In this document: positions 1 through 64,000 of the stretch, piece by piece | How positions within the stretch are numbered: the stretch's first letter is position 1 | Layout: each line of letters begins with the position of its first letter | DNA from: Marsupella aquatica | Taxonomy: Eukaryota > Plantae > Marchantiophyta | NCBI GenBank assembly: GCA_973895155.1 | Contig: OZ316898.1 | Location: 17,474,752 to 17,538,751 of the forward strand | Reading direction: 5' to 3' | DNA length: 64,000 bases | Made by a program: the position numbers and the translations under genes | Notes under the pieces: model-generated | What the model was told of the DNA's origin: nothing | The model's input: the letters and a program-made list of their open reading frames with translations, nothing else | The model's database searches: none

Positions 1-147
1 ATTCAGAGAAGGCCTTCTCAACGGTCCTTCGGATTTGGAACACCTGATGACGACCCTGTGATTATTAGTGTGACATTTGGAGGTGGCCGAAGAGATGGAG
101 AATGCTGCTGCCCCCAAAGCGGGGTGCAGAAGGAGCGAGGATGTCAT
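1..147 (-). CDS. OHP2: One-helix protein 2 (LHC-like, chloroplast), N-terminal part; gene continues off the left edge
   Basis: Manual translation from ATG 147: MTSSLLLHPALGAAAFSISSATSKCHTNNHRVVIRCSKSEGPLRRPSLN. A transit-peptide-like stretch is followed by IRCSxxEGPLRRPS, which matches the OHP2 N-terminus as I recall it. Probable 5'UTR intron 479..198 (GTAAGT...TTTGCAG). Confidence 0.7.
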   Translation of the reverse strand, partial: MTSSLLLHPALGAAAFSISSATSKCHTNNHRVVIRCSKSEGPLRRPSLN

Positions 148-489
148 CTTGCACGAACCAGAGCTATCCTTGCACGCGTGATCCCTCCCTCCGTTCCCTG
201 CAAATAAAAACAGTCCACAAATATCATTCACGGTGACAAAATCGGACTGGCGCATATCGAGACAATTCCTACCTTCTGCTATGGATAACACCAACTTGCC
301 ACTCAATTGCCCTCAAAACCCATCATCAATTGCTCTTCCATTACGATGATTGATACACACCACCACCACCGAAACCGCTCCTCTCGTCTGATTGGATCGA
401 CCTTTCGATCGACCCGCGACGCAACCACGCTGCACGCACCCAGAGAGGAGAGAGAGAGATGTCTCGAAAGGAGACTTACTGCAAGCTAC

Positions 490-1065
490 ACGGCCACCGG
501 ATGGCTGTCGTCCATAGCACCAACCGACCCACCCACCCAGCAAGCAAGCAAAGCACGCACGCACGCAAAACAAAGGCAGAGGAAGAAAGAGAAGACAAGA
601 GGGGAGGAGAGAAGAGACGACAGAGAGCAGAGGGCGACAGAAATCAGAGTGAAGCACACCACCGCTCAGTCGAGCAAATCAGCACCAGTCTCTCGGATGA
701 AAGTCGATGAAATCAGTCCGAGACGGAATTCGAGGCGATGGTGTGGCTCTGTTTGCTGGTTGCTGTGCGGGCCCCTCTCTGTGGATGAGGGCCTTGCTCT
801 GCGGTCTTGGCCACGTGTACTTTCTCTGACTGCTAATACAGCTTCTTCAGTCGTTTGGAAAGGTTAGACCAGGAAAAGTCGACGCGATGGAGTTGGGAGG
901 TCGACGCCATGGATGCTGAGTCGCTGAGAGGCACAGAGAGCGGAAGGGAGGACAGAAAGCTTGGCCGGTGGCGATGGCGATGGTGGAGGAGGAGGAGGAG
1001 GAGCATCCACGAACGGGAGCGATGGTCACACACGGCAAACAACAATGGATGGCGTCGCGGAGGAT
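490..1065 (-). repeat. Inverted duplicate of the DPH2 promoter/5'UTR region (partner 13066-14731); lies upstream of OHP2
   Basis: The reverse complement of 490-908 aligns nearly continuously with 14369-14731, 910-1045 with 13417-13557, and 1045-1065 with about 13066-13086. Confidence 0.9.
810..817. promoter_or_regulatory. G-box (GCCACGTG) upstream of OHP2
   Basis: CACGTG at 812-817; a canonical light-responsive element upstream of a probable photosystem-related gene. Confidence 0.45.
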
Positions 1066-1337
1066 GATGACGGTGCTTTTTTTTCTCCCAAACAACCCTG
1101 CCTAAGTGCACAGCCGATAAGTACAATCTACCTATTATTGGTATCTTTCTATCTATTACTGGACTATCTCTGGTGATGGACATTTTTTAGACTACTGTAG
1201 GGACGATCAGATATGCGTGTGCGCTGTGATATAAGTTAATTATTGTTCTTTCCAAATTGTAGCGCAATGTTATGTTATGTTATGAGCAATTACTCTAGAT
1301 TCTTTGTTTCCTTTAAAAACAATCTGAATACTGAAAA

Positions 1338-4300
1338 TGTTGAGGAATGATGTGGGAAATGATAATGAGATTCCTCTCTATAGAATGAATGGGTGCATCT
1401 CTTTATATAGTCTTCGTCCGAGTTATCCTATACGGTAACTATGGTTAAGGTAACCATGGAGTCTAGTTAGGGTATAACATTCCCCCTTGGCTATATAATG
1501 ATAACTATGTAGACAAAAAGTCTTCTAACTAGATTATCATGCTTATAAACATGGCATGATTTGAGTACAAATGAGGAAGGTACTGCCTCGTTAAAACCTT
1601 TAACAGCTTTAAAAAACTCTATCAGGGTAACAGAGAAAAAAAATATCTCAGCTCTAAAGGAAAAAGAGTACAGCCCTGTCGGTCCTCAAGTGAATCCGGT
1701 GGTATGTGGAGTTAACAGCAACAACTCCACTCCGTCAAAATGAACAAGTTGTCGTATGCTCAACGGCTCAACAACAACTCGACATGTCTCCAAATCGCTC
1801 ACCATCACGCATACATCCGCACATACATCCTCGCATCGAATACAATTTAAAACACATATGAAAAATGGTTAGTAATTAAGTTATTATCATAAAATCACTT
1901 GTTCGTGGCTCATCTGTGCAAAGTGTAAAGTATAATAATAAATAATGTCATCTCGTGCAACTGAGTGCGTAAAGTATGGGATGTAAAAAGTCCAAAAAAT
2001 ATGATCTCCCCCTCAAAACAAGGTTGCGAGGAATATATTATTCTCGTAAAACTCAAATATCGAAACTCTCCCTTAGAGTTCAAGGACTCCTAATTAGATT
2101 CTTAAATAGAGGGTTCTTGTGCAAAATGCACAATTCGCAAACGTGTGTAGTCTTCACACAAAGAAATCTCTCAACCTTAGATTTCAAAAAACATGTAGTA
2201 TCAAATAGTTTTTATGTGAAAAATAATCTGCAGCACCAAAGGGTGTGCATTCACAACACCAGCGGGTGTGTGTATAATATGGCACGTCTGCCCTGCACGT
2301 CTGCAGTTCTCATATTTTGACAAAAAGTGTCAAGTCAATATAACTTCACAAATAACCCTGTGGAATCCAAACATTCAGTCGAACGTCCATGTGTGTCATA
2401 GCACAGAGAAATGCTAGCTCAAAATGATTCGCTATCTTGCGGAGGTAAAGTGGTATTCATAAACGTCAAACAACTCCGCATAAAAATAGTTTAGAGCTAT
2501 TGATAGTCAAAAGATCCCACTTAATGACCAAGTACCAAAATGTACTCGTAGTGGGTAAATCAAGTGTGATTGGGGTTTGAGAAAATAAACTTTCTCCCCC
2601 TAAATATGCATTTTATGCATATATTATAGTTGAAAGCTAGAATTAAGTTGGACCGGACAAAGTTATGGGGTTTGCCCATATTAACCCCTCATTACTCATT
2701 CTGATTTGAGTTTACTTTGGGTTTCTAAATATTCGCAGTTAAACCCCTAAAGGGTTATTGATTATCCGCTTTTGGATATGGCCGGAAACTAAGGTCATGG
2801 AACTAACCTGAAGTACTGTACCTTAGATTATTCTGGATCTTTCGTGAGAAACATATCTGCCATCGATCACTGGATCTCAGAAAATCTATACCTTACCAAA
2901 ATACCTCAAAAACTAGGTCATAGAGCATGGTTAAAGGTATGGTATTAGTTCCATACTTAAAAACTATCATCCCACCAAACAATGGCTATAAAAGCTCTCG
3001 TTTGAGTTGTTTATGGTGTAAAGACCATGAGGATAAGACCCTTAAGTAAGATATTGCCCTAATGTAGGGTGTAAATGGGTGTAAACCCATGTCAATTGGT
3101 GTAAAAGTTGTAAATGGTCAATTTACACACAAAAAGTGTATGGACCAAAGTTTACTCCCCCTGATGGTGTAAATTGGTGTAAACCAGTGTAAATTCTATA
3201 AGCAAGTGTAATCTGGTGTAACCAGTGTAGACAAGTATAAACCCAATGTAAAGCATGGGATTATACAATGGTAAGACATACACCAGTGTAAACTGGTGTC
3301 ATGAGGTATAATCTAGGATGGTATCATTAGGTGTAAACTAGGGGTGTAAAATGATGTAAAAACCATTGTGTGATTGAAATGGGTGTAATAACCACTTTGT
3401 AAATGGAAAGTAGAGGTATTTGGTATAAAACCATTATTTCCAATGTGCAAAGTCAAGTAAGGGTGGTATGACATGTAAATATGTCAAATGCATGTAAAGC
3501 ATGTGTTGCACATGTAAGGCATGCTAATGTATGCAAATTCAACAAGTGACATGTAATTTCCCTAAACCAGTTGATGCATTTATGGATAGTTTTTCAAAAA
3601 TGAAGAATTTGCACTGAAACACATGGGATTCTCTTGTCTTTGGATAAGTGCACCCAAGCATTTGTATTTCAGAAACTCTTTACTATACTGTGCATTTAAT
3701 GAGGGTTGCACTTATCTGGTGTTCGAGTTTTTCTCGAGGATTTTGAGATTGAATGTTGCATGTTTAAGTCACTCATGTGTGTCTCTTGAAATCTCACTTG
3801 TCGCTTTGGCTCATTCTTTGATTGCGATCAGCTTCTCAGGCTCATTCTTGGACAGGCACAACATTCCATATTTAGGATTCAGAAAATGCTATCAGATCTA
3901 GACCCCACAACGATGATTCATTTCTTTCGCTGGATGCCATCTCCCATACGTTCACAACCAAAGCCAAGATGTTCTTACTCCACGACATTTGCTTCTATCT
4001 TCTCCAATTTGATACGACTGTATCAAATGGCTCTTATTGGAATCTTCATTGAATCAGCAAACGACCAATTCAACATCCATGTTTGGCCTCTTGTAATGCA
4101 TGTACTTCACTCGATCGTGTGTAATGGGCATTTACTTTCATCCTTTATGGCTCGCAGATCGACCAACAAGAAACTGTCAGCGGTTGAGAAACATTGTAAA
4201 ATTCAGGGAAAGAGAAGGCGCCTGCGTTCGTCCCTTATGAGGTTAGGGTTTTGAAAAAATTTCTTATGATCCCGATCGGGTCCTGATTTTCTCTCGATCC

Positions 4301-4869
4301 ACCCGGCTTCAACTCATCGCCTCGAGTGATTTAGGTTGATCTGGCCTGGTTGGGTAGAAGGAAGCAGCGCGGCTGAACTTGATCTCTCTTGCCTCAGCCA
4401 TAGCTTTCCACTTGACTCAAATCATTGCCTTGAATACTGCTTTCCCACACGATCTTCAGAATCACCCTTCAAAACAAAATTTCTTTTGATCATATCACAG
4501 CCTTCATAAGCTTGCTCTCGGCGCGACCACAATGCTACATCCTGTCGTTGCTTCAACGTGACTCATGTTCTCTTGGTGGTTCAAACTACTAGCCTTCTCA
4601 CTCCCAATTCAATTATCCTCCATAACTTGGAAATCCTTAAGAGAACATTCATTCATCATAGCCATAGAGAAATTCCTAAAAAAAATTCATGATCAAGCTC
4701 AACTGGTCTAGAGTCGTGCTGATAACGTGTTGAAGAATGATGTGGGAAATGATAATGAGATTCCTCTCTATAGAATGAATGGGTGCATCTCTTTATATAG
4801 TCTCCGTCCGAGTTATCCTATACGGTAACTATGGTTAAGGTAACCATGGAGTCTAGTTAGGGTATAACA
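1338..4869 (-). mobile_element. Non-autonomous LTR retroelement with 142-bp LTRs
   Basis: LTRs at 1338-1479 and 4728-4869 (TG...CA, 2 mismatches). TSD GAAAA at 1333-1337 and 4870-4874. PPT complement TTCCCCCTT just inside the left LTR. tRNA-like PBS at about 4696-4727. No recognisable gag/pol ORF. Confidence 0.9.
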
Positions 4870-7599
4870 GAAAATTTATAATTGTTTCGCATAAAAATGC
4901 TTGGAAGATCCTAGATTATACATTTTAAATTTCATATGTATATTGAGACGTCAATTGTACAAGAAATCCTTTATATGAAATTGAGACGTCAATTGTACAA
5001 GAAATCTTGAATCCTACAAGGACTTCTTCACATGGACTGGGTCCCTCAAAATGCTATGTGGGCATTATAGTTACGGACCCCACTAGAGGTCACTTCCAAA
5101 ATTTGAGACTCCACAGTGTGCCATGTCATCAAGACACACTGCAAACAGGTACGGATTGGTTTACAAAATAAAATTGATTCAACATTTGTGTCTGTGGCAT
5201 GATTTTGGTAAAATTGAGGACGCCATGCTGTAAACCTTGATGTAAAAATATTTGAAAAATAACCGTTTTATTTACCCTAGGTAACAGACTGTTCAATTAG
5301 TAGGAGATCCACCTTTCATGTTTTTACCCTGAGTAACCGATTGCCCACCACATTCTGAATTGTGTTTCAATTGAATAATAACTAAATCTCTCTCCATAAG
5401 TTGATCTGATGACAAAGTAATCGTGACAATTTTGTCGATCTTCTGTTGCCATGAAGGAAGAAGTGGACATGATTCTATGTTGGATCACTCAGCGCTCCTT
5501 TCCATGGCATCATCATTGCAGTTCCTAACTCAGTGATGCCTCTCGCTACTATTAGATTGTCCAACGCATGAGGCACGAGCGAACGAAAGAGAAGCAAGCT
5601 TAGCAGGGTCCAATAAGGGCCTTGTCTACGTGACTTTTCAATCTCAATACTATATAACACATTTATCTATATCAATAACTATCTACTTTTCAATCTCAAT
5701 CAAAATAGATGGGGGTCCACGAACTAAGTAGGGCCAAAGTTTTTGGAGTTTAGACTACTTCTCAAAGTGGGATTTTGAAATTACCTCTTAGGCTCTTCTC
5801 AGTCTTGCAGTATACTATGAAATGCACTACCTACCACCTTTTTTGGTCAGGAAACAGTCTAGTACTTTAAATGGATCTCTAGGTCAGGTACTATAAGACA
5901 CAAAAACAAATATGACGGGTCAAAGTTTTGCCTCTAGCTCTTCTGGATTTTCACTCAATTGAACATAACTAAACACACCTATGAATGCCCCCTCTTTTAG
6001 TGCCCTTCAAAATATATTTTGTGTCCTTTAAAAATCCTTATTATTTTAAAATATTAGCATAGACCTATTTACAGAGCCCTTTGAATCATTGTAACAGACC
6101 TAATTTGACATTGTATATAGCCTTTGCATGGTAGAAAAAACTGATTGTGTTCATACTTTGCTATGTTGGCCCTTTACTATGAACCAAAATTTACTCTATG
6201 CACAACTAAAAGTCATAAAACCGAGCATAAAACTGCCACATTGTAGCAATACAAGTTAGGATAATCATTTTATTTAATATATCACACTTATTATGGAGCT
6301 CCATGGGAAGTTTTTTCCAAAATCCTTGGAAGCACATGCAGTCACATCAGCACTATTGGTCACAAACAAAAATGGTTTGTTACGCAAAAAGCACCAAACA
6401 AGCCTGTGTGTGTTTGAACCAGTCATAGAAAAACAATTAGACCTTGTAATTGGAAAAACAATTAAAAACTGAAAAATAACATTTCAAATAAACAAAGAAA
6501 GGGGTGAAAATGGGATAAAAGGAAATAACCTTTGGATGGGTTGTGATTGATATCTCCGTGTTTTCCATTAGATTGTATGAGTTTTCTATTTAATTAGCAA
6601 TTTGGGGAATAACCATGAGTAAAAAGAAATTATTCAACTACTGTAACATTTACCAAGCTAACTTAGAAAACCATTATGTTAGTACTATGGAAAAAAGAAA
6701 CACCAAGGTAACATAGGAAACTCTTTAATAACTACTATGGATAAAGGAATACCAATATAATGTAATTAAGAAACCCTTTGGCTTCTATAGCATTTTGCAT
6801 GCACTTCTCCCATGAATAATCTACTTGTTTTTCCCTCTCATCTCCATATTCAAACCTAATCCATATGCAACTCTTCATGTGCTCTAACTTCATGTGCTCA
6901 TGGCAAATGACAGAGTCTTCTGATTAGGTCTTAGGTCTTTGAGCTCCTGGCTATGGAGTTCAGACTATAGCACAGTTTTTGCGCCACTGCGACTACCCTC
7001 CCGCACTCAGTTTTTCTCGGAATCCAGTTTTCTCAGTTGCATTAGCTTGCTCTTGCCGAGGCTCATCAAATCGATTTAAAACACGTCCAAAATGGTGTCG
7101 TATCGACATACTTATGGTCACATTCGTTTTCGCCATTTTTCAGTCGTTTTTCTGCGATTTTTGTCTTCCTTTCGACGGTCATATCTCGGTCAATCTTTCA
7201 CGGATTTCAGATTTCTCAAGTGCTTTGTATAGCTCTTCTCCGGGAGAATCAGATTGATCCCAAGAGCGGTCCAATTGGTCTCCTATTGCCCCGATTGGAC
7301 TTTGATTAGCTCTCATGTTTTTTCTTCAATTTCCACCGTTCTCACTTTCAATTAGCTTTGGGGTCTTGTAGCAGTTCCTCATTCACGGAATCCGGCATTC
7401 TCATGTGATTTGGTCAGCTCTTGTCCGGGAGTGCAACATTTATCCCTACCACGGTCCTTTTGGTGACATATCAACCACTTTCGGCTCCGATTACAATTCT
7501 GATTTACTCCTCCATTTTTGGTGACGGTTTTCCCTGATCAGCTTTGGAGCATTCCTGTCTTGCCACATTTCTCCTCCAATTGGTGGTTGCCTTTCTTCT

Positions 7600-10500
7600 T
7601 CAGTTCTGACAAGGTGGTTTTTGCCAAGTTTAGTGGACCAGTTTGCATTCCACCATCTTTGGGAGCTGTAGCAACACGCTCAAATCAGCGGAGAGATATT
7701 CACTCGCATCGACTCCTCAACGGACACATCGACGAGTGCTCCAGCTTTGTTCCCGGCTGTGCCTGCACGTGCTCAACGGTTTTCTAGGCTACCGGTGGCG
7801 CCGCTTCTCGGATTTTGACGCGGTGGGCTCTCTCCATAGCCTTCCCTTTCTTTTCACATGTCTTGGTTGGGCCTTTTGTCGTTTCTTGATGCACTTTTGC
7901 TTTTATCGGGTTGCGACCTGTCATGTCTACGTTGAGAGTGTTGGCGCGGGGCAAGCGCCCAGCCCCCCCACACAGTTCTCCCCCATCCTCCCCCCCGCCT
8001 CGTGGTCGCCTTTGTGTTTTCTCTTCTTCATTGGATCTCTCTCATCTTCGTGATGACCCCATGCCCGATGTTCTGCCAGTCCCCCCAGTCTACTGCCCAC
8101 CCCATCGACGCCCTGGCTCCTCTCCCCACCCCATTCCCCCTCCACCCCTCCAGCATCCCCCTCCGGCCTCTTCATCCACGTCGGTTCCCCCCCACCTCCT
8201 GTCCAGTCGTTCCCTGCTCCCTCCCCAGACGAGCGTCCCCTGCATACTTGTCCTGAGTGTGGCTGGGTTGGCCTCTCCCTTCCTCATCACCGCGGGCGGG
8301 GCCGGTGCCAACGTCGCCAGCAAGCACAATCCCAGCCCCAGCCCCCTCTTGACCCAGTTAGCTCTGCCCCTCCTTCCTTGGAGGCTTCCGAGCAGGCATG
8401 GAGTTGGGTTCGCTCTCCAGACCCCCTTCCAGCCTACCATCCAGGGTACATTAGACCTCGCCTTTATAACCACATCCCACTAGCGTTGCGCCCATTAGTT
8501 CGGTCATCCTTGTTGCAACTCATGCAGCTTATCTTGGCGCATCCTATCGAGGTCTCCTATTGGTCTTTACTCATGCTTTTTCCACAGTGGACTCTTACCC
8601 TCCCTAGTCACGGTGGTCGCGTGGGTCATCGTGAGACTGCCTCTCGTATCCATCGTTTTCTGCGGGGAGATTGGGAATAGCTTCAGGAAAAGTACTTTCT
8701 TCGAGCCTGTTCCTTTACTACCCGTGCTTTGTCTGACCCAGCTCGCCACTCTCATCCTCCAGAGCACAGACGCCTTCGTCACTCTTGTCGTTTAGCCCAG
8801 GCTGGTGAATATCGTCGTGCGGTCCAGGCCCTTTCTCCCACCACACCAGCCCCCCCTGGCGAGGTCACCTTGACGGCCCTTCAGGATCTCCATCCGCAGC
8901 CCTATGATCAGCTCCCTTTGTTCGTGGAGGATTTTGAGTCTGAGGAGGATCTTCAGTTTAGTAGAGACCACTTCACCTATGCTTTCCTCCATGCTCCGTG
9001 TTGCGCGGCTGGTGGCCCCTCTGGCTATGTCTTTGAGCATTTTCGTGATTTATTCCCCCCTGAGGATCCTCAGTCTGGTTTTTCAGTTTTCTTCTCCTTT
9101 TGCCAGTGCATTGCTGCCGGGCGTTTGCCTCCTCCCGTCTCTCGGCTTTTGAGTGCTTCTCGTTTATTGGCCATGGCTAAGTCTTCACCGGGTGTTCGGC
9201 CCATAGCTATTGGAGAGGTTTTTCTTCGTTTGGTGTCTCGCACACTTTCATCGCAGTATCGCTCTGCACTATCGGATCATCTCTCTCCACATCAGTTTGC
9301 AGTGGGCGTTCCTGGCGGTTGTGAGACAGTTATTGCGGGTATTCGTACTACCTTGGACCTCCACCCTGATTGGGTTGTCCTCCAGGTTGATGTCTCCAAT
9401 GCTTTCAATACGGTTTCTCGGGCAGCAATTTTTCGTGCTTTGAGGGCAGCGGATCCAGACATCCAGTCCCTTATCCCCTTTGTCTATTGTTTTTATGGGT
9501 TCGAGGCCCCCCTTTTCTATAGTCATCACACCTCTACAGGAGTGTATACCACTCTTTCTTCTACAGAAGGTACACATCAGGGTGACCCTTTGGGTGGGCC
9601 TCTTTTTGCCATTGCCCATTTTACTGCTTTACGAGAAGCCTTCGCGGCCCACCCCCAGTGTATCTTCCCCTCCCTTTCAGATGACACCCACATCATTGGT
9701 CCACCTGTTGCTGTTACTTCTGCCCTCGCCACCCTTTCCACCCATTTGTTGGGCCTCGGCTTACGAGTTCAGCCGGTGAAGAGTCGTGCATGGAGTCCAG
9801 CTGGGTTACCCTCTGATCTTGCGCTTCCCCCTGGGTTCTTATGTCCAGCCGATGGTCTTCGGGTCCTTGGCTCCCCAGTCGATACCGCCTCCTTTTGCTC
9901 ATCTTTCATTGCTGACGCTCTCCAGGCTGCCTTAGCCCCTACTCCTATGCTCCCTAAGTTAGCAGACTCTCAAGCAACATTTGGGTTGTTGTTGAGATCC
10001 CCCTACCGAGGATCTTTATCTACACCTCCGAGCGTTTGATGTCTCCATTCGTGAGACTTTGGCCTCTCTTTTAGGGCCAGGTACTTTACTCTCATCTCCG
10101 TGGCTTCATCGACAGCTCAGTCTTCCTATTTCTCACGGTGGTTTTGGGCTTACTTCCACTGAGCGCCTTGCACCTTTGGCCTTCTTGGGCGCGTGGGCGG
10201 CCGCCTTCTCATTGTTGGCAGATCGTTTCCTTATCGAGGATCAACCTTTTTTACTTTCATCTCTCATGGAGGTCGAGGAGGGTTCCCTCCCATTTCAGGT
10301 TCATTTGCGCACGGCGTGGTCATCATTACCCAATCCTATTCGAGCTGCGTTACCTTCATTCCAGGAGTTTTTATCCTTGGACCCCGTCCGTCTTTAGGCA
10401 GACCTTGCTGGGCGTATGCACGCTTTCACCCTTTCCAGCATCCTCACCGAGGCACCTGACACGGACCGAGCTCGGATTCTTTCTTCCGGAGGGAAGGGCG

Positions 10501-11500
10501 CAGGAGGCTGGCTTCAGGCCAATCCAGTCATTCCTCACCTGCGGATGTCTTCAACGGAGTTTGCGACAGCCATGCATCTTCGTATGGGCTTGCCCCACCC
10601 ACTTCTTGCTGGTTTACCTCCTACTTGCACTTGTGGGAAGCCTTGTGATGCCACAGGTGTCCATCTTCTTCGATGCAGTTTGGGCGGCGAAACCATTTTT
10701 GTTCACGATGTTGTGAGAGATGCGACTGCTCAGGTTCTCTCTGGCTCTTTGGTCTGCGCGCGGCGGGAGGTGGTGCTCGAGTTACCTGGTTCTCCATCAC
10801 AGCGGTTACGGGTGGATCTTACCATGGTCCGTGATGGTCACCGTACTTTGGCAGATGTAGTGGTGGCAAACCCATTGCGCCAAGACATCATTGGGACAGC
10901 GGCAACAACGGCAGGGGCAGCAGCATCACGAGCAGCAACAACGAAGGAGGCCAAATATGTTGCACGAGCTTCATCTGATAGCTTCCTGCCCCTTGCTCTT
11001 GAGATATTTGGGCGTCTCCATCATCAGTTCGACGGGCTTCTTCGCCAAGCTGCTCGGGATGTTCACGGCCGGATGGGTCCCACCGGGCCCCCGCTATCTG
11101 TTTTGACCACGCACTTTCACCAATGCATTTCAGTCACCTTACAGCGTGCTCAAGCTCGGGCCGTCTATCGTCGATCTCTGACAGTGGGTGCTAGTGTGAC
11201 TCCGCAGCGGCTAGCCCCCCTAGAGGACATTCCTGTCCCACTTGCCGATCTAGTTTCGACACTTGATGTAGACCACTAACTTGTTGCCACATTTGCTAGG
11301 TATGATGAGGACCTCGGTCCATTTGCGGTAGTTTTAGTTCCTCTTTCTTGGTTTTTAGGGGTTTCCTTTTGCTCACTTATTTTAGTTCCTCTTCTTGGTT
11401 TTTAGGGTTTCCTTTTGCTCACTTCTTTTGCGTTTGGTTTTGTCCACTTGGGACCTCTCTTGTTTATTCTTTTGTAATCTATTTGGCCTTTTTCTATAAA
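7600..11500 (+). mobile_element. CRE-like non-LTR retrotransposon (RT plus restriction-like endonuclease), degenerate; ends approximate
   Basis: RT motifs in 8729-10039: RPIAIGE, QFAVG..GGCE, DVSNAFNTVSR, QGDPLGG, SDD. CCHC finger (CTCG..HLLRC) and a PD-(D/E)xK-like RLE (RVDL..LADVVV..PLALEIFGRL) in 10416-11279. The ORF is broken by stops and frameshifts. Confidence 0.85.
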
Positions 11501-13089
11501 AAGTATGTGTATATTCATTCTAACTCAGTTGTTGAATGACATAAAACTTACATATCCAAGGGGTCCTTGAACTAATTAATACCCAAATATATATTGCCCT
11601 CCCACCAAAACTCACCCAAAATCTTTGCATGTCCAAACCCAAACTTGACAAAAAAATCCCAATAATAATCACATATGGAAGTGGACCAATTCCATGGTGA
11701 GACTGGGCATACCCATGTGAAATACCTTTCAAGAGAACTAATTGGGATATATTCTTGAAAACATACTGATTTCAATTGCTATAACTAGCACACCATATAA
11801 GGCGGTGCTATTTTATAAAGAATTATAGAAATAAATTGGAATGGGATTCAAAAAGCCCCTCCATGATTTGCACATGGGTCTTGCATTAGTTATGGTGAGG
11901 GCCTTGGGCTTGTAAAGCCCTAAATCTCTACATAGGCTTGGCAAGTGAACACACAATAGCCTGGGGGCTGTTATATGGTAGGCCATAAATGTGATATATT
12001 AAATAAAATATATCACAGGTATGGTCAATTTTTGTCCTCTCTTTCTTGTACAACCTGCTTAGCCCCTGGGGGCGGGGGTCACTTTTGCGGAAGTGAGACA
12101 TAACATGCAATGAGATATAGACCCATGTCATTGGGCTTGGCAGAATACATCCAAAAACTTTTATGAGAATAGACAGGGCATGTTTTATGTATTGCTCTGC
12201 CTTATAGAACAGTAGAGAGGCCTGTAAAATTGTAGAAGATTTGTTCAAAAGGCTAGTTAAGGATTAATTAAATAGAAAGTAAGTGGAATTAAAGAATGAA
12301 CGGGTGAGGCAATTTGTTTTTGCTTATACAATAGGGGGCCAAATTCTACACCATCACAAATGATGTAGCCTCAATAGAGTGACCCCGATCTAAAACTCCT
12401 ACAAAAGATAGCTTTAGTAAAAGACAAAAATATTGGTGACCGATCAGTTTTTGTCCTTTGGCTCTTGAACAATCTTGTTCTGACCCCTCAATAGGTTGTA
12501 ACACTTTTCCATTTGAATTCTCTTCTTCGTTTTTTAGGATTGCAATTTCTTTTCTTTTTCCTTGGTGTCTGTCCTCTTTGGCCCTATTTCCTTTCCTATC
12601 ATTGCCCTTTTTTTTCCTGATTTATGAATTTTGGCGGAAGTTTTCTTCCTCAATAGGTTTGGTACAACACAGAAACATGAGTAGGCCAATGGCCCCCTAA
12701 ATCCCTCAATAGGCTGCATTTGTTTCTTCTGACAAAGCTGTTTGCTGGGGGGGGGGGGGGCAGTGTTGGGTTGGGATGTAGTATGATGTAAGATTTACTA
12801 CATTGTCACACTTTTTAGTTTAATACTACTAGATTGTCTCCTTTTTTCATTGATGGTTCAACAAAGTCATCATTGTGCTCAATTTAACCTCAACACCCTC
12901 TATCCCCCTCAACCAGAGGGAGTGTGCTAGTTAGACACCTGGACATCTTTTTTTTTCCTCAACATCTTTTGTGCAACATCAGAGACATCAGGCTACTTTG
13001 GACACTTTTTTTCACCTCAACATCTTTTACACGCATTGAGCTACTGTAGTTCACAACTTAATTAGACCTCCGTGATGCCATCCATCCTT

Positions 13090-13414
13090 GGGGCTAGGTT
13101 CCATGGGGCTGGGAGTGAGGAGTGTGAATGGTGTCACAATGTTTAAGCCAATAAGATTGCAACTTTTCTAGGGACTGAGGGATCTTCAAATACCATAGTA
13201 GATAGCATGATTTTCCCTCACACTCCCCATTAAAACTTCAGGGGTACCCCCTACCCCTGTATAGGAACAATACAGGGCATTCTCATTGGCTCCTAAGTCA
13301 AGACTCATACATTTGAAATACTATACACAACTTAGCATATAGTGTATTTGGGCCCCAAGGGGTGTCAGAAAGAGTGATTGTACTCCTTGCCTCTGGCCCA
13401 TGGAACCTAGCCCC
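13090..13414. mobile_element. MITE with TIR GGGGCTAGGTTCCATGGG
   Basis: Perfect 18-bp terminal inverted repeats; absent from the paralogous segment near 1045. TSD unclear. Confidence 0.7.
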
Positions 13415-13557
13415 TTGGTTGCCATGTGTGACCGTCGCTCCCGTTTTTGGGTGCTCCTCCTCGTCCTCCCCCACCATCTCCCCACCACCATCGCCACTGG
13501 CCTTGCTTTCTGTCCTTAGTTCCGCTCTTTGTGCCCTTCAGTGTCCATGGCCTTGAC

Positions 13558-14368
13558 CAGCGTGTTTTTTAAGGTTTTTACTTTTTTGCCAGACTGGCTA
13601 ATGTCCATTCTGTGAAGTAGAAGATGCTCAAATTATCCTTATCGAGTTTTTTCCTGACCATCAGATTTCCCTAGATTTAAAGATGACTGTTAGATTCTGG
13701 CTAGTGGGAGGTGTGATTAGGTGAGACAATGGCAACACCTGGCTAACGAGAATACAAAATACTAGCAAATTTTTGCCAAAAATGGCAAAATGTGGGAGGT
13801 GTGATTAGAATAGGATAATGTCATGGTTAGAGGGCATTATGAGATATAATGCCCTGAAAAACGAGGGCGGTAGGCCAAGTTTTGAGGGAATTAATGCCAG
13901 TAACCAGTACATTAATGTGCGTTGAGTGATTTTTTGAATATGATAATGTACTGGTTAGAGGGCATTGTGGGATATAATGCCCTGAAAAACAAGGACTCTA
14001 GCCCGAGTTTTGAGGGCATTATTTTCATAATGTCCGTAACTAGGACATTAATGTACCGAAAAACTTGAGGGACTTTTCCATAAAAAAAAACAAGAAAAAG
14101 TGAATCCTTGAAATAGAAAATTCAAATTAAAAGGTCATCCAAAAAGTGGTTGTTATGGAATTGGCCAAAAATATACCTTATTTAGTGATATTAGATTCTA
14201 TTCTATTCAGGCCAAAAATATACCTTATTTAGTGATATTAGATTCTATTCTATTCATAGATATTTTGTTAGTATCACCATATAATATTTGGTACTAAATT
14301 TAATTTTCGCCAAAAAGACTTTTTGGGGAGGTGAAATTTGGCTAATTTCGCCACTATAAAAAACGCTG
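13558..14368. mobile_element. Non-autonomous hAT-like element
   Basis: TIRs CAGCGT(G)TTTTTTA. 8-bp TSD GCCTTGAC / GCGTCGAC (2 mismatches). The paralogous segment near 900 has a single GCGTCGAC (empty site). Confidence 0.75.
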
Positions 14369-14734
14369 GCGTCGACCTCCCTGTGGAGTCGACTTTTCCT
14401 GGTCTAACCTTTTCAAACGATTGAACAAGTTCTATAAACAGTCGGAGAAATTACGTTTGGGCCAAGACTGGAGAGCTAGGCCCTCGTCCACAGAGAGGGG
14501 CCCGCACAGCAACCAGCAAACAGAGCCACACCATCGCCTCGAATTTCGTCTCAGACTGAGTTCATCGACTCTCATCCGAGAGATTGGTGCTGATTTGCTT
14601 GACTGAGCGGTGGTGTGCTTCACTCTAATTTCTGTCGCCCTTTGCTCTCTCCTCTTCCTTCCTCCCCCTTTGTTTTGCTTGCTTGCGTGCTTGCTGGGTG
14701 GGTGGGTGGATGCTATGGACGACAGCCAGCCATT

Positions 14735-17700
14735 ATGACAGGAGAGAGGATGGGCGAATTTGACGAAGCATTCGACATTGTCTCGACTGCTTCGTTTCTT
14801 TTGCAACATGGCTTTGAGCGTGTGGCACTACAGGTGGACTCTTCTCTTCTTTCTCTCTGTCAACTTCTTTTGTGGTCATTATTTATCGTTCGATTTGCCG
14901 TTGTGCCATTTAGGGTTGCCTAAACCCTAAACCCTGAAGTCCTCGAAACAAAATATCTACTCCATCGCTACGCGATTTGGTTTTTCTCAATGCTTAACCT
15001 GTACTTTTGTTTTAATTTTCCTCGAAGGTGATTCAGGTATAGCTTGATCTGATCACCGAATCGAGCTGGAGACCGCTCATAGGAGCTGAAGTGTTTATAT
15101 GACCATCTAAGCAAACAATTACCGTTCGTTTATGCTTTCGATGCTCACTCCTTACAGTGCCTTTTTTTGGAGAATTTGCAGTTTCCGGACGAATTACTCA
15201 AGTACAGTGTGGCTGTTACGTCTGCCCTGAGAAAAGAGGTTTCGAAGCAACGAGAGTCAAGTACCACACAGCAATGGAGCGGTGGTTCTATCCGACTATT
15301 TGTGATGGCAGATACTACGTTCGGAAGCTGTTGTGCCGATGAAGTAGCAGCTATGCACGTTGATGCACAGTGCATTGTGCACTACGGTCACACCTGTCTG
15401 AGTGTGTGAGTTTCTTTGTACCTTTCGCTTTATTTTTGAAAGGCTGCTTGTGAAAGGCATTGTAAAAGAGATATTATACAAGAAGTGACGGAGATTAGAA
15501 TATGTGACTTTCTTTAATATGTTAACGTCATCTTCTTGCTCTGAATTCGCGTTCACAGCACTTCAAGGCTCCCTGTATGGTTTGTGTTCGGAAGGGCAGC
15601 TATCAATGCCGAAAGCTGCGCACGTCGGATTGTCGAGTTTACCTCACGCCAAAAGCAGCCAGTACTGGTACTTAACTCCCAACGTTCACTTGAGGGGCAT
15701 GGGGGAGTGTTCTTTGACCTACTTATTGAAGCAATAAGCAGACGAATACCAGTAATGTTTGCGCTTGTGAGAAAGTTTGTTGTCGGGATCTTGGTTGTGT
15801 CACCTCCACTGTTACTAGATCAGTTTGCATGCTTTGAGCAGCAACTAATACCTGATGTGAACCGTTCTGGGGAAGCACAGGTCATGCTCGCGCTTAGTTA
15901 CGTTCATGCACTAGAAAGAATTCGGGAACAAGTATCCTTCATTCAGGAAAAGGTTTTGGATATTACCTTTGTAGCTGGTGCCTGTCAGAAAATGGAACCC
16001 TGTGTGAATGAGAAGACATATGTGGACAGTACGGCTTTTGGTACTACGAATGGAGATCTAGATGGTCGTAATGGGCACTGCAGCGACAATAACGCGGACA
16101 CATGCTGCAGCGCTAACAAAGGGGATTTTAGAAGGGAAGCAACAGGTGTTGTTGGTTTACAAAAATATACAAGCGAGGGTTCAGAGTTCAACGTAGGTGG
16201 ACTCAGTTGGGTCATCCCTGGAAATAGGGGCATGGAAGACTACACTATACTTTGGGTTGGTGACGATGAGCCAGGGCTTACGAATGTGGCACTCATATTT
16301 AATTCCTCTACCGTAAGCTTCCTGCACCTTGAGAAGAGACGAAGAGTTCTGCATCATTATTATTTTTTGGTGTGAACAGAGGCAGGGACAACTGGGTGAC
16401 ATGCTGTATGATATTTGAAGATTATATCTCTAATTTGCATACTCGTGTCATCAACGTCTTACATGCGTGGGAATCCTTTGCATTGGATTATTATACTTAT
16501 TTTCCTAGTAAGTACGAGTAGTAAGGCATCTCTCACTGAAAAATATGTGCACAGGTTGTCAGATATGACTGCCAGGAAGACAAAATTTTGACAGACGTGG
16601 TGAAGCAATCTCAACTTCTCCGCCGACGGTATGTTTTTCCAGTCTTTGTCTCTAGGTTGATTTGACAGCACTCTGCCTTAACAGAATTTGAGTGCTGTCA
16701 AATCAAATTTAGGCAGAGTGAAATTTCGTACTCTGCTTTATACGAAAAACGGAAGTGTGACATTGTCTGTGTGGACGATGGCGGTTCCAGCATGACAGTA
16801 TTCGTCGCTGTTCATGAATGCAATAAAGTCTTCAGTGTGAAGTCTTTAAATGGGGATAGGAGGGTGTCGTTAACTGTTGGATTGTTTTTACAGATACTAC
16901 CTTGTTGAGCGTGCGAAAGATGCAAACTTGGTTGGGATTATAGTGGGCACACTTGGTGTTGGTAATTTCTGTTACTAGTCCCCGCAGCTTGATTTTAGTT
17001 TCACCCTTTCCTACCCTTTCTGCCATTTGAGCTATCTTACCTTTCGGATATATGATATTCGGTAGGTATGGAAACGAATATTCTGCATCCACTTTGCAAA
17101 GTCATATGATCCACTTGCAATGAAATTGCTTTATCAGCCTATATATTTATTTGCATTGACGAAGCACGAGACACTTATTTAAATCGGGTTAAAAAGGGAT
17201 GTGCAGCTGGCTATGGAGAAACGATTCAAAGAATTAGAAGAATGATTGAATCGTCTGGAAAGAAACCGTACATATTGGTGATGGGTAAACCGAACCCATC
17301 GAAGCTAGCCAATTTTCCAGAGGTATGCAACATCCGTATGATAAGGAGGGTTGGTGTTGTTTTACAGCTCGATGTGTGGTCTCTGCGAATCCATTTGTAC
17401 TCATTCAAATGTAAAGTGTTCTAATTGCTCCAATGTTGAGTGTTCAAATGTTAAGTGGTTAAACTACCAGATGGATTGAAGTCAGTAGGCTTTTGCTGCC
17501 ATTTTCCTTTTGTGAAGCTCTGTTAGTGAAGAGTTTGTTGGGATTGCAGTGTGAAGTTTTTGTACTCGTGGCGTGTCCACAAACGGCTATACTCGACAGT
17601 AAAGATTTTCTAGCACCTGTCATAACACCATTTGAGGCAGAGCTGGCATTTGTCGAGTGAGTTTCTTTTTCATGATTTGTGTATACATGCAACGTAATTG

Positions 17701-18560
17701 CTGTGATTTGTGTGTTAATACACTTTCTTGCGAATGAAACTTTTCACAGATGGGTTGCATCCCTGATATTTTAGCTTTACATCTTCCTTATGGTTCTAAA
17801 ATTTTCGAATACTTGAACTGCGATTGATGATCGCAACATCTTAGTGGGTGGCTTCTGTGAAATTTTTGTTGAGCTTCCGTTATTGTTTGTCCAGAGGAAA
17901 GCAGTGGACTGGGGCATACAGGTTCGACTTTACCGCAACATCTGATCATGATGCTGAGTTTGCACCGGACAGCTCAGATGCTGAACCTCGGTTCTCCTTC
18001 CTTACAGGCAACTATGTAGGCAAGGACAGAGGTAAGCTTAGAAAATGCTGAAGTATCTGAATTGCTGGGCCCCTTTTTGAAAAGATGACTAATTGAAATA
18101 TGAAGAAAGTGAAATGTCCTGTGCTGGTCAACATGAAATAATTCCTTATAGCAATTACCTTATGCTCCTGACACCATTCGAAAGGGTTGAAAAACACCCT
18201 GTCGTAAGGGTATATTAGAACCTGTAGATTGTTGCAACTTTTTGAAGCATGTTGAATGGTTTGAGCATTATTTACAGTAAAAAGTATTTGCTTGCAGGTG
18301 CGAAAGATGTGTCTTCGGGAACAGTTCCGTCTGGCATATCTCAGCATGCCCTGCAGTTGAAGTCAGAGGCTTCTTTATCCATAGTCAATACAGAAAGATC
18401 TGTCCTGGATATCAAGTCAGGTGCAGAGTATTTGGCTTCCAGAACTTACCAAGGATTGGATATCAATCAAGAAGGTCCAGATGGTCCTAGTAAAGCCTCA
18501 TCAGCAGTAGTTGGTCGAAAAGGACGAGCCTCTGGTTACGCAGAGGAAACCACCAATTAG
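14735..18560 (+). CDS. DPH2: Diphthamide biosynthesis protein 2
   Basis: Exons 14735(or 14750)-14833, 15182-15405, 15559-15667, 15881-16312, 16555-16628, 16894-16961, 17207-17322, 17550-17656, 17895-18031, 18298-18560, all GT-AG and phase-compatible. Motifs: [68 protein letters not shown]. Confidence 0.93.
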
Positions 18561-20034
18561 TAGACAGGCACGGTAGCGACTGTCCACTTGTTCTTGGCTG
18601 TCTCTAGCCTTTTGTGATCAACTTTTTATAAGAAGTACAAGAAGTCAAATCACTGAGTATAGCGCGAGGAACAATGCCTCATGGGCTAGAAGTGGTCTGA
18701 TTTTTTGATAAGAATGTCCCCGCTAAAATTGTTCAATGCAGGATCGATCGCAATGAAGAAACCTATTTAACATTAGCCAGAAGCCAGTATTGGCATGCAG
18801 AGCAGCAAACCTTCCCTTCTGTGGGAATTGGTTGAAAAAGAGAAGGTTTTTGAAAATGAAGAGGACCCAGACTTAAATGTGTCATAGCTCAGGCGTTAAA
18901 ATAATCAAAGAAATTAAACTAACATATAGAAATGAAAGGTCCAAAGAAAATGGCCTTTTGCCTTTTCTGTCAAATGTGTTATACGGTTTTACTAACAAAA
19001 ATCTCGAGAAAACGAGAGGAAAAGCTGGGAAACAGTCGAGGCATATTGTAACCTGTCCTCTGTTGAGGGCAATGGGCTTTAACCTGGACCCATTATCATC
19101 TCCCAAGGTTACTAGGTTGGGTTCGGGGTTGGGTTATTGTAAGAAGTAAATATCCGCTCCAACCACACCCTTTTCATTAGCTTGCTGGGCACATCACTGG
19201 CAGGGGTGGGTTGGACCTCACATGCTTTCCCCATGAATGGATTTCTAGGGGTATGATTGGGCAGGCCTTAGCGTGTGCCAACCCATTCCATGTCGTTATT
19301 CCGTTTCCCAGTATCTTTGACAAATTTGGTTTTCAACTAAACGTTCATGAAAACGTACCCAGGTGTTGTGTAATGTGCCACATGCCACGTCCTAGCTGGT
19401 TGGACATAGTTTTCATCTAACGACATATTGTAATCTAATGTTAATATCACTGTATGGCTCCTTTTACATATGTGGGTTTAGGATATTGTGTGCAATAAGC
19501 AGTGCAAGGGTTTGTACGACACTTATCACTCGGCTTGCTAACTTTATAGCTTTGCTCACTCCAGGATCTGATGTCATACTAATTAAGATAGGTAGTTTAA
19601 GACGCAATGCATACTGATCAATAGAATGACGCCAATCATGAATGCTATGCACATTGCACAATGCATAGCAATCATTACAAGGACATTGATCGTGATTGTC
19701 CTATTCTCGAATGGATGAGAGTTTGTGACAATGGATTGAGGTACCGTTAGCTCTCCTCCCTACCCATCCGCTTGTGGCATATTTTGAACACAATTTTATG
19801 AATCATCCGTGTGTCGCAGTCTGGATGATTCACCTCAAACTTCTTGGTTTGGGGCACTCAACTCAATATAATTTCCATAATGTTCAAGACTCCTCCTATC
19901 GACACCATATTCCCAGTGAGTTTGGACAACTTACAAGAACTTATTCAAGTACATGGATATCCATCATTAAAGGAAATGTTTTCTAAAAACATTCTGAGTT
20001 ACCTTCTTGTAAGTTGTTTGTATTCATTGAGAAT

Positions 20035-20248
20035 ATGGTGGGTCTGTCCCCAAGCTGGAGACCATTTGCCCTGCCAGTAATCACACATCAAAATGTGCCA
20101 GTAATCACACATCAAAATGTGGTAACATACAGTGTGCACTCGTTGATTTCAAGAAAATAGGGAGGTTTATCTTGAGAAGGGCCAACTCACATGCTGGTTG
20201 GGCCATGGGCTAGAGAATGGTCTCCAGCTTGGGGACAGACCCCACCAT
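20035..20248. repeat. Short inverted-repeat (MITE-like) element
   Basis: About 32-bp inverted repeats at 20035-20066 and 20216-20248. Confidence 0.5.
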
Positions 20249-21287
20249 TGAGCATGTTAGTGGGCCATTCACAATGGGGCCCTAAGCCACATGCCATCAT
20301 ATCACCAAGTGAGAGAGAGCAGGCTGACCCTCCTCATGTGCCAGACCTGAGGGCAAAATCCATGCATCTCCCAAGGCAAGGGCAGGAAACTTTTTGGCCC
20401 TTGCAGATCCCATCCTTTGAAACCATAATAAAATAAAGATCAATCTTAATGGCAAAAAATTATAGATCATGAATCTGGTAGTCCAAGGTTTTCTGTACTT
20501 CTTCTTAATTACTTAGTTAAGGTCCATCACATTTTGAGGTTTGAAACCCCCTTTTGAGTTTCTCACTCTCAGACGATGTTATTTTCGCCAGATCCATAAT
20601 TTTCAGTCTGCCTTTACTAGTACGATACTAAAGGAAGTTCTCACGTACTTGTATCCACTAAACTCCATTGTGAACTCCATAAATTTCTGTCAAGGACTGG
20701 AACTCTCTCACAGTCCGCATCTCAGAGCCCAGGGCTTTGATACCATGTTCACATTCATATATGATGGAATTAATCAAACGGACTTAACCACTCATTATCG
20801 GCTGGATGAGATACTCTGATTAGCGGTCTGAGAAGCGGCAATGTAATCCTAGTGTGACTTCTCAGCTAAGTTTCACTTCTAATTTTGAGATTCTAAATAT
20901 AACAAGCTGCACGAATTCAATTAGTAGAGAGTTAAGGTTTGCGTTTGATAGTCTTCGTTTCGTACATATAGGTGGTTGAAACTGGCAGGAAACGCTTAGT
21001 CAACTATTTTGCTGTCACCGTATCGGTAAGATAGAAAATTGAGAAGACGTGTTCCATGATACAGCCAAGGGGAGATGATACAGCCAAGGGGAGGAGCCAC
21101 AGCCCAAAGAACCCACCAAGCAGAGGACATTTACAATGCGTGACAATTGGAAGTGAAGTCAGGAAATGCAAGGGGTCATGATGTCCAGAAATACTGACAT
21201 CGAGACTAAACCCAATATTGGATTTGATCCGAATCAACTAATTGGAGAAGGCCCAATGTCAGGACCCAAAGGGATACACTACATTAA

Positions 21288-23511
21288 TTATTCGTGTATG
21301 AACTTTTCATAGACGGCAGAGTTTAGTCGAGGAGTGACAGTGACCAAGAGGTGCTGAGCTCGCTCGGAAATGAGAGAAGGGGTCTCGGTGATGACATCAA
21401 TACTTTCGTTAGAGAGCCCCCCGGCCGATTGGAATTCAAAGCTGTGTATGAAGTTGGCAACCATGAATTGGACCATTGTGACACCCATGATCATTCCAGG
21501 GCAACCCCGCCGCCCGGAGGAGAAGGGCAAGAGGTAGTACGAAGTTCCAAACATGGTAATGTCATTTTTTTGCTTGAAGAAGCGATCAGGGTTGAACCGC
21601 AGTGGCTCAGGCCAATGCTTCGGGTCGCGGTTGATGGCGAACAAGTTTATCAGAGTAGTCGTTCCCGCGGGGATGTCATAGCCGGCGAGCTTAGTGTCCG
21701 CTAAGCTGCAGTGCGGGAGGCCTAGGGGGGCCGGCGGGTGCAGCCGGAGGGACTCCTTCACCACGGCCTGGAGGAACGGCAAGCTCGGTAAGTCTGCCTC
21801 ACTCACAAACCGGTGCTTCCCGACGACGCTGTCAAGCTCGGCTTGCAGCCTGTGGAGAAGCTCGGGTTGCCTCAGTAGCTCGGCGACTGTCCAGTCTGTT
21901 GAATGCCCTGTTGTGTCGCTGCCTCCGATGACAAGGTCCTGCATAAATGACATTTAGAAACATCATTCCATCAACGTACACATAGAAGGACGATAGCTAG
22001 AATCCTGGATTGTCTATATGGTATGAGCTACAGTAATAGTTTGTCCATCCACACATACTATACTACAACAACATAATTTTTAATGGAGCTTGGAGTGAGC
22101 GTAGCTCCAAGAATAAATCCCGAAGGTCAACATTAAAATCCGAGTGACGCAACTACGAAAATGAACCACTGTTTGACAGCGGCCACCCTAATCACGCAAT
22201 TCCCACTTGGTTCCAATTTTGTTTATGTACAAATTTTCAACGAACTTTTCTCCATTCCTGACCGAATTGCATTTTCCATCGAGACAAAGGATCTCCTTGT
22301 CTTCATCTTTCTCTCCTCTCCACCAAAACAATCCAGAATACTTGTGAAACAAAGAACCCAGCCCGCGCTTCCTATATCAGGATCCTTACAATCCTTTTAT
22401 CTTGCCTCTGATCATTTTTGTACCCTCGCATCATCACTGTCGTTGAATTTGTAATGAGTGTAAGCTCCAGAGTAAACCAAATCCATGGACACGTTGACAT
22501 CTAAGGTTTTGAAATGCTTAAGCTACAGTTCAAGTTAAAAGCAGGACTGTAGATACTCACATAGGTGATTCCGGACAGGTCCAATGAATTGAGCTTATCC
22601 TCTCCCTCTAATGACAGGAGAACGTCGAAAATGTTGGCGTCGGGGTCGTCCGGGCTCCTTTTGCCATCTCGTTCGTACTCTTCAATGAGAGCTGCTGCAT
22701 ACGCGGTCATCGTTTTGTTCTTCTTTTTCATGCGCCCAATCACTCCCTGCAAGTCAAACCAGCGTGCAATTGTGATGAAGTCTCCGGCGTTGAACTCGCC
22801 CGCTAGCGCCATAACCTCTCTGATCAGAGCCCTCAAATCGGACACCTTTACTGTTCCGATTTTTATGTCCCCCTTGTATGTGGCATCCTTACGTCTGAAC
22901 AGCATACTCAAGAGGCTGTTTATACTCAGATCGTTGAGCTCGGACGTCAAGTCGATGACTTCCGCCCCTTCCTTGTGCCGCTGATACAGAGCTGCGAGCG
23001 CGAAATGCACTCCGTTCTCACGCGTCGCCTGTAAACCATTGAGTCGCTTTGGAGCGAATAACGCCTGGCTATAGATCTTACGGACGCGCTTCTGGTACTC
23101 GCCACTCTGCGCGAATGCCAATGCACGGTAACTCATACCCAGATACTTACCGGCAGAAAGAGTGGGACGAGAACAAAAGATATGGTCTTGGTCCCTCAGG
23201 ACCTGTTTGGCAATATCATCGTTGGAGACGACAATTGCGTGGTTTGCTCCCAGTCTGAGGTATATTATCGGGCCAAGTTTCTCAGCTAGGCGAGAAAACA
23301 TCTTGTGCGAAGGTTCTTTGGCTGTGACTCCCATGAACGGGAAGGAGCCCACAATTGGCATCACGCCTGGCGATGGTGGTAAGTGTGCCCGTTTGGTTCC
23401 CGGGAGCAGGAATTTTAAAGCAAACCACGACCCCACAACGGCGCACGACACCCAGAAGACCCAGGACACCTCGGACACAAAGCTGTCCATGGATACTGAG
23501 CTTCCGGCCAT
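21288..23511 (-). CDS. Cytochrome P450, CYP71 clan (A-type), 2 exons, about 533 aa
   Basis: Exon 1 23511-22561 has the TM anchor and proline cluster LPPSP. Exon 2 21938-21288 has GGSDTT, ESLR, PDRF and the heme motif PFSSGRRGCPG. Single phase-0 GT-AG intron before the I-helix. Confidence 0.93.
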
Positions 23512-23918
23512 GCGATCGAATTATGATGGAAGTCTGATGGAAGTCTACGCAGTGAGCTCACTCAGCTTCTTAGAAAGAGAACGAAAACCTTCGTTACAAA
23601 TTCGAGGGCCGAATCTCTATACTGAGGCAACGAAACACCCAAGAAAACTGACATAGCCCGACAGACAGCCCGACAGACACGTAGAGGAGAAATTTAGTTC
23701 GACAGATCTCATAACAGTCGACTAAAAAAGCAGTCTGTTGCAAAGTCTGCAAAGCAAAGTTCGAGCACAGTCATGTTGCGCGATCTAGTGGATTGAGATT
23801 CAAGGAAACGAATCCCTGAAAGCGCATTTATTGTTTTGCTACACAGAAACCGAGAGCATCTCCAACCCAAGTGGCTTTGTTACTCTATCAGGGTGTTGAC
23901 CAAAATGCGAAAAGTTAC

Positions 23919-24890
23919 CTACAATCCACACAATGCGGGTCTGGGACATCAAGACATATATATTGTGTAGGACTTACTCCAACATTGTTATTTTTCTTGA
24001 AATCAATGTGTGCACACCATATATTACCACTACAATCCACACAATGCGGGTCTGGGACATCAAGAGATATATATTGTGTAGGACTTACTCCAACATTGTT
24101 ATTTTTCTTGAAATCAATGTGTGCACACCATATATTACCACACCATATATCACCAGATATTGATGTTTCATGCTGGTCTGGATTTGATGTGTGATGCAGG
24201 TCTGGCACATCAAAATACGACATATATTGTGCAGTACTTTCTCCAACAATGCTAAATATTATATATCACCACATATTGATGTTTCATGCTGGTCTGGATT
24301 AGATGTGTGATGTAGGTCTGGCACATCAAAATACGACATATATTGTGTAGTACTTTCTCCAACAATGCTAAATATTATATATCACCAGATATTGATGTTT
24401 CATGCTGGTCTGGATTGGATGTGTGATGCAGGTCTGGCACATCAAAATACCGACATATATTGTGTAGTGCTTTCTCCAACAATGCTAAATATGATATATT
24501 ACCACGTTTTGACGTGTCATGCTGGTCTGGATGTGTGAGGCAGGTCGGGCACATCAAAATAAGACATTTTTATATTGTGTAGTGCTTTCTCCAACAGTGC
24601 TAAATATTATATATTACCACGTTTTGAAGTGTCATGCTGGTCTGGATGTGTGATGCAGGTCTGGCACATCAAAATATGACACATATTGTGTAGTACTTTC
24701 TTCAACAATGCTAAACAATATATATTACCACATTTTGATGTGTCATGTTGGGCTGGATGTGTGAGCAGGTCTCGCACATCAAAATATAACATATATTGTA
24801 CAGTAGGACTTTCTCCAACAATGCTAAACATTGCTATTTTCTTGAAAGTAATGAGTACATTTGGTATATTATTACATTTTGATGTGTGAT
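23919..24890. repeat. Degenerate tandem repeat, unit about 110-125 bp
   Basis: Recurring GGTCTGGCACATCAAAATA..ATATTGTGTAGTACTTTCTCCAACAATGCTAAAT units; the first two copies have period 111. Confidence 0.85.
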
Positions 24891-25008
24891 TATTTGCATG
24901 GCAGAAATGCTATGGGATTACAGGAAGGGTTTTTCCTGGTTATGAGATGTGGTGGATTTTCTTGATGGAAACCAAAATGATAAGTATTACTTGATAGGAA
25001 CCCTGAAT

Positions 25009-25259
25009 GATAGAGACCATTGATTGACCTTGATAGACCTTGAATCAATTTACCAAAAACCTCAGGGGTCATATCAAGTAACTCTTTTCATTTTGGGGTC
25101 ACATCCAACAACTAATTCACATAATTGCACATCAAGATAGAGACCATTGATTGACCTTGATAGACCTTGAATCAATTTACCAAAAACCTCAGGGGTCATA
25201 TCAAGTAACTCTTTTCATTTTGGGGTCACATCCAACAACTAATTCACATAATTGCACAT
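25009..25259. repeat. Tandem direct duplication, period 127 bp
   Basis: GATAGAGACCATTGATTGACC...TAATTGCACAT starts at 25009 and again at 25136. Confidence 0.85.
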
Positions 25260-25939
25260 TAAAATCTGATAATATTTAGTGTACTATGTTTTTTTGTACT
25301 GTCCATCATAAACTCAATTATTCTATTTAAATCATAGATTGTTTTTTTGAAGTGTGTATCAATGTGCGGTCCATTTTTATGTGTATTTACCAGAATGAGA
25401 TCTGTATATGCATGGAAGAGATGATACATTTGTTGACTTCTTCCTGCGCCTGGGTTTTCAAGATTTCAGTCTATGGTTATCAAATGCTGATACCTGCAGT
25501 TTAGGGAAATTATCCCCTCAAGGTTGGGGCTGCTTTCACTTTGCAATGATGTTGGATACATACAATGAACTAGGAAAATTAATAATGTTATCAGACTGGG
25601 TAGGCAAAACCCTGCTGGGTTGGAGATGCTTGGACATGAACTTAGTCCTAATCCCACTTTTGGAAAGACTGTGTTTGTGTATAAAGGGGCTGGCACACAA
25701 ATTGAAGCGTTACACCAAATTTGTGGGTAATCCTCAAGAGCATTGTCTGAAGATGCTTTTGGGTAGGGTTTCTGTAAAAAGGAATGTGCCTTGAGCAAAA
25801 TCATTTTAATTGTGAGCTTCAAGAGCTTTGTTCATAGACATCATCGACATGCAAAAAGAACAGATGGATAATGGAACTAGATGTAGTCCATGACCGAAAT
25901 GATGACTCATGTATGCAACTCTTGTACAATAGGCATAGG

Positions 25940-26221
25940 CAGGGGTCTACGTTTTTATATGGACTAAAAGGTCAGGTATAGAAAAAATTTAAAATTGGAA
26001 AAGGTGGGTTTTCCACTTTTAAAATTTCTTAGGTCACATCTAGACTTTGCTTTTCTTCCTTTTCTTCGTGCAAGATTAAAACAATTATAAAATTAGTTGT
26101 AATTTTTGGTAAATCAAAATTAATTTAAATAGCAATCCCCTAAAGCTAGCTTATTTTGATTTTGCTTTACTAAAAACTATTTATTATAATTAAACTAAGC
26201 TAGCTTGAATGTAGACCCCTG
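25940..26221. mobile_element. Possible MITE (TIR CAGGGGTCTACRTT)
   Basis: 14-bp inverted termini around an AT-rich interior; no TSD seen. Confidence 0.45.
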
Positions 26222-29200
26222 TATTAAAAAAGTGCCACATAATTTGGTTTTATCAAGCTTTTCAATATCGAAAGATCTTTTTTGTTTGTTAAGTTATATA
26301 TTTGATTCCTTGAGCTGAGAGGTACGAGGTTGTAGACTAAAATCAATGAAACTTCACAGAGTAAAATGGATACAACGTGATTATAAGAAATTAAAAGCTC
26401 GCCTTTTAAAAAGGGGAGTTGCTTACTCAGGAATGATGCCTTGAAGGTTGCCATCCAGGAGAAGTTGGCAATGACCAACGAGTTGCTCTCCGCCCAATTT
26501 AAGGTGCATTGGAGAGGGCCGAGCAGAATTGAAGGTAGAGAATTGGCAGCAAAGGGCAGATGATCAGATGGAGAGGGTGAAGAAATATGCCAAAGCTAGT
26601 AAGCCAAAGCAGCCAACGTCAAGAAAGTTACTGGATGACTGTGGTGATATATGGCCAAGCGATTGGCTGAAGTACCAACTCCATTGCTGATAGTGGAGGG
26701 CCGGGGCAAGACAGTGGTGATCGAGGAACTTAAGGAAGAGGTGAATAAAAGCTTTCAGGGTCAGGGACAGCAGAGCCTTCCAAAACAACTATGGCAGAGG
26801 GAGAGATTTTCCTGATGGACCCCCAAAATGAAAATCTTTACTTGATGGACCCCAGAGTGATCCATACCCTTGATGGACCTTAAATCAATGGTCCTAAAAT
26901 CTCATGGGGCCTCATAGGGTCCATTAAGTAACACTTCTCCATTTAGGGGTCCATCTAGTATCTCTCTCATGGCAGAGGTGGAAAGTATAGTGGCAGCCTT
27001 GTGCAAGGCTTTTGCAGTTAAGGCAACAGTTGTGGAAGTGTGCATGGCTTCCCACCAGTGGCCCCTATCCCTTAATAAATGGCAACCAGCCTCCACTTTC
27101 ACAACCTCTGACCTCCATATTTGGTAAGACTAGCAGCTAGGATTGAGACCTCTATCCTGACCTCTATTCTCATCTATGTGAGATTTCACCATATGCCACA
27201 AGATACTGGATATGATTGAGATCTGAACCTAAGTATGACAATACATCATTTTGGAAGGATAGACTTTTAAGAAAGTGAACTGTTGGTGATTGAATTCAAT
27301 ATGAGGGTTATTCTGATTTTTAGGCCTCCAAATGATGAGCTTGATTTTGAGTTTAGAGTATATTGACCCCTAAACCACTGGAGATACTCTGAGGGCATTA
27401 TAATATGATATAATGCCCCCCAAAACCAGGGACGTAGTTAATTCTTGAAAGGCTTTATTCTCCTAATTCCCATAGCTAGGACATTAACCTACCTAAAAAC
27501 TTCAGTGATGTTTTGGGAACAGGCAAGAAAATATATACAAGTTATGAAATGAATGGAAAAAATTAATAGGCATGCAACAATTTGTTAGAGCATGCAATTG
27601 GTTGAAAACCTGGAAGAAAATAAAAATGGAGAATATTCAACTACAGAATTAAATTCGGCCATGCGATACTAATATTTGAATATTAGATTCTGAATTACAA
27701 TCCAGACCCATTCTATAAGACAATTTTTTATTTTGTGTATAGCCATAAACAATCTTCTCTCTTTTACGGTGTCCTTGATTTGTCGGACTTTCCATGTTCC
27801 CCTCCTCAAAAGAAAGGAGGCAATATGGAAAATAATGCCCTATAAGATCCAAACAAGAAATAACAAAAGTATTGAGGTAGAACATAATTACAGTCTCCTT
27901 CTCATTTGAGCTATCTTGTAAGGTACCGATAAGAACAGGTGACGCACCAAGTAATAAACTGCCTAAAAAAACATTCAAAATTGTAGAGTTTTCCAATTCA
28001 GATTTCATCACACGTTACATTCGAGGAGTCGTTGATTCCCATGCAATTGGTTTCTACGTTGATGAGCGTTCACATCCAAAACTATAGTTCCAAAGCTTTC
28101 GCATGCAAAATGAATCTTTATATTACTCGCAATTAAAAAAGTAAACTGAATTCTTAGTCCCTTACAAAATAGACTTGATTTAAAGATTTAGTACAGCAAA
28201 GTAAAACCGCGGACTTCCATTTCTGAGGTCCTATTCTGTCCGTGACCGTCATCACGCCCTTACAAGGTAGTACAGATAGCGTAAAACAGTCGCTTGAATG
28301 GAATCGAATTGTTTTTCAGAAGCAGGCTGATGTAATTATATATAGAGTAAAATCCTGTTTAGAGTGAATTATGGGATATAATTTCTGGGGAACTGGAGCC
28401 TTATCTCCTGTTTTGAGGGGCTATTATTGCCCTTAATATCCTTGATGATTTCTCCCTTTGTAATTTTTAGGGCATTAGAGGAGAGAACTCAAATCTTCCT
28501 TTTGTAAAACTTAAATTCTTAAGCTCATATTTAATATTCAGGCTTACCTCCTTATTACATTATGTTGATTTATCCTTGTAATCAAATAGTATTTAAGTAA
28601 CACGATTCCACACTAGATGACAAATTGTGTCTCTTTCTATGACTGCAAAAATGAAACACTTTAGCGTAATAATGTCCGCCCCTCTCCTTTTAACTGAAAT
28701 ACACACTTCTACTTTTTAATTTTATGGTATGGTTTTGAGTCGCTAAAAGTTCATTTTGTCAAAACTACATGAACATTATTTGAAGGAGGCGATATTTCAG
28801 AAGCTTAAAGACAAACCACATGTGGGGAGAGCTTTAAAGGTGTCGGGCTAACACTTTTGTAAGGCAGCGAAGAGCGAGTAAGTCACTCAAAAGTAATTTA
28901 TTTGCTGTTAAGGTAGTTTGGACATAAAGTTCTGGGGTTCTTCCCCTTTTTAAAAAAGAAAAGAAAAAAGGTAGTTTGGAAAAAAATTCATTCTAATTTT
29001 AATTACATTTCTCAACACCAAATATTTTAATTTTTAATTTTTAATTTTTTTAGTTTTGCGAAATCAACCATTATAATATCTGATTCTGCCCAAAGGAGTC
29101 TTTTTTTTTTTAGTAGAAGAGCCCCCAAGGGCCAGTAACTTTATTGAAAGAAAAAGCACCACAGAACCCGCCTGAAGGAAGGAGGCAGGGAAGGGAAAAC

Positions 29201-30685
29201 AAAAAGTAAGGGTGGCAAAAAAGAGGAGCACACCCAGAGAAGAGAACCAATACCAGGCACACCCAACCAGATGGCCAAAAGAGGGGGCACATCAGAGAAA
29301 GGAGGGGTGGCCGGGAGAGAAACCATATCCAACTACACCCTAAAATAGCTAATCTGCTAGAATGGAAAAGGACCGAGTGAACCTAACCGGCAAAGAGACC
29401 TGGGAGACCAGCATGAACCAGAACAGGGAAAGCGCCATTCCTCCTACCACCGGCTGCAAGACCCTGGCAAAAACCCCTTGAATCACACCGCCACCTCCCC
29501 CCATCCCCTAGTAGCCAACTCGCCAAAGAGAGTGTGAGACAGAGCAGTGCAGCATCACCCACCGCCCGTCCGTGAGTAAGATGCTCCGCAGCTGGGAGTT
29601 CACACCCCTGAGAATCAAAGAAGCGGAGCGGGAAATGTAACCAGGCCAATAAATCATTAGAGACAGAACATGATTTCGGACCAATTGAGAAGTATTTCCG
29701 CACATAGAGAAGGGTGTTTTTCATTCTCGCCAATTTGTTGAAATGACACAAATAGCGATCCAAAATTCCGCAATATCCCAATTTAGTTCCATTTTTGTGT
29801 CGTAGATGGGATTTCATTGAAGGGGTGAGCAATGCCCACAGACTACCTCATTATATATATTTAAACTTCCGAAATGTATTGTTTGTTGTTGACAACGTTC
29901 AACTTTGTTTCCAACATGGAAAATCCTTATTTTCCGTCAACTTGTACACATGGAAAATAGTTTTGCTTCCAAACCCAAACACATAAGGAAAGCAACTAGC
30001 GATACTCGTATCGCAAACCACATTCATCATTTGAGAATATACTCCAAAAGTAGCTCAACCTCTCCTTTCAAAAACTTTACTATCAACAGTTTGAAAAGTT
30101 ACATCATAGTTGCCCAAAATTTACTACACAGTTCAACGCAGTTGATCTACTTTTAACTAGAAAGTAAAGTGACAAAATCATGGTAACCATTCCGCCTAAC
30201 CATCGTGAAAAGTGATTGTGAATCAGCAAAACTATGGTACATAACTCCAAAGCACAATATGTGCACCTTTTACAGGACCAATTTGAAAAAAATCACCCCA
30301 AAATGCAAAAAGCAATACTTGTATCGCATCTAGAATCAAATTGTCTCAATGGAGCCCTGATTAAAGCAACCCACAGTACAATATCCCAAATAGAATAAAA
30401 ATTGCATCCACCCCAAAGGAAACACTTAACATGTACATTAATTTTGTCGTTAAAACACTAATTTGAACCTTTTTTAATCACCCAAGCTATTTTGTCGTGT
30501 AGCGGCTGACCAGTCAGAAGTAGCCACATGGCTCAGGGTCACCAAAAACTATAAATACATCAACGCCGACTAAGTTTTTTGCACCATTTTGTTTCACAAA
30601 GTTATTCGTCTATTTGAGTTTTTTGAGCGTAAGAGCATTTTGTGACAGGAATGCCCAACAGTATAGAGTTAGTTATACGTTAACC

Positions 30686-33600
30686 ATGTCTGAAGAGTGG
30701 TCGCCCTCCAGTTCAGTTGAGTCCTCCCCCAATGGTGGTCCTCATGGTCGTCGATGTTTGCCAAATCATATTCGCAAATTACTCCCAGTTTCTCAACAGA
30801 GTGTACCCAAAATATCGGACTTTGATTCTGATGGAAGTTCTGAACCAGAACCTGGGGCTTACTATGTGTCACGTAGTAAACCTGATAAACGTCGGCTCCT
30901 AAACATTCCCTCCCCTCGGATGCAAAAGCTTTCTATCCAAGGTTTAGGTTCTAGATGTCGATTTAGACCGTCTATCCCTGGGTATGGTGAAGGAATCAAG
31001 AAGACGATACGCGTATCGGCAACGAGATTGGGATCTCCAATTGACGCTTCAAGTTTCCAACAGGTGCCAGAGGAGAGAAGAGAAGGTCGAATGCAAACAG
31101 CGATACACGTATCGCCATTTGCATTGCCTTTGAGGGAATCAGTTTTGCCACAGGTGCAGCGAAGGATATTTCTTGGGACAGACGTGAGAACGCAAGGTAC
31201 AATACACACAATGATACGTGGATTGCCGTCTGCATTGCGTCGAAGAGAACTGGTTCCCAGCAACAGCAAAGACAACGGACTACAAAGTCCAGAATCTGCG
31301 CAATCTCAAATTGCAGTGGGGAGATGTGTACAACGATTATTCGATGCTTCTCCAATCAATGGACCAATGGCAGCCGCTCGTGTACACAATACAAGTTTGG
31401 GGAACAATCAAGACACACCATTGATGACCGCCAGACCCACTTCTGCAACTAGGAGTGTTTCTAGAGAGCCAATTAGACATCTTCAAGTTGCTAGACGAGG
31501 CCTCACTAGTTTTAGCGGAGTCCGAAATATGTACAGAGAACCAAGAAGTCCAATAGTGTTTTCTGATGAGTCAAGTGAGGAGGAAGATGTTGAGGAAAAT
31601 AGACAGTCGCAAGCCATTGCACAAGTTGTATCAGAATGTTTGGAAACAAATGAGGGCGAGAGTAGCTATAGTCATCTCTTTAGTGATCTGAGAAATCCCA
31701 CTCTATCTTCAGATGATAGTAGCTCAAAAGATACTAATGGCTCTATTCCGGAAGTTGCAGAGAGACAAGAGAGTGAAAATTCACTCCATGGATTTCACAG
31801 TATGGAGAAACAAAAGGAGCTTAGCAAGAAAGTGAGAGACAAGCTTGTGAGGAAAGATAATGTTACAAATCAAAATTTAAAGACAAAAAAAATGAAAGAA
31901 GTTTTTAAGTACCCATGTTGTGATAATTTGTGTTTGAGAAATTTTGGTCTAGATTTAGTGACAAAACACCGGACCTTCTATTATGGCTTATCATCGACCG
32001 AGAAGAACATACTTCTAAGGGGCTGTTTGAAAAGTGGGCACGGTGGTCCAACCGGTTACATTGTTGACGGGAGATCTTTTTGTCGAGAAGGTTTCAAGAA
32101 ATTATTTTCTGTTGGAAATAATCGGCTGCAGAGAATCTCAAGGAATACGTTTTCTCGTATTCAAAATGACACATTTTGCAAGGAAAAATCGGTTACTCAT
32201 CTTTCACTAGTTCAATGGTGGAATGAGTTTTTCATGTCAAATGTTGAAAGTCTTCCAAACAAGGACATCTTCCACTTACCAGACAATTGGACGAAAGCTG
32301 AAGTATTTGATGCTTTCAAGATTGATACTATGGTGCGGAAGGAAACCGAGATCACATATTCTTGGTTTGTTCGCATTTGGAACAAAGAGTTCCCCAGGGT
32401 GCGTATTCCAAAAAAGAGTCGCTTCTCCACATGCGGTCCTTGCACAGAGTTCAAAGCACTTCGTGACAAAGCAGTACTTGAAGCAGAAAAACGTAAGTTG
32501 TGTCTACCTTTAAATAAGTAAAGGATTGATGTTAAGTACTACATTATTTACTTGTTTGGTTTGGTGATGCGGTTATTATTGACAAAAACATTGACGTTCA
32601 TTTGACAGGAAAATATTCAACACTTTTGAACCAACATCGGAAAGCACAAGGAGTTGAGAGGGAGAAATTAGCAAAGCACCGAAGCAAGTGCTATAAGAGT
32701 CCAGAAAAATATTTGGGGATCTGCATTGATGGTATGGATCAAAAAAGACTGAGTTGCCACATTTCACTAGGTGCCCCAAAAACATGGACGAGAAGTACTT
32801 TATTCCGGTACATGTGGTGGGTTGTTTGGTGTTCAATGGACATTTGACATCAAAAGTGTTTTTGAATTATCCAAACATTCACAATGACACCAACTTGACA
32901 GTGCATGTGATCCAACATATTTTAAATAGTTGGGAAGGTCCACTCCCTCCAGTGTTGTATCTACAACTTGATAATACCCCTCGAGAAAATAAAAATAAAT
33001 TTCTCATGGCATATTTGAATATGCTTGTTGAGATGAGGGTTTTCCAAAAGATCAAAGTTGGTTTTCTTTTGGTTGGACATACCCATGATCAGATTGACCA
33101 AATGTTCAGGAAGTTCTCCTCAAAATTAAATAAGCAAAAAGCTTTCGGGTGGATAGTCTTGCAGACATTCTTTGTCAAGGATTCGTACAATCCAAAGGCT
33201 GAGATAATTTTTGTTGAAGAGGTTGCTGATTTCAAGAAGTTTGTGTCGGATAAAGACCAACCCAATGACATGGGAGGTATTGGGCATGTTTTGTGTCCTC
33301 TACATGGTATTAGTGGTCAAAAGCAATTTAGGATGAAGAGGGTTGTAGGAGAGAATGGAGGAACTTCAACTTTGTTTCACGCAAAGCATCTTTCTAGCAC
33401 TCAAAGTTGGGGAGAAGCAGTGGAGTTCCTTAGATACATCCCCACATCTACCATGTGGGTTGCTGCACAAATGGCATTGAAATCTACAACCGGAGCAACA
33501 GTGGAGAATGATGAACATGATGACGGAGGCAATGGAGACGAGCGTCTTCTCTACAACCATGTTGCAGTCCTGGAGAAATATCGCAAATCAATTGAAGATG

Positions 33601-34031
33601 GATTCAATTACTTTGATGATGAGGATAAACTTTGGTGGCTCCGTTTCTTTGACAACCAGAAAGAAGTGATTAAACACCACTTGAAGGCAGGACAATGGGT
33701 TTTTGATTGGACGTGGCCAAAATCAAATATTGGAGTAGAGACTCCAAGAAATGCACTTCCCCCACAAATAGAGCCAGCCTTGCTAGATAACATTGCAGGC
33801 GCAACAACAGTCATGTACTCTGGAACAAGGAAGAAGAAAGCAGTCGAGGGAGACTTCAAAGATCTTGAAGTGAACACTAAATATGCAATGATTTGCGTGG
33901 CTGCATATAGGGATCCAAACAGCAGACCATTTTGGAGATATGTTTATCAAGGTTCTCAATCATTAATAGAAAGCCTTGATAAATCCTTAATAGTGTTATT
34001 GCACACATCTAATCTAACAACATATCATTGA
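30686..34031 (+). pseudogene. Sola/DUF7869-like DDD transposase, copy A (frameshifted, C-terminus deleted)
   Basis: Exon 1 30686-32492, GT-AG intron 32493-32608. Motifs: CCDNLCL, RFSTCGPC, IDGMDQ, LYLQLDN..ENKN, FLLVGHTHDQIDQMF. One A is missing from the run at about 32741-32746. Homology to copy B stops after RPFW (about 33934). Confidence 0.82.
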
Positions 34032-37000
34032 GTTCCCCATCGTCCGGTGTTCTAGGTAGCTTTTCTTCAATGTTTGGCTCATTTTCTTCAGGCTCCTCCT
34101 GGTCATCAGTATCCACATAAATGCTAGTACCAATGACTCCCAACTGCCCACCAACCGGAGGCTGAACTTCTTGTCCCTGGCCACCTTCACCGGACACTTG
34201 TGCTTCATCGTATAGAGTCCAAACAGATTCCAATGTCATAATCCGACTCCTCAAAAATTCTACCTGAGTCTCACCTTTGTCAACAGCACACCCATTCCGA
34301 GAGTTGAGAAGTGCAGCCACCAATGTTGACCCAGTTCCACAACAAAGGTCTGCCACCCAGTCCCCTTTCTCACTGAAATGATTAACAAACCAATCACCCA
34401 ATGCAATTGGTTTTTGGTAAGGGTTTACAATAAACCCTAATGGACTCACAGACTTTGTAGTAACACAGGGAACTTTCACAATGTTCACCCTGGACTCATC
34501 AGGAGCAAAATTGTACATCTCCTTCTTTCGAACTCCATCCTCACTGTAATAACCAATTGACCAGTTCTCAAAGGCCCAAGCTAGCCTTGGCCCAGAAGGG
34601 TGCTCATGGATGTTTGTCTTCTCCCATATACCGGCCTCAACTCCGCAATTGCAAACCTTCTCAAGTGCGCTCATAACGCTATTGGTCTGCTGCAAGGAAT
34701 GGATCACAACAAACCTCCACATTGGAGAGGTGGTGATTTTAGCAAAATTAGTAACCATCTCATTTACATCCTGTTCAGTGAAAGGTTCCTCGTCAAACTG
34801 AGAACCAGGGGCATTGAAACCATATGGGATGTCTGCAATTGCCAAAGTGAAATGTTTTGGCTCTAGAAAGGTTTCTAGTTTCCGAATATCTCCAACATGA
34901 AGAGAATATGAGAATGCGTCTCCATTTGCATTCTTCCATTGATGTTGAGATGAAGCTGTAGCAATTGATGAGATATTCAGTCTCCGATTGTGTTTTTCAA
35001 TTGCTTCAAGAACATAGTTCTTGAAGACGTAGGGGATGTCACATGAAGGAATCTCGACCTCCACGACCTCGTCAAATTCATTTCCAGAAATGACTTTTTT
35101 CTTCCTCTTTGAACTGATTTTGAACTGCACATTAAACAAAACTCTTTGTAAGATTTCCAAACACAAATTTTGAATGCCACCAGTGATACAAGTAACACTA
35201 CCTGCATTCAATATCTCAAATGTTTGCTTTGAATATATATAACTGAAAACAAAAGGCCATAAGGACATTGTGCTTACTGCTTCTGTGAGCTTTTCGCACC
35301 AAGTTAAAAGGACTTTTACATCGGTTTCCTGGGGAAACATTCCCGGCATGTTGCCCAATCTTTTTGATCAGAAATCTGCAGGAACAATTTCTTTACCTTT
35401 GCCAACTTCTTAAGTGTCTCACCTTCTTTGAACATTTGTTCTAGAGTGATTTTCTTTCCAATTACTCTGTTTAGGAGTCGCTTCACATGCTCCTGATTGG
35501 AAAGCCCCTGGAGAGCTCTGAAGACCCTCAAATTGAAATGCCCAAAGAGCTTGTTCATTTTGATTTCACTTGCACTCAGCGGTTTAGGTTTAATTAGCTT
35601 TTGATTTACCTTTTGATGTTGCTGACGGCTGCTTGGCCACGATTGGCTTTGTTTGACCAAGGATCTCAAACTTTTGCCACATAGAGAAAATTTTATCTTG
35701 GAGCTCCCAAATCTCCCCAGATCGAAAGGCAATCTGAAATGTAGGGTCATGTTTGGCCATTGAGTCATGAACACCTGGAGTGTAATCAAGCATACATTCC
35801 TTACAACAAGCTTCTCGCACCTCTTTAGTTGACCCCACATTCATTTCCATGAAAATATTGTGACAGGCACGAACTTTGTCAATCGATGTCATGGTTTTCC
35901 GGTACTCCTGGTCGTAGTTATGCTGGAAAGCCAGCATCCTGATCTCATGTCTCGTTAGACCAGAGTAAACCCATGCCTCAATCTCACCGTACACTTGCTT
36001 TCCATACATTTTGAAAAGTTCAGCCTTTGCACAAGCTCCATGATTACCGCCAATCACTCGATACTTCCATACCCTAGATTTAGTAATCTCCCACTCATGA
36101 ATTGTGGGACAATCTGTTGGATCAACTACAACAACAAATGGAGCCGTGAAGTTGGAAGGGTTTTTCATGAGCAACATTTTGATGTTCTCTACATGTAGCC
36201 GATCTACAGGTCTAACTAAAGTTGAATTCTCACCCTCATCTTCAAAAATAAGATTATTGACATGCAGAAGCACACTGGTCCTCTGGACTCTGCGTTCAAG
36301 CATGAACTTTGCAAGTTCAGCCTTGATGGCATCTGTCTCAAATGAAGCCAACGGCGTCTCTTCTTCCTCATCTCCCTGAAAAATAACATGGCTTGCAATG
36401 AATTTTAAGAAGAATTCAAAATGCAAACCATTTTCATTATTTCAATGCAATGCGAGATACAAGTATCGCTCCCAACATTCATTTTTGCTAGACAAATAAA
36501 CTTACCAGGGGAATGCTAACGACAGCTGAGGTTGGACCTGAGGTAAGGGGTAATCGTTCTTCGGATTGATGCATTGACACAACTGGAGTGCTTATTGCAC
36601 CACTTGAATCTGCAGCTAGAGCTACTCCTGTGCCTCCAATCCAACCTGTCCTCTTCTTCTTTGCAAGTGAAGTTGATGGCGATGGAACCTCTGCCTCGAT
36701 AGGTACCAATTCATCCACAACTCCCCTTCCACGACCTCTTCCACGACCACGACCTCGACCACGACCAACACTTGTAGTAGCGCCTGGGCTTGCCTCTACA
36801 GATTGAGGTGCTTCACCTAGAATCACTCTCATGGTAGCTTCTACTTGGGAATTCCCTTTCCCATGTCCCCTGCTCCCACTAGCACAATCAACTCCTTTTG
36901 CAACTGAAGATGCGCCACTCCCGCTAATGGTTGGCTTCCTTACTTTGATCCTTCGTGTGGGTTTAAACTCTTCACCCACGAGTCTCTTATACTCTTTCTG

Positions 37001-37498
37001 GACAAACGGCAGCATCAAAGGACTCGAATCATCCACAACATTAGCAACCCACTCAGGCTTGAAGATCTCCATCTCAATTGTACTCGCGACTTCCTTCACA
37101 ATAGGGTCTTCGGGAAATTTGTCTAATGTTGAGAGATCATACAAATCCATGTCCACGACAAGGGCCACAACACCCTTGCTTCCACACATTGTGAGGAAGC
37201 TCAATCCAATAGCGACAGATTTTTCCTTCCCATGACCCTTCTTAAAGTCACATGCGGCAACCCCAATTATTGGACCAAAGGAGAGTGTAATCTTCTCTGT
37301 TTTCTTCACTTGAACCCAAAGAACGGGTGTCTCCCAGTCAGCTGCTTCTTTGGACAGCATTCGAGTATCCCGAAAGTACCAAGGTCTCCTCACAAACTTT
37401 TGTTCATCACAAATATCTTCTGTCGTCCAAATCACATTACACAAAGTTGTCATGAGGTGCTCGGTCTCAGCAGACCCTGTCCTTGCACTTCCTTCCAT
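34009..37498 (-). pseudogene. Unknown domain + ParB/Srx-like domain + beta-class N6A/N4C DNA methyltransferase, copy A (3 exons)
   Basis: Exons 37498-36506, 36375-35278, 35124-34009 with phase-0 GT-AG introns. ParB-like: VRPVDRLHVENIK..APFVVVV..YRVIGGNH..LAFQHN. MTase: HVGD, LAIADIPYG (motif IV), NPYQKP..SEKGDWVADLCCGTGSTLVAA (motifs X-I). Frameshifts at about 35592 (+1) and 35342 (-1). Confidence 0.85.
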
Positions 37499-40400
37499 TG
37501 TTTTCCTTTGGCAGATCAAATTTGAGATCTACACTGCTTGATCAATCCCATGAGCGATACAAGTATCGCGCTTTGCTTTCTTCTAAATACGGCATCCAAG
37601 TTGCTTTCTATTGGGTCCAAGAACCTTGAGCAGGGGCGTCTGTTGGGAGCTGCTATCGATTCTCATGCGGTTCTAATCCAACAAGGGTCAAGGCTATCGT
37701 TGTCCATCTGCACAATGACATGTAGTGCCGGTGAGTCAAATCTGAAGCTCAGGAAGCTCAAAAAATGAAGAAAGGCCGACGATACTGGCGATCAATGTAA
37801 ACTATCAGTTTGATCACTTAATCTGCTTCTCAAAACTCAAAATCGCAGAAGAATCGCAAATGCCCGCAGCGAGGCAAAAGAGCAACTTACAAAACAATTG
37901 GAACAAAAGGAAAGATAGATTGACAGACATGACAAGCTGCAACTCCTTCTCTGCCGGTGGTGACTATGATCAACTCACTGTCCTCTCCTTCGTCGCCCTT
38001 TGGCTGCATCAATTTGAGCGAGTACTATGTCATGATTGTTATTGTGGGAATGGCCAAATTGACAGTGATGAATTCTAAGTCCTTCAGACTTGCAAGTCTT
38101 CCTCCGCTCTTTGGGAATGTTGCCATTGAGCAGAGAGAGAAGAACAAGAGAACAAGCTTTGCTTTCTTAACAAGCCAACACCTTACAAACCCCCAAGAGG
38201 ATCCATGAATCCACGATCGGGCTACAGATACAAGATTGCAGGCTCTAATGGAGTCTCTGTTTCTGATGTTTTAACTGGGATTACTGAATTCAGCTTAATT
38301 CTGAGAACAACATGACTCAATCCCAAGAGAGATACAAGCACCGCAATTTGCTTTCGGATTGGGCCAACACTTTCCAATCCATCCGCCGATTCCTCTTTAG
38401 ATGACAAAACACAAAGACTCCTACTCGAAGCAATACGACTATCTCATATGTCTTTCACAAGCCACACGGAATGCCTCAAAAACTATTTGTGCAAAACCAA
38501 CTAAGGGAAATGACTCAAGAAGCAGACCAAATCCTTTTCACAGTACAAACCATGGTTCGCACTGTCTTCATTTGCGCCGCCTCTAGAACTTGTTCTGGTG
38601 CTACCTACAGGGTAAAACTATTTCTTTTTGAATCAGCCAGGCCACACCACCTCCTCAGTCTCCTATCTAGCCAAACAATGCTCCTTTCCAAAATCTCTCA
38701 CACGAGCTCTCACAAAGACAAGAAAAAATGGGAAACATTGTATGGGAGAGGATATAGACACGAGGCCGTCACTCTTTGGGCACTCAAAAGATTGTCGAGC
38801 CCAACTTTTGTTGGGCACATTTTTGCTTGTAAGCGGACGGAACAGAGTATTTGTGTTTGTTTAGGTGGGGTTTTGTCAGGTCCACCTTAGAGGTCACGAG
38901 TGACCCCGTCCAATGATCTTTGCAGCGCAGTCCGTCCTAAATCTACACTACTCAATCCAAAGAGTGATACAAGTATCGCTATTGGCTTTCGGATCCGACC
39001 AACAACTACCCAAGAGAAAATAAGGGCCCCAACATAATATGAAGAACTGCGAGATGAGCAGCAGACGGCTTTACAATCTTCAAGAGACAGAATCTAAACC
39101 ATGATTGAAGTATTTTCACTCTTGCACCATGAGACTAATTGAGTTGGCTCAATGCACCAAGCGATACCTGTATTGCTGAGGGTTTGAAACTTAGGTTTGA
39201 ATGCAACTTACGATACAAGTATCGCAAGTTGCTTTCTACAAAGCTGATTACGATACGAGTATCACAGTTTGCTTTGGAAAGTGGAAAGCTTACTCTTAAG
39301 ACCAGAATGCGCATCTGTATGGAGAGGAGGTTTTCTTTGGGTTGGGTGAGAGCTTGATTGTGAAAGAGGACTTGAAAAAATGAAACTTCTTTCCATGAGC
39401 GGGCAGTCATATTTATACTTTTGGAGGTAGCTATGGTTAATTTCTAGCTTAACCCTAGTTAAACCTAACCATAGTTAGAGCCTACTGCGCGGTTATGCAC
39501 AGTTTCACCATTTCTGTAATTTCTGATAACCAAAGAATTTACAAATGCAAAGGTCGATACCCGTATCGGTGTTTGCATTCCTCCTAAGCATGGATGACTA
39601 TTTTTCTGGAATGCACAATTTGTATCGGGTTTTACATGCCTTAGAAAAAAAATTGATCATGAAAAACGAGAAGGGTGGTCACCCTTCTCGATAGGTCCGA
39701 CATCATGTTACAGGCCCGATAAAGCAAAGAATCCAATTACCCGGAACCCGCGGAGGAGCGATTGAAACTCCCAGTCATCTCCGGCACACCCATGAAAAGG
39801 CGCCAAGGGGAAGCAATCCCCTCCATCCGTGTACCAATACACACACCTCCAAATGGTTGAGAACCTCCGCATTGGAATACTGATCCCAATGTAACAAAGG
39901 AGGAGAAGGTGCTCGGCAAACAAATAATCTATTCCAGGGTTTCTACGTTCACCACCGAGTTGTAGAGAGCCCCACAAATAGATTGCTGAAACCATGTGCT
40001 CCATAGAATGAGGAGAGCCAAATCCGCCAGGCTGCAAAGAGTTGAAAGCATTGGGAGCAGGGGGACAGACATTGCCCAAGGTGGGTAGATAATTGTTGAA
40101 GGGAATTGACGGAGGGGACGATTCCCCAAAGAGAGAATGAGCCACCGGTGGTCCAGGTGCGGGAGTTCAGAGCAGGACTGGGTGACCGAGAGAAAATGAT
40201 CCCCACCGGCCGGGGAGGGCAGAAACCAACAACCATTGAGAACAGATATACTCCAGCCAGATAGCCGAATGATGCAGCATTAAGGGGAGAGGAATGGGTA
40301 TCATTCCCAGTCAAGATCCGTACCAGAAGGCCAGACATATCTACTGGATAGGAAAACTCAGCCAACCGATTGTATATCCATTCCAACCCTATCATATGCA

Positions 40401-40900
40401 ACTCAATTACCTATGAGTACTACCTAAAAAGTTCTAACACTATGCCCAGATTTACCGGGATGCGAGAAGAAGTAAGAGCTCACAAATATAACTATCCGAG
40501 AGGCGGATAACCCTGAGGCAGCCAATACCCGGAAAAGCCGAAGGGGAGCAGAGGAACCGTGTTAGGCCATAGTATGTTGCTAGGAGGGAGAAGACAAATG
40601 TTATCAGCCGATCGAAAGGTATCTGGACACAAAGAAGAAACCGTGGTAGAAAGTGCCCACAAAGAGGGACTAAACAAATGGTATTTACAATAGAAACAAA
40701 AATTAGTCAAAATAAAAGTGACGCATATGTTAGGTCTCCCTGGAACGGCACAGAAATTGACATGGAGGAACGGCCAAGCCGGAGCAAGGGAGACTGGGGG
40801 GAAGGGAAAAAGAGAAATATAGGGACCAGTCAGCAGGATACAAAAGAGAGAGGAGCATGGGGATGAGTGGGTACTAATAGGAGAGAATTTCCAACTGAGG

Positions 40901-43900
40901 TCAACTGCTAGACCGGTGCGACAGGGTCCTAGAAACACATTTCTGAGCATAGTAGAGTCTTTTTTTCTTCTTCTCAGATTCCGCACATAGAGCAACTGAG
41001 TGGAGGTGTTGAACAAAGGAAGATGCAACGACAAAGGGGGAGAATCTGACAACAGATTGATTGCGGAACAGACGAGAGTTTCTATTCCTCCAGATAAGCC
41101 AGAGGATCTCATATATAACAAATAGACGTGCCGAGTGCTGAGGATTCCGGCCCAAAGCATTATCGATTGTATTAATGAGGGATCAGCCTCCCAGAATATG
41201 TGATAAGGCAGGCAACCGCTCAAAGAACCAGGCGGATCTGTTCCAAGCCGAGACCGCATGAACGCAAGCAAAGAAGATATGCGGGTTATCTTCAATTAAT
41301 GTCGGACAGAATGGGCAACATCCGTCATCGTGCCCACATTGAGATGCCCGTTTTCCGGAGAATAGACCCGCAATCAGAACGTACCCTCCAGATGAAAATC
41401 TTCCCACGGTAGGAAAGGTCAGATCTCCAAATATGCCTCCACCTTTGCTGCCATATTACCAATGAGTCTGCGGAGCCCCAGCGGGTGTTGAGAGAGCTGA
41501 CATCGCACCCAGACTTGTCCAACAACTTGTAGGCCAGGGAACTGCATAAGAGACGAGGTTGTAAGTGGTCGATACGTCCAATCCAGTACCATTGAGTCTG
41601 CTCAAAATCCTTGGATGAAGTGGGAGGCGGACCATTGTGCAAAAACAATAACACGTTATGCAGGGCTGCTTTCTCTGGAACAGATAAGCCATGAATCCAA
41701 GCCAGTGGAGCAGCCACGTCCCTCCATGTGCCTGCATGAGTATCCCAAAGATCTGCAACCACACGAATGTTAATACGTGAGCAGGCAACAAGAATATGTG
41801 GGATAGCAGATCTTGGGATCATGCCAAGGGATGAATAGCACTTTGGAAGCAGGTGTCCAATACTCCACCTAGCCGGAGTGGCGTTATTATCCGAATGCCA
41901 GTGGAGGAAGACCCTGAGCCTGGCCCATGCCTTCCATAGGCCCGCAATGTAGTTCATACCGCGGAAACTAACTGGATTGGAAAATAGGAAACGATCCATA
42001 GTGGTATAGTCCAGTTGATGAAGTCGAACTGATTTATTCCAAGAAGCAAGGTGAAGGTTAGCAAAGAACAGAATTGCCCAATCGAAGGTTGGGTCAGAGA
42101 GCATACGGACCGACCAGCGGGCCAACAGAGCGGTGGCCTGGAGCAAGATGTCTTTAAACCCGAGACCTCCGTTCTTCTTACGGCCGCACATCCTATCCCA
42201 AGAGACCAGGGGGACCTTACGACCTCCCTCCTTATTGAACCCCCAAAGGAAGTCTTTGCATATCTTCTTAATGTCATCTGCTAGGGCAGCAGAGCATGAG
42301 GAATACATCATATGATACACCGACATAGATAGAAGCACTTGCTTGACCAGAAGCACACGGCCAGTGAAAGAGAAATTTTTATTTGACCATGAGGCTAGGC
42401 GTTTATTTAGTTTTTGCAAACGAAATTCTCTAAATTGCAGCCCTGTCAAATATTGTCCAAAAGGAGCACCAAGGTAGGAGGAGAGTTGGCCCAGAGGGAC
42501 GACAACACAATTAGACGTCACCAACCAGTTTGGCAGATCCGAGAGGCAGAAGGGGATGACCTCCGTTTTCTTAATATTTAAGCGAGCACCGGCAGCTAAC
42601 TCGTATAGGTCCATGTGCTCTCGAACCTCTAAGAAACATGATTCCTGAGCTGGTATGAATATGCCGAGATCATCCGCAAAGAAACGATGGAGAATAGACA
42701 GTAAGCTTGTCGTTCACCTTTATGCCACGCAACCTCCTCGACAATAGTGCTGCGTCAAAGACATCCATGATTGGCTGAGTAGAAAGTGCGTATATGAGAG
42801 GCGCTAATGGACATCCTTGACGAACTCCCCTAAGTAATTAAAGGAATGGGTTGGAAGAATTGGCCATTAACGTGTACTTTCGCAGAGGCCAAGGACATTA
42901 AGCCCATAATATTACGAGTTAGCTGAGAACTCAGACAACCCTGCAGTGATTAGAGTTTCCTTTATGTAACGGTGGTCAACTCTATCGGATGCTTTTGAAA
43001 AGTCCATTTTTAAAAAGAGAGCTGGCATATTATTGGTGGAGAGCCAGTCACTCGCCAACCAGGCCAAGGAAATATTGTCGAGGATCTGCCTGCCCGGGAC
43101 AAAACCTACTTGCTGGGCTTTAACCATCTTAGGGAGTACCTTACTGAGCCGGGTCGCAATCAGCTAGGCGACTATTTTATATGCTATGTTGAGGAGGGTA
43201 ATCGGGCGCCAGTCAGTAAGTCTGGATTTATCAGAGGACTTGGGGACCAGCTTGATCACTCCGTCCAAAAAGCCAGGAAGCATAATTTCGTCGGACCAAA
43301 AGGAAACCAACATAGCATGGAAAGCAGGAGCAATGAATACCCAACATTTTAAGAAGACTTCTATCATCAGGCCATCTATGCCCGGAGCTTTGTTCTTTTG
43401 GATCCGGTTAGCAGCCCTATGTAGTTCCTCAACAGACGGAACCAAATCTAATGAATTGGACTCCTCAACTGATATTCGGGAGATAGAGAATCTCAGAATC
43501 TTTTTCCTGGCGTCCGAGTGCAAAACAATTTCAGGTGCATCCGGGGAGTATAGGGATCGGTAGAAATTACCGACTTCAACGAGTATCTGGTCTCTATCAC
43601 TGGTGGTCCCGCTGGTGGTGGATCCGTCATCAAAACGTAGGTTAGTAATTGATGCTCGCTGTTGCTGATTTCGGACAATATTGAAGAAGAATTTTGATGA
43701 TGCATCCCCTATGCCCAACCAACGAATCCTTGATTTCTGCCTGAGTTCAATCGCCTCCCGAAATTCCAAGTCACGGAGGGTTATTTCTGCATCGCGCAAA
43801 TCACTTAATGTGTTCCCCGAATTGTCAATGTCAGCAAAGGATCTCAGATGTAGCACTTTATTCCGTAGCATTTCTGTATTAATTTATTTCTCTTTCTAAT

Positions 43901-44840
43901 TTCCTTGATTGTATAATCTTGTATTGCCTACGAAACCGTCTGCATGCGAGATAGAAAACTAGCTTAGGATTGGTAGAACCAGATGAGTCGTTAGTCCATG
44001 CCAATTCCAAGAGGGCCAAGTTAGATTGTTCTTTTAAGAACCACGGATTTGCTTTGAAGTAGGACGTCCTGTTGAACGAATTGAGGGCGCCTATTGGCGG
44101 GGCAATGATGCAAGAGACAGAGTTGGGACAGTGGTCAGAGAGAGGCCTGTCATGGTGGTGGGACATTGATATGATCTGATGTATCCAGGATCCACTATTG
44201 CTTAGATAAATCCTATCTAGTCTAGACTGGTGGATTCCGTTCAGTGTGTCACGATGCTAGGTAAAACGAGATCCTGGTACTGAGGGGACCAACATAAAGA
44301 CATCCTGCAGATCCAGCCAACACTTAAGCGCTGACCAAGCCACTAGTTCCGATCCCGATCCCGAGAGTAAAGATGAGTGGCCACCAACCGAGTCTAGAAG
44401 GTATTTAGTCATGTTGAAGTCACCAGCCATGATCCAGTTGCCTCCTGGCAAGGAGATCAGCAGGTCCTCCCAAAGATGAGAACGAATGGAGGAGTCATTA
44501 GAAGCATACAGGCCTACTATACCAAATGAGCCAAGATCACACTCAACAATGGCCCAGATTGCGCTATTTATTGGAGAGATGCCAGATCTTTTTATCTGTA
44601 AAGAAGGGTGAAGAAGCAGAGCAACTCCTCCCCTACCTAGAGTGGGTTGAGCAATGATCATCCTGAAGCCGGGGAGAATAAAGGAGAGAGCCGTTATTAG
44701 TCAAAAGTCTGAGGCCTTAACATCGAGAATGGAGAGGATGTGGAGGGAGTGACTCATATCGTGTACCCATTTGCGAACTATATATTTCCTATTTGGGTCA
44801 CAAAGACCTGAAACATTCCATGCAGCTATATTAATTCTGT
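40901..44840 (-). pseudogene. L1 ORF2 (APE endonuclease, RT, zf-RVT), fragmented
   Basis: WNVSGL, GDFN, SRLDR, SDH; KAPGIDG, WRPITLLN, QVGFVPGRQILDNI, RQGCPLAP, FADD; CPFC..HIFFAC. Confidence 0.9.
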
Positions 44841-45041
44841 TGTCCATTGCGGGAAAATTCACTACTAATATGTCGGGGAATGAGGGTGTCCTTATTGATC
44901 ATCATGCTGCTTAGAGGATGCTCCCGAGAAAGTGTCATATTCTGAGCTGGAGGAGTTGCTATCTCTCCCCGTGCCGTCCTCCATTGATGTGGACTCATCA
45001 TGAGAGGAGTAACCACTTGATGGGTCACCCAGGACCTGGTT

Positions 45042-46317
45042 CTACAATAGAGTGGTGTATGCTTTACCTGACATTTTCTTCATCGTGGAGGAGAAGAGAG
45101 AACCCAGCTTCTGCTTACTCTTGATAATGCGGTTGTCTGCTGTTCGTGCCAGAATTGTACTGCTCCTCCTGCTCACATCAGCTGTTGGCGGGTGGTTAGT
45201 CATTAACTTGCTAACTACCTGGGCACATGAACTATTGATGGTCGGCAGGGGAATGAATGTAGGCGCTCCTGTATATTGCATTGTGGGAACAACTGCTATT
45301 TCCCCGACATCCCTCTCAGCAGAGTCCACCGGAGGAGCGATTGGTGAGTGCCTTTCATGATGATCCACCCTCTGTATCGTCATGCATTGTGAACCCGGTA
45401 CCCATGGTTCCACGGATGGGTTCAACGTTCTAGTGCTTGGGTCTGTGCTATATGTGTGGAACCAATCCTCTACTCCGCTTTGTACCCTTGGCTGATACGG
45501 ATTAATATTGAACCCTGCTGGTAAAATAACAATGGGTGACTGATTTGTGAGAACTTGACGATTACCATAGATCAGGTTGTAAGGGATCTTAATAGCAAAT
45601 GAGCATAATCCCCCAGGAGGCAAAGGGAGTAGACCCTCGGATTGTGTATTAGTGGTAATAGGACTAGCTTGGGGAGTATTATCTGTAGGGCTTACTCCAA
45701 GAGGAGTACTATTATGTACTGCCAAGCTGATTCGGAGTGACTCAGAGTCCGTGTGGACTACATTCTGCTGTTGTATCATCCTATGCACAAAGGGCTCAGA
45801 CTTTTTTGAACAATTGGGGCCCACATGACCGAGTTCTTTACAGTTGTAGCAAACGTATGGCACGTGTGTGTATCCTACCCGCTGATGTATGGAGATTACT
45901 TCTTGATGCGTCTCGTCTCTCAGACTGATAACTAGTATCTCTGGGAGTGGCTTGTTCATGTCCCACAGTATGCATGCTCTATCATTAAGAGAGGACGAGT
46001 CGCTATAAGCTGGGATGAATTTCAGTATTTCACCCATACTCTCGAAGACCTGCTTCCCGCTCCTTTCTAAGGCGAGTTGTCGGTACTTGAGCTCAGTCCA
46101 TACCGGCATTCTACCCAAGTATGGTGTGTGAAGGGTAAACGCGGGGTCCCAAGGAGCGCAATATACGTACCTATTACCTAGGTACCATGGAGAGCTGCCT
46201 AGTGCCGACAGTTTGTGCACCTCCGAATGAAAAGTAACTAGGAAGAAGTTCTTACCTATGAACTTCACATTCTTCATACTCCACTTCCTTTTGAAGTTGA
46301 ATTCCTCCTCCACCCAT
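45042..46317 (-). pseudogene. L1 ORF1 (DUF4283-like plus zinc knuckle), 3' part; the 5' part lies at about 51992-52411
   Basis: GKNFFLVTF..SPWYLG..WDPAF..PVW and CYNCKELGHVGPNC. The frame rejoins across the Copia TSD (..HHQFQEW|VEEEF). Confidence 0.8.
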
Positions 46318-46631
46318 TGAAGAAACTGACGAGCGCAGCTTCCCATAATTTACACAGCAAGAATGCAGAATGAACAGTGAATTGGTCCTTAAGAGAGTGG
46401 TTGGCGAGAGAATGCGCCGCACCAGATCAGTGAATACTAATCGGACCGTAAGTAAGATTAACCCTAAATCTAACGGTAATCACACATATACAGGCCCCCC
46501 CAGATAACACCTAAGCGAAGGGGGAACAGACAAAGGAACAGCAAGTGGCGTATGTACACCGGATGAACGTCGTAAACTTAACACCCCCTCCCGTCCGGTA
46601 ATCCATCAAATGCACAGAGCAAGTGGGGAGA

Positions 46632-47210
46632 ATGGACGTAAGCAGAGTGGGCCTGCAAGTGCTCTGGGTGTTGTTGGGTACGATAAGCTTGGTACTCAAG
46701 GTGCTGGGAGATATGGTCGAGACTCAATTCCAGTATGTACAATGGAAGTTGAATGTGAGTGCGACTGAGGTAGAAGAGCACCAGGGCGAGAGAGAGGACG
46801 AGCCACAGATAGGGGAGCAGGTCAAACAGGTAATGGTGAAAGTCACCCGAGCGCCTGATGTACAGGGTGCACAGCACACGATACAGCCAGTTGTGCCAAC
46901 ATCCCGCTACTTCAGTGACGATACCACAAGGCGAAAGTACTATGCAGTGGTGCGGGGATATGTTCCAGGCTTGTATGATTCCTGGGAGGACTGTGAGCCA
47001 CAAGTAAAGGGGTATAAGGGTCAGGTGTACAAGTCCTTCAAGTCGAGAAGCGAGGCAGAACGATACTTGCAGGAGAAGTTGCAGCGAGCAGGGGACCACG
47101 CAGTCCATGGGCACCGATTTCGAAGCATGGGGCAAGGCAATTTTGGTGGTCAGCTATATAGATGTGAATACTGCTTAGAGGTATATCACGATGCTACGCA
47201 TCCTGAGTAG
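46632..47210 (+). CDS. Antisense accessory ORF in the Copia: TM segment + RNase H1 N-terminal hybrid-binding (Cauli_VI-like) domain + CxxC..H
   Basis: Hydrophobic VGLQVLWVLLGTISLVLKVLG; KYYAVVRGYVPGLYDSWEDCEPQVKGYKGQVYKSFKSRSEAERYL matches the RNase H1 HBD consensus; ends YRCEYCLEVYH. Confidence 0.75.
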   Translation: MDVSRVGLQVLWVLLGTISLVLKVLGDMVETQFQYVQWKLNVSATEVEEHQGEREDEPQIGEQVKQVMVKVTRAPDVQGAQHTIQPVVPTSRYFSDDTTRRKYYAVVRGYVPGLYDSWEDCEPQVKGYKGQVYKSFKSRSEAERYLQEKLQRAGDHAVHGHRFRSMGQGNFGGQLYRCEYCLEVYHDATHPE

Positions 47211-50200
47211 CTGCGTTACCCAGGGTAGGTAGAATGTCGCGCAGGGACTTCATGCCAAGGAATTCACGATGTTTCTCAAACTTCCATCTTGGAAGGGATT
47301 TTGTAAGGATATCTGCAGGTTGCTCTGCAGTGGGAATGTACTTAAGCGTCACTTCTCCTTCCAGGACTCTTTCCCTGATGTAATGGTGCTGGAGTTCGAT
47401 GTGCTTGGTCCGAGCATGGAAGATGGGGTTCTTCGCCAAATTAATTGAGCCTTGGTTGTCGCAATGTAGGTTTAGATGAGCATCTTGCAAGGTGGGTTGA
47501 CTGGCCACCGACAGATTTGAAATCACCTCCTGATTTTGGCAATTCAATGCCACCCGAATTTCTGGGATGAAGCTCAACTCTGAGAGCAGACGCCTAAGGA
47601 AGACAGCTTCTCGAGCTCCTTCCGATAGGGCTCTGTACTCAGCTTCAGTTGTACTCTGTGAGACCGTTGCTTGTCGTTTGCTCGCCCAAGTAACACTGCC
47701 CCCAGCAAATTGGAACACATAGGCCCCAATGGATCTTCGAGTGTCTTTGCAAGCAGCATGGTCTGAGTCAGTGTAGCCTGAGAGAGACAAAGTTCCAGTT
47801 CTCTGGAAGAGTAAGCCGAAATCAATGGTGGATTTGATGTATCTGAGAACGTGCCTTGCAGCATCCATGTGTTTTTGTTGTGGAGATGACATAAATCTGC
47901 TGAGAATCCCCACCGCATACGCCAAATCCGGTCTGGTGTTAGTTAAGTAGATCAACTTGCCAACTAACTTGCAGTAGTGAGTGGCATCCACGTCAGGTGA
48001 TAGCGTATCAGCCGATACATCAAATCCTTCGGGTAGAGGAGTCGCTGCTCCTTTGCAGTCTTGCATTTCAAATTCCTCCAGGAAGCTTTGGCAGTAGTCA
48101 CGTTGATGGATGAACATTCCATCGGCCACATCTACAAAATCTATTCCCAAATACCTGGTGACTTTGCCCAGATCCTTCATTTTGTACTGTTGGCTGAGTT
48201 GTGCTTTGACCTCATCAATTTTGGCATCGTCATTGCCAGTGATGAGTAGGTCATCAACGAAAAGAAGCAGAAGAACAATTTTCCCTCCTTCGTTGATGAA
48301 GTACAAATTATGATCAGCAGTGCTCCGGGTCCACCCTTTTGAGCGAAGGAACCGATCAACTTCCTCATACCATGCACGCGGGGACTGCTTTAAGCCATAG
48401 ATGGATCGATTTAGCTGGCACACAAGGTGTTCGGATCCTGGGACCTCAAATCCTGGTGGTTGCACCATGTAGATTAGTTCCTTGAGCTTGCCGTTCAAGA
48501 AAGCCGTGATGACATCCATTTGGCTGATGGACCAGCCAAGAGCTGCAGCGAGTGCAATAACCAGTCTAATGGTTGACCACTTGACAACCGGTGCGAAAGT
48601 GTCCTCAAAATCAACTCCAAAGCGCTGTTCAATACCACGAGCCACCAGGCGAGCTTTCAGTCGAGTGCGAGTGGGGTTTACTTCTGGCTTCACCCTATAC
48701 AGCCACCTAGCAGAGATGGCCCTCTTTCCTGGTGGGAGTGCAGTGAGGACCCATGTCTCATTTTCGATCAGAGAATCAAATTCTTCTTTCATAGCTGCAT
48801 TCCACTGAGGGTCCAAACGGGCTTGCTGGAATGAGATGTTTTCATTCACAGGGTCGGTAGTCTCGACTAGGCAGACATCAGGGTTGTTGGGTCGAAAATC
48901 CAACACGTAATCTTGGCGTAGACGAACTGGGAGTTCCCTTGCACGAGATGACTGCCTGCGAATTGGGAATGGCAATGGTAATGTGCTCGTAGGGGTAGAG
49001 TCAGCTGGTGCGGGCTCAACTTCAAGAGAAGAATCGACTGGCTCAAGTGGCTCTAAGTTGGAGTCAGTACTATTACCAGGATCTACAGGCACAGAGTCGG
49101 GAGATGCAGGTTCAGATGCAGAGTAGGAATTTTGTTCCTGTGTTGCAGAAGAGATATAAATGGACTGAGCCGGTGAAATCAATGGTAATTCTGCAGTGGC
49201 TTGAGATGGTTTGATGTTGAAGTCAAACATCTTTAACTCATTGAACACAACATCACGACTGATGTAGATTTTTCTTTTGATAGGATCATAGCACCTGTAT
49301 GCTTTCGATTTCTCATCATATCCCACCAATGCAGTCCGAATGGACTTTGCTGACAGCTTATGTCTCAGTTCACTAGGAACATGAACGTACGCCAGGCATC
49401 CAATAATTCTTAGACTAGACAGGTCAGGCTTGGCATTGTATAATTGCTGGAAAGGTGTGGAGGAGGTCAAAGAGGAAGTGTCACACCTGTTGAGCACATA
49501 CGTGGCTGATTGAATGAGCTCATCCCATAGGAACGTGGGAGCTCCACTCGCAATGTGGGCGCTGCGTGCTGCTTCGAGCAGTGTTCGGTTTTTCCTTTCT
49601 GCTACTCCATTTTGCTGAGGTGTGCGAGCCGCTGTGAGTTGCCTCTTGATCCCTTGTCTGTCGCAAAATTGGCAGAATTCGTTGGACAAGTATTCACCTC
49701 CTCGATCTGATCGAACACATTGAATTTTGCTGTCGAATTCATTTTCGACCATAGCTTTAAAGTCTTTGAACTTTAAGAAGGCTTCACTTTTGGCTTTCAG
49801 GAAATACACCCATGTGTAGCGAGAGAAATCATCCGTGAATGTAAGCAAATATTTTGCTTTAGAAAGAGATGAAACAATGAAGGGGCCACAGAGATCCGTA
49901 TGAACCAATTGCAGTGGTTTGGTTGACCTGTTGGCAGATTTCTTGGGTATGCGCTCTCGATGTTGTTTCCCCATGATGCATGTATCACAGACATGATCCT
50001 CCAATGGCAGCTTGGGCAGACCTTCAACCAACTCGTTTGAAGACATGTTGTAAACTCTGCGGAAGTTCACGTGACTGAGCCTTCGGTGCCATAGCTCAAG
50101 AGGTGACACATCGCTTTGTGTCTCACTGTCAGCATTGCTCGTAGGTGTGTTGGATGGAGGACTGCTGGCATGCTCGTCCGTGTTGTCTACTAATGAAATG

Positions 50201-51663
50201 TGTATTTCAGAGCACAGCTTGGCATTGCCCTGAATAGACGAGTCTAGTCGGTATAGACTATTGTGTCTATCCCTTGTTGCCCTCAGAAAGATCTTATTAG
50301 GATCTTCTTTATCCAACACGTAGCAATGACGGGAATTAAATAATACATTGTGGCCTTCATCAGCCAACTGACCAACTGACAAGAGATTGCGAGTCATACC
50401 AGGCACGTACAAAACCTTTTTGACCACTTTATTTCCATTGAACTTAGTGCTGCCTCTTCCAGCAACTGGAATGCGTGCACCAGAGGCAGTAGTTACATTG
50501 GAGGTGGATGCGTATGGAACAACGTGATTAAGAGTACTCTTGTTCCCAGTTACATGAGTACTAGCACCTGAATCAACTAGCCAATCTTGACTAGCTTTGA
50601 ATTCTGTGAGATTAACTTCTAAGATGCTTCTGTCGGGATCGCTGTCGGACTCACATTCTTCAGGTTCCACCGTCTCAGCCACGTTTGCATGGTGCATGCC
50701 TTTCTTAATGTCCGCATGCTTGATTTGTAGGCCCTTGATTTGGCTCTCAATCTTCTTGAGGCATTCCCCTTCCCAGTGACCAATATGCCCACAGAAATTG
50801 CAGGCTTCGGTCTTCCTGGCTGAAGAAGGTGCGCTTCGTCCCCGTCCACGATAGTTGTTTCTGCCTCTGCCACGTCCACGAAGAGGGCCACCACGCTGGG
50901 TGTTGTAGCTAGTCATCAGTGCTTCTTCGGTGTCGTTGCTCTGTAAAGCCCGTTGCATTTCTTCGGCCTCAAGGTGACCAATAAGGTCTGAGAATGACAG
51001 TGTCGGGAACTGATGCAGCAAGGTACCAAACGACATGATAAATGGCTTCCAGCTCGCAGGTAATCCTTTGAGAGTGGTGCGGATTAGTTCCTTATCTTCT
51101 ATAACAAAATTGATGTCACCTAGCTGCATCACCAAGTTGTCAATCTCACGAATGTATTCCTCAACACTACTCCCTTCGGACATGTGCATCTTAGACAGTT
51201 TATCCCTGAGGATGAGCTGCTTACCCATGGCCACGGATTCAAAACGCGATTTCAGCTGCAGCCATATCTTGGCAGGATCGTCAATGTACTTCTTCACGAT
51301 AGGGAAGATGTGATCCTTGACCGTCTGAGAGAAGATGTAGATTGCTCTTTCCTTCTTTTCTTCGATTTGCTCTGGCGTGAGTTGCATTGGCTTCGTGGGG
51401 TCTGGACTGACCAGCTCGAACCACACTTTATCCTTGCGGAACTGTCGCTCCACCTTGAAGGACCACCCGATGAAATTCTTACTGCCATCGAGCTTGTCCT
51501 TGTCTGCATAGACGAGGCCTTTGTCAAACTCGTAGTGGACATTCTGAGCTGCAGGAGGTCCAGTGCTTGGCGATGCTTGCTGTGTGCTGCTGCCTGGTGA
51601 GGCAGCTTGGGAGCCGCTGCTCTGTGATGATCGCTGTGGGCCGCCAACCATTCTGCTCAGCAC
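47194..51663 (-). CDS. Copia gag-pol polyprotein (1489 aa)
   Basis: gag, CCHC knuckle, protease DSGAS, integrase (HRRLSH..CDTC, DLCGP, RSDRGGEY, NGVAERKNR), RT (YGLKQSPR, FVDDLL), RNase H (YTDSD, EAEY, CDN, ADILTK) in Copia order. Confidence 0.97.
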   Translation of the reverse strand: MLSRMVGGPQRSSQSSGSQAASPGSSTQQASPSTGPPAAQNVHYEFDKGLVYADKDKLDGSKNFIGWSFKVERQFRKDKVWFELVSPDPTKPMQLTPEQIEEKKERAIYIFSQTVKDHIFPIVKKYIDDPAKIWLQLKSRFESVAMGKQLILRDKLSKMHMSEGSSVEEYIREIDNLVMQLGDINFVIEDKELIRTTLKGLPASWKPFIMSFGTLLHQFPTLSFSDLIGHLEAEEMQRALQSNDTEEALMTSYNTQRGGPLRGRGRGRNNYRGRGRSAPSSARKTEACNFCGHIGHWEGECLKKIESQIKGLQIKHADIKKGMHHANVAETVEPEECESDSDPDRSILEVNLTEFKASQDWLVDSGASTHVTGNKSTLNHVVPYASTSNVTTASGARIPVAGRGSTKFNGNKVVKKVLYVPGMTRNLLSVGQLADEGHNVLFNSRHCYVLDKEDPNKIFLRATRDRHNSLYRLDSSIQGNAKLCSEIHISLVDNTDEHASSPPSNTPTSNADSETQSDVSPLELWHRRLSHVNFRRVYNMSSNELVEGLPKLPLEDHVCDTCIMGKQHRERIPKKSANRSTKPLQLVHTDLCGPFIVSSLSKAKYLLTFTDDFSRYTWVYFLKAKSEAFLKFKDFKAMVENEFDSKIQCVRSDRGGEYLSNEFCQFCDRQGIKRQLTAARTPQQNGVAERKNRTLLEAARSAHIASGAPTFLWDELIQSATYVLNRCDTSSLTSSTPFQQLYNAKPDLSSLRIIGCLAYVHVPSELRHKLSAKSIRTALVGYDEKSKAYRCYDPIKRKIYISRDVVFNELKMFDFNIKPSQATAELPLISPAQSIYISSATQEQNSYSASEPASPDSVPVDPGNSTDSNLEPLEPVDSSLEVEPAPADSTPTSTLPLPFPIRRQSSRARELPVRLRQDYVLDFRPNNPDVCLVETTDPVNENISFQQARLDPQWNAAMKEEFDSLIENETWVLTALPPGKRAISARWLYRVKPEVNPTRTRLKARLVARGIEQRFGVDFEDTFAPVVKWSTIRLVIALAAALGWSISQMDVITAFLNGKLKELIYMVQPPGFEVPGSEHLVCQLNRSIYGLKQSPRAWYEEVDRFLRSKGWTRSTADHNLYFINEGGKIVLLLLFVDDLLITGNDDAKIDEVKAQLSQQYKMKDLGKVTRYLGIDFVDVADGMFIHQRDYCQSFLEEFEMQDCKGAATPLPEGFDVSADTLSPDVDATHYCKLVGKLIYLTNTRPDLAYAVGILSRFMSSPQQKHMDAARHVLRYIKSTIDFGLLFQRTGTLSLSGYTDSDHAACKDTRRSIGAYVFQFAGGSVTWASKRQATVSQSTTEAEYRALSEGAREAVFLRRLLSELSFIPEIRVALNCQNQEVISNLSVASQPTLQDAHLNLHCDNQGSINLAKNPIFHARTKHIELQHHYIRERVLEGEVTLKYIPTAEQPADILTKSLPRWKFEKHREFLGMKSLRDILPTLGNAATQDA

Positions 51664-54021
51664 ATGAGTAACGCTGGGAGATTCTCACCACGATTGTGCT
51701 CTGGCAGTCTGTTGCTCTGATACCATGAAGAAACTGACGAGCGCAGCTTCCCATAATTTACACAGCAAGAATGCAGAATGAACAGTGAATTGGTCCTTAA
51801 GAGAGTGGTTGGCGAGAGAATGCGCCGCACCAGATCAGTGAATACTAATCGGACCGTAAGTAAGATTAACCCTAAATCTAACGGTAATCACACATATACA
51901 GGCCCCCCCAGATAACACCTAAGCGAAGGGGGAACAGACAAAGGAACAGCAAGTGGCGTATGTACACCGGATGAACGTCGTAAACTTAACACCCATTCCT
52001 GAAATTGATGATGCGCAGGCACGCCCCCGCAAAAAAAACAATACTGCTTTCAAAAGTAGTTCAGTGACAGTAATTGATGGTTCCTTCATACTTACCTCGA
52101 GCTGCATCTTCACCATGGGCTGTTGTTCCTGCATCAGAGTCTTTGTAGAGAGGAAGAAAATAGCCATTTGACACTCGGATGAGATTGACCAGTTGTGGAT
52201 GGAACTCGTGACATTGTCAAGCCCGGCCGTGATGATTGAGTCCTGACCCCCTTCGACCACTCCCCGACATCCAACCTGCGCGTATTCGTCACCAGGTCTA
52301 GCTATGGTGTTAGATGCTTCCCCTGCTGCAACGGGTGTGTGTGCCCTTGGATTGTCTCACTGTACGCATTCCATGCCTTTGGCTCTGAAGATCTTGCTAA
52401 GTTTCGCCATTGTGTATGGTGCTGGTCTTTGTTGATAACACTTTGAAATCCCAGGGTGGACTCGCCTTTATGAATAGTTGAGTTCTTAGAGAGATGGTTC
52501 TTCCAACTGTTGATGTTTATTACGTATCGGTCCTTGTTATCAATTACTTTTATGTTATGTTACCTTGTTGATTAGGATTCCTTTCTGAACACGATTTCGG
52601 ACCGACCGAGAAGTGTGTCGGAGTTCTCGTTTAGCCCGATCTTGTTTTTTTCTAAGGCAATGCAATGATCGATAAAACTGACAAAAACTCTCCGAAACGC
52701 CACTTTCCTCCATTGCATCACCGCGGGAATGCAGGGAGCGATACGTGCATCGGGTTTTACATTCCGTCAGTGAAAAAGTCCGAACTGCGAGTAACTTGGT
52801 CCGAACCGCGTAATCCAGGAACGACCACGCACTAACCCAAGTAAAGGGGAAACTTAACCATGGTTAAGGGGAAATTAACCATGGTTTAGAGCGTCTCCTA
52901 TATAAAGAGGAGCGGGCTGCCCATAAAACGTTTGCTTTCGCTAGAGCAAATATCTCCTGACTGAGAGCGAATACCAAACTCCCATCGAGTCTTACATTCC
53001 TCCCAAGCGATTCGACTCTTTCTACCGAAAACCCGATAAATTTATCGGAACAACCATTCCTGTTCAAGTTCTCCATGTAAGACTAACTAGTCATTTAGTG
53101 TAAAATGTCCAGATCCGAGCGGACTACGATAAATTTATCGCATTCTGCATTCCTCTATTGCAATCATTTGATCCAGTGTTTAGAGAGGTGTTGCCTTCAT
53201 TCCGATAAATTTATCGGAGTCTTCATTCCTTTCATGGAAAGAGGAGTAATTGAGAATCCGATAAATTTATCGGAGTTGTCATTTTTGTGAAAGATTGAAT
53301 TCAGGTCTTAGGTGTCTGAGGAAGTCATATTTTCAATTCAAATGCAGAGTGCGATAAACTTATCGCATCCTCCTGTGAGAATCATTTTCCTTTGTTTTGT
53401 TTGGAGACTCATCTTCATCTCTGATGTCGCAGTGTTGTCGGGTTTAGGAGGCACAACGGAAGGTTGATTGCACTCTGTGGACAACAGGTATTGTGACAAA
53501 TGGCTCTTCCTTGAAAATCATGTCAAACATGCACGCCGGTTGTACAAGAGACTCGTGTGACTCAAAGTTCTCCCCATCGGTATAGGAGCATTGTGGATGG
53601 GTGGTACTGATCCTGGAGATAGGCAGAATCCTCTCCGCATTGAATTCTGTGGAATGAATGATGCAGGAGTTCCAATTCGTTCGAGGTTGATGTTAACGGC
53701 GTGTTTACATTCTTTGGAGTTTTCTTGTAACTATTGTTGTCGTCGTCTTGACAACAAGTACCACAAACAGGCTCACTTCTGTTGTAAGATTTGGAACGAA
53801 GACCCTTGGGTGAACCTTTCACGATGAGTGTTTCGACCTTTGCATTGAGGCGCGTCTTGTAAGGACATATTTAAATAAACAAGTCCTACCCTTGCGCAGC
53901 GAATATAATACGTGACAAGTCCTAATCGTTAAACTGTCGTGCAGGGTTGGTACTGTGGATGTGTTCGGTTACACCTGGTGATTGAAGGTATTTTTATTGG
54001 TGGTTTTGGTAGCTCTGCTTC

Positions 54022-54570
54022 ATGGTTGCGTCGGAGAATCTAATCGTTGCAAAGATGGGATCCGTTTTAGCCCACGAGCGTAGGAAATATATTCGAGGAA
54101 AAGTGCCCGGTGTGAAATGCGGAAGTTTGTTGAATGGACTTCCCGATCAACTCGTTGAATCTCACATTTGGCCCCTCCTAGCCTTGTCTTGCACACAAGA
54201 TGAACACCTTGGCCTTGACCTAAAACTTCTACCAGAAGAACGACTGACTCAAATGAGAACAATCATTTGTCTTGGAGCCACCTCAAAGAAATGGAACCAT
54301 CTTGTTGTTGGTACACAATTTTGGGCGCTATTGAAATATGCAGTCCATGAGATCAATGACATAAACAAAATGCTCGCAAGCATTCCTAATGCCGACCTTC
54401 TCTCAAACATACATATTGCTAGGGTCTTCCGAGAGGAAACTCATTTCCTCCCTCCCATAGATATGCTTGGGTGCTTTTCATATGAGCAGTTAGATCAGTT
54501 TTGTAGAGTTTGGATAAATCTTGGAGAAAGTAGGAAGCGGACAATTCTTGCATGGCATGGACGAGTCTGA
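54022..54570 (+). CDS. Transposon cargo ORF, F-box-like (182 aa)
   Basis: LNGLPDQLVESHIWPLL...LGATSKKWNHLV resembles an F-box motif with an insertion. Open ATG-to-stop frame. Confidence 0.45.
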   Translation: MVASENLIVAKMGSVLAHERRKYIRGKVPGVKCGSLLNGLPDQLVESHIWPLLALSCTQDEHLGLDLKLLPEERLTQMRTIICLGATSKKWNHLVVGTQFWALLKYAVHEINDINKMLASIPNADLLSNIHIARVFREETHFLPPIDMLGCFSYEQLDQFCRVWINLGESRKRTILAWHGRV

Positions 54571-54885
54571 GTGGATGAGGCATTGCTGCGAACATCCGAT
54601 AAATTTATCGCACTCCTCATTCCTCTAGTCGATTTTGGGTGCTCTAAGGTTTGCTCGAGAAGAGCTTGTAAAGAAACACTTTGAATGTAATTGACTTTGC
54701 CTCCCCTCACTTCGGGTTGTGTGGTCCAGAGTGTATTTGTTTGCGCCTCTTCGGACGATTAGCTGACAAGTGCATTGGCTTCACAGCCCGTTATACAAGG
54801 TACTGTAAAGTTGGATGAAACTTGTAGAATTGTAATTAGTATGTTCTCCAAAATTTATTCCTGATTTCTATTCGGTGATCAGGCC

Positions 54886-55598
54886 ATGCTCGAGCGACGC
54901 ATTTTTGTACCCTACCCGGATCCTCCAGAATGGGGGAATGGAGCCATGCTGGACCAGCTAAGGAGGCTGGATGAGTCACTAATTTTAAAGATATGCAGGC
55001 TGGTAGTAAAACCATTTTACCATAACACATTTCACTTCTACGTAGATCAGGTAGGGGGAGAAATTTATATTCGGTGGGATAGATATGTTGGATTTACTAG
55101 AAGAGTTATCCTACTCTTTCTGAAAACCGGTGCAGTAAGACGTTTTATACTCCACTGCTGTCATGTTGTGAAGGGCAATCCTGCTAATGAGCCATAATTC
55201 TATGCCGACAATAGACGTAGAGCATTCGATGAGATTCAAGATGTGATTGACGAGCTGGACAATCCTCTTGCCACCGAGTTTTTTATTGACACTGGTGGGA
55301 AACTATATTCATACAAGATTTGTCAACTTCCCCCCAGCCGGTCTGTGCGCTCTTTAACTTGATCTATGTAAGTTGCCTGTGGACGAACGTCCTTGCCAAT
55401 GGTGAGATCTGTCCATGCTGCACAAATGCTTGTTGTGACATTCCGTCACGCCGGTATTCAGTAGCAGTAGTGAATCCTGAGACTGGTGAAGTTGATTTCC
55501 ATTGGCTGTGGGCTTATGATCATCGCGTCACTCATATTCCCCAATGGCCCAAGAAGCGGATCGAACGCTTTGCTCTGGCGAGGTTCAACTATGATTAG
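54886..55598 (+). pseudogene. Transposon cargo ORF of unknown function, Cys-rich C-terminus, disrupted
   Basis: 54886-55197 reads through a TAA into plausible coding sequence, then frameshifts into 55320-55598 (..SCLWTNVLANGEICPCC..). Confidence 0.35.
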
Positions 55599-55823
55599 GG
55601 TTTAGGTTTAGGGGTTAAGGTTTGGATTTAGGGTTCCGTAGCTGATTCTTTGACCTATACACTCGGCCGTCAATTTAAAGAAGGCTCACTTTTGCGATAA
55701 TTTTATCGGTCATTTGCATTGCGGGTCTCTTTGTCCTTGTGTGATGAGATGTCGTGTCCACATGTGTTGTGAGATAATTTTATCGCTCTTTGCATTGGAA
55801 TTTGTTTATTTGCAGACTTTGCC

Positions 55824-58800
55824 ATGGTTGCTAGTGGAAAGAGTGGATCTGCTGAGGCAGAAAGTCTCATGACAAGCCTCACCAATGCAATTTGGACGAG
55901 CGAAGACATTTGTGAAGAGGTCAAGTGTATCAAGAAGTCATGGTACTTCCGTGACGCCAGATTACAGTCCACGGGTTTTGAAGATTGTGCTACCCCAATC
56001 CTTTGGGTCCAGTTGCAAAAATCGGCGAAGGTTAATGTTTCGTATGGCCCTATCATTGTTGTTGCCGTCATCGAGTTCATGGTTGGCCACGGGGAGGGAA
56101 AAGTGTTGACAGAGGGCCTTAGTTTCTTGACAATGTGTGGGCGCAAGGGTTTCACATCTCTCATTGTTACTCTCGATAACTTTGATGAGAAATCGATGGA
56201 CAGTTATCCAGAAGATCCCCTTGTTGCGGAAGTTCGGGCAGCAAGAGAGATGAATGTTATGGGTTCGGCTTGGATCGGCCAGTATGTGCAAGATTGTGAT
56301 GCCATCATGCTTCCAAGGGTGAACGCAGAGTACAAGAGACTTGTGGGTGAAGAGTTCAAACCTGTCCGCAAAATTGTTTTCAAGAAACCAGGTTCAAGTG
56401 GCAGCGGTGGTTCTAATGCCAATAAAATGTCGGGGCGAAAAGAACCATTGCAATCCTCTACACATATTGACGTGGACGAATCTACAACTTCTGGTCTGGT
56501 TTCGGGAAGTGGAAGAGGGAAAGGGAGAGGTAGCGGCAGGGGAGATGCCGCGGGAACCTCTGACGGTGGGAAGAAGAGCCAGGAAATTGGCGGTAGTGGG
56601 AGAGGCCGAGGCAACCATCACGGACCATCCGTTAAACCAAGCGAAAGTAAAGGATCCGAGGGATCCGGGCCATCTGGTTCTGGACTTAGCACAAAGAGGA
56701 AGAGGACTGGTTGGATAGAGAAGGTGGCTGCAGAAGTAGATAGAGCTCCGTCAATTCCATCAGTTCCAGTCACGGTTCCTGTGGCGCCATTGGTAAGTAC
56801 TACGTCATTGTACTGTTTAACAAATACGAAATCCGATAAAAATCTCGCTGTTTATTTCCTGAATTGCGGATTGTGGAGTTATGTTGAACAAATGCGAACT
56901 CCGATAAAAATCTCGCAGTTTCTTTCCTTAATTGAATTTGCAATGCTTTTGTAGGCTGATCAGGAGGAGGAGACGGCTCTTTCGATGTATGAGACGGATG
57001 CGATCAAGGTAGAGCTCAATCTTCTGATGCAACGAAGGGTGCAAAGGACAACTGTGCTTCTGCATGTCGATAATCTCATATTTGATGAGGAGGGGGATTT
57101 GTCAACTTTGATTAGACCAGTGGATAGATTGCATGTGGAAAATATCAAGATACTCCTCATGAAAAACCCCACCAACTTCAGTGCCCCGTTCGTGCTGTGT
57201 GTGGATCCGAAGGATTGTCCCACAACTGCAGATTGGGACATCCTGAAGTCAAGGGTATGGAAGTATAGAATTATTGGAGGGAATCATGATGCTCGGGCAA
57301 AGTCCAAGTTGTTTAAAATGTACGGGAAGCAAATATATGGTGAGCTGGAAGCTTGGGTTTACGCTGGGCTTACGAGATCCGAGGTCCAAAAGTTAGGCTT
57401 CCAGCATAACTATGACCAGGAGTATCGGAAGAACATGACTAAAATTGACCAAGTTCGCGCTTGTCACAATATTTTCCTTGAAATGGGTGTGGGCTCGACT
57501 AAAGATGTCCGCGAAGCATGTTGTCAAGAATGCATGATGGAGTACACGCCAAGAGTTCGTGACTCCATGGCCAAACATGATCCGGCTTTCCAAATTGCTT
57601 TCCGAACAGGTGAAATTTGGGATCTTCAGGAGCAGATTTTCCAGATGTGGGAGAAAGATATTGTCTTAGGACAACCCAAAAAAATTGTGGCAACGACGAA
57701 TGCAAAGGGAAAGGTAAAACCTTTGACGGTAAGGGAGATTAAAATGAATAAACTTGCTGGTGACCTCAACTTAAATTCATTTCGAGGTCTCCAAGGACTG
57801 TCAAATAAGGAGCATGTGAAGCGTCTCTTGAATAGGGTTATCGGGAAGGTGATCACTTTGGATCAAATGCACAAGGAAGGTGAGAAGTTGAAAAAACTTG
57901 CCAAGGTGAAGAAACTATTTTTGCAGATATCTGGTCAGCCAGATTGGGCAACATGCAGAGAAATGTTTCCCAACGAAACAAATGTCTCGGTCCTTGGCAT
58001 ATGGGCGGAGAAATTGAGTGACGCGGTAAGCATTCCTCTCACAGCATGCTCTATTGCGGGATTTTTATCGGCTTTAGCATTCCTTTTGTTGGTTTCTAAG
58101 CGATTGCATCTATCAGCTAGCGTGCTCCATCGCAAGATTTTTATCGGCTTTAGCATTCCTTTGTTGGTTTCGAAGCGATTGCATCTATTAGCTAGCGTGC
58201 TCCATTGCGAGATTTTTATCGGCTTTAGCATTCCTTTGTTGGTTTCTAAGCGATTCCATCTATCGGCTAGCGTGCTCCATCGCGAGATTTTTATCGGCTT
58301 TAGCATTCATCTCACTCTATTCTAACTGTAGATGTGTCTGACATTTTTACAACTGAAGATTAATTCAAAAAGGAAAAGCAAAGTGGTTCCGGCTGTCACT
58401 TATAATTCTGCAGGGAGGTTATTGTTCCCTCAGCTGAAATCCCTTATGTGTTTAAGAATTTTGTGCTTGCTGCAATCGATAAGTACAATCGGCTGAGGTC
58501 CTTAGACGAGGGCACAGCAGAAGCGTTTGAACAAACATGGAAAAATGCAGACGGGGATTCTTTTCCCTACTATCTCCATGTTGGTGATGTTCAAAGTTTG
58601 GATTCTTTTGTTCAGCCAAGGGCTTACACCCTTGCGGTTGTAGATATTCCGTATGGTTTTAATGCTCCTGGTTTGGAGTTTGATGAAGTGGCCTTCACAG
58701 AAAAGGACATTTTAGACATGTTGACAAGTTTCTCAAAGATGACGACCGCTAAGTAGTGGAGGTTTGTTGTGATCCATTCACTACAACAAACGCATATGGT

Positions 58801-59464
58801 GATGTCTGCACTGGAGAGTGTATGCAACTGTGGGGTCGAGGCTGGAATCTGGGAGAAGACTAACATTCATGAGCGTTCCGCTGGAGCTCGATTGGCGTGG
58901 GGTTTTGAGAACTGGTCGATAGGTTTCTATAGCGAGGAAGGCATTCGGAACATGGACATGTACAATTTCCAACCGAATGAGTCTCGCGTCAATATCATCA
59001 AGGTTCCATGTGTAACCAAGAAGTCCGTTGATCCGTTGGGATTTGTTGTGAACCCATATCATAAGCCTGTTGGTTTGGGGGCTTGGTTTGTTTCCCATTT
59101 CTCTGAGAAAGAGGATTGGGTTATTGATCTTTGTTGTGGAACCGGATTGACATTAGCTGCTACGCTCCTCAATTCTCGCCAGGGTTGTGCTGTTGATAAG
59201 AGTTCTGCGCAGATTGATTTTATGAAATCCCGGATCATGATTCTGGAGTCAAACTGGAATTTATATGAAGAATCCCAGATTGAAGGGCACGGTGTTGAAG
59301 GTCATGAGATTCAACCACCAATTGCAGGCCAATTGGGTGTTCTCGGGACATCGACTTACGTAGTTGAGGTCGTGAAGGAGACCGAAGAGGAACAAGAAGA
59401 AACTGAGGAAGAGCCTCCCAGAACACCAAATGAGGATGATCTCAACAACATGTTATTAGATTAG
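55824..59464 (+). pseudogene. Unknown domain + ParB/Srx-like domain + beta-class N6A/N4C DNA methyltransferase, copy B
   Basis: Exons 55824-56792, 56955-58025 and about 58332/58353-59464; introns at the same positions as in A. Motifs: YRIIGGNH, LAVVDIPYG, NPYHKP, WVIDLCCGTG. -1 frameshift at about 58412 and in-frame TAG at 58754-58756. Confidence 0.85.
58055..58310. repeat. About 75-bp tandem repeat (3+ copies) in MTase intron 2 of copy B
   Basis: The unit GAGATTTTTATCGGCTTTAGCATTCCTTTGTTGGTTTCTAAGCGATTGCATCTATCAGCTAGCGTGCTCCATCGC recurs. Confidence 0.85.
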
Positions 59465-59795
59465 TTGCGTGTGCTCGTTAGGATAATGTCAATCACCAAT
59501 GGAGTTGTCGATAAATTTATCGGATTCTGTATTCCATGAGGAAGAACCTTTGTCATATTTATTAATGCGATAAATTTATTGGACTTTGCATATATCGGAG
59601 TGTCGCGATGTTCTAGCTGGGGGAATGGAGTTGTCGATAATCTTATCGGACTTAGCATTGTATGCTCTAACTGGTTTGTCATTGCAATTATTTCCAAAAA
59701 AAAGATATCATTATAGCTGCGGAGTACATAGTCCCAGAACGATAACCACTATACATATTCATGGGAACGATAACCATTACAACTTAAACCTGCAA

Positions 59796-62700
59796 CTAGC
59801 TTCGACTATCAACGACTACAGTCCCCATTGCATTTTGAATGATTCGTCTTGTTTGTATAGGGAGAGTACTATTTGCCAATAACGCAAAGTTATACGCATA
59901 AACGGCAGTTTTTGCTAGGGATAATTCATCCTCCAGTACTTTGCTAGACGAAGCCTCTTTCTCCGGATAATATCTACCTTCAATTGCAGACTCTTCCTCC
60001 GAATCCATTGCATACCAAGTGATTTTAATCCGCTCCGGGATGTCGTTAATTCTTGTGAGAATCTCAGTCACTTTTGCCATCCAGAATGGTCTTCCCTTGG
60101 GATCCTGATGGGCTGCTACACATATCATTGCAAATTTAGTATTCACCTCTAGATCCTTGAAGTCTCCAATTTCCATGACTTTTCTTCGACTTCCGGAATA
60201 CATGACTATCCTCACACCCGCTACTTTATCAACCAAGCTAGGTTCCATTGTTGCTTCCGTAGGATTACTCGGAAGTTCTCTCTGTACGTTTACCTTGGGC
60301 CAACTCCAATCAAAACTCCATTGTGCAGGTTTCAGGTGGTGCTGAATCACTTCTTTTTGTTTGTCAAAAAGACGACCCCACCATAGACGATCTTCGTCGT
60401 CAAAGTAATTGAATCCATCTTCAATTGCTCTTCGATATTTTGGAAGAGTTGACAAATAACTTTGAGCCGCCCGCTCATCTTGTTCCTCGGCATCATTCTC
60501 TTGCTCTTCATTGTCTCCTGTCGCTCTCGTGGCCGACTTCAATGCCAATTGTGGTGCGACCCACATTTGTGGAATGTACCGAACAAAATCCACCATCTCC
60601 CCCCAATCGGTTGTCGTTGAAAGATGTTTGGCATGGAATACGGACCGAGCACTTCCATCTTCGAGTACTCTAGTAATCCAAAATTGTTTTTGAGCACTTA
60701 TGCCGTGGAGAGTATGTAGAACCTGACCATCCATATCCTTGTCATTTGCTTGATCCTTGTCTGACACAAATTTCTTGAAATTGGCAACCTCGTCGACAAA
60801 AAATATCTTTGCCGTAGGATTGTAGGATTCCTCTATGATTGCTGAAAGAGTGTCCAACCGGAAAGCTTTCCGCTTGTTCAATTTTGAAGAAAACTTGCTA
60901 AACATTTGATCAATTTGATCATGGGTGTGCCCCACCAATAGGAAACCAACCTTTATTTTCCGGAAAACACCTATCTCCACCAACATATTCAAATATGCCA
61001 TAAGATATTTATTCTTGTTTTCCCGAGCTGTGTTATCAAGCTGGAGGTAAAGCACTGGAGGGAGCAGACCTTCCCAGGTATTCAGAATATGCTGGATAAC
61101 GTGGATGGTCAGGTTGCTATCATTGTGAATATTTGGATAGTTCAAAAAAACATTTGAACTTAATTGTTTGTTGAAGATCAAACAACCCACTACGTGTACG
61201 GGGATGAAATACTTTTCATCCATATTGTTTGGACACCGAATGAAATGAGGTAACTCTGTCTTCTTTTGATCCATTCCATCAATACAGATGCCCAAATATT
61301 TCTCCGGACTCTTGTAACATTTGCTCCGGTGCTTTGCTAACTTCTCCCTCTCGACTGCTTGTGCCTTCCGATGCTCGTTTAGCAATGTTGAGAATTTTCC
61401 TACAATAATAAAAATGTTTAGGACAAAACATGATAACCGCAATGTTGAACCCTGACAGCGATAAATTTATCGGGTTCAGTATTCAAACACGAGACCATAA
61501 TGATAAACCCTGACAACGATAAATTTATCGGGTTCAGTATTCAAACACAAGACCATAATGAAAAACTGTGACAGCGATAAATTTATCAGGTTCAGTATTC
61601 AAACTGTTCAAACGATATATTCACTCACATGGCCAAAGAAGAAGCACATGAATACTCAACCCGATAAAATTATCGGGAGTAACACACAGGTTTAGAAACT
61701 TACTCTTTTCTGCTTTGAGTGTTGCCTTGTCACGGAGTGCTTTGAATTCAGTACACGGGGCGCAGGTGGAGAAACGACTCCTTTTGGGGATGCGCACGCG
61801 AGGAAACTCCTTGTTCCAAATGCGAACAAACCACCAATATGTCATGCCTTGTTCTTGGCGCATTAGAGTTTCGGACTGGAAGGCATCAAAAACTTCTGTT
61901 TTTGTCCAATTGTCAGGTAAATGAAAGATATCCTTGTTGGGGAGACTCTCGACATTTGTGGAAAAAAAATCATTGGACGAGACGAAGATGTGCGGGTGAT
62001 TTTTCTCGACAAACGTACTGTACCGATCTGTATCCGAGAAAACATGTTTTGCGAGATTTTTTGGAGACGATTATTTCCTAGTGAAAATAATTTCTTAAAA
62101 CCACTCCGACAAAAGGATCTACCGCTAACTGAGTAACCACTTGCACCAGCATGCCCACCCTTCACACATCCTCTTAGAAGGACGTTCTTCTCTGGGTAGG
62201 ATAGCCCATAGTAATAAGTGCGTTGTTTCGTCACGGCTAGCAGACCCAAATTCCTCAGACAGTAATTATCACAACACGAATACTTATGAATTTCTCTCAT
62301 TTTGTTTCTATTCAATTCGTCATTTATCACATTGTCTTTCCTAGTAATTCGGTCCCTATCTTTTTTACTAGGCTCATTTGACTTCTCTACAGCCTGAAAT
62401 CCGTTCATAACTTTGGCATTTTTGGGTCCTTCAGGTGCCTCGCGAATAGATGCATCACTCTCTGCTGAGCTACTATCCTCTATAGATCTCCTTGACGCAT
62501 TTAGAGGGGCACTGAATAGACGACTATAACTATTCTCTTCGACAGCTCCTTCTAAACATTCAGACACAACTTGTGCTATTATATCGGATTCTCTATCTCC
62601 TTCCTCATTTTCGTCCTCCGATGCACTCGACTCATCTGAAAACACAATTGGACTCCGTGGCTCTCTATACATAACCCGAACGCCACTAAGACCTCTCCTC

Positions 62701-63336
62701 AATACTTGGAGCCTGGAACCAATGACAGTCCGCCCTTGAGAACTTGGAGATTTTGGATTTGCATGTGCAGTCCCAACGACTCCGCGAGCTGCTGGAAAAT
62801 GGAGCACTTGTTCACCACGATTCCCATGGACCATTCGAGAAAGGGCCGAGTCTGGACTTCGCAGTCCGATTCCCTCGCTTGCTCGCACATCCAATCCAGG
62901 CAATGCAAAGACCGATCGCCGTATCGGTCTTTGTATTTCTGTGTCCCGATCCTCACCCGGAGACTGAAAGATCCATCGTTGAATGTGGCGACTTGAATGC
63001 CGACTGTGATACGCGTATCGGTCGCCGGATACCCTCTCCATAACCCGGGATGGATGGCCTAAAGCGACGTCTCGGACCTAAACCTAGGATTGAAAGTTTC
63101 TCATTTCTTGGCGATGGAACGCTCAAGAGACGACACTTCTCAGGTTTACTAGGCGACACATAGTAAGCACTGGGCTCAGGATCAGAACTTGCATCAGAAT
63201 CTGAGTCAGAGATTTTGGGCACTATTTGCTGTGAGAGAGGTAGAGCTTTAAGTATGCGACTTGGCAAACAGCGAGCGACAAGATTAGGAGAGGATTCAAC
63301 TGAACTGGAAGGTGAATCTGTGTCTGATTGAGACAT
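59796..63336 (-). pseudogene. Sola/DUF7869-like DDD transposase, copy B
   Basis: Exon 1 63336-61704 has several frameshifts. Intron 61703-61400. Exon 2 61399-59796 is open: IDGMDQKKTELPHF, LYLQLDNTARENKN, VGHTHDQIDQMFS, and C-terminal PFWMAKV..IKITWY. Confidence 0.85.
61445..61605. repeat. About 58-bp tandem repeat (3 copies) in the transposase intron of copy B
   Basis: TGACAGCGATAAATTTATCGGGTTCAGTATTCAAAC units with the palindrome at 61459, 61517 and about 61575. Confidence 0.85.
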
Positions 63337-63622
63337 GGCTATCCGAGACACTATGGGGCTTTGCATTCCTCCCGCAATCAGGGAAAATGAAAGGCTCAAC
63401 GGACAGAATGTTGCTCCAAGAACACAACTCCCAAAACTCTACTCTCGATAATGATGCCAAAAACTTATCGGCGGTGGCCCTTTTATAGTGTCTGTTGAGG
63501 GGTTGGCCCACGTGTCCACTTTTGATTGGCTGTCACCCTAAACGACAAAATAGCAAAAAAGGGTATATTTCTTGGATTTCCAATTTCATTCTCACACGTG
63601 CATCATGGCAAAATTATATAGT

Positions 63623-63900
63623 TTTGAAATTGAAGCGATAAATTTATCTGATGTTGGTATTGCAAAAGTGGTTCCTTCATATGGAAGTTGCAATTTGAAA
63701 TTGAAGCGATAAATTTATCTGATGTTGGTATTGCAAAAGTGGTTCCTTCATATGGAAGTTGCAATTTGAAATTGAAGCGATAAATTTATCTGATGTTGGT
63801 ATTGCAAAAGTGGTTCCTTCATATGGAAGTTGCAATTTTGAAATTGAAGCGATAAATTTATCTGATGTTGGTATTGCAAAGAGTTTTCTTCATATGGATA
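63623..63900. repeat. About 71-bp tandem repeat (4 copies) upstream of transposase B
   Basis: TTTGAAATTGAAGCGATAAATTTATCTGATGTTGGTATTGCAAAAGTGGTTCCTTCATATGGAAGTTGCAA units. Confidence 0.9.
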
Positions 63901-64000
63901 GAAATTTTGAAATTTAACCGATGAACTGAAGGATCTTAGTATTGTCAACTAGTATTTTTGTCGCCCGTAGTTTTCGCGATAATTTTATCGGATTGCGCAT

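Follow-up and report, generated by a model that had tools for sequence, protein, structure and literature searches.

The window, the whole 64,000-nucleotide stretch of DNA analysed here, holds two related cut-and-paste DNA transposons of a plant, A and B, each studded with a palindrome of its own, which raises the question of what reads these sites. We favour, with about an even chance of being right, the explanation that they act in cis, docking a DNA-binding protein that is sequence-specific and encoded by the element itself, the likeliest reader being a dimer of its ParB-like/methylase-like protein.

Confinement of the palindromes to two Sola1-like elements

Element A (29667-39709, forward strand, 10,043 bp) is a Sola1-like transposon recognised from its terminal inverted repeats (TIRs; left copy AACATGATTTCGGACCAATTGAGAAG at 29667-29692 on the forward strand, right copy at 39684-39709) and its ACAG target-site duplication (29663-29666 and 39710-39713), all read directly from the sequence, together with Pfam matches (DUF7869 and N6_N4_Mtase) and homology to B. 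Element B (52588-64000, reverse strand; TIR at 52588-52613) belongs to a diverged subfamily, is inverted with respect to A and runs past the end of the window. In both elements a transposase gene (A, ORFs 30614-32521 and 32754-34031, forward strand; B, 63399 down to 59796, reverse strand) is convergent with a ParB-like/DNA-methylase-like gene (A, 37519 down to 34009, reverse strand; B, 55824-59464, forward strand). The coding blocks share 65-73% nucleotide identity (about 70% for the elements overall) and the terminus of A at 39637-39709 matches 52659-52588 in B, whereas no alignment is possible beyond coding blocks and termini. Both copies appear old, which counts against the favoured explanation: sites have decayed at CpGs, B contains a frameshift, and a search for RNA runs found none.

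At one mismatch or fewer, the A-type palindrome CGATACNNGTATCG has 13 matches, 11 in A plus those at 52739 and 63007 in B, against 0.05 expected in shuffles; the B-type palindrome CGATAAWWTTATCG has 20, all inside B, against 0.03. Every coordinate listed in the initial annotation was recovered at this threshold, and its remark that the intervening DNA lacks such sites holds as well, with none of either type across the 42.5 kb outside the two elements, which comprises host DNA and other transposable elements. Part of its B count stems from three tandem arrays. In an unbiased count of all palindromes with 5- and 6-nt arms, the only over-represented palindrome in each element was the reported site, which is missing from 1-29666 and 39710-52587; in 200 shuffles at most two copies arose. 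B contains 48 copies of the half-site CGATAA and A contains none, and CGATAC reaches 2.0 per kb in A compared with 0.2-0.5 per kb elsewhere, in agreement with the proposal that each subfamily carries its own palindrome. The sites are also mainly non-coding, as had been suggested: coding-like DNA holds just 2 of the 11 A sites (P=0.01) and none of 15 independent B-type sites (P=4e-5), both values indicating avoidance.

Element A has no tandem arrays, and its 11 sites are dispersed, with flanks that are unrelated except for conserved boxes. Two are subterminal, upstream of the transposase gene (30000-30326; 30000 perfect, 30313 with CpG changed to CpA), and two perfect sites (31005 and 31101; 31005-31114) lie in frame within the transposase N-terminal ORF, where they encode TIRVS and AIHVS. 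Between the ParB exon and the N-terminal one, in non-coding DNA, is the site at 36455-36468, which begins with A in this copy; runs X1 and X2 show C instead, which makes the site perfect. Directly upstream of the ParB-MTase coding start is the site at 37555-37568, matched in position by 55695 and 55772 in B. A TATA-like box near position 39410 on the reverse strand precedes a leader with four further sites (38965, 39162, 39211 and 39251; 38965-39264), of which that at 39211 is a near-perfect 30-bp palindrome. The TIR-proximal site (39555-39568), about 150 bp from the end, lies within AATGCAAA...TTTGCATT.

B-type sites occupy the leader that follows a TATA-like box near position 52893 (53034, 53127, 53203, 53259 and 53352; 53034-53365), the region upstream of the ParB-MTase coding region (54597, 55695 and 55772; 54597-55785) and the interval where the two genes converge with their 3' ends (59509, 59568, with CpG changed to TpG, and 59635; 59509-59648). 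Two hybrid sites, CGATAAAAATCTCG, which combine a CGATAA half with a CGAGAT half, are found in the gap before the ParB exon (56834-56915). Of the three tandem arrays, each amplifying one site, the first separates the ParB and MTase exons (58043-58308; 3.5 units of 75 bp, with CGAGATTTTTATCG or CGCAAGATTTTTATCG as the variant site of every unit), the second separates the two ORFs of the transposase (61441-61675; 58-bp units with sites 61459, 61517 and 61575, followed by a site at 61662) and the third is upstream of the transposase gene (63623-63990; 71-bp units with four CGATAAATTTATCT sites at 63636-63863, and a perfect site at 63977).

A bipartite site with a private inner triplet

The 14-bp palindrome of the initial annotation is real but is only the centre of a larger site, as the conserved sequence reaches about 11 bp further on each side and includes an outer box that had been missed. 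With these flanks it forms a bipartite inverted repeat, GAATG-N6/7-CGAxxx-NN-xxxTCG-N6/7-CATTC, some 36-38 bp long. The initial annotation took the outer CGATA/TATCG arms as shared and the core as subfamily-specific; the shared part is CGA/TCG plus the outer GAATG/CATTC box, and the variable part is the inner triplet, TAC in A and TAA in B. The arms and an AA at -10/-9 are kept in 20-22 of 22 A half-sites, with spacer and linker positions near random. Mismatches fall mostly at CpGs, a pattern of decay. An RNA hairpin was considered and rejected, the 2-nt spacer being too short for a hairpin loop and the linkers mostly non-complementary. Because A and B cannot otherwise be aligned in their non-coding DNA, which is nonetheless rich in sites, with invariant arms beside varying spacers and linkers, these comparisons support the view that the motifs are element-specific and under selection.

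Close relatives on metagenome contigs have the same frame with other inner triplets (GAC at loci L009 and L010, a GAC/TAC hybrid at L013, TCC/TGT at L011 and TAA at L001), and they group by inner triplet as they do in the ParB-exon tree, so that motif type tracks the protein tree, a check that the initial annotation had called for. Its idea of a self-recognition code survives as a subfamily-specific motif but not as a strict code, given the hybrid sites and the fully asymmetric L011 site. As further evidence of a footprint, adjacent sites are at least 40 bp apart in symmetric families; L011, with a single outer box, is the only family in which they come closer, down to 33-38 bp.

Three A-type relics in B occupy positions homologous to A sites: 52739-52752 (CGATACGTGCATCG, about 150 bp from the TIR) corresponds to 39555, and 63007 (TGATACGCGTATCG) and 62913 (CGATCGCCGTATCG, two mismatches), in the transposase N-terminal coding region (62913-63020), correspond to 31005 and 31101, the spacing being 94 bp in B and 96 bp in A. 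The relics reported earlier are thus upheld; the one noted in coding sequence, 63007, is not alone, since both A counterparts are in frame in the transposase ORF too. As CGATAC halves are also present in L009 and L013, these positions support the A type as the probable ancestral one.

Distant ParB-exon homologues, from Chara and further genomes, are surrounded by private palindromes of unrelated sequence, for the most part of the form 6-N2-6: TTATAG-N2-CTATAA at the Chara loci L004 and L014, TCAAGC-N2-GCTTGA at L005, GTATGC-N2-GCATAC at L006 and GCTGGA-N2-TCCAGC adjoining a ParB-like ORF at L016, which has no methylase or Sola1 transposase that we could find within 10 kb. No repeated palindrome was seen at L008, a compact relative, which counts against the docking-site explanation.

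Candidate readers of the sites

The ParB-like exon of A (35590-36426, reverse strand, 278 aa; B counterpart 56985-57719) comprises a ParB/Srx N-domain (residues 48-178) and a four-helix part (residues 178-265). The predicted N-domain fold, a solid assignment, matches ParB 7bnk over 94 residues (Z 11.1, rmsd 2.0 A), followed by Noc and KorB. The MTase-like exon (34009-35358, reverse strand) has DIPYGF, a variant of motif IV, at 34833 and DLCCGTGS as motif I at 34344 (58643 and 59132 in B), and the D(I/V/F)PYGF and DLCxGxG motifs are kept across the whole family. Since A and B cannot be aligned outside coding blocks and termini, and the ParB exon has a pN of 0.16 against a pS of 0.71, the accessory gene is, judging from this comparison, under purifying selection. 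ParB-style loading, as first suggested, is not supported: the CTP box GERRxRA is absent, with GGNHGA(R/C)AK in its place, and the helical part after the N-domain gave no significant match to the ParB HTH or any DNA-binding fold (best Z 4.5; nothing with Foldseek). Both points also count against the ParB-like protein as reader.

A possible but rather doubtful alternative is that the Sola1-like transposase binds the sites for end recognition or pairing, comparable to the Ac/Ds subterminal repeats or the TnpA/TnpD sites of En/Spm, internal sites being by-products or transposition enhancers. Most A sites (9 of 11) are no further than 1.5 kb from one of the ends, and the TIR-proximal site, which A and B share and which kept its type in B, is the best conserved of all; both observations suit the transposase and count against the ParB-like reader. 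A half-site-like CGAGAA hexamer in the TIR and the presence of the terminal 170 bp of A, including that site, on many contigs from two other organisms also favour the transposase. So do the transposase homologues present at nearly every palindrome-bearing locus, and the neighbouring Sola1 copy in L006, which has its own palindrome with no ParB gene visible in the fetched part. The two candidate readers are inseparable by co-occurrence, because a Sola1-like transposase gene accompanies the ParB gene at all loci except L004, L014 and L016. However, sites also lie deep within the elements, in introns and between genes (36455 and 37555; 54597-61662 in B), the three exceptional loci combine palindromes and a ParB-like gene with no detectable Sola1 transposase, ParB-like genes in the unrelated Plavaka superfamily are flanked by inverted-repeat arrays as well (10.1101/2025.02.11.637652), and no DNA-binding domain was recognised in the transposase ORFs.

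It is improbable that the reader is a host factor, for instance a transcription factor, whether GATA-type or not, or part of the silencing machinery, with the elements having gathered the sites as enhancers or decoys that their own proteins do not read. Inverted GATA/TATC within both cores, site clusters near both putative promoters and element proteins that are without a demonstrated DNA-binding domain would fit such a factor, but relatives swap GATA for GAGA, GATC or different palindromes while keeping the frame, unlike the target of one conserved factor, the rest of the window is devoid of sites, and a bipartite dyad of this size far exceeds the usual plant cis-element. A functionless by-product of repeat amplification, in which a short palindromic unit was copied by tandem duplication and gene conversion, is very improbable, for although the B arrays and the largely tandem sites of L016 and Chara recall such copying, A carries dispersed sites only, the conserved-variable-conserved column pattern is unlike recent copying, the same site recurs inside three mutually unrelated B repeat units, and sites are kept at homologous positions despite about 30% nucleotide divergence.

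Comparison with known systems and proposed role

The ParB-like/methylase-like protein as reader has several precedents. KorB, ParB and Noc, the best structural matches of the N-domain, read a 13-16-bp palindrome as dimers (KorB-OB of plasmid RK2, PDB 8qa8 and 8qa9; ParB-parS; Noc-NBS, PDB 7ol9), and a dozen KorB operator copies are scattered on its element, near and far from promoters, much like the sites here. Unlike those systems, the present one has a eukaryote host, an intron-bearing gene, extra outer boxes and a methylase-like domain, lacks the GERRxRA box and a clear HTH match, and shows no ParA partner. TnpA of maize En/Spm is a non-transposase protein that binds many 12-bp subterminal motifs, some in inverted pairs, and influences how active the promoter is, its methylation state and the pairing of the ends. 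It is an unrelated protein of another superfamily (CACTA), its motifs are subterminal only, and we know of no comparable subfamily series. VANC of the Arabidopsis VANDAL transposons has been shown by experiment to bind its own motif and cause methylation loss (Hosaka et al. 2017, PMC5735166; PMC10398659). There too a transposon-encoded accessory protein (here a putative reader) is paired with motifs whose enrichment is limited to non-coding DNA of the same family, upstream and in introns, often tandemly amplified and different between related families, and protein and target seem to co-evolve. VANC itself is unrelated to ParB or methylases and VANDAL elements are Mutator-like; its motifs are non-palindromic 8-9-bp words in a single orientation, whereas the sites here are palindromic.

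The same hypothesis was published in 2025 for algal giant transposons, with the proposal that the protein binds the transposon encoding it and modifies that DNA (10.1101/2025.02.11.637652; PMC12477816); as cited there, ParB-like accessory genes were first noted by Iyer, Abhiman and Aravind in 2011. As here, a ParB-like domain is fused to a DNA-modifying domain on a DNA transposon: in Sola1-1_Ec32 of Ectocarpus the ParB-methyltransferase gene and the transposase are on opposite strands (PMC12477816), and in red algae inverted repeats adjoin the Plavaka gene PAG3 (ParB plus 2OG oxygenase; 10.1101/2025.02.11.637652). The algal papers describe tandem inverted-repeat arrays for PAG3 only, without site architecture, a subfamily series or a land-plant case, whereas the sites here are dispersed element-wide, bipartite and different between close subfamilies.

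If the ParB-like/methylase-like dimer is the reader, each monomer would read two boxes one helical turn apart. Because the outer box and CGA/TCG are clade-wide whereas every subfamily has an inner triplet of its own, this triplet could let a subfamily protein find its own copies and not those of its cousins; the hybrid sites count against a strictly private code. As the sites extend over both promoter-proximal regions, introns, intergenic DNA and the TIR-adjacent region, the bound protein could mark or regulate the whole element, whether through local DNA modification by the methylase-like domain, by counteracting host silencing or by helping to bring the ends together for transposition. New site types may emerge in non-coding DNA, partly via hybrid sites and tandem duplication, with sites in constrained positions (coding or TIR-adjacent) retaining the old type and decaying. 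The graded series of site versions among close relatives makes the idea of such a self-address testable.

Elements A and B and the neighboring DNA

Elements A and B represent a single transposon type in opposite orientations, and they can be aligned only in their coding blocks (65-73% nucleotide identity) and at one terminus. Element A (29667-39709) is complete, with 26-bp terminal inverted repeats (TIRs), AACATGATKTCGGACC...GAGAAG, and a 4-bp target-site duplication, ACAG, on both sides (29663-29666 and 39710-39713). Element B begins at 52588, where the TIR is the same, and is cut off by the end of the window. The ACAG duplication departs from the AWWT/AWDT target preference, which a passage of PMC3845634, citing Bao et al. 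2009, names as a hallmark of Sola1; this is a single complete copy, and one copy does not make a preference. The transposase genes match the Pfam domain DUF7869 alone (E 6e-46 and 6e-49), and the putative assignment to Sola1 rests on the description of the Ectocarpus element Sola1-1_Ec32 (PMC12477816), a brown algal transposon whose published gene layout is the same as that of A and B. The accessory gene, convergent with the transposase gene, encodes in order an N-terminal domain, an RG-rich linker, a ParB-like exon and a DNA-methylase-like exon.

A young LTR retrotransposon occupies 46318-51999, in the interval that separates the two elements; it has 274-bp LTRs at 46318 and 51726 that are 99% identical and an ORF of 1489 amino acids on the minus strand (47194-51663). 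A further large DNA transposon may be bounded by inverted repeats at 622-883 and 14388-14650, which lie 13.5 kb apart with 87-94% complementarity and enclose a pair of direct repeats (1338-1479 and 4728-4869, 99%). The window also contains a tandem-repeat block at 23919-25262, with units of 111-127 bp belonging to families D1, D2, D7 and D8, and an inverted 74-nt match between 20096-20169 and 24825-24898. The terminal 170 bp of A occurs on many contigs of organisms C and D, and in sequencing run X5, from another organism, a 234-nt contig links 34853-34702 to 35665-35594 (a back-jump of 964), which may be artefactual or reflect a rearranged copy.

Distribution and architecture of the palindromic sites

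The initial annotation reported a separate palindrome studding each subfamily and proposed it as a self-recognition code; a mismatch search of the window found all of the coordinates it listed to be right. The A-type palindrome, CGATACNNGTATCG, whose inner triplet is TAC, has 13 matches in the window at no more than one mismatch, where dinucleotide shuffles lead to an expectation of 0.05; 11 are located within 30000-39568 and the others at 52739 and 63007. The B-type palindrome, CGATAAWWTTATCG, with inner triplet TAA, has 20 matches, all between 53034 and 63990 (0.03 expected from shuffles), and about one third of the matches in B sit in three tandem arrays with units of 58, 71 and 75 bp. In a blind count covering every palindrome with 5- or 6-nt arms and spacers of 0-4 nt, the A/B palindrome was the sole over-represented one in either element, and 200 shuffled versions of element A never contained more than two copies of any 6-Nx-6 palindrome. 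The same count returned no A/B palindrome in 1-29666 or 39710-52587. Within the window the motif is thus confined to the elements, as the annotation had suggested, and the intervening retrotransposon, in which it had noticed none, indeed contains none. The half-sites follow the same division: B has 48 copies of CGATAA and A has none, and the density of CGATAC is 2.0 per kb in A versus 0.2-0.5 per kb elsewhere.

The sites are found mostly in DNA that looks non-coding (9 of 11 in A, P=0.01), and coding-like DNA holds none of the 15 independent B-type sites (P=4e-5). They are located upstream of the transposase gene, in the inter-exon gaps of both genes, between the 3' ends of the two genes (in B only), in the long leader downstream of an inward-facing TATA-like box near the terminus, and about 150 bp from the TIR. 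Sites 31005 and 31101 of A lie in frame within the poorly conserved N-terminal ORF of the transposase, where they encode TIRVS and AIHVS. The in-frame site pairs of the two elements (31005-31114 in A, 62913-63020 in B) encode x-I-(R/H)-(V/R)-S, and the DNA site itself may keep this peptide in a region that is otherwise 46% identical with many gaps.

A second palindrome, TTAACCATGGTTAA-like, is common to A (39430-39495, minus strand) and B (52844-52886), with two copies immediately upstream of the inward-facing TATA-like box (tataaata near 39412 in A, tatataaa near 52893 in B). This region may be the promoter of the accessory ParB-methylase gene, and the TTAACCATGGTTAA-like palindrome may be a site for a factor of its own.

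The 14-bp palindrome described in the initial annotation is real, but the true site is longer and has an outer box on each side. Flank alignment, when symmetrised, gives gAATGCAa-N3/4-(G)CGATAC-NN-GTATCG(C)-N3/4-tTGCATTc. Of the 22 A half-sites, 20-22 have the dinucleotide AA at -10/-9, a conservation equal to that of the core, with AA making up 10% of dinucleotides in the element, and the linker and 2-nt spacer positions are near random. The outer box of B is the same as that of A, weaker and often one-sided (16 of 28 flanks versus 11.5% expected, P=7e-9). Such an alternation of conserved, variable and conserved columns indicates constraint on particular contacts, since recent copying of a single unit would not yield columns of this kind. 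About 11 bp, or one helix turn, separate the center of an outer box from that of its inner box, and nearest-neighbor spacing in families with symmetric sites is never below 40 bp, which fits a putative footprint of about 38 bp. An RNA hairpin or cruciform was also considered; it is unlikely, since a spacer of 2 nt is too short to form a hairpin loop and the linkers for the most part lack complementarity.

Site history and private sites of related loci

Element B holds three A-type sites, each slightly decayed and each at a position homologous to a site in A. The site at 52739 corresponds to 39555 of A, both being about 150 bp from the TIR and within AATGCA...TGCATT; those at 63007 and 62913 correspond to 31005 and 31101 in the N-terminal ORF of the transposase, 94 bp apart in B and 96 bp apart in A. 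Positional homology therefore bears out the A-type relics that the annotation noted at 52739 and 63007, and 62913 is an additional one. The relics sit in constrained contexts, beside the element end or within an ORF, and the freely evolving non-coding DNA of B contains only B-type sites, largely in tandem arrays. Since CGATAC halves are also found in the relatives L009 and L013, the A-type is probably the ancestral site type; this polarity is likely rather than proven, because another related locus, L001, whose position in the tree is not fixed, has a TAA core (TGATAA-TA-TTATCR, 2 copies). The element-wide switch envisaged in the annotation, in the sense of conversion in situ at every site, is unsupported, as few sites of A and B can be aligned.

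Mismatches in the arms are concentrated at the four CpG positions (10 of 11 independent mismatches, P=1e-4), and 7 of these 10 are C-to-T or G-to-A changes. Such a pattern is typical of methyl-CpG deamination, but weaker constraint on the outer bases would look similar. The imperfection of site 36455 is restricted to this assembly; sequencing runs X1 and X2 have a C that makes it perfect.

HMMER found 142 homologues of the ParB exon among 1.8 billion representative proteins, and metagenome and Logan contigs supplied close relatives (49-66% identity), the metagenome scan being based on an alignment of close members. In the close relatives the frame of the site is the same and the inner triplets differ. 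Loci L009 and L010 carry CGAGAC-NN-GTCTCG with flanks GAATGnGAGGAG...CTCCTCnCATTC; L009 also has five copies of the hybrid CGATAC-NN-GTCTCG, and L013 has three of the hybrid CGAGAC-GG-GTATCG. The variants that the annotation placed in introns of B are likewise hybrids, of CGATAA and CGAGAT halves. No site was found on the short close-relative contigs L002, L003 and L012. Site types cluster in the same way as the ParB-exon tree (A with B; L009, L010 and L013; L002, L011 and L012), for which tblastn pieces of one exon query were joined end to end for L006 and L007; the co-evolution of motif and protein proposed in the annotation agrees with this grouping.

In L011 (79-4860) the asymmetric site CGATCC-AA-ACATCG is present in 20 non-palindromic copies with an outer GAATAC box on one side only, so the half-site may be the recognition unit and sites may be able to become oriented. 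Within the TIRs of A and B, some 20 bp in from the tip, is a CGAGAA/TGAGAA hexamer (29686-29692, 39684-39690 and 52607-52620) that resembles the CGAGAC/CGAGAT half-sites of the relatives, and 52607 in B scores as a full site with two mismatches.

Distant homologues (about 30% identity) are surrounded by unrelated private palindromes: TTATAG-N2-CTATAA in Chara braunii (L004 and L014; 24 copies at no more than one mismatch and 15 exact copies), TCAAGC-N2-GCTTGA on a Logan contig (L005, 9 copies), and, in GCA_046195345.1, GTATGC-N2-GCATAC (L006, 18 copies) and CCATGCG-N-CGCATGG (L007, 6 copies). In L016, a locus from an intron of a PARP14-like gene that is apparently animal, GCTGGA-N2-TCCAGC is repeated 20 times in a 39-bp array; neither a methylase nor a Sola1 transposase was detected near its ParB-like ORF. 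L008 and L015 yielded no convincing palindrome. Of the 10 related loci exceeding 2.5 kb, 8 contain inverted-repeat arrays, and the recurrence of a 6-N2-6 geometry filled with different letters is as expected from a single fold whose specificity changes.

Two of these loci have further features. The region 9941-19170 of L016 includes the intronic ParB-like ORF, in a genome with PARP14-like genes that is probably animal, and the array of 20 units of 39 bp (GCTGGA-WW-TCCAGC) lies about 1.5 kb downstream of the annotated gene end, with a spacer that flips between AA and TT. In L006 a second Sola1-like copy (18075-22076) adjoins the first and runs to the end of the locus; its private palindrome is different and has a 3-nt spacer (CCATGA-N3-TCATGG, 10 copies).

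The accessory protein and candidate readers of the sites

The exons of the accessory gene were searched singly rather than as a joined spliced protein. The AlphaFold2 (AF2) model of the ParB exon (pLDDT 84.6) contains the fold of the ParB/Srx N-domain, with residues 48-178 matching ParB 7bnk (Z 11.1, rmsd 2.0 A over 94 residues), followed by Noc, KorB, PadC and sulfiredoxin, and Foldseek local alignments span 200-246 columns of two-domain ParB/Noc/KorB chains; Pfam gave no ParBc match. ParB-style loading with CTP, which the annotation had in mind, is not borne out: the CTP box GERRxRA is missing, its position reading GGNHGACAK in A, GGNHDARAK in B and GGNH(G/S/T)A.AK in relatives, and with the box replaced by GGNHGA(R/C)AK a CTP-driven clamp is not supported. 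In the Pfam scan of the long ORFs of both elements, no ParA-type ATPase stood out. The candidate cognate site is a palindrome of 14-16 bp in many copies, compared with about 16 bp for parS-like sites.

The four-helix part that follows the N-domain folds with high confidence on its own (pLDDT 92.9), has no Foldseek match, and reaches a best Z of 4.5, with assorted winged-helix proteins, giving no significant structural match. Searches of Pfam, PDB sequences and the Atlas found no DNA-binding domain in the ParB exon, the N-terminal domain or the N-terminus of the transposase. DNA binding by the accessory protein is therefore plausible rather than demonstrated. We do not claim a helix-turn-helix after the N-domain, as the fold search returned weak and tied winged-helix-like matches.

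The Pfam N6_N4_Mtase match (E 1.7e-7) covers the motif I part, in which the AdoMet motif (FxGxG) reads DLCCGTGS in A, DLCCGTGL in B and DLC(S/A)GSGT in distant members. The catalytic motif IV, (D/N/S)PP(Y/F/W), is absent, with no DPPY in any frame, and its position is occupied by a conserved variant, D(I/V/F)PYGF, in 9 of 9 members compared. The N-terminal domain is the most diverged part (42% identity between A and B) and matched no known family. For the ParB exon, pN is 0.16 and pS 0.71 between A and B, which indicates that the accessory gene evolved under purifying selection.

The best explanation of the sites, judged from sequence, is an operator-like docking array for an element-encoded protein, with a private address for each subfamily. 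Our favored reader, at roughly an even chance, is the ParB-like/methylase-like protein, because in Chara and L016 ParB-like genes and private palindromes occur together with no Sola1 transposase detected, and because of the report on Plavaka elements. It is rather unlikely that the Sola1-like transposase reads the sites; this alternative retains some weight because the sites are biased toward the element ends and the TIR-proximal site is conserved. A host factor, or repeat amplification with no function, accounts for what probability remains.

With the ParB-like/methylase-like protein as reader, the invariant outer box GAATG and the evolvable inner triplet of a 38-bp bipartite dyad would be contacted by two separate modules, and triplet switching through hybrid sites would allow subfamilies to evade one another's control and that of the host. 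The bound protein would deposit a prokaryote-type mark (6mA or 4mC) on or beside its own copies, and this mark would oppose silencing or license transposition. The downstream effect could be DNA marking, anti-silencing, autoregulation or end pairing, by analogy with VANC (PMC5735166), KorB and TnpA. Taken as a whole, a re-addressable self-recognition module with this reader, triplet switching and a 6mA/4mC mark on its own copies is a tentative and somewhat doubtful reading.

Parts of this arrangement have precedents. Binding of transposon ParB-like proteins to inverted repeats of their own element was proposed for red and brown algae (10.1101/2025.02.11.637652; PMC12477816), the text of the latter on such proteins citing Iyer et al. 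2011. As in the algal Plavaka PAG3 and Sola1-1_Ec32 type, A and B combine a ParB-like and a DNA-modifying domain in one transposon gene, here a ParB fold and N6_N4_Mtase in one collinear gene that neighbors the gene for the DUF7869 transposase and is enclosed by TIRs with a target-site duplication, and the PAG3-type arrays of inverted repeats are present in the same element too. The sites also follow the pattern of the short family-specific motifs of VANDAL elements, which are located in non-coding DNA, often in tandem, and differ among related families. However, there is neither a VANC-type protein nor a Mutator-like element here, as the long ORFs give just DUF7869 and N6_N4_Mtase in Pfam, and the 4-bp duplication and TIRs are unlike those of Mutator elements.

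To our knowledge, recognition of their own copies by transposons is experimentally known in very few systems, the main one being VANC of Arabidopsis. The algal ParB-like/methylase genes have been proposed since 2025 to serve self-recognition, with no defined sites there, and our literature search found no land-plant report. New features are the two-part site whose outer box does not vary, the inner triplets, which form a graded series in which hybrids are intermediate between close subfamilies, the relics at homologous positions, and the DxPY motif found throughout the family. The window and its relatives provide a defined composite site of about 38 bp, in which the neighboring subfamilies A and B are one base apart per half-site (C to A), and close relatives add natural variants (GAC, TCC/TGT and hybrids) for which the matching protein sequences are at hand. 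If the proposal is true, eukaryotic transposons of a land plant would have put a bacterial address system in the style of ParB/parS to new use.
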